The translations under genes were made by a program, and so were the position numbers. Below are positions 1-64,000 of a stretch of DNA of 64,000 nt, in pieces. Under the pieces are notes generated by a model. That model searched no databases, was not told where the DNA came from, and saw only the letters and a program-made list of their open reading frames with translations. Origin of the DNA: Macrostomum hystrix (lineage: Eukaryota > Animalia > Platyhelminthes). How positions within the stretch are numbered: the stretch's first letter is position 1; each line of letters begins with the position of its first letter. Location: positions 5,394,001-5,458,000 of the forward strand of contig CATNEN010000011.1 in NCBI GenBank assembly GCA_950097015.1, written 5' to 3'.

Positions 1-582
1 TCACGGCATTAGCGTTGATGGCAAGATTTCAAATGATTGTGCCGCTCTTCGGGGCTTGATTTCCCAACGAGTTCCATTGCGCCGTTGAGTGTCCGAAATG
101 TTTACTATTCTCCAACGATGAGGGTTTCCAGCTTTTTTGTCAACAAAACTCTCAAACAGAAATGTGTAAGGCGCTTTTTTTAGTTAATATCAATCTTAAT
201 TAATAGCTCGTATTTTGTTGGTGCTCAGATCTTTTGTCTTGCAATCTGGTCATTTATTCTAGCGTAAAAAGTTTTATGTACTAGCAATACTTTTTTCATG
301 AAAAATAATTTTTTAAGATGTGATACTCATGGCTAGTGTATTGACAGTACAATGTTTATTTACAAATAAATTCAAAGTTGTTCTTTGATCATGTTCTGAA
401 ATATTATTTGTTACATAATTTCTTTTGTTCTGATTATTTATTTCCTGATATGTTTAAACTAGTAAATTACGGACTTATTAGGACTAATAGATTGCGGAAG
501 TGAATGACATTGTCGACTAGGCAAGCCAGGTCTCATTCACTTCTATTTGAACTCTTGCAGATCTGAAGTCCTGAATTTGAGC

Positions 583-3492
583 ATGGCCTCAGCGCAGGTG
601 TATTGCAGCTTCTGCGGTGACAACCCGGCCGCTGTCTATTGCGCCACTCCTGGCTGCAGCAGGAATGTGCTGTGCAATGGCTGCGACAAAATCTGGCACG
701 GTCATCCTAATCGGAAGGGGCATATTACAGAGCCTTATAATCATCAGCAGCAACAGGCAAAGGCTGACACTCCTCTTCCACCGCCGCGATCGCCAAATCG
801 TCCCTACCCACCGCCGCAGCGACCACCTCCCCCGCGGCCGTCATCGGCCGGCTGGCAGTGCCAGCACTGCACCTTCTTGAATGAGCCGCCTCCGACTGGT
901 TCGGCTAAGAAAATTTGCGGCATGTGCGGCAAAACTCATGGACTGCCCCCTGCGATTGGTACAGGGAACCATCCTGATTCAAACTCCGAATGTGTAAGCT
1001 CTGAGATTGATCAAAGACCGCCAGCTCATGAGCAAACTGTTGGTACAACTGGAAGACCTGAAGACTCTGCTACAAATGTAGATGAGCTTAAAAAACAGTA
1101 TCTGCAGCATCAACAGAGACAGGGGGAAGAGAAGCCCTTTTCATATGAAGAGCAGCAACGATTTCTAAACGAACTGCAGCATTTGAAAAAGAAAGACATT
1201 GCAGGTGGTGAAATTCAGCAGGTGAGACAGCAGACAGAGCAACAGGAGAGACAGCACAGAGAGCAACAGGAGAGACTGCAGAGAGAGCAACAGGAGAGAC
1301 TGCAGAGAGAGCAACAGGAGAGACTGCAGAGAGAGCAACAGGAAAGACTACAGAGAAAGCAACAGGAGAGACTGCAGAGAGAGCAACAGGAGAGACAGCA
1401 GAGAGAGCAACAGGTGAGACAGCAGAGAGAGCAACAGGAGAGACAGCAGAGAGAGCAACAGGAGAGACTGCAGAGAGAGCAACAGGAGAGACTGCAGAGA
1501 GAGCAACAGGAGAGACTGCAGAAAGAGAAACAGGAGAGACTGCAGAGAGAGCAACAGGAGAGACAGCAGAGAGAGCAACAGGAGAGACTGCAGAAAGAGA
1601 AACAGGAGAGACTGCAGAGAGAGCAGCAGGAGAGACTGCAGAAAGGGCAACAGGAGAGACTGCAGAAAGGGCAACAGGAGAGACTGCAGAAAGAGCAGCA
1701 GGAGAGACTGCAGAGAGAGCAGCAGGAGAGACTGCAGAAAGAGCAGCAGGAGAGACAGCATTCGCAAATTCACTCTCCTTCAGACAATAGATCCGGCAAG
1801 TACGCTATTCGACAATCTGGTGGATCACATCAGAGCATCTGTGGCAGCTCCAGCAGCTGGGTTTGTGTTCACTGCACGCTTGAGAATCCAGTACCAGTTG
1901 AGCAGGGCTCTACACGAGCAGTTTGCAGCGCCTGCAACCGTTCCTCTGAACTTAATAGTGCCACATCCAATGGTGCCATGGCAGCCCGCAGTGAGACAAT
2001 GAGCGACGCATTCGGTGCCGTAGGTGGTGGGGCTGCTGAGCCAAATTTTGAATTTTCAGACGAAGTTCAGAGGCTTGCAGCACATCTGCTAGTAGAAGAG
2101 TGGGTGGCAGAGCGACTTTTAGCTGTGAAATCCGCGCCAAAGTTTCAACAATTTTCCGAACAGGATCTGGCTGCCGCCATCGAGTCTTGTGGCGAGTTGG
2201 CATACGAAGATGAAGCATTGCTGAGTCAGCTCCAGTGCAAGTGCAGTCGCTGCGCACAGCTCTTACCGCGACACAAGCTGGTGTCAATGATTGCGTGCGA
2301 GTGCCAAATGTGTCCGGACTGCTTTAGGGGGTACCTGCACAAGTTGAGCGGTAGTCAAATTCAGTGTCCAGTGTGTCACTTAAAATGCGATGATGAGTAC
2401 AGTCGCGAGCACATGCGAATGATGCTGCTGGAATTGGTGGATGTTCTCGGTGCTGATGCGGTCCAGTTCGCAGTCTTGCATCTTGAAGAATCTCCAGATA
2501 GTAGTGACCCTCGCTCTAACAATGGCTGGGAATCAGTGAAAGGCAAAAAAGGTTCAAATAAGAAAACTGAAGCTCACGATGAATCTATTTCCAACGCAAA
2601 TAGAATTAATTTCTGTCCGCACCACGTTGACGCGGTTGAAAAAAGAGCAACGCGTATCCCTGATAATTTCTGTAAGAAATGCAAGCAAAACGTCTGCACG
2701 CAGTGCAGCGGCTTCTGGGCAGATCACCAGCAGATGGACTGTGACAGCTACAAAAGGAAATTAGCCAGCAAGCAGAGTAGCGTTGTTGCTGCTGCTGCTG
2801 CTAAGGATGCCGCTAGTTATAGTAAACCTGGCCCAATTAAACCTGCAAAGCTGCAAAGTCAGATGATGGAGTTGCTGCAATCTGAGCTGAGGTGTCCCAG
2901 TTGCAGTCGCTTCTTCGAGAGAGTCTCCAAATCTGGTTATTACAGATTCCGCTGCTCCTGCAAGCATGAATTTTGTCCGTTTTGTTTGTCTCCCTTCATC
3001 GGCTGTCACGATGGCTGCAGAATTCGTGGAGTTCATGTGCACCACCAGAGACAGTGCTTCTTCTCACTGAAGCAAGCGAAGCAGACCACATTGATAGGCT
3101 TGCTTAGTTCTAAGAAAGTAGCCATCAATTCTGACTGCCCGTCAACAAAGAAGCAATGTCAGATTCTTGATCTCAAGCAGGAGAAAATTCAGTTGGTCGT
3201 GTTGCCATGTAACGAGAAAGTAACGCACAACAAGCCAGGTGTATGCGACAGACACTACCGTGAGTACCTGATTCAGCTCATCAATGCGCACAGACTTGAC
3301 CTGGTAGATGTTGCCAAAGAGAATGAGCTGCTGGAGATGTTCGAGAGATTCAGTTTGAGTGTTCCAGTAGTTTCTATGTCAAGCCCTACAACTGCAAAAA
3401 AGCAGCAAAAGTTGGCTATCTTTCGAGAGCAGTTTAAGAAATTGGTGCCTCCACTCAGTACCAGGGTCAGCATGAAAGAGACCGCATTGTAG
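583..3492 (+). CDS. RNF31: HOIP/RNF31 (LUBEL)-like RBR protein: B-box, NZF, octad repeat, NZF, UBA-like, RING1, IBR, RING2, LDD; catalytic Cys replaced
   Basis: Single-exon ORF; first ATG at 583 (track start 547 is TTG). HOIP-type B-box CSFCGDNPAAVYC...LCNGCDKIWHGHPNRKGH; NZF WQCQHCTFLN and WVCVHCTLEN; RING1 CSRCAQLLPRHKLVSMIACECQMCPDCF; IBR CKKCKQNVCTQC..W..H...C; RING2 CPSC...CSCKHEFCPFC; LDD HHQRQCFFSLK...GVCDRHYREYLIQLINAHRLD, compared with human HOIP HHPRDCLFYLR...GLCQAHYKEYLVSLINAHSLD. No PUB domain is recognisable. Confidence 0.88.
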   Translation: MASAQVYCSFCGDNPAAVYCATPGCSRNVLCNGCDKIWHGHPNRKGHITEPYNHQQQQAKADTPLPPPRSPNRPYPPPQRPPPPRPSSAGWQCQHCTFLNEPPPTGSAKKICGMCGKTHGLPPAIGTGNHPDSNSECVSSEIDQRPPAHEQTVGTTGRPEDSATNVDELKKQYLQHQQRQGEEKPFSYEEQQRFLNELQHLKKKDIAGGEIQQVRQQTEQQERQHREQQERLQREQQERLQREQQERLQREQQERLQRKQQERLQREQQERQQREQQVRQQREQQERQQREQQERLQREQQERLQREQQERLQKEKQERLQREQQERQQREQQERLQKEKQERLQREQQERLQKGQQERLQKGQQERLQKEQQERLQREQQERLQKEQQERQHSQIHSPSDNRSGKYAIRQSGGSHQSICGSSSSWVCVHCTLENPVPVEQGSTRAVCSACNRSSELNSATSNGAMAARSETMSDAFGAVGGGAAEPNFEFSDEVQRLAAHLLVEEWVAERLLAVKSAPKFQQFSEQDLAAAIESCGELAYEDEALLSQLQCKCSRCAQLLPRHKLVSMIACECQMCPDCFRGYLHKLSGSQIQCPVCHLKCDDEYSREHMRMMLLELVDVLGADAVQFAVLHLEESPDSSDPRSNNGWESVKGKKGSNKKTEAHDESISNANRINFCPHHVDAVEKRATRIPDNFCKKCKQNVCTQCSGFWADHQQMDCDSYKRKLASKQSSVVAAAAAKDAASYSKPGPIKPAKLQSQMMELLQSELRCPSCSRFFERVSKSGYYRFRCSCKHEFCPFCLSPFIGCHDGCRIRGVHVHHQRQCFFSLKQAKQTTLIGLLSSKKVAINSDCPSTKKQCQILDLKQEKIQLVVLPCNEKVTHNKPGVCDRHYREYLIQLINAHRLDLVDVAKENELLEMFERFSLSVPVVSMSSPTTAKKQQKLAIFREQFKKLVPPLSTRVSMKETAL
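1237..1764 (+). repeat. Coding 24-bp tandem repeat (about 22 copies) encoding EQQERLQR
   Basis: Unit GAGCAACAGGAGAGACTGCAGAGA, in frame inside the 583..3492 ORF. Confidence 0.95.
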
Positions 3493-5043
3493 ACTTCGGC
3501 CCTGCGTATTTGTTTTAATAATTCTAGCTGTCTATTTTCAAGCAGTTATATTCACTTTGCTTTCGACATACTTGACATTCATGTTCAACATGCATTCGTG
3601 TTTGTATCCTAGCGCGATTGGTGTAGGTATGAAGCTTCGTCTTAACTGGTGTAAAAGGTCATATTGATGCTGCTGGACGAATACTGTGAGCGTCTTATTT
3701 CACGATAAGAAGAGAAGAGATGGTTCAATGGTGTAGAACTGTGCTAAAGGCTCACAGGACTCACAGAACTCACAGGGCTTACGTACCGAATTATTATAAT
3801 CAAGTAAAATGTTTTTAGTTGTATTGTCCTTTTGTCGAGCTATTCAGATCCAGTAGCTTAATCGCTTAAATACGCTCAAATCGACCAATGAAGGCAAATA
3901 ATAAATTCGTAACAGGGTCGATGTTACATCCCTTTAATTATAAGTCATGCTGTCTTGTCCTCTTAAATTTTTTTTAGATTTTCTTGTCCTAACAACATTG
4001 ATGATAGAAAATTATCATAGTTCTTTGCTTTAACTGTTTTACTTTCTTGAAGTCAAATTTATCGTTTTTGTGTTTCTGTTTGTTCGGACCTGATAACTTT
4101 TCGCGTATTATTGAAACAATTCATACTACTCTAAAAGGCTGTTGCCTTTTAGATCCAGCTTCATTTTTGCCGGCTAAATTTGATTGTTAAAAAGTGTTTT
4201 TTAAAATAAAAAATACCTTTCTGTTTAGTCTGTGTGATCCATTTTATTAAGATCTTTCCTATTTATGCACAGTCGAAAATGCAGTGATTTTTACTTTTGA
4301 TTTATTGAGCCAATCAGTTTCTGGCTGTTAATTTTTGTGCGAATTCAAATTCTACATATAGACCGTATTCTTATAATTAGCTACGCGTAATCACTCTTGG
4401 AATAACTTGCCATTTTCACATGTGATTGTCTGCTACTCCTTTAGTTGCGACATTATTTTTAAAGAGAAGTTATTCTCATAAAAATAAGGTCGCCCATGTT
4501 GCCGATTCATAATATATTCTAATAAAGGTCTAACAATCAAATTTCCTATAATTAATTAGATTCTAAAGTATCTGCAAAGCTTAATTCAGCGCTCGTAATT
4601 AACTTTCGTTTTAAAATCTAACCATTTTTGAAAACCTACATGCTTCCAGTGGAAAATAGACTTAATATCGCCAAATTACTCGTATATTCCAGTGTTCTGT
4701 CTTTGACTTTTTCGATTATACTCGTATGTTACTGCTGTTTTTTCATTTTTTTGGACGGTAAATCATAAAATTAATAGTCCAAAATAGTAGTATGTCTGGA
4801 GTGGAGATATGGGGATATGTGTCACAGTTTTTCCGATTTAGGGGGGGGGTGATGGTGATTTCAAAACGTGGAAATGAAATAAATTTTCTATTTGAGTTGC
4901 GCATAAGGCCCCCCCCTAGTCGAATTCCTAGTTACTCTACTACATCACACATTCGAATTGTTCTGTTACTCCGGTTAGGTGACAATAAGAATATTTTTAT
5001 TTATACTAGCAGCAGTGCTTTGGTCACCGGCACATTCTTTAGT

Positions 5044-5318
5044 GACACTAGACCAGCAGCCAGCGAGGAGGCGATTCCAGCCATTCCGCTGACGCGTGAG
5101 CACACTGGCGCTTACAGTTACCTTACGCAGGCACAAACTCACTCAGACGGTGAAAATCTGCCTTGAATTTCTCATCGTCAGGCAGTGTGCATCTTCATTG
5201 TGTCTTGGAGGTTGGCCCTAAATGGCGTAAATTGCACGACAAGCCCCCAAGCCTTCCCTCCGGGGCTGCGCCCCAAATTAATGTGGCCTCGCCGCGGAAG
5301 ACCGCTTTGCTACCCACC
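5044..5318 (-). mobile_element. tRNA-derived SINE family 1, copy A
   Basis: Shares GACACTAGACC.GCAGCCAGCGAGGAGGC, TTTCTCATCGTCAGGCAGTGT and ATGTGGCCTCGCC with six other copies in the window; the tRNA-like head is partly deleted. Confidence 0.75.
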
Positions 5319-5491
5319 GCCCGGTTAGGTATCAGCGATTTATATTCGATTCCCGATTCTATAACAATTGCATGATGCTTTCAAACTATGGATCCTCAGA
5401 TTTCTAGGAACTGATACAGGGACTGTAAGCAGAAATTCAGCGGTTGGGATTATTATTATTTTTCATTTACATTTCAGAGTATCAGCATCGC

Positions 5492-7576
5492 ATGGCCGAT
5501 TCCGAGTGGTGCCAGTTTTGCGGTGACAAGCCTGCTGTCAAGCAGTGCTCCGTGGAAGGCTGCAGTAGGAAGCGACTTTGCGAAGGATGCGACGAAATTT
5601 GGCACGGTCATCCGGCGCGAAAAGATCACCAGAGAATCTACATTCAGCGAGCAGCGGTTTCCCATTTGAGCGTGCTCAAAACTCGCCACGCAAACGAGGA
5701 GCCAGCCAATGAGCCTAAGAACTTCGGCCAGCCAATAAGATCGCAGAGTACAAACCAGCCGGTTGGAGAGCGTTATTCTAGCCGGCTAGTCAGAGAGCCG
5801 GGCAGACAGACAGACAGTCGTCATTCTCCCGAAGGTCCTTCTGTCAGAGCTCAAGAATCGGTCGAATCCGACTCTAGAAACTATACAAGATTCCAGAATA
5901 CAAAGTCTCATGACCCTGGACAGCTCACTGGCTTGTCGTGGACGTGCCCGCATTGCACTTTTATAAGCGGATTCAGCTGTAAAAGTGAAGCTTCACTTGA
6001 TGATCGCATAACGTGCAAAGTGTGCTCGAGAACCAGCAGCCTAGAGGAGGTTTGTAACAGCTTAAGGTCTGAAACTGGAAAGCTGCTGTGCCTTAATTGC
6101 ACATTAATGAACGACCTGAGTTCTACACAATGCGAGGGCTGTAACAAACCACTGTATATCAAATCAGGAGATAATGCCATTGGCGATTCACTTTCTGAAT
6201 TTAACAGTCGTGCTGGTGATTCTGCTGCTACTGCTGGCACTCCAATCGCTGACTGGAGTGATAGTGGAGACATTGCCGCTTCTGCAAGATCTAGTGCTGA
6301 AGTGCACCATAATGGCGCGGGCATTCATGGCCTTCCAACGCCAGCATCGCATGATGTAGGGGCCACCCCTGCTGAGCCAGTTAATGCGAGCCTCCAGTGT
6401 CAGATTTGTACTTTTAAAAATAGTCTAACTGCAAGCGCCTGTGAAATTTGCGCAAATTCGTTGACGGAAGCGAGTTCTGCTGATGGGCATAGAAACATGC
6501 CTGCTGTTGAATTAGATCAGGAAAGGAAAATAATTGATTCAAAGATTACTGAACTGATAGACCAGGGCTTCAGTTACGAATCTGCTTCTCGCCTTGCCGG
6601 TGAAGAAATTAAGGATATTACACAAGGTCGGAACTCTCAGACATATTTTAATTATTCTTCACAGTACGTAGGTGGTACACCTGCTGCTCAAAGTGTCCGA
6701 TTTTGTTGTTTTCGATGTAATTTGTCAGCCGAGGAAGCTGAACCGTTTCAGATAAAAATCTGTGGCTGCCGGCTCTGCGCTGACTGCTTTCGGAAGGTTG
6801 TGGAAAACCTGAGAAATAAAATATTTTCCCTCTTAGACGTTAAATGTTACTGCAGAATCTTTGTTCAGAGCCAGAGCCCACAGGAGCTAGAAGAGCATTA
6901 TTTAGACGTGCGACAGCAAATCGTGAGAAAGCTTGGCGACGGAAATACAGAGCTGATTCTCAACTGCTTCGATAGCCTTGTTAGGCACTCTGGTCAGCGT
7001 ACCAAAGTCCAATTCAACAATAAGTTCGCATGCTCGCGGTGTAAGAAGCCTGAAGATTTGAGCCGGAAAATCCAGCTGCCTCACTGCGCCTGCGCTGTGT
7101 GCCCTCATTGCTTTGATGAGTTTATCGTGAAGAAACTGCTCACTGGATGTAGGGATAAATACGATTTACATTGTCCTGGTTGCTTTAGGTGTTTGCTTCG
7201 TGGCGAAGTTAACGAGAGCTTGAATTTTTTGCAAGATCAGATTTTTTACAACCACAGCCTAAAATATACGGAACAAGAAAGTCGAACAGCAGTGAACAAT
7301 CTAGTGTCCGTTTCGTCGGAGTCTCGCACATGTTCAAGGTGTTTTCATTCATCTTGCGTCGCTCCAGGCACAAGAATATTTCAGTGCCTACATGTCTCCT
7401 GCTACGCCTTCACCTGCTGCAGATGCCGAAAGCAAGCTGAAAGAATTGACTTCTGCTCGCACTGTGACCGCAGCAGTCAACCATTGCTTTGCCCATCGGG
7501 GCACCCCTTAGAACGTTCTCTATCCGGCTACGGCGATTGGTGCAAAGTTTGCCTCCAATTTATTTACTTAAAATAA
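5492..7576 (+). CDS. HOIP-like paralog 2: B-box, 3x NZF, UBA-like, two RING1-type fingers, C-terminal IBR-like Cys-rich domain; no RING2/LDD
   Basis: ATG at 5492 (track start 5444 is TTG). B-box CQFCGDKPAVKQC...LCEGCDEIWHGHPARKDH; NZFs WTCPHCTF, LCLNCTLMN..CEGC, QCQICTFKN..CEIC; UBA-like LIDQGF; two C..C-x(n)-C.C..C..CF fingers. Confidence 0.82.
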   Translation: MADSEWCQFCGDKPAVKQCSVEGCSRKRLCEGCDEIWHGHPARKDHQRIYIQRAAVSHLSVLKTRHANEEPANEPKNFGQPIRSQSTNQPVGERYSSRLVREPGRQTDSRHSPEGPSVRAQESVESDSRNYTRFQNTKSHDPGQLTGLSWTCPHCTFISGFSCKSEASLDDRITCKVCSRTSSLEEVCNSLRSETGKLLCLNCTLMNDLSSTQCEGCNKPLYIKSGDNAIGDSLSEFNSRAGDSAATAGTPIADWSDSGDIAASARSSAEVHHNGAGIHGLPTPASHDVGATPAEPVNASLQCQICTFKNSLTASACEICANSLTEASSADGHRNMPAVELDQERKIIDSKITELIDQGFSYESASRLAGEEIKDITQGRNSQTYFNYSSQYVGGTPAAQSVRFCCFRCNLSAEEAEPFQIKICGCRLCADCFRKVVENLRNKIFSLLDVKCYCRIFVQSQSPQELEEHYLDVRQQIVRKLGDGNTELILNCFDSLVRHSGQRTKVQFNNKFACSRCKKPEDLSRKIQLPHCACAVCPHCFDEFIVKKLLTGCRDKYDLHCPGCFRCLLRGEVNESLNFLQDQIFYNHSLKYTEQESRTAVNNLVSVSSESRTCSRCFHSSCVAPGTRIFQCLHVSCYAFTCCRCRKQAERIDFCSHCDRSSQPLLCPSGHPLERSLSGYGDWCKVCLQFIYLK

Positions 7577-7829
7577 ACTTTTATCCACATCCCTGCGTGT
7601 TCTTTTTTGTATATTTTTATTTTGAGCTATTTTGACAGGCTGTTTGCATCTACCCCTCGTTGAGTTTTTATTTGAATTAGCTTCTTGGAATTGCCTGATA
7701 CATAACTCACCACCTGTGATGACTGACTTTTATTTTACGTTGTAATGTGGTCTCATTATATGTTGCGATGTATCACTACATTGTTTGTAAAAAAAGGCAC
7801 TGGTACATTATTTGATGATCCGCAGCTAA

Positions 7830-8060
7830 GTAGGAGGCAAATTTGCTTATTTTTCTGACTACTTTGAGCACACAGTTGTGTACATCTGTCCTGACTTTCT
7901 CATCTTCAGGCAGTGTACACCCTCACTGTGCCTTTGAAGTTGGCCCTTAAAATGGGGTAAATCGTGCGAAAATCCTCAAAAGCCTTCTCTCCGCGGCTGC
8001 CCCCCCAAAAGGAATGTAGCCACGATGCAGAATCGAGCTCAATGACCTTTGTGCGAGAAG
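7830..8060 (-). mobile_element. tRNA-derived SINE family 1, copy B
   Basis: Contains GTGTACATCTGTCCTGACTTTCTCATCTTCAGGCAGTGTACAC and the head fragment GAATCGAGCTCAATGACCTT.GTGCGAGA. Confidence 0.7.
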
Positions 8061-8984
8061 AAAAAGCCTGGAATCAATAAAACTGTTGTAAAACGTTAAT
8101 TGTAATACAAAATGCTTACTGTTGTCTATATAGTGTTTCTTAATCTTGTTTTTCACCAAAAGCCAACCAACAATTTAACAAAATTTTATAATTCTGTCTC
8201 ACACCCTCATATATATTTTCATCGGATAAACTGAGACTTGTGTACTTTTAAGACTTTGAGACTTGCTCATTTGTCAAATCTGCATGCTTTGCATATTTCT
8301 TTATCTACGAGCTATAATAGTTACCTTTAGCGTTGATTTCTTATCCAGTTGAGCTGTCTGTATTGAAAAAACTGCCAATGTGTTATGCCTATGCTCTCAA
8401 CATGCTCCATTTTTATTTACCTTAATTGAATCTTTGGTTGGCAGAGTTACCAGAACCATGCTCTGTGCCAATAGATTCAGAAATGTTCTTTCTGTTAACA
8501 CGTTACTTTATTATAAGAAACCCGGCCGTCTGTTTTGGCACTGAAATTATCACTAATGTTTGATATAAAATAAAAGCTTCTAGTAAAAATATGTGTTGTA
8601 CATTTTGAATTGCGTTATAAAATAGAACCTTGTGTTGAGAAAACTTTCAAACTATCTTAACGTACCCTCACATGGATTTGTTGAATATATTTTCAAGTAA
8701 TTTCAAGTAAAAAACAATGTCTATGCGATGTATTAAAAATGATTTATTGACTGTATCACTCAAATGGTTTTTCTAATTTACCTGTATAATGTCTTCGTTT
8801 TGTCCAGTTTTATCTTTTTTACTTTACATTTCTTTAGTGTTTTATTGTTCATATAATTAAATGAACGAGTTTTTTGTTAGAAAATAGATAATAAACAGCT
8901 ACATATTGGCATGCTCAATTTTATTTATTTAACAAAATCAATATAATTCAGTTCGACAATCTACTGAACACTTCAGAGCTTCCA

Positions 8985-10592
8985 ATGGCGGCTCATTGTG
9001 GCACTGAGCTGTGCCCCATTTGCTTCCGTGACCCGGTCAGGCTGAAGTGCGTCGACAGCGAGTGCCGCTTCGGAGCCATGTGCAGCTCCTGCTTCCAGTC
9101 GCATCACAGAGACGCGAACCACAAAGTTGTGGAGCTGCAAGCGGCCTCCATAATTGACCGCTGTGATCCAGTTGTTGCTAAGAGATTTGCTCAAGTGAAA
9201 GATCTGAGCGAGTTCCAGGAGGTCTCAGAGTCCGACCTCATCAATGCGATTCGGTCATTTGAATTCAGCGATTTCGACAATGCCGAGTTGCTCAGACAGT
9301 TGGAATGTAAATGCGCAAAATGCAGTTGCGTGATGCCTCATCTCAAGCTGGTTACCATGACGACATGCGGCTGTGAGCTGTGCTCAGCCTGCTTTCGCAG
9401 CTTTCTGCAAGGTCTGCCGAGTCGGGCGGACTGTCCGGCATGCAGAACAGCCTGGAGCAGCGATGCGGTGAGTCGCGAGTTCCTCAGGATTCAAGTGTAC
9501 GAGTTGGAGGCTGTGATGGGCTCAGATGAGGCTGGCAGAATGTTGCAGATGCTGGACGACTGGAGGGAACCTGAGGGAGCTGAGGCTGTTTCGCCGCGTG
9601 AAAGCAGCGATCAATCTGCCACTGCCACTCCTTCAGCCGAGGAGTCGCAAATTTCTGATTATTGTAACCTTTGCGGTTCGAATTTAGCCCGGATGCAGTG
9701 TACAGTTGACAGTTGTGTGGCGAGACGACTTTGCAATGATTGCGACCAACTCCTTCACAATCATCCGGCGAGAAAGGACCATTCTCGTACTGCTATAAAT
9801 ATGCAAACTGATCAGCTTGGCGACAACTCAGTTAAGCCGAACTCGATTGCCTGGTCTTGCCTACATTGCACTTTTGAGAATGCATTAAAGTGCGATATAG
9901 ACTATACAAGACACTGGCGCATTGCTTGCCAGGTGTGCAACAGCGTCCATAGCCTGTCGGATATTATTGAACTCATTAAATCCTCCACTGGCAGGAAGTT
10001 TTGCGTGAAGTGCTGCAGCTTGAATGATCCGCTGTCAGCAGGCTGCCAGTTATGCATGTCGACTAGGCGTAACAATGCGGCTGCCTCAACAAATCAGAGC
10101 ATTGAGGGGCCCACAAACCAACGAGAACTTATAAATAATCCTGAAACAATAGGTAGTAGCGCTGGGTCTGGTGCCTATTCAGTTCAAGGTCAGTTGATGC
10201 CAGCAGGTAGTGGCATTGAATCTCTGCCGCCAAGCTTCCCTAGGGGAACTGTGCACGGCAGCAAAGTTTCAGGGTCATCCCAGCTTCGCTCGTGCTGCAA
10301 ATGCCATCAAACTTCAATGGTGGACGTCTGCGCGAGCGTGTTTCAGTGCTCTCATTCCGACTGCAAAGCCGTAACTTGCTGCTCGTGTTCGGGGGAGATT
10401 AAAACACCTGGCTTCTGTCAAAAGTGTCACAGGCCTGATAGCGGGCGAAGCAACCTAGAAGACTCGGTTTGCGGGCATGCTTTAATGCCATCGAGTTCGG
10501 ATGACTCCTACCTTTGGTGCGACACGTGCAAGCGAATCGCTTGCAAGAGGTGCAGGCGAGTTATTCGCTCAATGGGTCATCATCACTGCTGA
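8985..10592 (+). CDS. HOIP-like paralog 3, domain-shuffled: B-box-like, UBA-like/RING1, B-box, 2x NZF, IBR-like Cys-rich C-terminus
   Basis: ELLRQLECKCAKCSCVMPHLKLVTMTTCGCELCSACFRSFL aligns with gene 1 ALLSQLQCKCSRCAQLLPRHKLVSMIACECQMCPDCFRGYL. Internal B-box CNLCGSN...LCNDCDQLLHNHPARKDH; NZF WSCLHCTFEN. The C-terminus aligns with that of paralog 2. Confidence 0.82.
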   Translation: MAAHCGTELCPICFRDPVRLKCVDSECRFGAMCSSCFQSHHRDANHKVVELQAASIIDRCDPVVAKRFAQVKDLSEFQEVSESDLINAIRSFEFSDFDNAELLRQLECKCAKCSCVMPHLKLVTMTTCGCELCSACFRSFLQGLPSRADCPACRTAWSSDAVSREFLRIQVYELEAVMGSDEAGRMLQMLDDWREPEGAEAVSPRESSDQSATATPSAEESQISDYCNLCGSNLARMQCTVDSCVARRLCNDCDQLLHNHPARKDHSRTAINMQTDQLGDNSVKPNSIAWSCLHCTFENALKCDIDYTRHWRIACQVCNSVHSLSDIIELIKSSTGRKFCVKCCSLNDPLSAGCQLCMSTRRNNAAASTNQSIEGPTNQRELINNPETIGSSAGSGAYSVQGQLMPAGSGIESLPPSFPRGTVHGSKVSGSSQLRSCCKCHQTSMVDVCASVFQCSHSDCKAVTCCSCSGEIKTPGFCQKCHRPDSGRSNLEDSVCGHALMPSSSDDSYLWCDTCKRIACKRCRRVIRSMGHHHC

Positions 10593-10749
10593 CTGATGGC
10601 ATCTTCAATACTTTCACATTGAAGATATGATAAATCATGTGCTTAAATTCCTGAATAAAGGGACAGAAAGGCTAGACTGCGAATTGTTTTTTTATTACTG
10701 CTATTTGCACCTTTTGCTAATTATCAATGAGTGATTCTGCTTTTCCCCC

Positions 10750-10983
10750 CTGACTACTGAGCACACACCTAGACAGATACCGTACACATGAGAGGCACAC
10801 ACTCACCGGTGTGTACATCTGTCCCTGAATTTCTCATCGTCAGGCAGTGTACACTCTCACTGTGCCTCGGAGGTTGGACGTCAAAAAGCGACAAGCCCAA
10901 TTTAAGCCTTCTCTCATTAGTTGCGCCCTAACTGAATATAGCCTCTCCTCGGATTCGAGCTCGTGACCTTACTGCGAGAGTCG
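10750..10983 (-). mobile_element. tRNA-derived SINE family 1, copy C
   Basis: Contains GTGTACATCTGTCCCTGAATTTCTCATCGTCAGGCAGTGTACAC and the head fragment GGATTCGAGCTCGTGACCTTACTGCGAGA. Confidence 0.7.
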
Positions 10984-11559
10984 GATCGCCATGCACTCCA
11001 AGTGCAGTGGGGTTAGATTAGAGCTTTCGATTATGTTACATTTTACATTTTACATTTTACATTTAATGTCTGTTTTTTTAGCACGAATGCGCGAATGGCC
11101 TAAAATGCTTTCAATACTGCTGAACCTCTACACTAACATTTACTGATAGTTTTCCGGCCTTTTAAAAACACTATTTAAATATCTTTTGTGTAGTTAAATA
11201 CTTTAAAAAATAAACATTTACTCCGCTTATTCGTCATATAAAAGCTTGTGCTCCAGAAAATGTTTAACAAGGAATCAAAATATTTAAGTCACTATTGCGC
11301 ATTTTTTCATGATTATGCTACGAAGCTAGGCGCTTGAATTAAAAAACTCAGCATACCTACTTAAAGTATGATATCTCATTCCAAAATATGACTTCTCATG
11401 AGGTAAAAATTGTGCTTTCATATTTATCAATCTATCACTCGCTTGTAGATTTAAACGATCACGGCACAATAAAATGAATAGCTTTGCGATCAATATAAAT
11501 GGATTTTAGTTTGATCACTTATGTCATTGTCTGATCCACTGTGTCATTTCTCTTATCCT

Positions 11560-12305
11560 ATTAGGTCATTATCTGATCCAGTGGGTCATTGTCTGCTCTA
11601 TAATTTTATTGTCTGGTCAAATTATGTGATTGACTGATATATTAAGTCACTTTTAGATCCTATTAGGTCATTATCTGATCCTATTATACTACTGTCTGAT
11701 CCATTAGGTCATTGTCTGATATTATTATATCACTCTCTGATCCATTAGGTCATTGTCTGATACAGTGGGTCATTGTCTGATACAGTGGGTCATTGTCTGA
11801 TACAGTGGGTCATTGTCTGATACAGTGGGTCATTGTCTGATCCATTAGGTCATTGTCTGATATTATTATATCACTCTCTGATCCATTAGGTCATTGTCTG
11901 ATACAGTGGGTCATTGTCTGATACAGTGGGTCATTGTCTGATCCATTAGGTCATTGTCTGATATTATTATATCACTCTCTGATCCATTAGGTCATTGTCT
12001 GATACAGTGGGTCATTGTCTGATACAGTGGGTCATTGTCTGATCCATTAGGTCATTGTCTGATACAGTCGGTCATTGTCTGATCCATTAGGTCATTGTCT
12101 GATAAAGTGGGTCATAGTCTGATCCATTAGGTCATAGTCTGATCCATTAGGTCATCGTCTGATACAGTGGGTCATAGTCTGATCCATTAGGTCATTGTCG
12201 GATAAAGTGGGTCATAGTCTGATCCATTAGGTCATTGTCTGATACAGTGGGTCATAGTCTGATCCATTAGGTCATTGTCTGGTCCAATAGGTCATTGTCT
12301 GGTCC
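11560..12305. repeat. 20-bp minisatellite
   Basis: Unit GGTCATTGTCTGATCCATTA, with variant GGTCATTGTCTGATACAGTG. Confidence 0.95.
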
Positions 12306-13239
12306 ATCATTTGTATCGTGTGTATCCCTAAGCAGATTTAATTAATTCCCATGTGATTCAGCTCATCAAGCTGTAAAATGATTAATTCTGTTCAGTCCAG
12401 TCCATGGACTAACAAGCTGTACATCGTTCTCGAATGGACCTAGGTGATTGTATTATTCCATCGAATCAATTTATCGTTGATAAATATTTTTTGTTCCGCT
12501 TATTATTGATATTCCCTTCTGATATCCAAATATAAATCGATGCGCCTCAAGTTTTACAAAGCAGTCAAATTCGTGCACTTAACAAAATGTCTGAGTAGGA
12601 TGAATTTACTCAGTCTTTCTAATCGATAACTGCTCAATTCCCAACCCAACTTGGGAGCTATCAAAGCTTCCGAATGCTTTTGCTTAATTCCGATTAATAA
12701 AGCAACTCTTCCTCAGCTTCTTGTGACGGTCGAGCCGTCAGTCAGGCATGTTAAACCGGATGGATATTTTTCTGCCCAAATCTGAGTACAGCTAGTCCAC
12801 TTTGAGACCATTTGGAAGGCTAACTCGGCTTGGGCATGCTGGTTACTTACAATCGATCGTCTGATGGTCTCGATCGCTATTTTTTATCTTCATTGGTCGC
12901 ATTCGTCTTCAACTAAAGGCCTTGTTTGGCTTGCTTGTGAACTTTTTCTGGGCAGCAAGGCCATCTCTCTATTGTCTGTCTTCCAACTCCCACTTTCCCA
13001 TATTCCTTCTTGACTTTCTCACTTCCTTCTCACCCTCTGTCTCTGTCTAACTCATTCATCTCTGTCTTTTTTCTCACTATCAATTTCAACAGTGTGAGTA
13101 CATTTTTGTTATTTTTTCTTCTTTCTCACGACTTTCTCATTTGTGTTTCTCATGTCTGTCTGTTTCTCTTGTCTTTTACAGACATCTCTCAGACTTTCTC
13201 AGTCTCTCTCGTCATTCTAATGACCTTTCGTCTTTCTCA

Positions 13240-14690
13240 CGACTCTCTCTTCTTTTCTCACTACTCTCTCTTCTTTTCTCACTACTCTCTCTTCTTTTCT
13301 CTTTACTTACTTACTTTGCAGGGGGGCCTGGGGCACCTGACGCACAAACACAGGAACGGCATGCCCCCAGGCCGGCGAACTAGGCGAAAGCCGCCCATCG
13401 CGCCGCCTCCCCTGAGCAGGCACCTCACACACACACAGCAGCAAGTCAAGCGGGGAAGGGGGCGGCAGCCGGAGTGCCTCTCACCCCAGGCCCGCACACG
13501 CACAGAGCAGACCAAGCCGGGGCAGAAGGCTGATAGAAATCAGTCCTCAGGGGGGGCCGGGTGGCGAGTGTACACTTTATCCAATCGCGCTGACGGAAAT
13601 CCAGATGAGCGCGCGGCGGTGTACACCCGCCCCCCAGCCACCCCCCGCAAGGTCTAACGCCCCAGCGCCAACGCACATAACTCATACAACGCAGAGCAGG
13701 CACACAGAAAGGTAGGAGCGAAGCTATTTTTCAAGCTTTGATTGCACGAAATATGGTGCACCTCCGCCGGTCGCTACTGTCCAAACCCCCCAACAAGTAC
13801 CGAAATTAATCGTGACTTGAAGGGTGAATCAAACTAGCGTCCTTTGGAGTGCGAGGCAGCGACGTTAGCCGCTGACCTACTCGCCCCCGCTCTTCTTTTC
13901 TCACTACTCTCTCTTCTTTTCTCACTACTCTCTCTCTCTTCTTTTCTCACTACTCTCTCTTCTTTTCTCACTACTCTCTCTTCTTTTCTCACTACTCTCT
14001 CTTCTTTTCTCACTAATCTCTCTCTCTCTTCTTTTCTCATTACTCTCTCTCTCTTCTTTTCTCACTACTCTCTCTTCTTTTCTCACTACTCTCTCTTCTT
14101 TTCTCACTACTCTCTCTTCTTTTCTCACTAATCTCTCTCTCTCTTCTTTTCTCATTACTCTCTCTCTCTTCTTTTCTCACTACTCTCTCTTCTTTTCTCA
14201 CTACTCTCTCTTCTTTTCTCACTACTCTCTCTTCTTTTCTCACTACTCTCTCTTCTTTTCTCACTACTCTCTCTCTCTTCTTTTCTCACTACTCTCTCTC
14301 TCTTCTTTTCTCACTACTCTCTCTCTCTTCTTTTCTCACTACTCTCTCTCTTCTTTTCTCACTACTCTCTCTCTCTTCTTTTCTCACTACTCTCTCTCTT
14401 CTTTTCTCACTACTCTCTCTTCTTTTCTCACTACTATTTCTCGTCTTTCTCACGACTTTGTCCCTCGTCTTTCTCACGACTTTGTCTCTCGTCTTTCTCA
14501 CGACTTTTTCCCTCGTCTTTCTCACGACTTTGTCTCTCGTCTTTCTCACGACTTTTTCCCTCGTCTTTCTCACGACTTTTTCCCTCGTCTTTCTCACGAC
14601 TTTATCTCTCGTCTTTCTCACGACTTTGTCTCTCGTCTTTCTCACGAATTTGTCTCTCGTCTTTCTCACGGATCTCTCGTCTTTCTCAGC
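13240..14690. repeat. CT-rich minisatellite (21-23 bp grading into a 24-bp unit), interrupted by a SINE at 13302-13889
   Basis: Unit CTACTCTCTCTTCTTTTCTCA, then CGACTTTGTCTCTCGTCTTTCTCA from about 14420. Confidence 0.92.
13302..13889 (-). mobile_element. Full-length tRNA-derived SINE family 2 (about 590 bp)
   Basis: Minus-strand head GGGGGCGAGTAGGTCAGCGGCTAACGTCGCTGCCTCGCACTCCAAAGGACGCTAGTTTGATTCACCC carries A-box-like and B-box-like motifs. GC-rich body, 3' hairpin and (GTAA)3 tail. Flanked by the 13-bp direct repeat CTCTTCTTTTCTC (13289-13301 and 13890-13902), which also matches the host satellite. Confidence 0.65.
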
Positions 14691-16029
14691 ACTCTCTGTC
14701 ATGTTTCTCACGGCTCTCTCGTGTTCCTCACGACTCAGTTCTTTTTTCAAATCTGACGTCGCCATATCGAAAAATGGTAGACTTATACTTTCAATTTCGA
14801 AATAAGTTTGTCAGCACTGGTGCAGTAAAAAAAGACGCGGAACAGAAAAATATGGATAAACAGACCGTCGTTAGTAGATGAAAGAAACAGGCATTGTATA
14901 ATTGGCTCGGGTAATGCCAGTGTCACGAACAGATTCGCCAACTCCGTTTGCAGAGATAATCAGCAGTTGATCTCATCGACGAGTAAGAAAACACATTACA
15001 CAAGACAGTGAAATAAGTACTCGTACTTCTTTGTTAATTTGGCCGTCTGCAGTTTGCATACTTTTGTCACGAATTCTCTTTATTATACTCGTAGATAAGG
15101 TTTTATTAATTATTCCAAGATTTCTCATCCTATTATTTTTTTTTCTTAATTAAATCATATTAACTCTACTATAACTACACTAAGTAGCTTGCTTACTAAG
15201 TAGACAGCACGATTCTAATGTATCTACCTGTAGCTTTATTTACCTACCGACCTTATCAACCAATCAGCTTATCTACCTACCGACCTATCTTACCCATCGC
15301 AGTTTATCTAGCTACCAATATATCTACCTATCAATTTATCTACCTACTGACTTATTTACCTACCGGCTAATCTACCAGCAGACTCATATACCTACCTAAT
15401 TTATCTACCTAACTATATATCTATCAACTGAATTATCTTCCTGGCAATTTACAAATCTTGTTTAATTTAGCTAACACTTCGAATGTTGGGTTCTTAACCC
15501 CGAGTTTGCTGTCAAGTATAATAAGGAGAAAATGGAATCAGAAACTGCGTTTCTCAAACTCAGCCCCAAGCAAGGTCAAGTGCGGCTCACATCTAGCAAA
15601 CAAAACTTACTGTTGTTAGCTTGCGGCCCGGCCCACCTTACCTCTTCCTCTGCTCAGTCCTCAATCTTGACTTGTACAGCTAAATGGCAAACATGAGTCC
15701 TATTTTTTCATGTGTTTCTAACCGCAAGTCAACTCAAGAACTGAGAATAACCGTTGCAGCCTCACTTCTCTCCTTTTCTTGACGAAAGCTAAAAGTGGAC
15801 TTGGAAATTGTTGGGGCCATTTTGGTACCAATTTTGTTACAATTTTGCTTCACACCTTCTCTCGTATTCGTAAATTTAAGGCCTAATTGTGCGTCGCCCT
15901 AGAGTTTTTTACAAAGCGGAATATTTTGATTCTTATGGTGGAATCTTGCGAAAATCGGTCATTCTGTTCGGGAACTATCGTGAAGTACACATCCGTGATC
16001 TTCCCCATGGTGCAAAACAGCTTGTGTTG

Positions 16030-16170
16030 GTTAGCTTGTGGTGGTTAGCTTGTGGTGGTTAGCTTGGGGTGGTTAGCTTGTGGTGGTTAGCTTGGGGTGG
16101 TTAGCTTGTGGTGGTTAGCTTGGGGTGGTTAGCTTGTGGTGGTTAGCTTGGGCTGGTTAGCTTGGGCTAG
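16030..16170. repeat. 14-bp tandem repeat
   Basis: Unit GGTTAGCTTGTGGT / GGTTAGCTTGGGGT. Confidence 0.9.
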
Positions 16171-16264
16171 TTACTGGGTGAGTGAGCCGCCGAGAGAAGG
16201 CTTGGCATAATAAATTAGAAAATTATTTTCAGGAGGGCTGCGGCCAATGGCCAAAAATTTGGCG

Positions 16265-16546
16265 ACACTAGACCTGCAGCCAGCGAGGAGGCAATGGTGC
16301 CCATTTTGCTGTCTCCTAAGCACACACGCACACAGATTCCGTGCGTAGGCACTCGCTCACACAGGTGTGTACATCTGCCCTGACTTTCTCGTCGTCAGGC
16401 AGTGTGCACTCTTGCACTGTGCCTTAGAGATTGGCCCTCCAGGGCGTAAACTGAACGACAAGCCCCTTAAGCCTTCTCTCCGCGGCTGCGCCTTAAATTA
16501 AGGACCTTGATGCGAGACGCAAACGAGTTAGACCGCTCTGCCACTA
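16265..16546 (-). mobile_element. tRNA-derived SINE family 1, copy D
   Basis: Same body as the other copies; head end ACGAGTTAGACCGCTCTGCCAC reads GTGGCAGAGCGGTCTAAC on the minus strand (A-box). Confidence 0.78.
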
Positions 16547-16899
16547 TAACCCTTGAAGGCTTGGCAGGTTGTCGTGCAATGCATACACGTACATCGTTAG
16601 GGCTTTCATTTTTACAACAAGAATCAGTTAGACTGTTGAAATCGATGGGCAACTATTCCAACAAGAATTCAGATTGCAATCTCAACTTTTGGTTTATAAC
16701 TTTTGTCATGCATTTCGTTTCGTCGCCAAATCAGCCGCGGTGATCGCTTGCTATGAAACAAAACATTCCAAAACGGCTGTTGTGGAGCTGGAACCAACTT
16801 GCTCCACAACTGCTAGCAAAGCCTATACTGTGCGAATATTTACAAGTTCGCTCTAGATTTTCCTGAGAAGCCCCACACTGCGTCTGGAATTGAAACCCT

Positions 16900-18290
16900 A
16901 AGGAAGCAGAACTTTCTGAATTTTTTCTGAGAAAAAAAACTTGTAAAAAATCAGTATGTCAAAAAATGCTGCGATATTAATTCTGGCGACCGGCTTTTTG
17001 TAGGCGTGCCATGAAATTAAAGATAAGGTCGGCCGTCTAGTGGATGAGGACACACGAACTGAACCTTCGAAAACGACTATACTTCTACTTGGAACTGCGT
17101 GATGCGGCTTGAAACAGGAACTACGGTTAAAATTTCTGGCGCACTTCACGACGTTAATGTAAATTATTGATCGACTTCAGAAACCGGGTGCAAATTCCAA
17201 ATTATCTTCAGGTCATGCATGCCATGATTCAGCGAATGGAAAGCTTTGATACAATCCCTGAAATATTACAACAATGCTCTATAAAAATCCTTAGCCCTAG
17301 GGGGTCATTAAACCACCGTGTAATTTCGCAGTAGCAAAGTGCAAGCAAAGATAAGTGCACCATAATATATATCTATAACTTTCAAAGCTAAAATGCAACA
17401 AAATCAATTTTTTCTCTCCTTCTACTCTCCTGTTCTCTGTAGCTTGTCAGCCGCGGTTCTGGATGGTGTCCGATAAGACTTCTTGAAGGATGACTGATGC
17501 CGATCTGCCGCAGCAGCAGCAGAAGCAGCTGTCAAGACTTGTCTTTGACTGCCGAGCGGCCCAGACAGACGACTTGTTGGCTTTCGCAGTGTTTCCAAAC
17601 CATTTTCCAGCTTTGTTAGATTGGGTGTCCGGCTGGGCCTGTGGAGAGTCAGCACGTTGCGTCTGTAGAGATTTCGTTCCCTAGTAGCGTTGATTTTCCT
17701 TATAATTTTGGCAGCGAAAATCATCAGCCCTACAACCAGTCTCGCTTTCTTAGACCGCCGAAAAACGTCCAAAGCAGAAAGAAATAATTTTGCCAACTGC
17801 TGGCTTGGCCTTGTTTGTCTGTTGGACCAAACACTACTATGCAGCTATTGAACAAACGACTGCCTTCTCTACAGCCAGCAGATCCTAATGACCGCGAATG
17901 CTTCAGTTTAAGTGCAGATCGGATTCCAGCGCCTGGCGACTCGCGCTGTAAAATACTTGCCAACCCTAACTTGCATATGAGGTGGAGGGTATTAGAAATA
18001 TGCTCTTGAAAATGCTTTTCCTTGTTAGCTTTCGAATTTATGAACACTTCCAAAGCTAGCAGTTTCTGATGACGCTACTGAAGCTGCTGATCACAGAGAC
18101 GAGGCCGCGGTTAATTGTGCGCAGAAAGATTTTTTCAGCTTGCATCGCGGGTGAAGAATTGGCAACATGAAAAGGCACCGAGGGTTTTCGGGCCATATGC
18201 TGCCAGCCAATAGCGGAATTAAAATCTGAAATACCAAACAGTAAAATACCACGTGGGTATTTCAAATACCCACATTCTTCTTTTTTCTGC
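16900..18290 (-). pseudogene. Possible heavily decayed non-LTR retrotransposon RT fragment
   Basis: Minus-strand 17265-17221 translates YFRDCIKAFHSLNHG, resembling the RT motif F.D..KAF.S..H. SSWQNYF lies upstream near 17790. Many stops and frameshifts; boundaries uncertain. Confidence 0.3.
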
Positions 18291-18332
18291 ATCTCCTAAA
18301 ATAGATTGGCTGCGTTAATTGAGGGTGGGTGT

Positions 18333-19029
18333 GGCGTCTCCCCAGTCCATGGACTGAACAGCCGTACGCAACCTTCAGATGCGCCGCGCAAAAGCTGCGG
18401 CTGTGCTGTGGGCTGCGCATTTGGCTCAATTGGGGCAGGTGTAATCATGCAGTTATTAATATTACCATTATTATAGCCATAAAATAATGTGGATTTAAAT
18501 TTAAATCGGATAGGAAATCTTAAGTAGAAAAAATAAAAAGAAATTCGGGATCTGGAATGGGGTATCCCAGCATAGGGAATAAGGAAACAGCAGATTAGCT
18601 CAATAGAGGAGGAAACACGTAGGCTTTAAACAGAGAGGATCGGAACCATCTGTAAAGTGGCAGATTACACAAAAGGAGTATTAGCACCAGGAGATTAAAC
18701 AAATCATTGAAGATGAGCAAGAAAAGCAACAAACTTTAAAAGCAAGCATTTCGATTAGCTAAATTAGAGAAAATAATAGCTCGTAGTCAACAATGCGAAA
18801 ACACCTCATAGGTAGCAGGCAGACAGGAGATCAATCTAGTTTGCTGCGAGAACCGAAGCCGCTAGTGTTGGGACTGCGGCGATAAGGCGACACCGGGCTA
18901 AAGTCGGCCGAACTAGTATAGCCTAGTAGGAGAGTTCGGCAGCGATTAATAACAGCATGACAATCCGTAAAGCCTTCTCAACGCGCTTCAAAGAGTGTAC
19001 AGCTGCTCAGTCCGTGGACAGGGGAGGCC
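18333..19029. mobile_element. Putative MITE / non-autonomous DNA transposon (about 700 bp)
   Basis: About 33-bp imperfect terminal inverted repeats: TCTCCCCAGTCCATGGACTGAACAGCCGTAC versus the reverse complement CCTCCCCTGTCCACGGACTGAGCAGCTGTAC. No TSD recognised. Confidence 0.5.
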
Positions 19030-19994
19030 GCATAGATACCAATCGCCATTAAATTCAGAAGATCAGCTCAAGTTTTCCGGTCTGTCCGATTAAACTACTT
19101 CTAGAATTACAGAACATCGGCATTGTGGAGGCAGTCAACGGTTCTCGTGGCAAAACCAACGATAAATGCATCTTTTTTCAGCTCACAAAATTTCATTCAT
19201 GATGCAACCGTGTCGGCTATTTTGTAGATTATATTGTTAATTTTCATATTTTTGGACCAATATGGATTCGCCATAGAGGTATATATAGAGCAACGACCTT
19301 GTCACCAGAGTCATTGACAAGAAACACTGAATATTTCAACGATGCTGACATCGAAAATTGTGGAACCATACAATGAACTTTCAGGATAATCAGTCATTCG
19401 ATTTGGAAGCTATCATGAAGTAGGCACTGAGTATTTGAAATATCACCGTGCTCTTTCCCCAGGGGCAGAAATAGCGTGGTGTTTCTAAACAGTTAAACAT
19501 TAATTGTTTCTATGGTTCTAATTCACGTTTCCATATAAGGAAATCGTTCGATAAGGAAATGCTTCGCCAGATCCACAGACTCTCTGAGTCACTCCCAGAA
19601 AATAATTATTCCCTCGCTCACCGAGGCACTCTTTGCCACTCTCTTGTGTTCAATCTTACTGAAAATAGGTGAAAATGTCTTCAGATAATCCTTTCTTCGC
19701 CTTTTCATTTACTATTGTCACCTATTTGAGTTCCATTTCCACGATTGTCGCAACACTTTATCACTGGCCAATCACAGAGCTCGGACCATTCCCAGTTTGG
19801 ATCGCTCTTCACCCGCCTCAAATTCTGCCTTAGGCAAGGCACTCCTCCGCAAAGATTCTTCAAGCCGTTAGTGTATTAACAGGCCTGCCTGGGGACAAGC
19901 TAGCCTTCCATTCGCAGCTGTGAAATCAGGCGATCAGCTCCACAAAGCTCTGACCAGTTCCTGCCACAGACTGAAACAGACCAGAGAACGGCAC

Positions 19995-20953
19995 ATGGAG
20001 GTGCTGCAGCCGCTGCTGCTGCTGCTGCTGCTGCTGCTGCACCAGACGCTAGTTCTGCCAACCGCCGCCCGAATAACCGGCCCCAACAACTACACGAACA
20101 TCGTCGATCGGATTGTCGACTCGATGTTTCGCAACTACAACAAGCATCATCGCCCAGTGCCGGCTAGTCGGCAGTCCAAAGACGGAAAAATCGAAGAGGA
20201 CCCAACCGAAGTCGAGGTCAACATGAAAATCCTCAGCATCAACAAGGTCGACGTCATCAACATGGAATTCACCTTAGACATGTATCTGAGACAGTTCTGG
20301 CGCGACGATCGACTCAGGTGGGACGACAAGGAGTTCAGTTTCTACAATGACTCCATCGCAATTCCAGCAAAGAAGGACAACCTGTGGCTACCAGATTTAT
20401 TCTTCCGCAATGGCAAACAGGGCTACCTTCACGAGATGACGCAACCGAATTACCTGATCCGCGTGGATCCCAACGGGAACATTCTGTACTCGCAGAAGGT
20501 GACAGTGAGATTCGCGTGCCAAATGCAGCTGCAGACGTTCCCGATGGACACCCAGATCTGCGACATGAACATCGGCAGCTACGGCTACACCACTTCGAAG
20601 CTGCTGTTCCGATGGAAGCGAGACGAGAAGAAAGTACCAGTCGAACTGGACGACACGATGCAGATATCCGAGTTCAACACTCCGACTGAGAAGGAGGTCA
20701 GCCCGATCGACTGCACGAAAGGAAGCGCCACAAGTACTGGCAGCTACGCCTGTCTGAAGGTTATCTTCAAACTCGAGAGACAACTGGGCAGCTACCTGTC
20801 CAGCACCTACATTCCTGCCATTCTCATCGTCACCGTGAGCTGGCTGAACTTCTGGATCAGCGTTGAGGCCGTGCCAGCACGGGTGTCTCTGGGTGTGCTC
20901 ACTCTGCTGGGCATCCTCACCCAGGGCATGTCCGTTATCAACAACCTTCCCAG
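19995..20953 (+). CDS. Cys-loop ligand-gated chloride channel (GluCl-like), first coding exon A: signal peptide, ECD, TM1, TM2
   Basis: ATG at 19995 with poly-Leu signal peptide. Motifs MYLRQFWRDDRL, WLPDLFFRN, Cys-loop CQMQLQTFPMDTQIC, loop C CTKGSATSTGSYACL and anion-selective TM2 PARVSLGVLTLL. Donor CCCAG|GTAAGG after 20953 (phase 2). Confidence 0.9.
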
Positions 20954-21169
20954 GTAAGGTGGCAAGTAGGGAGCATGGAAATACCGACTGCAATGGGGAG
21001 CGAGGTGGTTATTTTATGAAGAAAGAAATGAGGTGGTTTTCTTTAGGAGGCTAGGAGTAGGTCGTTTGTTCCGCAGAGTAGGGAGGAGGCTGCTTTTGAG
21101 AAGTGGAGAGTGATGTGGTTGTTGTGGGGATAGGCAGTGAGGTGGTTGGTTCATGCGAGATGGGGAGTG

Positions 21170-21755
21170 AGGTGGGTCTTTTACGCCCGGCGAGGAGTGA
21201 GGAAGTTGTTTTTGTAAACCGTACGAGGATTGAGGTGGCTGTTTTTTAAGCCAGGCGGGGAGTGAAGTGGTTGTTTTTTAAGCCAGGCGGGGAGTGAAGT
21301 GGTTGTTTTTTAAGCCAGGTGGGGAGTGAAGTGGTTGTTTTTTAAATCCAGGCGGGGAGTGAAGTGGTTGTTTTTTAAGCCAGGCGGGGAGTGAGGTGGT
21401 TGTTTTTTAAGCCAAGCCGGGAGGTGTTTGTTTTGCCCAGCGGGGAGTGAGGTGGTTGTTTTACGAGTACACCCGGCGGGGAGTGAGGTGGTTGTTTTAC
21501 GAGTACACCCGGTGGGGAGTGAAGTGGTTGTTTTACGCTAGGCGGGGAGTGAGGTGGTTGTTTTACGAGTACACCCGGTGGGGAGTGAAGTGGTTGTTTT
21601 ACGCTAGGCGGGGAGTGAGGTGGTTGTTTTTTAAGCCAAGCCGGGAGTGAGGTGTTTGTTTTGCTCGGCGGGGATCAAGGTGGTTCTTTTACGAGTACAC
21701 CCGGTGGGGAGTGAGGTGGTTGTTTTACGCTAGGCGGGGAGTGAGGTGGTTGTTT
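21170..21755. repeat. G-rich degenerate minisatellite (about 30-36 bp)
   Basis: Core GGCGGGGAGTGAGGTGGTTGTTTT. Confidence 0.85.
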
Positions 21756-22377
21756 CCCAGAGCTGTAAGATGTCTGCATATTAACTCATTCACAAAGAGC
21801 GCTTCAAAAACAAATAACAAATCCGTCAATTCAGTTAAGAATTTGTATATTCACTAGAAAAACTTTCCGCAATTTTTCGAATTTCTGTATTTGACAACTG
21901 CATATGAAATTGTAGTACGCGGTTTGTCTAGCAGCTGTAGCAGATTGGACTCAATTTACGTGAACTCATTCTCCAAGCTCTCAAATCCTTCTTTTTTCGC
22001 GAGTAAAATCAGCATATCACAAAGGTACCATGGCGAGTGTTTGAATCGAATGGTTGTAAACCATTCTAGAATTAGCATTTCTGCGCATGTCAGCTTTACA
22101 ATGGCATTAGTGCCGCTTCGAAAGTTTTAATTGTGCTAAATTTCAATAAGTTTTTGTTTGTCTGCATTTCCAGTGTTTTCGTTGCAGAACTATAAACAAT
22201 ATTAGGGTAAGAGTGTTTTATTTGTTTATAACAAATTAAAAAATTAATTTTTTTTCTTTCTTTGAACTCTATTTGATTTTGACTTCCAAATTGCTTTAGT
22301 CTCATTTCGCTTTATAAGATTTCTGACATGGGTTCTGAAACAAAAACTCTCTGAATGTACATCGGCCCAGACTCTCA

Positions 22378-23720
22378 CGGAGATTCTAGTGAGATTCTAG
22401 TTAGATTCTAGTGAGATTCTAGTTAGATTCTAGTGAGATTCTAGTTAGATTCTAGTGAGATTCTAGTGAGATTCTAGTGAGATTCTATTGAGATTCTAGT
22501 GAGATTCTAGTGAGATTCTATTGAGATTCTAGTGAGATTCTATTAAGATTCTAGTGAGATTCTAGTGAGATTCTAGTGAGATTCTAGTGAGATTCTAGTG
22601 AGATTCTAGTGAGATTCTAGTGAGATTCTAGTGAGATTCTATTGAGATTCTAGTGAGATTTTAGTGAGATTCTAGTGAGATTCTATTGAGATTCTAGTTA
22701 GATTCTAGTGAGATTCTAGTTAGATTCTAGTGAGATTCTAGTTAGATTCTAGTGAGATTCTAGTTAGATTCTAGTTAGATTCTAGTTAGATTCTAGTTAG
22801 ATTCTATTGAGATTCTAGTGAGATTCTAGTGAGATTCTATTGAGATTCTAGTGAGATTCTATTAAGATTCTAGTGAGATTCTAGTGAGATTCTAGTGAGA
22901 TTCTAGTTAGATTCTAGTGAGATTCTAGTGAGATTCTAGTGAGATTCTAGTGAGATTCTAGTGAGATTCTATTGAGATTCTAGTGAGATTCTAGTGAGAT
23001 TCTAGTGAGATTCTATTGAGATTCTAGTTAGATTCTAGTGAGATTCTAGTTAGATTCTAGTGAGATTCTAGTTAGATTCTAGTTAGATTCTAGTTAGATT
23101 CTAGTTAGATTCTAGTGAGATTCTAGTGAGATTCTAGTGAGATTCTAGTGAGATTCTATTGAGATTCTAGTGAGATTCTAGTGAGATTCTAGTGAGATTC
23201 TAGTGAGATTCTAGTGAGATTCTAGTGAGATTCTATTGAGATTCTAGTGAGATTCTATTGAGATTCTAGTGAGATTCTACTGAGATTCTATTAAGATTCT
23301 ACTGAGATTCTAGTGAGATTCTAGTGAGATTCTAGTGAGATTCTAGTGAGATTCTAGTTAGATTCTATTGAGATTCTAGTGAGATTCTAGTGAGATTCTA
23401 TTGAGATTCTAGTGAGATTCTAGTGAGATTCTAGTGAGATTCTAGTGAGATTCTAGTGAGATTCTAGTGAGATTCTAGTGAGATTCTAGTGAGATTCTAG
23501 TGAGATTCTAGTGAGATTCTAGTGAGATTCTAGTGAGATTCTATTAAGATTCTAATGAGATTCTAGTGAGATTCTATTGAGATTCTAGTGAGATTCTAGT
23601 GAGATTCTAGTGAGATTCTATTAAGATTCTAGTGAGATTCTAGTGAGATTCTAGCGAGATTCTAGTAAGATTTCAGTGAGATTCTATTGAGATTCTAGTA
23701 AGATTTCAGTGAGATTCTTA
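22378..23720. repeat. 11-bp satellite GAGATTCTAGT
   Basis: Direct reading of the tandem unit, with variants TAGATTCTAGT and GAGATTCTATT. Confidence 0.96.
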
Positions 23721-24287
23721 GAGCGTTATTTCCAGATATTCAAATGAGATTTTTCAAGAGTGCTTAATCGCAACGTTTTCCATTGCTGACCTCATAAAAA
23801 TGCTTGCCGAAAATTTTTCGCTTTTAGTCTTCTTCGCTCGAAAATAATATCCCCCTTCTTTGCGAAACTCTTCTAAATGACTGAAATGAAGAATGAAAAA
23901 AATCTGAAAATCTAAGAAACATTTCTCCCCCTTCGATTGCACCCTCTCTGCAGTCGGTAAAACTGCTGACGGATTCCTAACAATGAGCCCCAGCTGTTGA
24001 ATTCCTGCAGAGAGTCTAAGAGCGGTTGTGGTGTATTGCAGGATTTTTGGGGAAATAATCTGCAAATAAACTTATTCGCCTCGATGGCTAGCAACTCAGG
24101 GTTGATCAGAAGTGAATTCTAAGGCTCCTACTCAGTTGACTGCCTGGCTACTTCTGTTTGCAGTGTCTTCAATTCTCTGCTGAACTGCCCACTTCTGATT
24201 CAGCTGAGAATGGGCTGGGCTGGGCACTTCGCTTCGCGACCAAACGACTAACCCACGATTTCGGCCCGATTCTAAAAAATGCGATTT

Positions 24288-24339
24288 TTATCTATCTATC
24301 TATCCATCAATCTATCTATCTATCTATCTATCTATCCAG

Positions 24340-24386
<47 letters not shown>

Positions 24387-24433
24387 ATCTATGTATCTAT
24401 CTATCTATCTATCTATCCATCTATCTATCTATC

Positions 24434-24465
<32 letters not shown>
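24288..24465. repeat. (TATC)n microsatellite
   Basis: Direct reading. Confidence 0.95.
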
Positions 24466-24924
24466 GCTTTTTTCACGTCTTTTAATTAAAAAGATGACAG
24501 CTTAGAACGATTGCTGCAGTTCGTTTAGTCCCTTCAAAGGCACAAAATATTACAAAAGGTTTTCCTAAAAGATAAAAAATATTTTTCTTCTATCGACTCA
24601 ATGCATTCAGGATTTTGTTCTAAACGACTTTGCGCTAATCCGTGCTTTAATCCAACGCAAAGACAGGCGAAAAAACTCGACTGAAAATATTAAAAAAATA
24701 CTTAATCGTTGACGTCTGACTGCTAAATTTCTAACAAATGCCGAATAGGTTGAACAGAGGGTGAGATTAGGGACTGCAAGTTAAAGTGTGACAGGTGCAC
24801 AGATGCACTTCTGAATCTCAAGGATCCAATCTCTGAATCTTTAGACAGATTCTGGGGAGATTCCAGGAAGATTCTTGGAAAAACTCTTCTGTGGAGCTTC
24901 TTAAAAAAGTATCAGCAAGATTCT

Positions 24925-25360
24925 GGCGAGATTCTAGTGAGATTCTATTGAGATTCTAGTGAGATTCTAGTGAGATTCTATTATAGTTAGATTCTAGTGA
25001 GATTCTAGTGAGATTCTATTGAGATTCTATTGAGATTCTAGTGAGATTCTAGTGAGATTCTATTGAGATTCTAGTGAGATTCTAGTGAGATTCTAGTTAG
25101 ATTCTAGTGAGATTCTAGTTAGATTCTAGTGAGATTCTAGTTAGATTCTAGTGAGATTCTAGTGAGATTCTAGTTAGATTCTAGTTAGATTCTAGTTAGA
25201 TTCTAGTGAGATTCTAGTGAGATTCTAGTGAGATTCTAGTTAGATTCTAGTGAGATTCTAGTTAGATTCTAGTGAGATTCTAGTTAGATTCTAGTGAGAT
25301 TCTCGTGAGATTCTATTGAGATTATTTTAAGATTCTATTGAGATTCTCGTGAGATTCTAG
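24925..25360. repeat. 11-bp satellite GAGATTCTAGT, second block
   Basis: Same unit as 22378-23720. Confidence 0.93.
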
Positions 25361-26169
25361 TGAGTTTCTGTGGAGATTCTGAAGATATTTTGAGAAGATT
25401 CTGGAAAGATTCTCAGGTGATTCTGAAGAGATTCATGATATTAGAAGCAGAGAGTAAATTTGAGCATCTCAGACCCAACCCCAGACTCATGTATCTCCCC
25501 TCACTCAGCCAGTCAGCAGTCAGACCCGTATTTATCCCGCGAGATTCAGCAATCTGACCTAATCTGCTAGCATCACAGCTGCAGCAGCAGTTCAATTTAT
25601 TTTCAATCAAAATTATCCACCCCATTAAGGTCTATCTGCCTCCTGAGAAAAAAATTTGCTTCAAATTTCTCACAGCGCGTGGATTCCTGCGTTCTGGGCA
25701 GACGGCCCCTGCTCTGGTAAATCGCGTTCCCAAATTGTGTCTGATGCAGCACAGACTTTGGGCGGGTAGCAGAAAAAATTACTGACTTCCGGTTTCCGCT
25801 TGCAGAGATGAGAAATCTGTGCCAGCCAGCCGAATACTCGACCCAGCAACCAGCCACCCTCGCTTTTTTCCTATCTCAGCCTCAGAGATAACACCTGCTA
25901 CCCCACTCCAGGTTGAATAAGCAAGTCATGCCTTCTCTCATTCACTCCTGCAATGTCTCCTGTTCCCATGCCAGCTCATGTGTGTGTTCCTTTTTCCATA
26001 GTAATTTCAATTTTATCAGTGCCCTTATTTTTGAGATACTCATTTTTAAGGGAGGGGGAATAAATGTACACTAGGCTAATTATCATCTTCTCACAGCCTG
26101 CGAACCTAACAGCATTCCTCCAGACCCTGTTCCCTACCTGTTATGCTCTGTTATGCTACCTGTTATTCT

Positions 26170-26800
26170 CCTATTCCCTCTTTCTTCCCCACTCTTCCCC
26201 TCTCCACCCTCTCTCCCCCTCTCCACCCCCTTCACCCTCTTTCCCTCTCCACCCTCTCTTGCCCTCTCTTCCCCTCTCTTCCCCTCTATTCCCCTCTCCA
26301 CCCCCTCCACTCTCTCTTCCCCTCTCCACCCTCTCTTCCCCTCTATTCCCCTCTCCACCCTCTCTTGCCCTCTCTTGCCCTCTCTTCCCCTCTATTCCCC
26401 TCTCTTCCCCTCTATTCCCCTCTACACCCTCTCTTGCCCTCTCTTGCCCTCTCTTCCCCTCTATTCCCCTCTCCACCCTCTCTTGCCCTCTCTTGCCCTC
26501 TCTTCCCCTCTATTCCCCTCTCTTCCCCTCTCCACCCTCTCTTCCCCTCTCCACCCTCTCTTCCCCTCTCCACCCTCTCTTCCCCTCTCCACCCTCTCTT
26601 CCCCTCTCCACTCCACCCTTTCTTCCCCTCTCCACCCTCTTTTCCCCTCTCCACCCTCTCTCCCCCTCTCCACCCTCTCTCGCCCTCTTCCCCTCTCCAC
26701 CCTCTCCACCCTCTCTTCCCCTCTCAACCCTCTCCACCCTCTCTTCCCCTCTTCACCCCTCCACCCTCTCTTCCCCTCTCTTCCCCTCCCCACCCACTCT
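26170..26800. repeat. Polypyrimidine (C/T) low-complexity repeat
   Basis: Motifs such as CCCCTCTCCACCCTCTCTT. Confidence 0.9.
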
Positions 26801-27689
26801 TCTCCTTTTTCCATCTTCCCCTCTGTCCCGCTCTCCCCAGCTACTTTCCTATGTTTTCCCCTTTTAAAACTTCTCTCCCCATTTGTTTTTTCAAAGCAGC
26901 GAAAAGTTCCTTATTTATAATTGCTTAACAAGAAGATACTCGTTGCTCAATATGTCCGGGTAAACTTCGCATTTAATCTTCCGTCGGGTACTTATCGGCT
27001 TTTGAAAGGCGGCTAGCGATGCTGCAGCCCTCGCCGCGGAGAATACTCGGGGTGTTAATATCGTTGCTAAAGAAATTCGCGCTGATAGGAGGGGTGGAAT
27101 GGATAATTTGTGTGGGATCTTAGCGAGGCCAAGGGCGTGTCGGGGTCCCGAATTTTGCAGAGATACGCGCCTAGTTGCATCGGCTGCACTCTATAAATAG
27201 CTGATAGTTTTATAGAATAAATGAATAACGTGTGTAGCTGTCGCATGCGTGTGTCTTTGCGTGTGTCTTATTCTTTAGCTCTATCTTACTAGATATCTCT
27301 CCAATCAGTCATTTGTGGGCCCAAGCAGCAGTAGCAGCAGCAGCAGCAGATGAGCAGCAGATGGTACTCAATGGAAGCCCCGATTATTAAGAATTATTTT
27401 CGCCCTAAGGCAGTTCAGTTCGTGCCAAGTCGGAACTGTCATTTTGTGTATTAAAACTTGTCGATACTAGGCATAAAATATTTGTAGAAGACTCTGGGAA
27501 GATTCCTGAGTCCTTCTCAAAAAAGATGCTTTAGAGATTCAAGGTGGATTCGCAAGAGATTCTAGGGAGATTTTGGAGAGATTCTGGGAAAACTCTTGTG
27601 AGATTCTCAGAAGAATCTAAGGCTAATCCGGAGAGATTCTGGGAAGTTTTTGCGGAAATTCTGGGGATTTTCTCGAGCGATTCCAGGAA

Positions 27690-30600
27690 GATTCTGGAGA
27701 GATTCTGAAGAGATTCTGGAGAGATTCTGGAGAGATTCCGGAGAGATTCTGGAGAGATTCTGGAGAGATTCTGGAGAGATTCCGGAGAGATTCTGGAGAG
27801 ATTCTGGAGAGATTCTGGAGAGATTCCGGAGAGATTCTGGAGAGATTCTAGAGAGATTCCGGAGAGATTCTGGAGAGATTCTGGAGAGATTCTGGAGAGA
27901 TTCTGGAGAGATTCTGGAGAGATTCTAGAGAGATTCCGGAGAGATTCTGGAGAGATTCTGGAGAGATTCTGGAGAGATTCTGGAGAGATTCCGGAGAGAT
28001 TCTGGAGAGATTCTGGAGAGATTCTGGAGAGATTCTGGAGAGATTCTGGAGAGATTCTGGAGAGATTCTGGAGAGATTCTAGAGAGATTCCGGAGAGATT
28101 CTGGAGAGATTCTGGAGAGATTCTGGAGAGATTCTGGAGAGATTCCGGAGAGATTCTGGAGAGATTCTGGAGACATTTTAGAGAGATTCTGGAGAGATTT
28201 TAGAGAGATTCCCGAGAGATTCTAGAGAGATTCTGGAGAGATTCTGGAGAGATTCTGGAGAGATTCTGGAGAGATTCCGGAGAGATTCTGGAGAGATTCT
28301 GGAGACATTTTAGAGAGATTCTGGAGAGATTTTAGAGAGATTCCCGAGAGATTCTAGAGAGATTCTGGAGAGATTCTGGAGAGATTCTGAAGAGATTCTA
28401 GAGAGATTCCGGAGAGATTCTGGAGAGATTCTGGAGAGATTCTGGAGAGATTCTGGAGAGATTCCGGAGAGATTCTGGAGAGATTCTGGAGAGATTCTGG
28501 AGAGATTCTGGAGAGATTCTGGAGAGATTCTGGAGAGATTCTGGAGAGATTCTAGAGAGATTCCGGAGAGATTCTGGAGAGATTCTGGAGAGATTCTGGA
28601 GAGATTCTGGAGAGATTCTGGAGAGATTCTGGAGAGATTCCGGAGAGATTCTGGAGAGATTCTGGAGAGATTCTGGAGAGATTCTGGAGAGATTCTGGAG
28701 AGATTCTGGAGAGATTCTGGAGAGATTCTAGAGAGATTCCGGAGAGATTCTGGAGAGATTCTGGAGAGATTCTGGAGAGATTCTGGAGAGATTCCGGAGA
28801 GATTCTGGAGAGATTCTGGAGACATTTTAGAGAGATTCTGGAGAGATTTTAGAGAGATTCCCGAGAGATTCTAGAGAGATTCTGGAGAGATTCTGGAGAG
28901 ATTCTGGAGAGATTCTGGAGAGATTCCGGAGAGATTCTGGAGAGATTCTGGAGACATTTTAGAGAGATTCTGGAGAGATTTTAGAGAGATTCCCGAGAGA
29001 TTCTAGAGAGATTCTGGAGAGATTCTGGAGAGATTCTGAAGAGATTCTAGAGAGATTCCGGAGAGATTCTGGAGAGATTCTGGAGAGATTCTGGAGAGAT
29101 TCTAGAGAGATTCTGGAGAGATTCTGGAGAGTTCTGAAGAGATTCTGGAGAGATTCTAGAGAGATTCTGGAGAGATTCCGGAGAGATTCTGGAGAGATTC
29201 TGGAGAGATTCTGGAGAGTTCTGGAGAGATTCTAGAGAGATTCTAGAGAGATTCTAGAGAGATTCTAGAGAGATTCTGGAGAGATTCTGGAGAGATTCCG
29301 GAGAGTTCTGGAGAGATTTTAGAGAGATTCTGGAGAGATTCCGGAGAGATTCTGGAGAGATTCTGGAGAGATTCTGGAGAGATTCTGAAGAGATTCCGGA
29401 GAGTTCTGGAGAGATTCTAGAGAGATTCTAGAGAGATTCTGAAGAGATTCCGGAGAGATTCTGGAGAGATTCCGGAGAGATTCTGAAGAGATTCTAGAGA
29501 GATTCTAGAGAGATTCTGAAGAGATTCCGGAGAGATTCTGGAGAGATTCCGGAGAGATTCTGAAGAGATTCTGAAGAGATTCCGGAGAGTTCTGGAGAGA
29601 TTCTAGAGAGATTCTAGAGAGATTCTGAAGAGATTCCGGAGAGATTCTGGAGAGATTCCGGAGAGATTCTGGAGAGATTCTGGAGAGTTCTGGAGAGATT
29701 CTAGAGAGATTCTGGAGAGATTCCGGACAGATTCTGGAGAGATTCTGGAGAGATCTGGAGAGATTTTAGAGAGATTCTGGAGAGATTCCGGAGAGATTCT
29801 GGAGAGATTCTGGAGAGTTCTGGAGAGATTTTAGAGAGATTCTGGAGAGATTCTGGAGAGATTCTGGAGAGATTCTAGAGAGATTCTGAATAGATTCCGG
29901 AGAGATTCTGGAGAGATTCCGGAGAGATTCCGGAGAGATTCCGGAGAGATTCTGGAGAGATTCTGGAGAGATTCTGGAGAGATTCTGGAGAGATTCGGAA
30001 GAGATTCTGGAGAGATTCCGGAGAGATTCTGGAGAGATTCCGGAGAGATTCTGGAGAGATTCTGGAGAGATTCTGGAGAGATTCTGGAGAGATTCCGGAG
30101 AGATTCTGGAGAGATTCTGGAGACATTTTAGAGAGATTCTGGAGAGATTTTAGAGAGATTCCCGAGAGATTCTAGAGAGATTCTGGAGAGATTCTGGAGA
30201 GATTCTGAAGAGATTCTAGAGAGATTCCGGAGAGATTCTGGAGAGATTCTGGAGAGATTCTGGAGAGATTCTAGAGAGATTCTAGAGAGATTCTGGAGAG
30301 ATTTTAGGGAGATTCTGGAGAGTTCTGGAGAGATTCTAGAGAGATTCTAGAGAGATTCTAGAGAGATTCTAGAGAGATTCTGGAGAGATTCTGGAGAGAT
30401 TCCGGAGAGTTCTGGAGAGATTTTAGAGAGATTCTGGAGAGATTCCGGAGAGATTCTGGAGAGATTCTGGAGAGATTCCGGAGAGTTCTGGAGAGATTCT
30501 GGAGAGATTCTAGAGAGATTCTGAAGAGATTCCGGAGAGATTCTGGAGAGATTCTGGAGAGTTCTGGAGAGATTCTGGAGAGTTCTGGAGAGATTCTAGA

Positions 30601-33172
30601 GAGATTCTGGAGAGATTCCGGAGAGATTCTGGAGAGATTCTAGAGAGATTCCGGAGAGATTCTGGAGAGATTCTGGAGAGATTCTGGAGAGATTCTGGAG
30701 AGATTCTGAAGAGATTCTGGAGAGATTCTGGAGAGTTCTGGAGAGATTCTGGAGAGATTCTAGAGAGATTCTGGAGAGATTCTGGAGAGTTCTGAAGAGA
30801 TTCTGGAGAGATTCTAGAGAGATTCTGGAGAGATTTTAGGGAGATTCTGGAGAGTTCTGGAGAGATTCTAGAGAGATTCTAGAGAGATTCTAGAGAGATT
30901 CTAGAGAGATTCTGGAGAGATTCTGGAGAGATTCCGAAGAGTTCTGGAGAGATTTTAGAGAGATTCTGGAGAGATTCCGGAGAGATTCTGGAGAGATTCT
31001 GGAGAGATTCCGGAGAGTTCTGGAGAGATTCTAGAGAGATTCTAGAGAGATTCTGAAGAGATTCCGGAGAGATTCTGGAGAGATTCCGGAGAGATTCTGG
31101 AGAGATTCTGGAGAGATTTTAGGGAGATTCTGGAGAGTTCTGGAGAGATTCTAGAGAGATTCTAGAGAGATTCTAGAGAGATTCCGGAGAGATTCTGGAG
31201 AGATTCTGGAGAGTTCTGGAGAGATTCTAGAGAGATTCTGGAGAGATTCCGGAGAGATTCTGGAGAGATTCTGGAGAGTTCTGGAGAGATTTTAGAGAGA
31301 TTCTGGAGAGATTCTGGAGAGATTCTGGAGAGATTCTGAAGAGATTCTGGAGAGATTCTAGAGAGATTTTAGAGAGATTCCGGAGAGATTCTGGTGAGAT
31401 TCTGGAGAGATTCTGGACAGATTCTGAAGAGATTTTGGAGAGATTCTGGAGAGATTCTGGAGAGATTATGGAGAGATTGTAGAGAGATTCTGGAGAGATT
31501 CTGGAGAGATTCTGGAGAGATTCTGGAGAGATTCTGGAGAGATTCCGGAGAGATTCTGGAGAGATTCTGGAGACATTTTAGAGAGATTCTGGAGAGATTT
31601 TAGAGAGATTCCCGAGAGATTCTAGAGAGATTCTGGAGAGATTCTGGAGAGATTCTGAAGAGATTCTGGAGAGATTCTGGAGAGTTCTGGAGAGATTCTG
31701 GAGAGATTCTGGAGAGATTCTAGAGAGATTCTGGAGAGATTCTGGAGAGTTCTGAAGAGATTCTGGAGAGATTCTAGAGAGATTCTGGAGAGATTTTAGG
31801 GAGATTCTGGAGAGTTCTGGAGAGATTCTAGAGAGATTCTAGAGAGATTCTAGAGAGATTCTAGAGAGATTCTGGAGAGATTCTGGAGAGATTCCGAAGA
31901 GTTCTGGAGAGATTTTAGAGAGATTCTGGAGAGATTCCGGAGAGATTCTGGAGAGATTCTGGAGAGATTCCGAAGAGTTCTGGAGAGATTTAGAGAGATT
32001 CTGGAGAGATTCCGGAGAGTTCTGGAGAGATTCTGGAGAGATTCTAGAGAGATTCTGAAGAGATTCCGGAGAGATTCTGGAGAGATTCCGGAGAGATTCT
32101 GAAGAGATTCCGGAGAGATTCTGGAGAGATTCTGGAGAGATTCTAGAGAGATTCTGAAGAGATTCCGGAGAGATTCTGGAGAGATTCTGGAGAGATTCCG
32201 AAGAGTTCTGGAGAGATTTTAGAGAGATTCTGGAGAGATTCCGGAGAGTTCTGGAGAGATTCTGGAGAGATTCTAGAGAGATTCTGAAGAGATTCCGGAG
32301 AGATTCTGGAGAGATTCCGGAGAGATTCTGAAGAGATTCCGGAGAGATTCTGGAGAGATTCTGGAGAGATTCTAGAGAGATTCTGAAGAGATTCCGGAGA
32401 GTTCTGGAGAGATTCTGGAGAGATTCTAGAGAGATTCTGAAGAGATTCCGGAGAGATTCTGGAGAGATTCTAGAGAGATTCTGAAGAGATTCCGGAGAGA
32501 TTCTGGAGAGATTCCGGAGAGATTCTGGAGAGATTCTGGAGAGATTTTAGGGAGATTCTGGAGAGTTCTGGAGAGATTCTAGAGAGATTCTAGAGAGATT
32601 CTAGAGAGATTCTAGAGAGATTCTGGAGAGATTCTGGAGAGATTCCGAAGAGTTCTGGAGAGATTTTAGAGAGATTCTGGAGAGATTCCGGAGAGATTCT
32701 GGAGAGATTCTGGAGAGATTCCGGAGAGTTCTGGAGAGATTCTAGAGAGATTCTAGAGAGATTCTGAAGAGATTCCGGAGAGATTCTGGAGAGATTCCGG
32801 AGAGATTCTGGAGAGATTCTGGAGAGTTCTGGAGAGATTCTAGAGAGATTCTGGAGAGATTCCGGAGAGATTCTGGAGAGATTCTGGAGAGTTCTGGAGA
32901 GATTTTAGAGAGATTCTGGAGAGATTCCGGAGAGATTCTGGAGAGATTCTGGAGAGTTCTGGAGAGATTTTAGAGAGATTCTGGAGAGATTCTGGAGAGA
33001 TTCTAGAGAGATTTTAGAGAGATTCTGGAGAGATTCTGGAGAGATTCTAGAGAGATTCTAGAGAGATTCTGAAGAGATTCCGGAGAGATTCTGGAGAGAT
33101 TCCGGAGAGATTCTGGAGAGATTATGGAGAGATTCTAGAGAGATTCTGGAGAGATTCTAGAGAGATTCTAGA
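27690..33172. repeat. 11-bp satellite GAGATTCTGGA (about 5.5 kb)
   Basis: Tandem unit with variants GAGATTCCGGA, GAGATTCTAGA and GAGATTCTGAA, and recurring marker blocks. Confidence 0.97.
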
Positions 33173-36100
33173 GGATGAGAGGGAGAGGATGAGAAGGAGA
33201 GGATGAGAGGGAGAGGATGAGAGGGAGAGGATGAGAAGGAGAGGATGAGAGGGAGAGGATGAGAAGGAGAGGATGAGAGGGAGAGGATGAGAAGGAGAGG
33301 ATGAGAGGGAGAGGATGAGAGGGAGAGGATGAGAAGGAGAGGATGAGAGGGCGAGGATGAGAAGGAGAGGATGAGAGGGAGAGGATGAGAGGGAGAGGAT
33401 TAGAGGGAGAGGATGAGAAGGAGAGGATGAGAGGGAGAGGATGAGAGGGAGAGGATGAGAAGGAGAGGATGAGAGGGAGAGGATGAGAAGGAGAGGATGA
33501 GAGGGAGAGGATGAGAAGGAGAGGATGAGAGGGAGAGGATGAGAAGGAGAGGATGAGAGGGAGAGGATGAGAGGGAGAGGATGAGAAGGAGAGGATGAGA
33601 GGGAGAGGATGAGAAGGAGAAGATGAGAGGGAGAGGATGAGAAGGAGAGGTTGAAAAGGAGAGGATGAGAAGGAGAGGATGAGAGGGAGAGGATGAGAGG
33701 GAGAGGATGAGAAGGAGAGGATGAGAAGGAGAGGATGAGAGGGAGAGGATGAGAAGGAGAGGATTAGAGGGCGAGGATGAGAAGGAGAGGATGAGAGGGA
33801 GAGGATGAGAAGGAGAGGATGAGAAGGAGAGGATGAGAGGGAGAGGATGAGAAGGAGAGGATGAGAGGGAGAGGATGAGAGGGAGAGGATGAGAGGGAGA
33901 GGATGAGAGGGAGAGGATGAGAAGGAGAGGATGAGAGGGAGAGGATGAGAGGGAGAGGATGAGAGGGAGAGGATGAAAAGGAGAGGATGAGAAGGAGAGG
34001 ATGAGAGGGAGAGGATGAGAAGGAGAGGATGAGAGGGAGAGGATGAGAGGGAGAGGATGAGAAGGAGAGGATGAGAAGGAGAGGATGAGAGGGAGAGGAT
34101 GAGAAGGAGAGGATTAGAGGGCGAGGATGAGAAGGAGAGGATGAGAGGGAGAGGATGAGAAGGAGAGGATGAGAAGGAGAGGATGAGAGGGAGAGGATGA
34201 GAAGGAGAGGATGAGAGGGAGAGGATGAGAGGGAGAGGATGAGAGGGAGAGGATTAGAGGGCGAGGATGAGAAGGAGAGGATGAGAGGGAGAGGATTAGA
34301 GGGCGAGGATGAGAAGGAGAGGATGAGAAGGAGAGGATGAGAAGGAGAGGATGAGAAGGAGAGGATGAGAAGGAGAGGATGAGAGGGAGAGGATTAGAGG
34401 GCGAGGATGAGAAGGAGAGGATGAGAGGGAGAGGATGAGAAGGAGAGGATGAGAGGGAGAGGATGAGAGGGAGAGGATGAGAAGGAGAGGATGAGAGGGA
34501 GAGGATGAGAAGGAGAGGATGAGAGGGAGAGGATGAGAAGGAGAGAATGAGAGGGCGAGGATGAGAAGGAGAGGATGAGAGGGAGAGGATGAGAAGGAGA
34601 GGATGAGAGGGAGAGGATGAGAAGGAGAGGATGAGAGGGAGAGGATGAGAAGGGGAGGATGAGAGGGAGAGGATGAGAGGGAGAGGATGAGAAGGAGAGG
34701 ATGAGAGGGAGAGGATGAGAAGGAGAGGATGAGAGGGAGAGGATGAGAAGGAGAGGATGAGAGGGAGAGGATGAGAAGGAGAGGATGAGAGGGAGAGGAT
34801 GAGAGGGAGAGGATGAGAAGGAGAGGATGAGAGGGAGAGGATGAGAGGGAGAGGATGAGAAGGAGAGGATGAGAGGGAGAGGATGAGAAGGAGAGGATGA
34901 GAGGGAGAGGATGAGAAGGAGAGGATGAGAGGGAGAGGATGAGAAGGAGAGGATGAGAGGGAGAGGATGAGAGGGAGAGGATGAGAAGGAGAGGATGAGA
35001 GGGAGAGGATGAGAAGGAGAGGATGAGAGGGAGAGGATGAGAAGGAGAGGATGAGAGGGAGAGGATGAGAAGGAGAGGATGAGAGGGAGAGGATGAGAGG
35101 GAGAGGATGAGAAGGAGAGGATGAGAGGGAGAGGATGAGAAGGAGAAGATGAGAGGGAGAGGATGAGAAGGAGAGGATGAAAAGGAGAGGATGAGAAGGA
35201 GAGGATGAGAGGGAGAGGATGAGAGGGAGAGGATGAGAAGGAGAGGATGAGAAGGAGAGGATGAGAGGGAGAGGATGAGAAGGAGAGGATTAGAGGGCGA
35301 GGATGAGAAGGAGAGGATGAGAGGGAGAGGATGAGAAGGAGAGGATGAGAAGGAGAGGATGAGAGGGAGAGGATGAGAAGGAGAGGATGAGAGGGAGAGG
35401 ATGAGAGGGAGAGGATGAGAGGGAGAGGATGAGAGGGAGAGGATGAGAAGGAGAGGATGAGAGGGAGAGGATGAGAGGGAGAGGATGAGAGGGAGAGGAT
35501 GAAAAGGAGAGGATGAGAAGGAGAGGATGAGAGGGAGAGGATGAGAGGGAGAGGATGAGAAGGAGAGGATGAGAAGGAGAGGATGAGAGGGAGAGGATGA
35601 GAAGGAGAGGATTAGAGGGCGAGGATGAGAAGGAGAGGATGAGAGGGAGAGGATGAGAAGGAGAGGATGAGAAGGAGAGGATGAGAGGGAGAGGATGAGA
35701 AGGAGAGGATGAGAGGGAGAGGATGAGAGGGAGAGGATTAGAGGGCGAGGATGAGAAGGAGAGGATGAGAGGGAGAGGATTAGAGGGCGAGGATGAGAAG
35801 GAGAGGATGAGAAGGAGAGGATGAGAGGGAGAGGATGAGAAGGAGAGGATGAGAAGGAGAGGATGAAAGGGAGAGGATTAGAGGGCGAGGATGAGAAGGA
35901 GAGGATGAGAGGGAGAGGATGAGAAGGAGAGGATGAGAGGGAGAGGATGAGAGGGAGAGGATGAGAGGGAGAGGATGAGAGGGAAAGGATGAGAGGGAGA
36001 GGATTAGAGGGCGAGGATGAGAACGAGAGGATGAGAGGGAGACGATGAGAAGGAGAGGATGAGAGGGAGAGGATGAGAGGGAGAGGATGAGAAGGAGAGG

Positions 36101-36492
36101 ATGAGAAGGAGAGGATGAGAGGGAGAGGATGAGAAGGAGAGGATGAGAAGGAGAGGATGAGAGGGAGAGGATTAGAGGGCGAGGATGAGAAGGAGAGGAT
36201 GAGAGGGAGAGGATTAGAGGGCGAGGATGAGAAGGAGAGGATGAGAGGGAGAGGATGAGAAGGAGAGGATGAGAGGGAGAGGATGAGAGGGAGAGGATGA
36301 GAGGGAGAGGATGAGAGGGAAAGGATGAGAGGGAGAGGATTAGAGGGCGAGGATGAGAAGGAGAGGATGAGAGGGAGAGGATGAGAAGGAGAGGATGAGA
36401 GGGAGAGGATGAGAGGGAGAGGATGAAAAGGAGAGGATGAGAAGGAGAGGATGAGAGGGAGAGGATGAGAAGGAGAGGATGAGAGGATGAGG
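33172..36492. repeat. 14-bp polypurine satellite (about 3.3 kb)
   Basis: Unit ATGAGAGGGAGAGG / ATGAGAAGGAGAGG. Confidence 0.97.
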
Positions 36493-38452
36493 GCAGGAAA
36501 GTAAATTGAAGAAAATCAAAATGTAAATCGTTCGACGAAGCCAGGTTTCTCATGAAGGTATTGGCTGAGCTAAAGAATTATAATTTTCGTTTCAGTTTGG
36601 CTCAGACCCAAACAATTTATTGGTTAGTGGAATGCAACACCTGTCTAGAACTGATAAGGACCAGACATGCCTGATTGGGTATCTAAGCGACAAAGGTGTG
36701 ACAGATTCAAACTCTCGTCTTGATTTCCTTTCCTAGAAAGCGAAGATCGGCCTCAACTTTTATTGACTGACTAGGATCTCGCCTTTCTCATAACTATTTC
36801 GCTTTTTTCATAAATAATAAATGTACCCCTTGTCAGTGCCAGAGAATTCGATTTTTGTGCTGAGTTTAATTCGAGTATAGTTAAATGAATCGAACTTGTC
36901 TACTTATAGTAGACAACAGCATTTATGCAGAAACTAAAAATTTTATTTTAAAATCTGCAAAACATGTTTTTCAAGATTCCAAACCTATTTTTAGTACTCC
37001 TATTATAAGCTCATTGACTCAAGCAAAACGGAAAGAAAAAAAGTAAAAAAATCACAAATTTTCTTTCTACTCAGAAAAATTAGGGCCGGAGTTAAATCTC
37101 GAAGTTCATGATTGATAGAATAGAAAATTAATCGATTGTTTCATTTTAATGACCGACGCAGATATTAGACAATAGCAGTGGGAAAGATTTTCGGTACTGA
37201 AGTACTGAATTCTGTTTTTAACCTATTGTCTGTTAGAATCTGTGCTAGCCATTGTTAACGTGAAGCTGGAAAATGCTCTGTTGCGGTAAATAATGGGTTT
37301 ATTTTATAATGGGTTTAAAAATTATGGGATTATAGTAGGCCGGGGAGTTTTAATACTGAAAGATTGCAGCGAGAATTTTTTGGAGAATATTAGAAGATGG
37401 GAAGAGGAAGGGAAGAGGAAGGGGAGAGAAAGGAAGGGGAGAGGAAAAGGAGGGGAAGGGGAAGGGGAGAGGAACGATCAAGTAAGGGTATAGGAAGAGG
37501 AGAGAAATGGGGAGGAAGGGGAGAGAGTAAGGGGAGAAGAATGATAGAGTAAGGGTATAGTAAGGGGGAGGAAGTGTAGAGAAGGGCAATGGGGGAGAGA
37601 AAATGAGAGAGGAAAGAGGAGTGGAACAAATAAAGGATGACAAATAGGTTTTATATCAGAAAACATATTGCCCTTTGGAAGAATGATAAACTTTACATTG
37701 AAACGGGTGTCTGAAGACAGTTTTTTGGATTACAGATAGGATTAGTGATAATACGATATATGACTAGCCGAAAGGTGCTGTGAAAGCAACACGAATATGC
37801 TTCAGGAATAAAAGTTTTAATCTTTCCGAAAGAAAATTGTTTTCAAGAAACCTATAAATAGAACACGCTCCGTCGTATATTAATGGTAGTAATGGTGGAA
37901 CTCAAGGTCAGATTTTGAGTAGATCTATTTGATGAAATTAGCTAATCATTTCTGTAGCCGCCCCACTTCCTTCAGTCCGATAAAGCTAGCTTTCATTTTG
38001 CGGCAATACTCTAGATTAAAGAAGAACCTTATCTTTTCAGACTTTTCTGTCCAGCTCTCTCAGTCTCTTCCGTCCAGACTCATGAGTACAGTGGGAACAA
38101 TCTCCTAGAATCTCCCGAGGTTCCGTAGTGTGCCCTGATTGGCTGGGTAGGTTCGGTTTCTAAGGAGAGGTGAGATTATAGAAATTCGTCGACAACCGGA
38201 CAACGAAGACAAAAAAGGCTCCTTCCCCTCGGATTAACAAATCCCTTGGCTCCCTTATCCCCACTGAGGAATGAACTATATCTCCCTCTACTGTGAGACT
38301 TAAGCGGCCTCAGAAATAGAAGAAGCGAGCAATACACAGAAAATTCGATTGAAATTTGAGTAGGGCGGAGCAGCAATCATTGATAAGCCAGGCAGGGAGG
38401 GAGACGCTCGAGCTTTTGCTCTGTAGCTGCTGAGTTCACAGTTCCAGTCACA

Positions 38453-39384
38453 ATGCAGCTCATTGTGCTTTGCTGCCTGCTGACCGCGGCTGGAGCCATC
38501 AGCGGGCCAGATAACTACACCAACATTGTTGACCGCATCGTGGACACAATCTTCGAGAACTACAACAAGCACCAGAGGCCGGTGTCTCATCACGTTCCTC
38601 AGCAGCACTACGACAGTTCCCAGAGGCCGATTGAGCCACCAACCGAAGTCGAAGTGAACATGAAAATTCTCAGCATCACCAAAGTTGACGTCATCAACAT
38701 GGAGTTCAGCGTTGACATGTACCTGAGACAGTTCTGGCGGGACCATCGACTGGAATGGGACACCAGAAGACAGTTCAGCTTCTACAACGACTCCATCGCC
38801 ATCCCGGCCAAGAAGGAGCATCTGTGGCTCCCTGATTTGTTCTTTCGCAATGGCAAGGAGGGCTATTTGCACAAGATGACGCAGCCGAATTATCTCATCC
38901 GGGTGGAGCCAGACGGAAGTATTCTGTACTCGCAGAAGATCACAATGAAGTTTTCCTGTCAGATGCAGCTGCAGACATTCCCCATGGACACGCAGACATG
39001 CTTCATCAACATTGGCAGCTACGGTTACACCACAAAGAATCTGCTTTTCAAATGGAAGAGAGACAAATTAAAAAGCGCGGTAGAGATGGACAATATGCAG
39101 ATCTCGGAGTTCAACACGCCAAAGTATGTCGAAGTGTCCGACTGTACAAAGGGCAGTGCAACCAGCACCGGCAGCTACGCTTGCCTCATCGCCATCTTCA
39201 AGCTGGAGAGACAGCTTAGCAGCTATTTGGCTGGCACCTACATTCCTGCCATTCTCATTGTCACCGTGAGCTGGCTCAACTTCTGGGTCAGCATTGAAGC
39301 TGTGCCAGCCAGGGTGACTCTGGGCCTGCTCACCCTGCTGGGCATACTCACCCAGGCCTCCACTGTCATGGCCAGCCTGCCAAG
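38453..39384 (+). CDS. Cys-loop ligand-gated chloride channel (GluCl-like), first coding exon B: signal peptide, ECD, TM1, TM2
   Basis: Paralogous to exon A throughout (GPDNYTNIVDRIVD, MYLRQFWRD, CQMQLQTFPMDTQTC, PARVTLGLLTLL). Donor CCAAG|GTCAGG after 39384 (phase 2), at the same codon as exon A. Confidence 0.92.
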
Positions 39385-39419
39385 GTCAGGGGGTGAAATG
39401 GACTGGCTAACAGTAGAGG

Positions 39420-41062
39420 GCGGATGGATGAGAGGAGAGAGCGGATGGATGAGAGGAGAGAGCGGATGGATGAGAGGAGAGAGTGAATGGGATGAGAGTA
39501 GAAAGCGGATGGATGAGAGGAGAGAGCGGATGGATGAGAGGAGAGAGCGGATGGATGAGAGGAGAGAGCGGATGGATGAGAGGAGAGAGCGGATGGATGA
39601 GAGTAGAGAGCGGATGGATGAGAGGAGAGAGCGGATGGATGAGAGGAGAGAGCGGATGGATGAGAGGAGAGAGCGGATGGATGAGAGGAGAGAGCGGATG
39701 GATGAGAGGAGAGAGCGGATGGATGAGAGTAGAGAGCGGATGGATGAGAGGAGAGAGCGGATGGATGAGAGGAGAGAGCGGATGGATGAGAGGAGAGAGC
39801 GGATGAATGAGAGGAGAGAGCGGATGGATGAGAGGAGAGAGCGGATGGATGAGAGGAGAGAGCGGATGGATGAGAGTAGAGAGCGGATGGATGAGAGGAG
39901 AGAGCGGATGGATGAGAGGAGAGAGCGGATGGATGAGAGGAGAGAGCGGATGGATGAGAGGAGAGAGCGGATGAATGAGAGGAGAGAGCGGATGGATGAG
40001 AGGAGAGAGCGGATGGATGAGAGGAGAGAGCGGATGGATGAGAGTAGAGAGCGGATGGATGAGAGGAGAGAGCGGATGGATGAGAGGAGAGAGCGGATGG
40101 ATGAGAGGAGAGAGCGGATGGATGCGAGGAGAGAGCGGATGGATGAGAGTAGAGAGCGGATGGATGAGAGGAGAGAGCGGATGGATGAGAGGAGAGAGCG
40201 GATGAATGAGAGGAGAGAGCGGATGGATGAGAGGAGAGAGCGGATGGATGAGAGGAGAGAGCGGATGGATGAGAGTAGAGAGCGGATGGATGAGAGGAGA
40301 GAGCGGATGGATGAGAGGAGAGAGCGGATGGATGAGAGGAGAGAGCGGATGGATGAGAGGAGAGAGCGGATGAATGAGAGGAGAGAGCGGATGGATGAGA
40401 GGAGAGAGCGGATGGATGAGAGGAGAGAGCGGATGGATGAGAGTAGAGAGCGGATGGATGAGAGGAGAGAGCGGATGGATGAGAGGAGAGAGCGGATGGA
40501 TGAGAGGAGAGAGCGGATGGATGAGAGGAGAGAGCGGATGGATGAGAGTAGAGAGCGGATGGATGAGAGGAGAGAGCGGATGGATGAGAGGAGAGAGCGG
40601 ATGGATGAGAGTAGAGAGCGGATGGATGAGAGGAGAGAGCGGATGGATGAGAGTAGAGAGCGGATGGATGAGAGGAGAGAGCGGATGGATGAGAGGAGAG
40701 AGCGGATGGATGAGAGTAGAGAGCGGATGGATGAGAGTAGAGAGCGGATGGATGAGAGTAGAGAGCGGATGGATGAGAGGAGAGAGCGGATGGATGAGAG
40801 GAGAGAGCGGATGGATGAGAGTAGAGAGCGGATGGATGAGAGGAGAGAGCGGATGGATGAGAGGAGAGAGCGGATGGATGAGAGTAGAGAGCGGATGGAT
40901 GAGAGGAGAGAGCGGATGGATGAGAGGAGAGAGCGGATGGATGAGAGGAGAGAGCGGATGGATGAGAGTAGAGAGCGGATGGATGAGAGGAGAGAGCGGA
41001 TGGATGAGAGTAGAGAGCGGATGGATGAGAGTAGAGAGCGGATGGATGAGAGGAGAGAGCGA
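39420..41062. repeat. 21-bp intronic minisatellite
   Basis: Unit GAGAGCGGATGGATGAGAGGA. Confidence 0.96.
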
Positions 41063-41454
41063 ATGATTCATAGAAGGTCTAAGAGGGTAAGGAGGAGTTT
41101 ATAAAAGTTTTTCGCTGATTCCTGAATATAAGTCGCACGCTTAAAACCTGGGCTTGTCGGTAGAACAGTTGTTTCCTATGTTTTGTAACTGTGGCCACTT
41201 TAATTAATTTTAAAAGCACATCAGAATCGGCGATACGCACCCAGCAACAATCAGTGCTTCTCTCTTGTCAAAGATTGAAAGAAAAAACGAGGCGCTAGTC
41301 TTGTCATGTAAGGAAACGAAAATACTTCAGATCGTGATGATAGTTGGAAGAATTATTGTCCAACAGATACACAAATAGGCTGCGGTTTTTATATCTATAA
41401 ATATTTTTGTTTGGAAAATTTGGTTACACTTCTATAGATAGATAGGATGATAAC

Positions 41455-41830
41455 GCAGATAAATGGGATAGATAGATAGGATAGAGATAGGTGGGATAGA
41501 TATCGATGGGATAGATAGATGGGATAGATATAGATGGGATAGATATAGATGGGATAGATATAGATGGGATAGATAGACGGGATGGATATAGATGGGATAG
41601 ATATAGATGGGATAGATATAGATGGGATAGATATAGATGGTATAGATATAGATGGGATAGATATAGATAGGATAGATATAGATGGGATAGATAGACGGGA
41701 TGGATATAGAGGGGATAGATATAGAGGGGATAGATGTAGTTGAGATAGATAGATAGATCGGATAGATAGATAGATCGGATAGATAGATAGATTGGATAGA
41801 TAGATGGGAAAGATAGATGGGTTAGATATA
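41455..41830. repeat. GATA-type compound microsatellite
   Basis: Units GATA and GATGGGATAGATATA. Confidence 0.9.
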
Positions 41831-42414
41831 TAGGAAAATAGAAATAGATTTCAGGGGAAATTAATAGGTGGAATAGACAGGCGGAAGAAACCGGTGGAAA
41901 TAGACAATTGGAGACAGACAGTTGAGAGACGCAGGAAAGGATTGGCGTAATTCTGCGCTGGGCCATTCATATACTATGAAAGTCCCATAGTTACATAGTT
42001 TCTTCACACTATGGCTATGTTGGTTTGCATGTTCAACTCTGTCATCTCCAACTTCATCTTCATCAACCTAACCCTCCCCGCGCGCACTCCCTTCCACTCC
42101 TAGAAGAAAGCTTTTCATTTCCGCTGTTGAAGTTCTGCCAGGCCCGAGTCTAACCATGGCCTTATTTGCTCGTGCACTAATTTTCACGGCGGGCGAGAAG
42201 TTTGAGTTGAAAGAGGAGAAGCGAAATAACTAACTAAAAGTACATTTGATAATTATCCAAATCTATTTTGGGGTATCGGCATAATTTACTAATTTAAAGG
42301 TGCAATTAAAAAACATGGCTAAAATTAATGGCGTTTTTTTAGTTTTGCGATATTTACGCTCAATAGAAATAGAAAGAAGAGAGAAGAAAATGGGAAGGAA
42401 GGGTGGAAGGGAGA

Positions 42415-42690
42415 GAGCGGAGAGTGGAGAATAGAGGGGCGGAAGACAGAGAATAGAGGGCGGAAGACAAAGAATAGAGGGTGGAAGACAGAGAATAGGG
42501 GGCGGAAGACAGAGAGTAGAGGGCGGAAGACAGAGAGTAGAGGGTGGAAAACAGAGAGTAGAGGGTGGAAAACAGAGAGTAGAGGGCTGTAGACTGAGGG
42601 TAGAGGGCGGTAGACTGAGGGTAGAGGGCGGTAGACTGAGGGTAGAGGGCGGTAGACTAAGGGTAGAGTGCGGTAGACTGAGGGTAGGGG
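42415..42690. repeat. About 21-bp purine-rich repeat upstream of the terminal exon
   Basis: Unit AGAGTAGAGGGCGGAAGACAG and variants. Confidence 0.85.
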
Positions 42691-42767
42691 CGGAAGAGAA
42701 CTACCCAACAGCGCCCAGCAACAAACACCGCATCCTAACTTACTTCCCAACCCTGCCGCACTCGCAG

Positions 42768-43311
42768 GGTGGCCTACATCAAGGCCATAGACATCTGGAT
42801 CATCGCCAGCATCATGTTCGTAATCGGAGCCCTGATCGAGTTCGCCGTGGCTTCATTCCGCGCCAGGCGAACCAAAATAGAGAACTGGCAGCAGGAGATT
42901 CGCTGCGTGGTCCGCTCCGAGCTGCAGCGACTCGCTGTCATACGCGGACCTCCGCTGACGATGCCGCCAAATTCAGCCGGCATCAACCAGCATCATCATC
43001 CTCATCACCTGCTGGCCGGGGCCACTGTCGGCAGCGGTGGCGGCGTCGGCGGCTATCCAGGATTTCCTGAGGAGTTGGAGGACCTACTGGCGGTCAGCAT
43101 TGAGGAGGGCGGAGGAGTGGGCGGCGGCGGCATGGCGAAGGGCGTGATGGGCGGAGCGCCCGCAGCGTCGCCCGTGCCACCTCCCGACTCAGATATCGAC
43201 GCTTACAGCAGATTCCTGTTTCCCGCCTGTTTTCTGCTGTACAACTGCTTCTACTGGCTGTACTATCTGGTGCTGGTGATCAAAATTGAGCCGGGTCAGA
43301 CTGAGAAATAG
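42768..43311 (+). CDS. Cys-loop chloride channel terminal exon: TM3, intracellular loop, TM4
   Basis: Acceptor CTCGCAG|G restores AGG (Arg) to give LPRVAYIKAIDIW. TM3 ...FVIGALIEFAV; TM4 IDAYSRFLFPACFLLYNCFYWLYY; stop TAG at 43311. Confidence 0.92.
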
Positions 43312-43430
43312 CAATCGGACTGTGGGTACCTTGAACTTCTGCTTTCTGCTTGTGTTTTGCTAGTCATTCCATGCGACAGACACTCGAGTGACGAAGGAAT
43401 CCTTAGTCAACCGATTATAACTGTCTCAAA

Positions 43431-44190
43431 GGTATGTCACCTGTCTTTGGGGTGTCTTAGAAGTATGTCACCTGTCTTTGGGGTGTCTTAGAAGTATGTC
43501 ACCTGTCTTTAATTGGGGTGTCTTAGAGGTATGTCAACTGTCTTTGGGGTGTCTTAGAGGTATGTCACCTGTCTTTGGGGTGTCTTAGAGGTATGTCACC
43601 TGTCTTTGGGGTGACTTAGAGGTATGTCAACTGTCTTTGGGGTGTCTTAGAGGTATGTCACCTGTCTTTGGGGTGTCCTAGAGGTATGTCACCTGTCTTT
43701 GGGGTGTCTTAGAGGTATGTCACCTGTCTTTGGGGTGTCTTAGAGGTATGTCAACTGTCTTTGGGGTGTCTTAGAGGTATGTCACCTGTCTTTAATTGGG
43801 TTGTCTTAGAGGTATGTCACCTGTCTTTGGTGTGTCTTAGAGGTATGTCACCTGTCTTTGGGGTGTCCTAGAGGTATGTCACCTGTCTTTGGGGTGTCTT
43901 AGAGGTATGTCAACTGTCTTTGGGGTGTCTTAGAGGTATGTCACCTGTCTTTGGGGTGTCTTAGAGGTATGTCAACTGTCTTTGGGGTGTCTTAGAGGTA
44001 TGTCAACTGTCTTTGGGGTGTCTTAGAGGTATGTCAACTGTCTTTGGGGTGTCTTAGAGGTATGTCACCTGTCTTTGGGGTGTCTTAGAGGTATGTCACC
44101 TGTCTTTGGGGTGTCTTAGAAGTATGTCACCTGTCTTTAATTGGGTTGTCTTAGAGGTATGTCACCTGTATTTGGGGTATCTTAGAGGTA
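43431..44190. repeat. 31-bp minisatellite
   Basis: Unit AGGTATGTCACCTGTCTTTGGGGTGTCTTAG, starting about 120 bp after the channel stop codon. Confidence 0.95.
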
Positions 44191-47100
44191 TCGCTGAAAA
44201 AATAATTGTGCTAGAAAAATGGCTAAGACCGGCCATGCTCAAGTACTGAAAGAATTTGCTGGTCAAAATGCAATGGGCAACAAAAACTGTATCCAGTCTC
44301 GTTTATTCTTATCAGTGACTGCTTTTTGAATGCCTCCCTTGCGGCCTAGTCCCCGACGACAGGAGGGCAAAGCTATAGATTGGAATGAGCTGGGAGTGAG
44401 TAGGGCCAGGCCAGTCAAGCTCAGCCCCGGGATGGCCTGGTCATGTCGCCTGCAGCGTCAGTGATAGCCATTTCAAAGAAATTCAGAATTCCTTAGCTCT
44501 AATCTCTCTTCCAGCCACTTTGAGAGCGCATCTGCTTCAGTTCACCTAAGCTGCATGGCTGTTGCTAGCTCGTTTGTCCCCAAGTCAAGCGTTACAAAAT
44601 TTCCCAGCCTCTGTATAAATAGACTGCAGCTGCAAGCCAGTCAAGCGAATATAATTACCATAGAAATCGTATCGGCTTGCAGATTCTGTCTTTGGATCTC
44701 CATAAATTGGATATTTTTGTGACTTTCTTCGTCAGCGAAGTGTCCCTAATAAAGTTTCTTTGCTCGAATAATCGCGAAGTATAAAAGTACATATTTTGTA
44801 CTTTAATAACGTGTTTAACTGTTACGTATATTGTGGGGCGCGCAATGCAATCGCTGGGGATGTGGCCACTGACTGTTCATTCGGTCCAAATGGTCTAGGT
44901 GTAATCAATATCTTTCTGCGTTTTGCTTGAGGTCATGATGTGTGATATGCACGAATGTACATGTATGCTGAGCTAATCTAACCCTTCTTCACCACCCCTC
45001 TCCGCCAACCTCACACCCTCGCACTCTCCGATTGGTTAAGGCCCGTGAAAGAATGGTCATTCAATTTAGATTATCGATCGATAATACAAGGAGAAGCAAG
45101 AAAGTCCTTTTAAGTTTGCAAGCATGCAGTTCGATGCAGTTCAAGCGCGGCTAACTATAAAAACGCTATCATGAGAAAGCACTGCCTCACATGCGTACTT
45201 TGCTATCGAGTGATTTCATTCTGACAGTCCAAACCCGGCTTGCTGTTACGCCGAGTGGGAGGGGCAGATCTTTCGGATAGAGCGAAAAAAATAACTTCAT
45301 CTCACAGAGCGACATTGCAGAGAAGAGGAAGAGAGAGAGGGAAGAGGGGCACGGAACTCGATGCGCAGAATTTAATTGCATCACCTAATCAGATTATTCC
45401 CTGTATATAAATCTATATATTTATATACGAGTATAATACGCGCATTGACTGCACAGGGGGCATTTCTAGGAAAATTATCCTTTAGATTGACTCGCAAACA
45501 AACACACACCGATTGATTCGTGCCTGTACATTTCTGCTACTTAAATATAAAACTGGATCCTGATAAGTCTCCTATGAACTTGTGGGCAGGGTGTTGTTTG
45601 TATGAAAACAAGTCCTAAAAAGTACTTCCGCCTGAAATGAAGCAATTAGAAATTGGTTTCTCTCTAATTATGTCGTGTGCAAATCACTGCAGTTTGTTTA
45701 GTTTCTGTTAATTGCTTGCGTGTCGTTTCTTTTATATTTCTGTTAATGTTTGCTATAATTACTAGATTAATATGTGTTCTCGCGTGAACAAAAATTAATT
45801 GTCTGAAACATCAAGTTGTAAAAATTATTGTTAGTCACTAAATTTTTGTCTACTTATATCGAGTAGTATGCTATTTTTCTTTGATTTTGTGTGTTTTTTC
45901 CAAGCTTTGTCAAACTTGATAAACTGATTTACACTTTTTAGGATTCTCGATTCTAAGTAAACTTTTTATGTAAATATAGTTTGTTATATAAATTAGCATA
46001 TTGCGTCAACTACCTGCAAGTATCTCTCTCTCTCTCTGTGTGTGTGCGTACATTTATGCAATAACAAATGTTTTTATTACATATTGTGAAATAGTGCACT
46101 TTGTACTTAAGTTAAAGTTTGTTACGTTAAATTTAATTGTTTGCTGAAGCAAGTAACCACAGATTTAGTTAGAAAGTCTATAAGAAATGAGTAAGTAATT
46201 TATTATAATTAATGAAAATAATATTTTTATATTCCAAAACTACATTTATGTCTCGCTTACCATGATGTCTTTGATGTCGCTGTTTCATTATTTGTTTAAA
46301 TCATCAACTATTAATTGGTTATGTTTTGTTTTAATTCGTCCACTGTTGACCACGAGTTTACGGCTCAATTTGTTAATTTAGATAGTGATTTGTTTAAAAC
46401 AACCGCAAAATTCAATGCTGACAGGCTTGCTTAGGTTAAAGATTGCAACTGATTTCTAAACTAAAATTTATTTAGTTTAACTGCACACTTTTTTTTCAAC
46501 CGCTGAACGCAGCCGAAAGAGAATAAACTCAAGATCTCATAACGAACCGCATTAGCTGTTTTAAAGAACTATATTTATCCTTTTTTTCTAGCTAAAATCG
46601 AGATTACGAGCGTGTTAATACTCGTAATATTTTATTAGCAAATCTAGAGAACGGAAAATGGTAAAAACTACCTATTCATTTTTATGATCACGAGGTTAAA
46701 GACCAACAATCTGACTAGCTGGGATATTCGGCAAGATTAAAGGCCCGAAACAAAAAAGGACAACTGAAGCTTGCTTTTTTTAGTTTAGCAAAGGATAAAT
46801 AATAAGATTAGTTATATTCTCTAGATCTTTTACTGTCTGCGGAGATAATCAGATTCTTAAATAGGACTTGCAACCAAGTGCTCCATGCATCTATTGAGGT
46901 TATTCATCCCACATTTAAATTCAGCAGCCAAAGCGCCTAAGAGAACTTTCATTATTGACTTCTTTTATTTTCAAAGAATCTACTAATTTGCACTTTTAAG
47001 CCACTCTGCGTCTGAGACAAATTACCGGCCGGATGTCGCAACGATCTGGGACTTTGCCGGCGAGAAAAAGGGATAATACAATTCTAATCCCGTTCTTTTG

Positions 47101-47765
47101 AAAAGCGAATTTCGAAGTCCTCTGTTTTGACACAGTCAATTTTTTCAGGGCCGGATTCTAGCGAATCAAAAGTTTCTTGATAGTGGATCGAGAGAAAGGA
47201 CTGCTCAGAACGATTTCTTAAAAGGAACAGTTTTGCTGACCCACACTTACCTCTGCTCAGGCACTCTGCCCCAAACTGTACTCAGTACTTGCTCAACGCC
47301 ATAAGCCACCCAGCATATACTGCAGCAGCTAAACAGTCAGCAGTCTGAGCAAAGTTAAGAAGAGGTCCAAACAGGTCCACTTCCTTCCGGCAGGTCAATT
47401 CTGACTTTCTAGCTCAAGCCACACGGTCATATTGTATGAGGAATATAGTTTGCAGAAATCCTAGGGCTAACTAGAGTACAGAGATGCTGTGTGCTCAAAT
47501 GCCTCAGCAAGCTGAATATGGGATGGATGAGATGAAGGTTTGATTATTTACCTGCTTAAGTTGGGATTGCGTTATTACTGTAGGTAGTTTCAGCACAGGT
47601 TTGGAATTGTGAATCCGGATCAATATATATGGCTTGTTTTGACTTGACAACAGGTACTAAAAGAGTACAATTATGTAGTACTTTAGTACTGCTTAGTACT
47701 GCTAATTTTTAGTACTGTTTTGCTTTCAAAAACATGGTTGTGAAGCCTATGTACTATCCATGCCT

Positions 47766-50258
47766 CAAATCCATGGTGGCTCCCCTCCACAAATCCATGG
47801 TGGCTCCCCTCCACAATCCATGGTGGCTCCCCTCCACAAATCCATGGTGGCTCCCCTCCACAAATCCATGGTGGCTCCCCTCCACAAATCCATGGTGGCT
47901 CCCCTCCACAAATCCATGGTGGCTCCCCCCACAAATCCATGGTGGCTCCCCTCCACAAATCCATGGTGGCTACCCCCACAGATCCATGGTGGCTCCCCCC
48001 ACAAATCCATGGTGGCTACCCCCACAAATCCATGGTGGCTCCCCTCCACAAATCCATGGTGGCTCCCCTCCACAAATCCATGGTGGCTACCCCCTCCACA
48101 AATCCATGGTGGCTGCCCCCACAAATCCATGGTGGCTACCCCCACAAATCCATGGTGGCTACCCCCACAAATCCATGGTGGCTACCCCCACAAATCCATG
48201 GTGGCTCCCCTCCACAAATCCATGGTGGCTACCCCCACAAATCCATGGTGGCTCCCCTCCACAAATCCATGGTGGCTACCCCCACAAATCCATGGTGGCT
48301 CCCCCCCACAAATCCATGGTGGCTCCCCTCCACAAATCCATGGTGGCTCCCCTCCACAAATCCATGGTGGCTCCCCCCACAAATCCATGGTGGCTCCCCT
48401 CCACAAATCCATGGTGGCTCCCCTCCACAAATCCATGGTGGCTCCCCCCACAAATCCATGGTGGCTCCCCTCCACAAATCCATGGTGGCTACCCCCACAG
48501 ATCCATGGTGGCTCCCCCCACAAATCCATGGTGGCTACCCCCACAAATCCATGGTGGCTACCCCCACAAATCCATGGTGGCTCCCCTCCACAAATCCATT
48601 GTGGCTACCCCCACAAATCCATTGTGGCTACCTCCACAAATCCATGGTGGCTACCCCCACAAATCCATGGTGGCTACCCCCACAAATCCATGGTGGCTCC
48701 CCTCCACAAATCCATGGTGGCTACCCCCACAAATCCATGGTGGCTCCCCTCCACAAATCCATGGTGGCTACCCCCACAGATCCATGGTGGCTCCCCCCCA
48801 CAAATCCATGGTGGCTCCCCTCCACAAATCCATGGTGGCTCCCCTCCACAAATCCATGGTGGCTCCCCTCCACAAATCCATGGTGGCTCCCCCCACAAAT
48901 CCATGGTGGCTCCCCTCCACAAATCCATGGTGGCTACCCCCACAGATCCATGGTGTCTCCCCCCACAAATCCATGGTGGCTACCCCCACAAATCCATGGT
49001 GGCTCCCCTCCACAAATCCATGGTGGCTACCCCCACAAATCCATGGTGGCTCCCCTCCACAAATCCATTGTGGCTACCCCCACAAATCCATTGTGGCTAC
49101 CTCCACAAATCCATGGTGGCTACCCCCCACAAATCCATGGTGGCTCCCCTCCACAAATCCATGGTGGCTACCCCCACAAATCCATGGTGGCTACCCCCAC
49201 AAATCCATGGTGGCTCCCCTCCACAAATCCATGGTGGCTCCCCTCCACAAATCCATGGTGGCTGCCCTCCACAAATCCATGGTGGCTACCCCCTCCACAA
49301 ATCCATGGTGGCTCCCCTCCACAAATCCATGGTGGCTGCCCCCACAAATCCATGGTGGCTACCCCCACAAATCCATGGTGGCTCCCCTCCACAAATCCAT
49401 GGTGGCTCCCCTCCACAAATCCATGGTGGCTGCCCTCCACAAATCCATGGTGGCTACCCCCTCCACAAATCCATGGTGGCTCCCCTCCACAAATCCATGG
49501 TGGCTCCCCTCCACAAATCCATGGTGGCTCCCCCCTCCACAAATCCATGGTGGCTCCCCTCCACAAATCCATGGTGGCTCCCCTCCACAAATCCATGGTG
49601 GCTGCCCCCACAAATCCATGGTGGCTACCCCCACAAATCCATGGTGGCTACCCCCACAAATCCATGGTGGCTACCCCCACAAATCCATGGTGGCTACCCC
49701 CACAAATCCATGGTGGCTACCCCCCACAAATCCATGGTGGCTCCCCTCCACAAATCCATGGTGGCTCCCCTCCACAAATCCATGGTGGCTACCCCCTCCA
49801 CAAATCCATGGTGGCTGCCCCCACAAATCCATGGTGGCTACCCCCACAAATCCATGGTGGCTACCCCCACAAATCCATGGTGGCTACCCCCACAAATCCA
49901 TGGTGGCTCCCCTCCACAAATCCATGGTGGCTACCCCCACAAATCCATGGTGGCTCCCCTCCACAAATCCATTGTGGCTACCCCCACAAATCCATGGTGG
50001 CTCCCCCCCACAAATCCATGGTGGCTCCCCTCCACAAATCCATGGTGGCTCCCCTCCACAAATCCATGGTGGCTACCCCCTCCACAAATCCATGGTGGCT
50101 GCCCCCACAAATCCATGGTGGCTACCCCCACAAATCCATGGTGGCTACCCCCACAAATCCATGGTGGCTCCCCCCCACAAATCCATGGTGGCTCCCCCCC
50201 ACAAATCCATGGTGGCTACCCCCACAAATCCATGGTGGCTACCCCCACAAATCCATGG
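47766..50258. repeat. About 24-bp minisatellite (2.5 kb)
   Basis: Unit CCACAAATCCATGGTGGCTCCCCT with C-run length variants. Confidence 0.96.
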
Positions 50259-52752
50259 TGTGGAGCCTGTTTAGAAAGCGGCTTGCAATAAAATCTAGTC
50301 TATGGCTTTGTTCGAAGTCATTCTATTTTCTGTTGATCTGTTTACGATCCATGTTTTTCAACTTCAAGCTATTATAATTAGTTTTTACCTGCTTAAAATA
50401 TTGCCCCACCTGACTAGTGTTTGGCAAGCTTTCGCCATCTGAATCCGAATCGCGAGTCTCCTACTAGCTGCGTGGGGCTTCATGAAGCCAGCCCTTCCAC
50501 TTCATCAGCTCAGACAGCTTGGCAATCCATAGGAACTCTCGCATTCTCTCTGCGCCCTTTCCTGCAACTCTTTCATGAGGGGATCATGCAGCCTCTCTCT
50601 CTCCCCTGGCATTATTATACGTTGATATATGCGTTATAAAGTTTTCTGCGCTAATACTGTAGCAGCAGCAACTTCGCATGTACCGTCATTCTATCCTGGG
50701 CTTTCTGCAACTCTCCCTCTCTTCTCCCCATCTTGCTTTTTTCTGTCTATTGGGAAGTTTTCTGTGTGTCTGTGTATGTGTGTGTGTTCTTTTCACATCA
50801 TCTTCGGAGCTTAATCTGTGCCTAATTCAGACTGTCGCAGGCTACGGGCATTAAGGCCCGTGTGTCTCCTCTTTATAGCTGGATGCTTGTCAGTTCTTTC
50901 CCGGCCTTATCTAGTTATTTTGCCCCCGAGCAGTTCGTCTCACCTAGGCCAAGGAATTGCACGTTAAGTCGGCATACACGAGGCGTGTTACAGTCTACAA
51001 TATGTACTCGAATAAAATTTGTTTCTTTTTTGGGGACGCAACTCTAAATGCATGCTATCATCTAGTTTACGTTAGAATTAAAAATCTTAAATTGAGGTAT
51101 CTTTGCGCATAAAAATTGCTCCCAGTTAATTTGTTGCGTCCCAAGAGGCAAAGACTCGAGGGGATCTCGTGCATTGACCGAAGCGAACGATAAGAAAAAA
51201 CGCGAATTCTAATCCTATAGCAGCAAATTCATTTTTTATGAATGACTAACGACAGAGTTTGCAATGAATGTGCCTTAAGTAGTATCGAAAGCGGCTCAAT
51301 CTTTAAAAAACTGTGCTTCACTCTGCATCAGAAAAGTTTCGGTTCAGACTTCCGTCATTACAAAAATTATGATGCTCACAATTGGTACGATATAGCTGCA
51401 TGTGTGGCATCATACCAACTTACTTTGCCTGTAATTACCGGCACATGCTTAATCAGTACACACAACAAAACAAATGCAAGGACACCTAGAATTACTATTA
51501 GTAGCATTATTCTAGATGCGCTTTTTTATGTTCTGGATTGCTAAAGAAAAAAAATCCATGAGCTGTGTTTAAAAAGGATATTTATATTCCTGTCGGGATC
51601 TGTCTGGTTTTATTTGACATGCCCAATAAAAATGCTTGAATGTCGGCAAGAAATTTTACAGCTGCTGAGCTGTCATTGCAAACTTTTTTCGTTACTTTAT
51701 TTTGAGATTTAAGTTTTTCTGCGTTACCTACTTCCTTTTTTCTAAGAATACAAAAATAAAGTCCAGATTTGAACTAACTACTGAATTCAAGGAAATGAGC
51801 CACTTAATTAGTAAAATGTGAGCAAATATTATAAACTATAAAATGCTAAAGACGATGCAAAGTTTACTAATTAAGAAAAATTAAAAGTCTAAACAAAAGT
51901 GGCGTACATACGTGGCATGTAAATTGAGAATTGATGATTTACAGAATTGTTTCATCACAGTGCACTTTGCAGCTGTTTTGCTAAATTTGCTTATGCCTAA
52001 TTAAATTTTTCATTATGTAAATAATATTATATTTATAAGATCGTGTGCTATCACTGCTATGCATGATATCGATGGCAGATTTTTCTATCATTCGTGGTTA
52101 ATAGGCCTAGCTTGCTCTAACAATAATGTTAGTATGAGTAGAAACTGAAACAAAAATTGAATTCTGCAAGAACTTAAAGGATGGGAAATAAGTTTCCATT
52201 TATTCACAACACCAATTTGATTGATCAGCAGTTAATTAATCACAGTAAACCTATATTATATTTATTTCCTGATCTTGGCAAGGTGAAATCCTAATATCGG
52301 CTTCCAAATGTTGAATAACCAACTAATGAATATTAATCAGCCATAACCAAGAGTTTGTAAGGGCCTAGCTCAGGACAGCAGGTGTGTGTTCTAGGCTGTG
52401 AATGCCCATACTAAGCATATGTCTAGAAATTTGCCTAAACTGGAGGAACTAGCTGTAGAATCTTAGATAATTATAGATTTTGAGTAGGCCTAGGCCTAAT
52501 AAATAGATTCTAATTGTCTAATTGATCTAGATCTATCATTGCTGCTTCTTGTCCACTGACTCCTTTTCATTAACTTAATCATAATTTAAGTATTTTTTAA
52601 AAAGAAACTAGTTTTTTTTAAAGAAACTAGTTTTTTTTCTTAAAAGCATCTAGGGCCTATTAATTGATCTAGATGAAAGCCTAGGCCTACCATTTCATAG
52701 AGAAAATTAAATATTTTCTATGGCTACAAGTATAAAGTAGGCTAGCCTAGTT

Positions 52753-54211
52753 GGATCCTTGACATACATGCACAACACCCGGCCGACCTGGCCAAACCGG
52801 CCAGGTGAATTGGTGAAACGAGGGCCAAGCAAGGTAAGTTGCATAAACCAATCAACCAAGCGCAAAAATATCAAAGGGGGGACCAAGGGACAAAAAAGGA
52901 AGTGTGAAGAAAAGGAAAAAGGGGAGAGAAAAAGAGAACAAATGAGAGTTAGAAAGCTTTAGAAAGCTAGATTACGACTATCTAAGTCGTAAATAGAGCA
53001 ATGAAATGAACTAAGTCACAAATGAGAGCAAAAACTAAGTTGCACAGCCGGCTAAGATTTAGGAGGTTGCGCATATATGATCCTTGACACTTCACCATCT
53101 TACAACTTCGTCATCTACTTGGAAGGTAAGGACACTTCGTCATCCAGCCAATTGGCATGCTTTAAAGTTTGGTTAGTTAATCATCTACTAGGGTAGGCCT
53201 AATGTATCATCAACCAAACAGTGTATCTTCAAAATCAAACAAGAATTTTGACTCCTTCATTGGTCTCATGCAAAACAGAAACAAGCTAGGCCTATTGTGT
53301 TTCACAGAACAACTAATTTGAAAGTTGAATAAATTATCTACAAGCTGAGGCATGACATGCAATGAAGCATTTAGAGGAAAGAAAGATATGGATGTTTCAG
53401 TAGAAATTTTTATTGCAAAAGCATACTTTTTAATGACAAATTTTCAGTACTTTAGACTAAGATTGTATGTGGTTGCTTTCCAATTAAATTACCATAAATT
53501 TAGTTATTTATAGTGTCTGAAAAATGCTTTCAAATGACATGATTCATGATAGATCACTCCTTAAAATAAGATTAAACCACTCACTCAAATTGTCAAACCG
53601 AACATCAAATTCTCTGTTTGGTTTGAAGATACATCAAAATCACAGTTTGGTTTTAGATGAAAAACATAAAAAGCTTTTTTTCTATTTGAAAAAATTGCTA
53701 AAGCAGATACTTTTTAGAAAGATATAACTGTTTTCTATAACTTGGCTTTTGATTTATCATCATATCTTAAATAGAAAATCTGTAGCTTAGGTTAGAAGTT
53801 AAAAAATACACATTCTTGTTCGGTTGATGATACATTACCCTAATAACAGAAAATCTGTACTATTTTTTGGATTCACCCTGAGGCATGACATGCAATGAAG
53901 CATTTAGAGGATCAAGTTTGTCATCAATAAAGTGAGGGTGGGGTGGTGGGGCAGAGGTGTGAAAACACTTCACACTCTAAATTGTCAAAAAGAGGTGTCA
54001 AAACTGATTTCATTATAAAAGTTGAAAGATAGGCGACAACACAATGTGAGGAGGGGTGGGGAGGGGTTGTTCTGTTCTAACTTTGAAAACGTTTGTTTTA
54101 TAGATGACGAAGTGTCCACAAGTCTAAGTCTCTTCATCATCCACCCTCTGAGATATTGGACAGATCGTCAACTGGATGACAAAGTTGTAAGATGACAAAG
54201 TGTCCAGGTAC
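52753..54211. mobile_element. Non-autonomous TIR DNA element
   Basis: Left end GATCCTTGACACTTCACCATCTTACAACTTCGTCATC versus right-end reverse complement GTACCTGGACACTTTGTCATCTTACAACTTTGTCATC. Subterminal GGACACTTCGTCATC motifs occur in inverted orientation at both ends. Confidence 0.55.
52764..53078. mobile_element. 315-bp MITE-like insertion with 10-bp TSD, nested in the left end of a larger TIR element
   Basis: GATCCTTGAC at 52754-52763 and 53079-53088. Ends ATACATGCACAAC and GTTGCGCATATAT form an imperfect 13-bp inverted repeat. Confidence 0.6.
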
Positions 54212-54740
54212 CGCCTAGTCTAGTCTACTAGTTTTGTCAAGAAGTAAATTGTATAGCCATATATAGTAGAATGGGCTGCACTTGACTCCCCACTGTCTTT
54301 GAACCTAAGGGCCTAAAAATAAAAATGTTAAATAATGTAATTAAATATATTTAAAATGCTTGTATATATAGAGCTATGGCGTATTATTTTCTATAAGCCT
54401 GGCTAAATGAAAAAAACTTTTGGTTCTTGAAAATAAAAATATCAAATATTTAACTAGCCCAATCAACCTACATATAACTTATGTTAACTAAGCTTTATTG
54501 GTAAAATTGTTAAGGCAGTTATATGAAAACCAAGTAAAACTGATTTCCATATTAATGACTGTATTGACATTGGCATTTATACTGCACTTCCTTACTGTAT
54601 TTTTCTAATGTTAAGCTACCTACATAACATAAAGTTTAAGTTTAGTAAAGTTTATAAAAATAGCAAACAAGTGAAATAAAAATATTTGTTGCTGCATTGT
54701 CTGACTGATTAATTGTTTACAGGAGTCAGCATCAGAGGCA

Positions 54741-56051
54741 ATGTCTCACCAGTTTGAGCTGCAAAAAGCAATTCTACAGCCGCATCTGTTTGGTAAAGCG
54801 CAACAGCAGCAGCAAATCGATCAGAGCCTTCAATGCGGAATCTGCCTGTCGGAATACACAGATCCCCGCGCACTGCCCTGCCTGCACACATTCTGTGCCG
54901 ATTGCCTTCGCAACTTGCCCCGGGTCAGTCAAGCTTCTCTCAGCTGTCCGATGTGCCGGTGTCGCCACAATGTGACCGATGTGGCTAATCTACCAAAGAA
55001 CTTCTATCTGGATCAACTGCGCGAGGCGGCCGCTGTCAAGTCGCCCTCGCCGCCTCGCTGCCTCGCCGAAGACTGTCAGTCTCGCCCCGTAGCCTTCTGC
55101 GAATGCTGCTCTGATCCGCTCTGCCTGCGCCACCTCAACGCCCACTCGACCGCACTGCTAGCCGACTGTCGAACTGTCACTCTTGAAGCTCGCGAAGCAT
55201 TGCGTACTGGCGAAGATTCCGCTAGGCAGCGAAGCGATGATCTGCAGGCAGCTTTGAACAGTCTAAAGAATCGAGCTAGTCAGGCGGATGCCGCACTGGC
55301 TCGTCTGTCTGACATCATTACTAATAGGCGAATAATGATTGCCAACCAGACTGCCAGTCTGTCTGCCCGACTGAAGCGCCAGAGTGAAGCCTCCGCCAAT
55401 CGTATGGTTGAACTGTCGACCATCCATCGCCTATTAGTGGACGCAGTTGAACTAGAAGATCTTTGCTCAGCCAAAAAGCAATTGCAACCGGCTAAAAGGC
55501 TTTTAGCGGCTTGTAAACTTGAAAATTCCTCCTGCGAGTCAATGCCTTCTAGTTTGCTTGATGCTTTTGTTAATCTTGACGCGCTGAAACGATTGGAAAC
55601 CGATTTAAAGAATGCCACAGCTATGCATGATGTGTCCAATGAAGCTTTGGATCAGTCTACTCATGTAGAGTTTTCTGCTGCTCCTGCTGCTGCTGCTGCT
55701 GCTGCTGCTTCTGTTCCAAATCCTCCAGTTCCTCAGGCTGCCTTTGTTGGCAACCAAGCATTGCTCGTTGCGCCTCGGACTCCTAAAGCTCTGCCTTGCG
55801 ATTTTCGGCCTGTTGATTTGGTCATTGCTAGGCACATTGACGGACCGCTGTGGTGCCACCCAGAGTTGGGTCTGTTTGTTGGCGCCCAAGCTCCCAAACT
55901 AACAGCTAACAGCAATCATAATGATAGCCAAACTGACAACTGGGCTCTTGTCCGGCAACCTGTCATTGCTTGCCTCAGCGACTGCGGAGAATTGCACTTT
56001 ATGGATGCGAACGGAAAACACGTGGCTAAGCTAGCCCTGGATGGCGTTAAA
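54741..56051 (+). CDS. TRIM-NHL protein exon 1: RING, B-box, coiled coil, start of propeller
   Basis: RING CGICLSEYTDPRALPCLHTFCADCL...CPMCR followed by LPKNFYL; B-box C..ED...FCECCSDPLCLRHLNAH; helical region. Donor AAA|GTGAGC (phase 0). Confidence 0.85.
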
Positions 56052-56250
56052 GTGAGCTCAGAAATCGCATCCTGTGTAGCTTTTTAAACTGCTGCTTACT
56101 TCAACACCACTGCCAAGGCTACTGACACCCCACTGCCTCTACTGACACCCCAATGCCTCTACTGACACCCCACTGCCTCTACTGACACCCCAATGCCACC
56201 ACTGACACCCCGCATCTTTATTAATACATTCCGTCGCTGCCTCACCGCAG

Positions 56251-56807
56251 GCCTCTCGCCTGTGCGAATGCCCGACACGCAATGCTCTTGTCCTTGCTGA
56301 CGCTGTTGCCGGTTTAGTTCTGCTTTGGTGCCCCAGTACAGCTGTCGGGATGAACAACTCGACGACGGCAGTTGTTGCCGCATCGGCCAGTGTCTGGCAA
56401 CCTCGCGGTCTCGCCTCTGCCGGCCAGACAATCTATGTGGCCAGTCCTGGCGCTGTGCACCTGCTTGACTGCGTCACCATGGCAACCGTGGCTTCCATTA
56501 GGCGGCCATTCAAAAGTGCGGACGCCGTAGCCGCTTGGCCTGACAGCCTTGTCCAGGGCGGCTTTGTAGTATCGGATTGCGCTGAAGGTAAAGTGCACCT
56601 GTTCAGTGCACCCGCCGCTTGCCATCATCTGAACACATTCGCCTGTCCCGAGGCGTCCTTCATTGAAGTGGGATTACTGCTAAACACTGCTCAACGAAGA
56701 CGTACTGGCCGCTGCTATCGGCAATTTTTTGCTTCTCGCTCGCGTCGACATTCCGTGCTCGCTGTGAACATTGACGACGATACGGACGATGCTGACGGGT
56801 TGCCTAG
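56251..56807 (+). CDS. TRIM-NHL exon 2 (beta-propeller blades)
   Basis: Acceptor CACCGCAG|GCC is in frame with the 56350 ORF. Blade-like motifs WQPRGLASAGQTIYVAS and FVVSDCAEGKVHLF. Donor CTAG|GTGACA (phase 2). Confidence 0.7.
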
Positions 56808-56859
56808 GTGACAGATTTTATTTGTTTTTGCTGGGATTCCGAATTTCCTGATGTGGTTC

Positions 56860-57725
56860 TAAGCTAGTGTTATTGCTGCGATTCTAAGCTAGTGTTATTG
56901 CTGCGATTCTAAGCTAGTGTTATTGCTGCGATTCTAAGCTAGTGTTATTGCTGCGATTCTAAGCTAGTGTTATTGCTACGATTCTAAGCTAGTGTGTTCT
57001 TGCTGCGATTCTAAGATAGTGTTATTGCTGCGATTCTAAGCTAGTATTATTGCTGCGATTCTAAGCTAGTGTTATTGCTGCGATTCTAAGCTAGTGTTAT
57101 TGCTGCGATTCTAAGCTAGTGTTATTGCTGCGATTCTAAGCTAGTGTTATTGCTACGATTCTAAGCTAGTGTGTTCTTGCTGCGATTCTAAGATAGTGTT
57201 ATTGCTGCGATTCTAAGCTAGTATTATTGCTGCGATTCTAAGATAGTGTTATTGCTGCGATTCTAAGCTAGTGTTATTGCTACGATTCTAAGCTAGTGTT
57301 ATTGCTGCGATTCTAAGCTAGTGTTATTGCTGCGATTCTAAGCTAGTGTTATTGCTGCGATTCTAAGCTAGTGTTATTGCTGCGATTCTAAGCTAGTGTT
57401 CTTGCTGCGATTCTAAGATAGTGTTATTGCTGCGATTCTAAGCTAGTGTTATTGCTGCGATTCTAAGATAGTGTTATTGCTGCGATTCTAAGCTAGTGTG
57501 TTCTTGCTGCGATTCTAAGATAGTGTTATTGCTGCGATTCTAAGCTAGTGTTATTGCTGCGATTCTAAGCTAGTGTTATTGCTGCGATTCTAAGCTAGTG
57601 TTCTTGCTGCGATTCTAAGATAGTGTTATTGCTGCGATTCTAAGCTAGTGTTATTGCTGCGATTCTAAGATAGTGTTATTGCTGCGATTCTAAGCTAGTG
57701 TGTTCTTGCTGCGATTCTAAGATAC
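56860..57725. repeat. 25-bp intronic minisatellite
   Basis: Unit GATTCTAAGCTAGTGTTATTGCTGC. Confidence 0.96.
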
Positions 57726-57809
57726 GGTCCCTGCTGGGATTCTAAGATGGGGTTCTTCCTGCGATTCTAAAGTTTGATTATCTTCATGCGATTCTACCCA
57801 ACATTTCAG

Positions 57810-57957
57810 AGTACTGACAGTGGGCAATGACAATGGGGAGAAAGGCTCGGCCCCCGGCCAGGTCAACTGCCCGCTGGGTTTGCGCTTCGACGCCCCAAGC
57901 GGCTGCTTGTTCGTGTGCGACTTCTACAACTATCGACTGCAGGTGTTTCCAGTCTAA
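57810..57957 (+). CDS. TRIM-NHL terminal exon (canonical NHL repeat)
   Basis: Acceptor CATTTCAG|A; translates (R)VLTVGNDNGEKGSAPGQVNCPLGLRFDAPSGCLFVCDFYNYRLQVFPV*. Not in the ORF track. Confidence 0.8.
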
Positions 57958-58134
57958 GATGCTTAATTACGCTTTATATTTTAGTCTGATACTGGCTGTG
58001 TGACTTTTCTCAATATCTGCTGTAGTTTTCTTCAGCTGTTGTTTAAGTAGGACCAGCAAAACTAAACATCTATTAGCTATTACTCAGTGATTGTTTATTT
58101 ATTACTGCATTTTAGCTATTCGCATGATTTAGTA

Positions 58135-58372
58135 TCTGACATCCCACTGCTACATCTGACACCTTGATGCTTCCCCGACACATACCCTGACACCATTGCC
58201 TCACCTAACCCCCCAGTGCTTCCCCTGACACCCCAGTGCTTCCCCTGACACCCCAGTGCTTCCCCTGACACCCCAGTGCTTCCCCTGACACCCCAGTGCC
58301 TCCCCTGACACCCTGCTGCCTCACCTGACACCCCAGTGCCTCCCCTGACACCCTGCTGCCTCACCTGACACC
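58135..58372. repeat. 20-bp repeat CTGACACCCCAGTGCTTCCC
   Basis: Direct reading; a related array CTGACACCCCAATGCCTCTA lies at about 56120-56212. Confidence 0.85.
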
Positions 58373-59076
58373 CGACGATAGTAATCATTCATTATAATTT
58401 TTCCTAGCTTTCATCTTGTATTTGTAATGTACGAGCGTACATTCGCTTAATTTAACACAATTTAATTTGTTTAGTTTTGTTTGCTTTTTCAAAAAATCAA
58501 TTTCCAGTATTTCAGAAAAGACTTGACTATCTTGATTTGATCCTAAAGAAGCTAAGTACAGGTTTTTCATATGTTATTTTATATACTCTACTAGGAGTAA
58601 ATTATAGACAAAAAGTACTATATACTTTATGCTTCACGTCGTGCACATTATTATATTCTTCATGTCGTCTGTAACTTTTCGATTGAAAAATCTGTTTTGT
58701 TTAAATAATTTTGAAAAAGAAATTTTTCTACATTAGAATCCTGCAAATGCTTGAATTTGGATTCACATTTTTTTACTTTTCCTTATGCAGTTCTGTTTGT
58801 GCTTTTGTATATTTACAATTTACATTTTTTAGAAACAAAACCAATGTGTAACAAAGTTTGTATGTGTCAGTTGTAATAACTAACAAATTATTTGAATATA
58901 TTTATATTATAGCGAAATAGCGAAAGCGTTGCAAAATGAATACAAACGTAACTACGTTTCCGTTTTAAATTATTTAATTGGCAAACAGTTTTGCATTAAG
59001 AAAATAATTTGTTGTATAGTTGAATGCAGTGCACATTAGCCATTTTTTCAGCGTCACCAACATCAGATGTTCTTGT

Positions 59077-59505
59077 TTAAACTGGGTTGACGTTTGATAA
59101 ATGGTTCATTTCGTCAGTGCTTTGGCCCGGCTGCTGCTGCTGCTGCTGCTGCTGCTGCAGTGTTAGAGCCAGTAAACGCAGTTGTTCAGCATACGAGTAG
59201 GCAAATGGCTGTTCAACTTGTTGAAATTCCATCATTGTCATATTGGAAGGCCAAGGCACCAGTGACTGTTCAGCAGGATCTGTTGCTAGGGCTGCTGCTG
59301 CTGCTGCCGCGGCAGTCTCCGCGTGCTGCCTTCGTCTCGACTTGGCCCGACGATTCTGAAACCAGATCTTCACCTGACAGGGTGACAGGCCGAGGCTAGC
59401 AGCCAGTTGATCTCGATCTTGCCGAGTGACATAGTCTGATTGGCTGTAGGCGGATTCCAATGCTCTGGTTTGATTGGCTGTGAAATTGCTGCGAGAGCGG
59501 TGATG

Positions 59506-59548
<43 letters not shown>

Positions 59549-59667
59549 GTTGGCTTCGAAGTCTGGCTTGGATCATTGCGGACTGCGTCATGTTTGATAA
59601 TGTTGCGGCTAGACGACGGTGATGTCCGCTCAAAGCCTGTCTGCTCATGATTGCTGTCTGTAGACAT
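59077..59667 (-). CDS. Intronless homeobox transcription factor (ANTP class, NK-like/Dlx-like, divergent)
   Basis: Homeodomain RRSRSNFTANQTRALESAYSQSDYVTRQDRDQLAASLGLSPCQVKIWFQNRRAKSRR (Q50, N51) with poly-Q and poly-A tracts. Likely ATG at 59667 (MSTDSN). Confidence 0.82.
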
Positions 59668-59900
59668 ATTTAAGAAAAGGCTATGTTGTATGTGTGTGCA
59701 GTGAATATAATATTTCCCAATTTTCCTATTGATGGTTTGCACGTGCTAAGCAATTGACAACTTGGTGAACTATTCAATATTTCAAAGTTGTTTGCTTGCT
59801 ATATCCATTATACCCGTCGTTTTAGCCGTTTCCTACTCGTACATTATTTTTGTCTAAAACTTGATCTCTCAGGATATTAATAGGGGATGAATATAATTGG

Positions 59901-60092
59901 ACTCGTGTAAATCTGCCCCGATCTCATCATCGTCAGGCAGTGTGCGCTGTCACTGTCCCTTCGAGGTTCGCCCTCAAGGGCGTGAATTGCACGACAAGCC
60001 CCCAAGCCAGATGAATGTGGCCTCGCCACGGAATCGAGCTCAATGACCTTAGTGCGAGAGGTAAACGCGTTAGACCGCCCTGTCGCTCACCC
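59901..60092 (-). mobile_element. tRNA-derived SINE family 1, copy E (intact head, 3' truncated)
   Basis: Minus strand reads GGGTGAGCGACAGGGCGGTCTAACGCGTTTACCTCTCGCACTAAGGTCATTGAGCTCGATTCCGTGGCGAGG, with A-box-like and B-box-like motifs. Confidence 0.78.
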
Positions 60093-61295
60093 CCTTCATA
60101 AATATCTTACCACAATGGTCTGACAGATGTTGCTGCTGTTGCTGCTGCGAAATCTTTGACGTCAGAAACGGCGCCGCCTTTCGTTTGTCTTCCGATAGCA
60201 GACTCTCAACTGTGAACAGGCCGGGCATGTCTTGGAGATGACAAGCTGATAGAGTGATTCAACTATGATTGACAGCAATTCAACTCGCTGCTCTAGTTTT
60301 CATTTCTCAGATTTTTATATCGCGGAACAACGCAAACTCGGTCCCTCAGTCATTGGATGCGGTACACGGCAGACAAATCAAAACTATTCCACTTCATCAG
60401 CCGATCATTAGAAATCTGATCAAAGAAAATTTTCTGTGAGTTTTGGCAGGTGTCCACAGTAACCAAGCATCTGATGAAATTATCCTCCATTTTTTAAAGT
60501 GGATCATGGAAGCGCAGAGTGAGAGAGTGACAGCAGTTGCACTCTCCCCCCCAGACTGAAAGAAAGCTTTTTTTCTTGGGAACAATATTGGTCTGGACCG
60601 TGACTGTATTATATCCCATTTCTTTAATTGTTTTCCCCTTGCTGAGAACCGAACTAGCGTGAGAATGGCCTCTTCACGTTTCTCTTTTATTGTCGTCTAA
60701 GCGGCGACCGAAACCGGACTCGCCACGTGCGGTCCGAGATAATTGGTGTGGAGCGTGTGTGGTCCAATCAGTGAGCCCCCTGCCATCGAAAGGGCTCCCT
60801 GTACAATGGCCACTATCTCGGCTGCTTGATCGGATCAGCGGGTGGCACATTGTTGTTGTAGGGATGCGTAGTTCAATCTCTAATATGGTTCTCAAGATCC
60901 TTGATTTGAGCAGAAATTGTGTTGTTTGTTTGCTCAAGTGGCTTTCAAAGATTTTTATTCTCTGGAACAAAAAAATAACAATCACAGAGTTGAAGTATCG
61001 TGGGCCTCAAGTCGGGACAGGTTTTTAGCGACTAGCAACGAACAGACTTTTACCGAGCTACTAGAGTAAATTCTGCCCTATTCCACTGACTTCTTCATCG
61101 TGTGTCTTCTAACTCGATAATAAGCAGCTAGTTATTGAAAGTTGACTCTGCTGAGAAAGTTTTACGGTACTTCTTATAATTTCTCACGGAAATTTTTTAC
61201 AATGCAATCAAAACTGTTAGAACATGCGGGCACCTACATGTGATTTTTTGCTTCGGCCTTCATTACGTTTGCCACCATCATCAATGGACCAAGCA

Positions 61296-61614
61296 TGGGT
61301 GGGTGGCAGAGCGGTCTAACGCGTTTGCCTCAACAACAACAACAATGTCCCTGTGTCCCTGTCCCGATTCCGCGGCGAGGCCACATTCATTTTGGGCGCG
61401 GATAGAAGGCTTGGTGGCTTGACGTGCAATTTACGCCCTTGAGGGCCGCCAAGGCACAGTTCGAGTGTACACTGCCTGACGATGAGAAAGTCAGGGCAGA
61501 TGTACACACCTGTGTGTGTGTGTGTGCCTGCGTACAGTATTCGTGTGCTTGTGTGCTCAGGAGTCAGTGAAATGGACAGAATTGCCTCCTCGCGGCTGGG
61601 GGTCGACTGTCACC
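61296..61614 (+). mobile_element. tRNA-derived SINE family 1, copy F
   Basis: GGGTGGGTGGCAGAGCGGTCTAACGCG head, central hairpin, and 3' ATTGCCTCCTCGCGGCTG...TGTCACC. Confidence 0.8.
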
Positions 61615-62551
61615 AGATGATGTGTCATCGCCCGCGGCCCTCCTGCAGTTATTATTATTGTTGAATGGACCAACCTGTCTTTTACTTATTAGTATATAGT
61701 ATTATGTAGAATACTACATAGCCTAAATTCACAATAACACTCTAACATTAATCTGTTATGCCGAGTTCCACCCAGTTGTCTCATTGTCTGTCTCTTGTCC
61801 AGCTCTTTCTGTAAATGCATTCGCGCCAGACTCTGAATAAATGAAAATGTACTCATCTCTCAGTTCAAGGCTTCATTCTCTAGAAAACTGAGGAATGGTT
61901 TCTAGAAATAGAAAAATATGCTTATTTAAAAGAATCAAGAATATTTTACACACGCGTTGTGTGGGCGAGAAACGCGGAAAAGCTTTGGTTTGAAGGGCCT
62001 TATACACATGATGGCGGTGTTTAACTGCACAAAACAAAAGAATTGCCGATTAGGAGGAGAGAGAAATGCGAGAGACGGGCGTTCACCCGCTGTTCGAAAA
62101 AAAGAGAGGGAAAGCAGTAGAAAGGCATGTGGCTGGTTGGTTATTAAGCATTGCAAATTGTTTGTTTGGCTCACAAAATAAGACTGGGGGTTGGCTTGGG
62201 GCAAATCTCTCTGAGTCCAAAGTTGCTGCTGCTGCTCAATATTACTCGTAGAATTCCAGTCAACGCCCTCTACAGGTTTTTGCTTTCTGCATACGTACGT
62301 AATACATCTCTTTCTGGTCCAAACCATTTCTAAGTGTGTGATGCGAGAGTAAAGGCTCGCGTCTTCATCTCTTTCCATTCAGTATATGATTGCTATTTAG
62401 CTCTGGGCAGAGAGGCTGGAGGGGTGGTTGGAAAAAACAGATGAAAAGGGCGATGTCTAGCTCAGAAAATAGAACTGAGCTGCTTTTAGGAGGCCGACTT
62501 TGCTGCTGCTTGAAACAGACAGATTCAAACTCTGTTAAAAAAACCAATTAG

Positions 62552-62639
62552 ATCAGGAGGATAATGGTGCTCACAAACAAGGAGGCGTCGTTTGTAATTC
62601 ACGCGACTGGTCAGGGCAATCCGGAGGTGAAAATCACAG
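62552..62639 (+). CDS. Filamin-repeat protein, exon
   Basis: Translates ...VLTNKEASFVIHATGQGNPEVKIT with donor ACAG|GTGAGG (phase 1). The 5' boundary is uncertain. Confidence 0.55.
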
Positions 62640-63088
62640 GTGAGGATGATGTCACAGCATCTTACATTGTTATTAGCGCGACTAAAACAACTATAATACG
62701 AGTAGATTATTTATTAGATAACAGACTAATTGTGTGTGTGTGTCCAGCGCTATAGTCAGGTGAGCTCTATCCTTATTATTTTAACTTTTATTAACGTTTG
62801 TCTCATTATAATTACAATATCGGTAATCAATAGCCTAATTTACATACCCTTTGTTTGTCTCACAAGCTGTTCGCTGTTCAATTAACTACTTAATCTAGTC
62901 TTTGTAGCACCTAATACAATAATAAAGAGCAATTGTAGCTCATCAGAGGACGTTTTCAACGCAAAACAATCAACCTCACCAATCAACAAAGCACTTCAGG
63001 CCCAGTGCTGTCATGCCAAGGTAAGGTAAGTCTATTGTTATCCGAGTCTTGTCTAGTGCTTTTCTAAGAAACACCGGACCACCCGCAG

Positions 63089-63313
63089 ATCCCAGCGGCA
63101 GGCTGGTCGACTTCAAGCGACAGACGCGAGGCAACGGCCTGGAGATCCGATGGACACCCAGGGTCAATGGGCCCCACCAAATTCGAGCCATTGGCCCGAA
63201 CGGGCAGACAATGCCGGGCTATCCGGCCACGGTGAATGCGTACGATCCCAGGCAGGTGCGAGTGCTGCAGAAAACCCATCCGGCTCGACTGTCTGAGCCC
63301 GTACACTTTGAAG
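63089..63313 (+). CDS. Filamin-repeat protein, exon
   Basis: Acceptor CCCGCAG|AT; (D)PSGRLVDF...IRWTPRVNGPHQIRAI...PGYPATVNAYDPRQVRV...PVHFE; donor GAAG|GTCAGA. Confidence 0.75.
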
Positions 63314-63540
63314 GTCAGATCCGAGTTAGGCCTTGAGAAGCTCAGTTGAAATTTTACTTTGGACTAAATCGTTACATTGTTCGTTATTAATCGTATTAAC
63401 TTTCTTGGACGGAGCCTTGTGTGTCATTGTGCATTTATTCTACTTCGCTAGACCAATATTTTAAAGGCCAACTACTATTAGTAGAGCAATCAGTTCTGTA
63501 AGGCGTCTGACTGTCCAATTAAGGTCTAGGGACAAACTCC

Positions 63541-63653
63541 AAGGCACAGTGACATTCTACACTGCCTGACGATGAGAAAGTCAAGGCAGGTGTACACACC
63601 TGCGTGAGTGTGTGCTCAATGGTCAGCGGAATGGGCAGAATTGCCTCCTCGCT
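63541..63653 (+). mobile_element. SINE family 1 fragment, copy G
   Basis: ACACTGCCTGACGATGAGAAAGTCAAGGCAGGTGTACACACC...ATTGCCTCCTCGCT. Confidence 0.75.
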
Positions 63654-63809
63654 TCGATGTCAGTAAAGTTGGCACCCATTCAACAGCAGTGCGAACTGAA
63701 GCACCGAACTGAAATTTTTATGAGTGGAGTTGGGAATCGAATTTCCGACCTCCAGGTCGTGAGTCTGTAGCTCTAATCTATAGGCTACAACCGCTGCCTC
63801 TCATTTCAG

Positions 63810-64000
63810 TGGATACCTACGAAGCGGGTTCTGGCCAGCTGTCCGCAACAGCCGAGAACCTTGTCACCCGCGACATCATGGACGTAGACTGCAACCTCAA
63901 AGCGCCTTACATCTACGACCTCGTGTTTACTCCGCTGACTGAGGGCGAGCACGAGCTGCAGGTGTGCCTCAACGGGGAACTCGTGCCGACTAGACTGCGC
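63810..64000 (+). CDS. Filamin-repeat protein, exon (runs off the window)
   Basis: Acceptor CATTTCAG|TG; (V)DTYEAGSGQLSATAE...YDLVFTPLTEGEHELQVCLNGELVP is a typical filamin Ig repeat and is in phase with the previous exon. Confidence 0.78.

What the first reader, a model, noticed from the sequence alone, without database searches (positions are those of the whole stretch)
2890..3080. HOIP-like RBR ligase with its catalytic dyad and LDD acceptor residues replaced: candidate pseudo-ligase
Seen: RING2 reads CPSCSRFFERVSKSG-Y-Y-R-FRC (TAT at 2938-2940) where human HOIP has CPKCKFSYALARGG-C885-M-H887-FHC. The LDD reads HHQRQCFFSL-K-Q versus HHPRDCLFYL-R935-D936. The Zn ligands are all retained. 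Known (HOIP numbering from memory): C885 forms the ubiquitin thioester, H887 activates the acceptor, and R935/D936 position the acceptor ubiquitin for Met1 linkage. Inference: the fold is conserved but inactive, so the protein could be a scaffold, allosteric partner or dominant-negative decoy of linear ubiquitination.
Basis: partly seen in the sequence, partly recalled or inferred. Interest (0 to 1): 0.75.

Follow-up and report, generated by a model that had tools for sequence, protein, structure and literature searches.

The report
Flatworm HOIP copy without catalytic residues
A flatworm gene copied from the only enzyme known to build head-to-tail ubiquitin chains keeps the enzyme's shape but has lost the residues that do the chemistry, and relatives show the loss is old and the protein has been kept, so it most likely has a non-enzymatic job.

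Summary
An intact, intronless gene (CDS 583-3492, +, 969 aa) encodes a HOIP/RNF31 homologue. Three independent alignments put Tyr786 (TAT 2938-2940) on catalytic Cys885, Arg788 on His887, and Lys830/Gln831 on Arg935/Asp936.

- **Fold:** all zinc ligands of RING1, RING2 and the LDD are kept. The AlphaFold model superposes on human HOIP RING2-LDD (Z 18-19).
- **How unusual:** among 146 RING2-LDD proteins from public data, about 95% keep each of the four residues. Only this protein and its Macrostomum lignano homologues lose all four.
- **Not a sequencing error:** contigs from a second study also read TAT. One run carries an ATT (Ile) variant. None reads TGT.
- **Not a dead gene:** the ORF is intact, dN/dS against M. 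lignano is about 0.2 or less, and transcript-like contigs cover it.
- **Relaxed active site:** positions 885-887 vary among copies, while their flanks and the new Lys-Gln motif are fixed.
- **Neighbour:** in M. lignano these genes flank a short paralogue that still has Cys, His, Arg and Asp.

Best reading: a conserved RBR pseudo-ligase, probably a scaffold or regulator. Inactivity and role are untested. The scan had already noted this HOIP gene array on adjoining DNA. I found no paper describing it.

The parts
583..3492 (+). Complete intronless coding sequence of the HOIP-like protein (969 aa from ATG 583; the open frame starts at TTG 547; stop at 3490-3492)
   Evidence: ORF list; homology to human RNF31 and to M. 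lignano P0001-P0004
601..723 (+). N-terminal B-box-like zinc finger
   Evidence: Weak Pfam hit PF22586, E 0.003, below the cut-off. It is 60% identical to the N-terminus of gene 2. Coordinates
850..933 (+). NZF-type zinc finger 1 (W-x-C-x2-C-T-F motif)
   Evidence: Motif read from the translation. tblastn with a mammalian RNF31 covers 604-942. No Pfam hit of its own
1219..1760 (+). 22.6 tandem copies of a 24-nt unit encoding a Glu/Gln/Arg-rich octapeptide (EQQERLQR-like); probably a long helical spacer
   Evidence: Tandem Repeats Finder, 93% matches; translation. The helical nature is inferred
1855..1944 (+). NZF-type zinc finger 2
   Evidence: Weak Pfam hit PF16988 (Vps36 NZF-N), E 0.02; coordinates
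2053..2235 (+). Helical UBA-like segment preceding RING1
   Evidence: Aligns with the segment before RING1 in mammalian RNF31
2236..2379 (+). RING1, with all eight Cys ligands retained
   Evidence: Invariant Cys columns in alignment A1. phmmer domain 1 matches RNF31 RING1.
2611..2751 (+). IBR-like domain, divergent: the second Cys of the first zinc site is His here and Arg or Gly in M. lignano
   Evidence: Pfam IBR is only sub-threshold
2893..2985 (+). RING2 (Rcat) with its six zinc-ligand Cys but no catalytic Cys
2938..2940 (+). TAT = Tyr786, in the column of HOIP catalytic Cys885
   Evidence: Contigs of X1 and X7 agree, X5 has ATT, none has TGT
2944..2946 (+). AGA = Arg788, in the column of HOIP general-base His887
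3001..3357 (+). LDD (linear-chain determining domain): zinc finger 1, helical base, zinc finger 2 and C-terminal helices
   Evidence: Pfam PF18091, E 1.6e-13. AF2 model with pLDDT 83.5. Z 18-19 to HOIP structures
3070..3075 (+). AAG CAA = Lys830-Gln831, in the columns of HOIP Arg935-Asp936 (acceptor-ubiquitin contacts)
   Evidence: Lys-Gln is fixed in the window copy and in P0001-P0003
3900..3905 (+). AATAAA, the probable polyadenylation signal. Contigs of runs X5 and X7 end at 3924
   Evidence: inferred

Best explanation
Gene 1 of this window encodes a HOIP/RNF31 paralogue that can no longer act as a RING-between-RING ligase. It keeps the RING1, IBR, RING2 and LDD zinc scaffold and the N-terminal zinc fingers, but it has no cysteine to accept ubiquitin from the E2 (Tyr at 885). 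It also has no histidine to activate the acceptor amine (Arg at 887), and the Arg-Asp pair that orients the acceptor ubiquitin for Met1 linkage is replaced by Lys-Gln. The loss happened in an ancestor of Macrostomum flatworms after a duplication of HOIP. It was followed by a burst of change and then by purifying selection, so the protein is a maintained pseudo-ligase and not a decaying gene. Shown here: the homology, the fold, the residue replacements, their rarity, their age, the constraint, and contigs consistent with transcription. Inferred: the protein works by binding and not by catalysis. It could bind ubiquitin or chains through the NZF fingers, possibly an E2 through RING1, and other partners through the remodelled but conserved LDD surface. 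The most likely role is as a scaffold, targeting subunit or competitor for the neighbouring short paralogues that still carry the catalytic residues.
For: - **Homology and fold:** phmmer to RNF31 structures gives E 5e-24. Pfam LDD scores 51 bits against a cut-off of 23. The AF2 model has pLDDT 83.5 and pTM 0.80. Foldseek TM is 0.76 to 4ljp/4ljo, and VIA-align gives Z 18-19 over HOIP 857-1072.
- **Residue losses:** three alignment methods agree.
- **Rarity:** of 146 RING2-LDD proteins, Cys885 is Cys in 140, His887 is His in 139, Arg935 is Arg in 140 and Asp936 is Asp in 138. The only proteins that lose all four are this one and M. lignano P0001, P0002, P0003 and P0136.
- **Age and constraint:** the Cys-less sequences group together (96% SH-aLRT) on a long stem, with short branches among the window copy and P0001-P0003; P0136 is itself a very long branch and its placement is unsure. 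For RING2-LDD, window against M. lignano gives dN 0.34-0.36 with dS saturated above 1.6, so omega is about 0.2 or lower. The 969-codon ORF is intact.
- **Pattern of change:** 12 of the 19 near-invariant canonical positions that were lost carry one and the same new residue in all four close copies (for example Gly to Ser, Arg to Lys, Asp to Gln, Gln to Leu). The former Cys-Met-His positions vary (Y/V/A/I, Y/P/S/D, R/V/T/H) between fixed flanks.
- **Transcription:** contigs of X5 and X7 cover the gene at depth 34-57 up to 3924, about 20 nt after an AATAAA, and thin out beyond it. Contigs of three runs begin at 5477, just after a polypyrimidine-AG, with about 23 non-genomic letters, as a spliced leader would give.
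- **Candidate partner:** in M. lignano contig NIVC01000691, a 533-aa paralogue (P0022) with Cys885, His887, Arg935 and Asp936 lies between Cys-less P0001 and P0003.
Against: No activity assay exists, so inactivity is inferred from residues alone. Only contigs were available, not raw reads, and their RNA origin is inferred and not recorded. M. lignano copies and the X5 variant carry an extra Cys 2-3 residues after the second zinc ligand, at the HOIP 876 or 877 column depending on the alignment. This lies on the strand next to the old active site, so relocated chemistry cannot be excluded for those copies. The window copy has Phe there. Omega between the two M. lignano paralogues is about 0.5, so constraint is not strong everywhere. 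Whether this genome has a Cys-bearing copy could not be checked by me: none lies in this window, and earlier scan notes on the upstream window are unverified. The M. lignano short copy P0022 lacks the Cys911/Cys916 pair of LDD zinc finger 1, so its own competence is also only predicted.
Confidence: 0.68

Rival explanations
1. It is still a ligase with a relocated or unconventional nucleophile. One candidate is the extra Cys in the C-x2-C-x2-C arrangement seen in M. lignano copies and in the X5 variant. Another is a Ser of the conserved Ser-Lys-Ser-Gly loop. Either would take the ubiquitin from the E2.
For: The extra Cys is present in P0001-P0003 and, one residue earlier, in P0136, and in the X5 contig (TTC to TGC at 2911-2913). 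In canonical HOIPs that column is Cys in only 4 of 146 rows. It lies on the beta-strand that pairs with the 886-889 strand; this follows from the pocket residues Tyr878, Leu880 and Phe888 named in PMC7125101. RING1 and all zinc sites are preserved, as a working RBR would need.
Against: The window copy has Phe at that position and Arg at both 887 and 889, so it has no Cys/His pair at all. Every other Cys of its RING2-LDD aligns to a zinc ligand, except one in a variable LDD loop that is Trp in P0003. The acceptor-orienting Arg-Asp pair and a near-invariant Gln (Leu here) in the segment that follows LDD zinc-ligand Cys969 are also replaced. A Cys885-to-Ser HOIP did not form a detectable oxyester (PMC3463842).
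Confidence: 0.06
2. It is a young pseudogene or a functionless relic, still open by chance in a rapidly duplicating tandem array.
For: The gene sits in a tandem array of domain-shuffled copies (scan notes). The catalytic loop is hypervariable. Omega between two M. lignano paralogues is about 0.5.
Against: The reading frame is open over 969 codons. Four to five Cys-less genes are intact in a species so distant that synonymous sites are saturated, while dN is only 0.34-0.36. Many replaced positions are fixed to the same new residue in all copies. All zinc ligands are kept. Transcript-like contigs cover the gene.
Confidence: 0.08
3. It is an artefact: a sequencing or assembly error at the TAT codon, or a misalignment that hides the true catalytic Cys.
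For: A single-base change separates TAT from TGT. One run (X5) differs from the window exactly in this stretch.
Against: Contigs from a second, independent study (X7) read the window sequence. The X5 variant reads ATT, not TGT. His887, Arg935 and Asp936 are replaced as well. M. lignano homologues assembled independently have Tyr, Val or Ala at this column. The alignment is anchored on both sides by zinc-ligand pairs and by the Gly-x3-Phe-x-Cys frame, and three methods agree.
Confidence: 0.01
4. It is a pseudo-ligase, but specifically a dominant-negative decoy. It would sequester the E2~ubiquitin or ubiquitinated substrates and so damp Met1-chain formation by the Cys-bearing paralogues, and would not be a positive scaffold or targeting subunit.
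For: RING1 ligands are intact. There are two NZF-like fingers. The gene lies in the same cluster as a Cys-bearing short copy in M. lignano. There is a precedent: inactive TRIM pseudoligases repress active relatives (PMC13591260).
Against: Nothing in the sequence distinguishes inhibition from recruitment. The long N-terminal modules that the short copy lacks (B-box-like finger, helical repeat) fit a targeting role at least as well. The remodelled LDD surface is conserved, which suggests a new binding function and not mere loss.
Confidence: 0.15

Closest known systems
HOIP / RNF31 (vertebrates) and LUBEL (arthropods), the Met1-specific RBR ligase of LUBAC
   Same: Same RBR-LDD architecture and fold. 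The LDD is exclusive to HOIP (PMC3463842) and is detected here at 51 bits. The model superposes on HOIP 857-1072 with Z 18-19. RING1, RING2 and LDD zinc ligands are retained, and there are NZF-like fingers upstream.
   Different: Tyr replaces Cys885, Arg replaces His887, and Lys-Gln replaces Arg935-Asp936. Nineteen of 52 near-invariant RING2-LDD positions are changed. No PUB domain was detected. A B-box-like finger and a 22-copy Glu/Gln/Arg-rich repeat have been added. The IBR is divergent and the gene has no introns.
Macrostomum lignano hypothetical proteins BOX15_Mlig011956g1, Mlig012523g1, Mlig033604g4, Mlig004413g2 and Mlig012393g2 (P0001-P0004, P0136)
   Same: These are the nearest relatives, 50-58% identical, with the same architecture. 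They also lack Cys885 (Tyr, Val or Ala), and four of the five lack His887. P0001-P0003 share the Lys-Gln motif.
   Different: Synonymous sites are saturated, so they come from a different species. P0001-P0003 keep His at the 889 column and have an extra Cys after the second zinc ligand. They lack the Cys911 equivalent, which the window copy keeps. They are unannotated 'hypothetical proteins', and I found no paper on them.
RING E3 pseudoligases of the TRIM family (Dudley-Fraser et al. 2025, cited in PMC13591260)
   Same: The concept is the same: a ligase fold retained, catalysis lost, and proposed roles as scaffold or regulator of active paralogues. This protein also has a B-box-like finger followed by a long helical region.
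   Different: Those are RING-type E3s that lose E2 activation through the dimer interface or the linchpin residue. Here an RBR (RING/HECT-hybrid) enzyme has lost the thioester nucleophile itself. My searches found no described RBR counterpart.
The IBR ('benign catalytic', BRcat) domain of RBR ligases
   Same: It has a RING2-like zinc fold without the active-site Cys. This comparison rests on my own knowledge of RBR nomenclature.
   Different: That is a separate domain inside active enzymes. Here the true RING2 (Rcat), still followed by the LDD, has lost the Cys.

Membership tests
HOIP/RNF31 family (by descent) | C-terminal LDD (Pfam PF18091), which is exclusive to HOIP | tested here: met
   51 bits against a cut-off of 23, E 1.6e-13. 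Structural match Z 18-19 covering HOIP 857-1072.
HOIP/RNF31 family (by descent) | RING1-IBR-RING2 zinc scaffold | tested here: met
   RING1 has 8 of 8 ligands. RING2 and LDD ligands are retained. The IBR has one Cys changed to His. The Pfam IBR hit is only sub-threshold.
HOIP/RNF31 as an enzyme (Met1-specific RBR ligase) | Catalytic Cys in RING2 (human Cys885) that forms the ubiquitin thioester | tested here: not met
   Tyr786 (TAT 2938-2940) occupies the column, which is Cys in 140 of 146 homologues.
HOIP/RNF31 as an enzyme (Met1-specific RBR ligase) | General-base His (human His887) | tested here: not met
   Arg788 occupies the column, which is His in 139 of 146.
HOIP/RNF31 as an enzyme (Met1-specific RBR ligase) | Acceptor-ubiquitin contacts Arg935 and Asp936 in the LDD | tested here: not met
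   Lys830 and Gln831 occupy the columns, which are Arg in 140 and Asp in 138 of 146. Their role is given in PMC7125101.
HOIP/RNF31 as an enzyme (Met1-specific RBR ligase) | Formation of Met1-linked ubiquitin chains | not testable with these tools
   This needs an in vitro assay.
LUBAC-type HOIP (vertebrate architecture) | N-terminal PUB domain and the UBA that binds HOIL-1L/SHARPIN | tested here: inconclusive
   No Pfam PUB or UBA hit at E up to 1. A helical segment aligns with the region just before RING1 of RNF31, but partner binding cannot be judged.
Pseudo-enzyme / pseudo-ligase (concept) | Fold of the active family retained while the catalytic residues are missing | tested here: met
Pseudo-enzyme / pseudo-ligase (concept) | Maintained by selection and expressed, so not a pseudogene | tested here: met
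   The ORF is intact. dN is 0.34-0.36 against saturated dS. Replacement residues are fixed. Transcript-like contigs cover the gene, but only contigs were available and their RNA status is inferred.
Pseudo-enzyme / pseudo-ligase (concept) | Demonstrated lack of catalytic activity | not testable with these tools
   This needs biochemistry.

The most novel reading that the evidence does not exclude
Macrostomum flatworms may have built a linear-ubiquitin machine entirely from HOIP paralogues. The long Cys-less copies (B-box-like finger, NZFs, helical spacer, dead RBR-LDD with a new conserved Lys-Gln surface) would be obligate non-catalytic targeting or activating subunits of the neighbouring short Cys-bearing copies. 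They would play the part that HOIL-1L and SHARPIN play for vertebrate HOIP.
Probability: 0.18. Interest if true: 0.7.

Novelty: new variant of a known kind. Interest (0 to 1): 0.5.

Why it matters
HOIP is the only enzyme known to make Met1-linked ubiquitin chains, and its RING2-LDD core is among the most strictly conserved parts of the ubiquitin system; here about 95% of 146 homologues keep each key residue. A clade that keeps this core folded and under selection after discarding the nucleophile, the base and the acceptor contacts would be a natural separation-of-function variant. It would show what the HOIP scaffold can do without catalysis. It would also extend the pseudo-ligase idea, so far described for RING-type TRIMs, to the RBR class. 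M. lignano is amenable to RNAi and transgenesis, so the question can be tested there. The claim is still only a sequence-based prediction in a non-model lineage, and it concerns one member of a gene array that this scan has already flagged.

Tried and rejected
- **Word-based protein search** with residues 560-981 found only four M. lignano proteins and two mammalian RNF31. It was too insensitive for a census, so the exhaustive representative search was used.
- **Cys-bearing RING2-LDD elsewhere in the window:** tblastn with P0022, P0001, P0136 and P0005 found none. Genes 2 and 3 match only N-terminal, NZF and RING1-like parts.
- **Literature:** 'HOIP' with 'pseudo-ligase' gave 0 papers. 'Macrostomum' with 'RNF31' gave 0. 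'RBR' with 'pseudoligase' gave only TRIM-related papers. 'RING-between-RING', 'catalytically inactive' and 'pseudoenzyme' together gave 0. The M. lignano ubiquitin ligase and duplication search gave nothing relevant.
- **Raw-read check of TAT:** not possible, because all runs on offer were Logan contigs. No listed run is recorded as RNA, so the RNA nature of X1, X5 and X7 is my inference.
- **Careful maximum-likelihood tree:** it did not finish in the time allowed, so the quick tree was used and the long branches carry a warning.
- **dN/dS, window against M. lignano:** synonymous sites are saturated, so only an upper bound is given.
- **Distance between the extra-Cys position and the old active site:** I could not measure it, because model coordinates are not returned. 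The argument from strand pairing is an inference. The column equivalence (HOIP 876 or 877) differs between phmmer and the profile alignment.
- **DNA outside the window:** I could not read the upstream copies of the array.
Full report
**What is there.** The window carries an uninterrupted ORF at 547-3492 on the + strand. The first ATG is at 583, which gives a 969-aa protein; I number from that Met.
- RING2 begins with TGT at 2893.
- TAT at 2938-2940 encodes Tyr786.
- AGA at 2944-2946 encodes Arg788.
- AAG CAA at 3070-3075 encode Lys830-Gln831.

**Is it HOIP?** Yes.
- Pfam finds the LDD (PF18091) at 51 bits against a curated cut-off of 23. The authors who defined this domain describe it as exclusive to HOIP (PMC3463842).
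- phmmer against all PDB sequences returns only human RNF31 chains as strong hits. For 5edv the E-value is 5e-24, with separate matches to RING1, the IBR and RING2-LDD.
- I built an AlphaFold2 model of residues 750-969 from a 106-sequence alignment. It has mean pLDDT 83.5 and pTM 0.80.
- Foldseek puts HOIP RING2-LDD structures first, with TM 0.76 to 4ljp and 4ljo. VIA-align gives Z 18-19 with about 200 aligned residues spanning HOIP 857-1072. The next unrelated fold scores Z 4.

**Are the catalytic residues really replaced?** Three independent alignments agree: phmmer to the human chain, a local profile-HMM alignment and MAFFT.
- Tyr786 sits in the Cys885 column, Arg788 in the His887 column, Arg790 in the His889 column, and Lys830/Gln831 in the Arg935/Asp936 columns.
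- The alignment is anchored on both sides by the zinc-ligand pairs (871/874 and 890/893) and by the Gly884 and Phe888 columns.
Cys885 carries the thioester, and Arg935/Asp936 contact Glu16/Thr14 of the acceptor ubiquitin and are required for activity (PMC7125101). His887 deprotonates Met1 of the acceptor (PMC8589444).
The only spacing change is C-x-C in place of C-x2-C at 890/893.
- Every other Cys of RING2-LDD aligns with a zinc ligand, except one in a variable LDD loop that is Trp in one M. lignano homologue. So this copy has no alternative Cys at the active site.

**Is it an error?** No. Only Logan contigs could be laid, not raw reads.
- Run X1 may be the source of the assembly. Run X7, from another study, matches the window across 2938-2940.
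- Run X5, from the same study as X7, carries a variant. Five of its eight substitutions and both indels in 926 nt fall within 2901-2949. They turn Gly-Tyr-Tyr-Arg-Phe into Gly-Ile-Ser-Thr-Phe, change Ser773 to Arg, and change Phe777 to Cys.
- No contig reads TGT at the catalytic column.
- Whether the two versions are alleles or near-identical paralogues cannot be told from contigs.

**How unusual is it?** An exhaustive HMMER search of 1.84 billion representative proteins found 173 relatives. Of these, 146 had an alignable RING2-LDD. Conservation of the key columns is as follows:

| HOIP column | Canonical residue | Rows that keep it (of 146) |
|---|---|---|
| 885 | Cys | 140 |
| 887 | His | 139 |
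| 935 | Arg | 140 |
| 936 | Asp | 138 |

- The only proteins that lose all four are this one and four Macrostomum lignano proteins: P0001, P0002, P0003 and the more divergent P0136 (names).
- These M. lignano proteins are the nearest relatives of the window protein, at 50-58% identity. They have Tyr, Val or Ala at column 885.
- The loss therefore predates the split of the two species. That split is deep: synonymous sites are saturated.
- Other exceptions are isolated. A spider fragment has Ser at 885 but keeps Arg-Asp.

**Is it a dead gene?** The evidence says no.
- The ORF is intact here and in at least four M. lignano genes.
- For RING2-LDD, dN between window and M. lignano is 0.34-0.36 while dS exceeds 1.6. 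This gives omega of about 0.2 at most. Two M. lignano paralogues compared with each other give about 0.5.
- In the quick ML tree the Cys-less sequences group together (96% SH-aLRT) on a very long stem, and the branches among the window copy and P0001-P0003 are short. P0136 is itself a very long branch, so its place is unsure. This pattern means a burst of change and then conservation. The tree carries a long-branch warning.
- Of 52 RING2-LDD columns that are at least 90% conserved in canonical HOIPs, the window protein keeps 33. Twelve of the 19 lost ones carry one and the same new residue in all four close Cys-less proteins, including Arg935 to Lys and Asp936 to Gln.
- The former Cys-Met-His positions differ from copy to copy, between invariant flanks. 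That is what relaxation of catalytic constraint on a still-constrained fold should look like.
- A near-invariant Gln in the segment that follows LDD zinc-ligand Cys969 is Leu in all four copies.

**Expression.**
- In X5 and X7 the contigs cover the gene at depth 34-57 up to 3924, about 20 nt after an AATAAA at 3900-3905. Coverage then falls to 0-10 until the next gene.
- Contigs of X1, X5 and X7 all start matching at 5477, immediately after a polypyrimidine tract and AG. Each has about 23 unmatched letters in front. That is what a spliced leader or an upstream exon would give.
- A similar acceptor (ttgcag) precedes gene 1 at 555-560.
- I therefore take these runs to be RNA and both genes to be transcribed. 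This is an inference from contigs, and no listed run is recorded as RNA.

**Context.**
- The window holds two more HOIP-derived genes, at 5492-7576 and 8985-10592. They share the B-box-like finger, NZF-like fingers and RING1-like modules but have no RING2-LDD.
- Earlier notes of this scan describe at least seven further copies just upstream and another Cys-less copy 3 kb before the window. I could not read that DNA and did not verify them.
- In M. lignano contig NIVC01000691 the order is Cys-less P0001, then a 533-aa gene (P0022), then Cys-less P0003.
- P0022 has the canonical Gly-Gly-Cys-Met-His and Leu-Arg-Asp motifs. It lacks the Cys911/Cys916 pair of LDD zinc finger 1, so its competence is predicted and not certain.

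**How it most likely works.**
- Shown: a HOIP fold without a nucleophile, a base or the acceptor contacts. The loss is old, and the protein is conserved and probably expressed.
- Inferred: the protein cannot run the RING/HECT-hybrid reaction, so it acts by binding.
- Candidate binding modules are two NZF-like fingers (one with the Thr-Phe motif), an intact RING1, a 22-copy Glu/Gln/Arg-rich helical spacer, and an LDD surface remodelled to a conserved Lys-Gln-x-Lys-Gln-Thr-Thr motif.
- Because Cys-bearing short paralogues lie next to such genes in the sister species, a role as their scaffold, targeting subunit or competitor is the most economical idea. The data do not choose among these three.
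- The main rival with novelty is relocated chemistry through the extra Cys seen in M. lignano and in the X5 variant. For this window's copy (Phe777, Arg788, Arg790) it is very unlikely.

**Comparison and novelty.**
- By descent this is a HOIP family member. As an enzyme it fails three defining tests.
- The closest concept is the RING pseudoligases recently described among TRIM proteins (PMC13591260).
- I found no description of an RBR, or specifically HOIP, pseudo-ligase, nor any paper on these Macrostomum genes.
- I rate it a new variant of a known kind and moderately interesting. The prediction is solid and testable. It is still untested, lineage-restricted, and part of an array the scan has already reported.

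Noticed in passing
window 5492-7576 (+) and 8985-10592 (+): Two more intronless HOIP-derived genes. They have the B-box-like finger, NZF-like fingers and one or two RING1-like modules, but no RING2-LDD. Both end in a similar Cys/His-rich tail (C-x-C-H ... F-Q-C ... C-C-x-C) with no Pfam match. Gene 3 has a 601-aa relative in MetaClust (P0097).
   Followed up: partly
window 5474-5477: Contigs from three runs all begin matching at 5477, right after a polypyrimidine tract and AG, with about 23 non-genomic letters in front. This is probably a spliced-leader (trans-splice) acceptor 15 nt before the ATG of gene 2. A similar ttgcag precedes gene 1 at 555-560.
   Followed up: partly
window 4982-5383: A high-copy repeat lies between genes 1 and 2. 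Summed contig depth is 1,400-3,500 against about 40 for the flanks, with dozens of contigs, many internal joints and loose ends at 5038, 5156 and 5299. It is likely a dispersed mobile or satellite-like element.
   Followed up: no
window 2901-2949: In run X5, five of eight substitutions and both indels over 926 nt are packed into 49 nt around the former active-site loop. They give Arg773, Cys777 and Ile-Ser-Thr in place of Tyr-Tyr-Arg. This could be a gene-conversion tract from a paralogue or a hypervariable site.
   Followed up: partly
window 1219-1760: There are 22.6 near-perfect 24-nt repeats (93% matches) encoding an EQQERLQR-like octapeptide. This composition is typical of a single long charged helix. 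The scan notes say the upstream Cys-less copy has 28 such repeats.
   Followed up: no
L001:19444-21045 (M. lignano NIVC01000691): The 533-aa short HOIP paralogue P0022 keeps Cys885, His887, Arg935 and Asp936 but lacks the Cys911/Cys916 zinc-finger-1 pair that human HOIP needs for linear chains. Its linkage specificity may differ.
   Followed up: partly
P0114 / P0157 (spiders Caerostris darwini and Trichonephila inaurata): A spider RNF31-like cluster has Ser at the catalytic Cys column and Leu at the His887 column, while keeping Arg-Asp. This may be an independent second case of a non-Cys HOIP, or an annotation fragment.
   Followed up: no
window 26064-26928 and 47734-50377 (+): At each of these two places, three long overlapping same-strand ORFs are listed (255-267 aa and 812-846 aa; 47734, 47760 and 47939 are in different frames). 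At 38453-41104, long ORFs are open on both strands. This suggests low-complexity or repetitive coding sequence. I did not examine it.
   Followed up: no

What the first reader, a model, noticed from the sequence alone, without database searches (positions are those of the whole stretch)
19995..43311. Two alternative ECD+TM1-2 exons and one shared TM3-4 exon: a protocadherin/UGT1A-like ligand-gated chloride channel locus?
Seen: exon A (19995-20953) and exon B (38453-39384) each encode a complete, intact signal peptide, ligand-binding domain, TM1 and TM2. Both stop at the same phase-2 position (NNLP-AG|GT and ASLP-AG|GT). Only one TM3-TM4 exon (42768-43311) is visible; I found no YIKAIDxW-like exon between 20954 and 38452. 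The distal exon A has the closer-to-consensus donor (CAG|GTAAGG versus AAG|GTCAGG), and both ATGs have an upstream AG acceptor (19917, 38426). Known: clustered protocadherins and UGT1A splice variable first exons to shared constant exons. Inference: two channel subunits with different ECD/pore halves may share one TM3, cytoplasmic loop and TM4. I do not know of this arrangement in a Cys-loop receptor.
Basis: partly seen in the sequence, partly recalled or inferred. Interest (0 to 1): 0.85.

Follow-up and report, generated by a model that had tools for sequence, protein, structure and literature searches.

The report
Two channel front-halves, one shared back-half
A flatworm (Macrostomum) chloride-channel locus has two old, intact, selected first exons (ligand-binding domain, TM1, TM2) but only one exon for TM3-TM4, so two receptor subunits probably share one back half, although the joining RNA was not read.

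Summary
Exon A (19995-20953) and exon B (38453-39384) are both open. Each encodes a signal peptide, a Cys-loop ligand-binding domain, TM1 and TM2, and each ends in phase 2 at a GT donor. tblastn and a family profile find only one TM3-loop-TM4 exon in the 64 kb window (42768-43311).

New evidence:
- A Macrostomum lignano contig from an independent assembly has the same A'/B'/C' layout.
- A and B are ancient duplicates (dS about 1.3) under strong purifying selection (dN/dS 0.11-0.13).
- Type-specific TM1-TM2 sequence is kept in both loci (dN 0.04-0.05 within a type, 0.14-0.17 between types). Exon A is therefore not a decaying partial copy.
- Four public runs from one study hold exact pieces of exon A only inside the exon. 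One contig runs to 20953/4 and then continues with 30 letters unlike the intron, so A is expressed and its donor is probably used.

What A is spliced to was not shown. I read the locus as alternative first exons sharing one constant exon (confidence about 0.6). It mirrors C. elegans unc-49. The scan's first readers flagged the same layout on two other pieces of this genome; I could not check those notes.

The parts
19916..19917 (+). AG dinucleotide 78 nt upstream of the exon A ATG. It could be a cis or spliced-leader acceptor.
   Evidence: Read. It does not match the M. lignano trans-splice motif YTNCAG (PMC8629364). No contig covers it. Untested.
19995..20953 (+). Variable first exon A: signal peptide, ligand-binding domain, TM1 and TM2. 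It ends in phase 2 at the donor CAG|GTAAGG.
   Evidence: dN/dS is 0.11 against M. lignano A'. Exact contigs of 152-252 nt lie inside it, and one contig departs from the genome at 20953/4.
20954..38452 (+). Interval between exons A and B (17.5 kb), about two thirds tandem repeats. Under the favoured model it is the first part of a 21.8 kb intron.
   Evidence: TRF arrays at 21162-21755, 22380-23718, 24918-25380, 26174-26806, 27555-33173 and 33170-36492. No Cys-loop coding sequence. No convincing ORF.
38425..38426 (+). AG dinucleotide 27 nt upstream of the exon B ATG, after a pyrimidine-rich run. It could be a trans-splice acceptor or a chance AG.
   Evidence: Read. Splicing the A donor to it would put a stop two codons later (my reading of the sequence). 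Untested.
38453..39384 (+). Variable first exon B: signal peptide, ligand-binding domain, TM1 and TM2. It ends in phase 2 at the donor AAG|GTCAGG.
   Evidence: It is 71-74% identical to A in protein. dN/dS is 0.13 against M. lignano B'.
39385..42767 (+). B-to-C intron (3.4 kb), mostly 21-bp and 15-bp satellites, ending in CAG.
42768..43311 (+). Constant exon C: completes the Arg codon, then TM3, the cytoplasmic loop, TM4 and the stop codon.
   Evidence: Its first 36 residues, including TM3, are identical to M. lignano C'. It is the only such exon in the window.

Best explanation
This is one transcription unit, or a tightly linked pair, for flatworm-type anion-selective Cys-loop receptor subunits related to Schistosoma SmGluCl-2. 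Two alternative 5' exons, A and B, each carry their own start codon, signal peptide, ligand-binding domain, TM1 and pore-lining TM2. Each is spliced in phase 2 to the single 3' exon C, which supplies TM3, the cytoplasmic loop and TM4. The products would be a 500-residue subunit (A+C) and a 491-residue subunit (B+C). They would differ in the ligand-binding domain, TM1 and TM2, and would share TM3, the loop and TM4.

Shown here: the three exons and their matching phases; the absence of a second TM3-4 exon; the same layout at an M. lignano locus; long-term purifying selection on both variable exons with type-specific TM1-TM2 sequence; transcription of exon A; and a contig that breaks from the genome at its donor.

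Inferred: that the partner of the A donor is exon C, that B is also spliced to C, and how the choice is made. The choice could come from separate promoters, or from spliced-leader trans-splicing at B within a transcript that starts upstream of A.
For: - Exons and phases.
- Pfam: the ligand-binding domain plus membrane-region positions 1-49 lie in A and in B, and positions 52-121 lie in C, so the halves are complementary.
- A single TM3-4 exon in 64 kb by tblastn and by profile HMM.
- M. lignano contig NIVC01001215.1 carries A' (L001 10001-10945), B' (22006-23001) and a single C' (24825-25295), with none between A' and B'.
- dN/dS is 0.11-0.13 with dS about 1.3 for A-B, A-A' and B-B'.
- TM1-TM2 dN is 0.051 (A-A') and 0.043 (B-B') against 0.14-0.17 across types. 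The N-terminus also groups A with A'. The A/B split therefore predates the split of the two loci, and both types were kept.
- The A donor GTAAG fits the M. lignano consensus GT[G/A]AG.
- Runs X1-X4 hold exact pieces of exon A (0 mismatches over 152-252 nt) only inside the exon and none in the flanks. X2 record 14 aligns to 20906-20954 and then has 30 letters unlike the intron. The one extra matched base (G) agrees with the first base of exon C.
- The 'junk' terminal exons in the M. lignano gene models are not conserved, whereas TM3 of C and C' is identical.
Against: - No read or contig was seen that joins 20953 to 42768, and the loose-end letters there were not listed.
- The contig that crosses the donor shares only 49 nt with A, so it could come from a near-identical paralogue. 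Variant A-like contigs exist in the same runs.
- All four runs come from one study and their library type is not on record. That they are RNA is inferred from the exon-only coverage.
- Two M. lignano annotations join A-type exons to short unrelated terminal exons (P0001, P0002).
- No database protein joins an A- or B-type front half to a C-type tail in Macrostomum.
- The 21.8 kb intron would have to skip exon B and its upstream AG.
Confidence: 0.6

Rival explanations
1. Exon A is a separate functional gene. Its mRNA ends in a different, non-conserved terminal exon or is left unspliced. It would make a truncated subunit with only the ligand-binding domain, TM1 and TM2, acting as a modulatory or dominant-negative partner. 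Only exon B uses exon C.
For: The M. lignano models P0002 (A' joined to L001 16311-16511 through canonical GT..AG) and P0001 both end in short unrelated tails. Reading through the A donor gives a stop immediately after the Arg codon. Truncated Cys-loop variants are known in nematodes, for example GLC-4B and D. immitis AVR-14A (PMC8841521). The partner of the A donor was not identified.
Against: The two annotated tails share nothing with each other or with this window. The same annotation also fails to join B' to C', which lies only 1.8 kb away, and it truncates B', so it is unreliable at this locus. The exon end, its phase and the consensus donor are conserved exactly where full-length relatives continue into TM3. 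TM1-TM2 is under very strong constraint.
Confidence: 0.22
2. Exon A has its own TM3-TM4 exon, which is either missing from the assembly (collapsed in the 27.5-36.5 kb satellites) or lies outside the window.
For: About two thirds of the A-B interval is tandem repeat, which is prone to collapse. Only 64 kb could be inspected.
Against: An independently assembled M. lignano locus has the same two-plus-one layout, with no TM3-4 exon in its 11 kb A'-B' interval. The window has no gaps. There is no relic above noise. First readers report the same layout on two further pieces of this genome (unchecked).
Confidence: 0.07
3. Exon A is a non-functional partial duplicate of the gene's 5' half, an orphan exon decaying as a pseudogene.
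For: It lacks a TM3-4 exon of its own, and it lies 17.5 kb upstream of exon B behind satellites.
Against: The 319-codon frame is intact although dS against B is about 1.3. dN/dS is 0.11-0.13. A-type-specific residues are conserved in M. lignano A' and in P0001, which is 94% identical. Exon A is present in the runs, with exon-limited coverage.
Confidence: 0.03

Closest known systems
C. elegans unc-49 GABA receptor locus (Bamber et al. 1999, as summarised in PMC8841521)
   Same: One Cys-loop receptor locus gives several subunits by splicing a shared part to one of several tandemly duplicated parts. The subunits can then differ in pharmacology and assembly.
   Different: In unc-49 the N-terminus is shared and the C-terminal copies alternate. 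Here the N-terminal three fifths (ligand-binding domain, TM1, TM2) alternate and TM3-loop-TM4 is shared. The choice is therefore made at the 5' end, by promoter or trans-splice site, and not by 3' exon selection.
Nematode avr-14 (GluCl alpha3A/3B) alternative splicing (PMC8841521)
   Same: An anion-selective glutamate-gated Cys-loop gene makes two subunits that share one half.
   Different: The avr-14 variants share the ligand-binding domain and differ in the channel and C-terminal region, which is the reverse of this locus.
Clustered protocadherin and UGT1A loci (variable first exons spliced to constant exons; from my own knowledge, not checked here)
   Same: Tandem paralogous first exons each carry a start codon and a signal peptide and end in a donor, and one set of constant exons lies downstream. 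Gene conversion between variable exons, seen here between M. lignano A' and B', is also typical of such clusters.
   Different: There are only two variable exons. No conserved promoter element was found upstream of them. The exon boundary falls inside the transmembrane domain of a channel, in the TM2-TM3 linker, so the pore-lining helix is variable. Splicing of each variable exon to the constant exon is not yet shown.
Schistosoma mansoni SmGluCl-2 and SmGluCl-3 (PMC3757052)
   Same: They belong to the same flatworm clade of glutamate-gated chloride channels. Exon A is 55% identical to SmGluCl-2 isoform 2 over 287 residues. They share the two Cys loops and the PAR filter.
   Different: SmGluCl-2 and SmGluCl-3 are each encoded in a single exon. 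The Macrostomum loci have a phase-2 intron in the TM2-TM3 linker and a duplicated front exon.

Membership tests
Cys-loop (pentameric) ligand-gated ion channel, anion-selective, flatworm GluCl-like clade | Neurotransmitter-gated channel ligand-binding domain with the C-x13-C Cys-loop | tested here: met
   Pfam PF02931 with E 7e-50 (A) and 3e-48 (B). The C-x13-C motif is visible.
Cys-loop (pentameric) ligand-gated ion channel, anion-selective, flatworm GluCl-like clade | Four transmembrane helices, M1 to M4, in one polypeptide | tested here: inconclusive
   M1-M2 lie in A and in B (PF02932 positions 1-49). M3 lies in C (PF02932 positions 52-121), and M4 is read from the translation and the tail profile. 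One polypeptide requires the A->C and B->C splices, which were not observed directly.
Cys-loop (pentameric) ligand-gated ion channel, anion-selective, flatworm GluCl-like clade | Pro-Ala-Arg motif at the cytoplasmic end of M2 (anion selectivity) and a second loop-C cysteine pair (GlyR/GluCl type) | tested here: met
   The PAR motif and the loop-C C-x12-C pair are read. The best solved relatives are GlyR alpha1/alpha3 and GluCl alpha 3rhw.
Cys-loop (pentameric) ligand-gated ion channel, anion-selective, flatworm GluCl-like clade | Gating by L-glutamate | not testable with these tools
   Only homology is available: 55% identity to SmGluCl-2.2, which is glutamate-gated in oocytes (PMC3757052).
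Variable-first-exon / constant-exon locus (protocadherin, UGT1A type) | Two or more tandem paralogous first exons, each with its own ATG and ending in a donor of the same phase | tested here: met
   Both exons end in phase 2.
Variable-first-exon / constant-exon locus (protocadherin, UGT1A type) | A single downstream constant exon with an acceptor in the matching phase, and no private copy for each variable exon | tested here: met
   The same holds in M. lignano.
Variable-first-exon / constant-exon locus (protocadherin, UGT1A type) | Each variable exon is individually spliced to the constant exon in mature mRNA | tested here: inconclusive
   A contig leaves the genome at the A donor (20953/4), but its partner was not listed. 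No joined protein is in the databases.
Variable-first-exon / constant-exon locus (protocadherin, UGT1A type) | Each variable exon has its own promoter or other 5' selection signal | tested here: inconclusive
   The 600 nt upstream of A, B, A' and B' share no k-mer above the shuffled expectation. Promoters cannot be called with these tools.
unc-49-type modular Cys-loop locus | A common N-terminal part is spliced to alternative C-terminal copies | tested here: not met
   The orientation is reversed here: the N-terminal parts alternate and the C-terminal part is common. The locus works like unc-49 in principle but is not a member.

The most novel reading that the evidence does not exclude
Macrostomum flatworms diversify their glutamate-gated-chloride-type receptors through variable/constant exon loci. 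Alternative first exons swap the whole ligand-binding domain together with TM1 and the pore-lining TM2 onto one shared TM3-loop-TM4 module. The design has been conserved since before the split of two paralogous or orthologous loci, and it may be repeated at three or more loci in this genome. The choice may be coupled to spliced-leader trans-splicing. I found no description of such a 5' modular design for any pentameric ligand-gated channel.
Probability: 0.55. Interest if true: 0.75.

Novelty: new variant of a known kind. Interest (0 to 1): 0.62.

Why it matters
If A+C and B+C are both made, a channel subunit can be assembled from two independently evolving halves cut at the TM2-TM3 linker. Binding site, gate and pore lining would vary, while the TM3/TM4 lipid-facing surface and the intracellular loop, which carries trafficking, clustering and phosphorylation sites, would be common to both.

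This is the mirror image of unc-49. It would be a natural 'chimera experiment' on the compatibility of pLGIC modules.

It also bears on annotation. Current M. lignano gene models truncate these genes, so flatworm receptor repertoires are probably miscounted. GluCl-type channels are anthelmintic targets, so knowing which subunits a flatworm really makes is useful. Macrostomum is a free-living laboratory model with transgenesis available.

Tried and rejected
- Second TM3-4 exon: tblastn at word size 2 and E up to 10 and a profile HMM of exon C plus 64 homologue tails over six frames found none. The weak hits at 23722, 24569 and 26868 score 6 bits or less, are out of order, and are noise.
- Joined proteins in databases: the exon A query (175-558 aa range) and the exon C query (99-315 aa range) found no Macrostomum protein with both halves. 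Exact-product look-ups of exon C failed. P0001 is not on record.
- Reads: I laid only 19300-21160, to avoid the long satellites that the tool turns away. The loose ends at 20953 were among the '13 more not shown'. Inferring the partner from contig lengths and k-mer logic gave inconsistent numbers (28 or 31 letters beyond the junction), so I dropped that argument.
- M. lignano 'junk' tails of P0001 and P0002: no counterpart in the window, so I do not count them as a conserved alternative end.
- Shared promoter motif upstream of A, B, A' and B': none.
- Homologue pairs from other flatworms with identical tails but different heads: none among the 99 hits.
- Literature: no paper in the library contains both 'cys-loop' and 'alternative first exon', and nothing relevant appeared for Macrostomum ligand-gated chloride channels. 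This is a limited search and not proof of novelty.
- Pseudogene reading: rejected on dN/dS and the intact frame.
Full report
**What is there**

- Exon A, 19995-20953, is open for 319 codons plus 2 nt.
- Exon B, 38453-39384, is open for 310 codons plus 2 nt.
- Each starts with ATG and a hydrophobic signal peptide. Each carries the C-x13-C Cys-loop, the second (loop C) cysteine pair, TM1, and a TM2 that begins with Pro-Ala-Arg.
- Both end ...AG|GT in phase 2.
- Exon C, 42768-43311, lies behind a CAG acceptor. It supplies the missing third base of an Arg codon, then TM3, a Gly/Pro-rich loop, TM4 and a stop.
- Pfam places the ligand-binding domain and membrane-region positions 1-49 in A and in B, and positions 52-121 in C, so the pieces are complementary.
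- Joined, they would give proteins of 500 residues (A+C) and 491 residues (B+C).
- A and B are 71-74% identical in protein.

**Only one back half**

tblastn with exon C (word size 2, E up to 10) finds it once in the 64 kb window. A profile HMM built from exon C and the TM3-TM4 tails of 64 homologues, run over every stop-to-stop piece in six frames, finds the same exon at E 3e-46. Everything else is at E above 1.

About two thirds of the 17.5 kb between A and B is tandem repeat, and it holds no convincing ORF. The window contains no N.

**Whose gene it is**

The nearest proteins come from the free-living flatworm Macrostomum lignano: P0001 at 94% identity to A and P0002 at 82%. After them come GluCl/'glycine receptor'-annotated proteins of cestodes and trematodes, including Schistosoma mansoni GluCl subunit 2 isoform 2. 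Exon A is 55% identical to that protein over 287 residues.

The best solved relatives are GlyR alpha1/alpha3 and C. elegans GluCl alpha. SmGluCl-2 and SmGluCl-3 are glutamate-gated, and each is encoded in a single exon (PMC3757052).

The window therefore comes from a Macrostomum species close to, but not identical with, the sequenced M. lignano.

**The same layout in an independent assembly**

On M. lignano contig NIVC01001215.1, fetched as L001 and L002, tblastn finds three pieces:

- an A-like exon at L001 10001-10945;
- a B-like exon at 22006-23001;
- one C-like exon at 24825-25295.

There is none between the first two. The donors and the acceptor sit at the same phase-2 position. Outside the three exons the two loci share no detectable nucleotide similarity. 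Loss of a second TM3-4 exon from both assemblies is therefore unlikely.

**Selection**

Codon alignments give these values:

| Pair | dN | dS | dN/dS |
|---|---|---|---|
| A-B | 0.18 | 1.37 | 0.13 |
| A-A' | 0.15 | 1.35 | 0.11 |
| B-B' | 0.18 | 1.34 | 0.13 |

By region:

- TM1-TM2 groups by type. dN is 0.051 for A-A' and 0.043 for B-B', against 0.14-0.17 across types.
- The N-terminus also pairs A with A'.
- The ECD core of the M. lignano pair is 97.5% identical in DNA (dS 0.09), which indicates a recent gene conversion between A' and B'.

So the A/B duplication is older than the split of the two loci, and both types, including their different TM2 outer ends, have been kept by selection. My inference is that a neutral 319-codon frame would not stay open at this divergence. 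The first 36 residues of C and C', which include TM3, are identical. Exon A is not a decaying partial copy.

**Expression**

The single run search, made with exon A, returned four runs from one study. They are kept as Logan contigs and their library type is not on record. I laid them on 19300-21160.

- Contigs with zero mismatches cover 20262-20421, 20454-20705, 20491-20690, 20286-20462 and 20621-20839.
- Apart from roughly 35-nt, three-mismatch repeat matches at 19388-19445, no contig lies in the upstream flank or the first 200 nt of the exon (up to 20201), or in the intron from 20955 on.
- X2 record 14 (79 nt, 0 mismatches) aligns to 20906-20954 and then continues for 30 letters unlike the intron.
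- X1 record 7 stops at 20953 with 23 unlike letters.

Exon-limited coverage and a break at the predicted donor are what spliced RNA gives, so I take the runs to be RNA. That is an inference. I conclude that A is expressed at a low level and that its donor is probably used.

There are three caveats:

- It is one study.
- The junction contig shares only 49 nt with A.
- Variant A-like contigs (1-3 mismatches) show that close paralogues or alleles are also expressed.

The letters beyond the junction were not printed, so the partner is unknown. The single extra matched base (G at 20954) fits the first base of exon C. It does not fit the AG at 38426, where the next base is C. This is weak support.

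**Against the model**

- No joined A+C or B+C protein exists in the searched collections.
- Two M. lignano annotations join A-type exons to short unrelated terminal exons.
- Those tails are conserved neither between the two models nor in this window.
- The same annotation also omits C' altogether and truncates B', so I give it little weight.

**Mechanism**

Most likely (about 0.6), A and B are alternative first exons that are each spliced to C. How the choice is made is open.

Macrostomum uses spliced-leader trans-splicing for 20-30% of its genes, and some genes have several SL sites (PMC8629364, PMC10468722). A pyrimidine-rich run ending in AG lies 27 nt upstream of the exon B ATG. Neither upstream AG matches the reported YTNCAG motif. 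I found no shared upstream element.

The A donor (GTAAG) fits the species consensus GT[G/A]AG. The B donor (GTCAG) does not.

**Rivals**

- Exon A gives a truncated subunit or uses another terminal exon (0.22).
- An unassembled or distant private TM3-4 exon exists (0.07).
- Exon A is a pseudogene (0.03).

**Comparison with known systems**

C. elegans unc-49 splices a common N-terminus to one of three tandem C-terminal copies (PMC8841521). The avr-14 variants share the ligand-binding domain and differ in the channel part. This locus would be the reverse.

In form it resembles the variable/constant exon loci of protocadherins and UGT1A. That comparison rests on my own knowledge and was not checked here.

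I found no description of such a 5' modular design in a Cys-loop receptor, but the search was limited. I rate it a new variant of a known kind.

**Other notes of the scan**

First readers flagged 'two variable first exons and a single shared M3-M4 exon' on two other pieces of this genome (s1-408120, s1-291359). I could not see those sequences. They are leads, not evidence.

Noticed in passing
L001:10001-10945 and L001:22006-23001 (M. lignano NIVC01001215.1): The ECD cores of the two M. lignano variable exons are 97.5% identical in DNA (dS 0.09), while their N-termini and TM1-TM2 are as diverged as A and B here. This indicates a recent gene conversion confined to the middle of the exons.
   Followed up: partly
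L001:10001-16514 and L001:22006-22804: The public M. lignano gene models at this locus look wrong. P0002 joins A' to a non-conserved 67-residue exon. P0016 truncates B' at 261 residues although the genomic frame is open for 331 codons. C' belongs to no annotated protein of 99-558 residues.
   Followed up: partly
window:20903-20954: Besides exact exon A contigs, the runs hold A-like contigs with 1-3 mismatches that also leave the sequence at or just before the exon end. X1 record 8 has depth 27. Close paralogues or alleles of exon A are therefore expressed, some at higher depth than A itself.
   Followed up: no
window:27555-36492 and 39415-41065: There are very large satellites inside the putative introns: an 11-bp unit in about 514 copies, 28/42/98-bp units over 3.3 kb, and a 21-bp unit in about 79 copies. 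All are strongly G-rich on the coding strand, with GC skew up to 0.98. The 21-bp array is in frame with exon B, so an unspliced B transcript would read on as an 883-codon ORF.
   Followed up: no
window:19996-20049: The exon A signal peptide is encoded by a run of nine CTG (Leu) codons. The reads tool skipped this place as a repeat.
   Followed up: no
window:54741-56087 (+) and 59077-59742 (-): Downstream neighbours are a 448-codon ORF starting with a RING-like Cys pattern, and a 221-codon ORF with a homeodomain helix-3 motif (WFQNRR) and poly-Gln runs. Neither was searched.
   Followed up: no
window:47766-50000: A 24/47-bp satellite is open in three + frames for more than 800 codons. This is an ORF-finder artefact and not a gene.
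   Followed up: no
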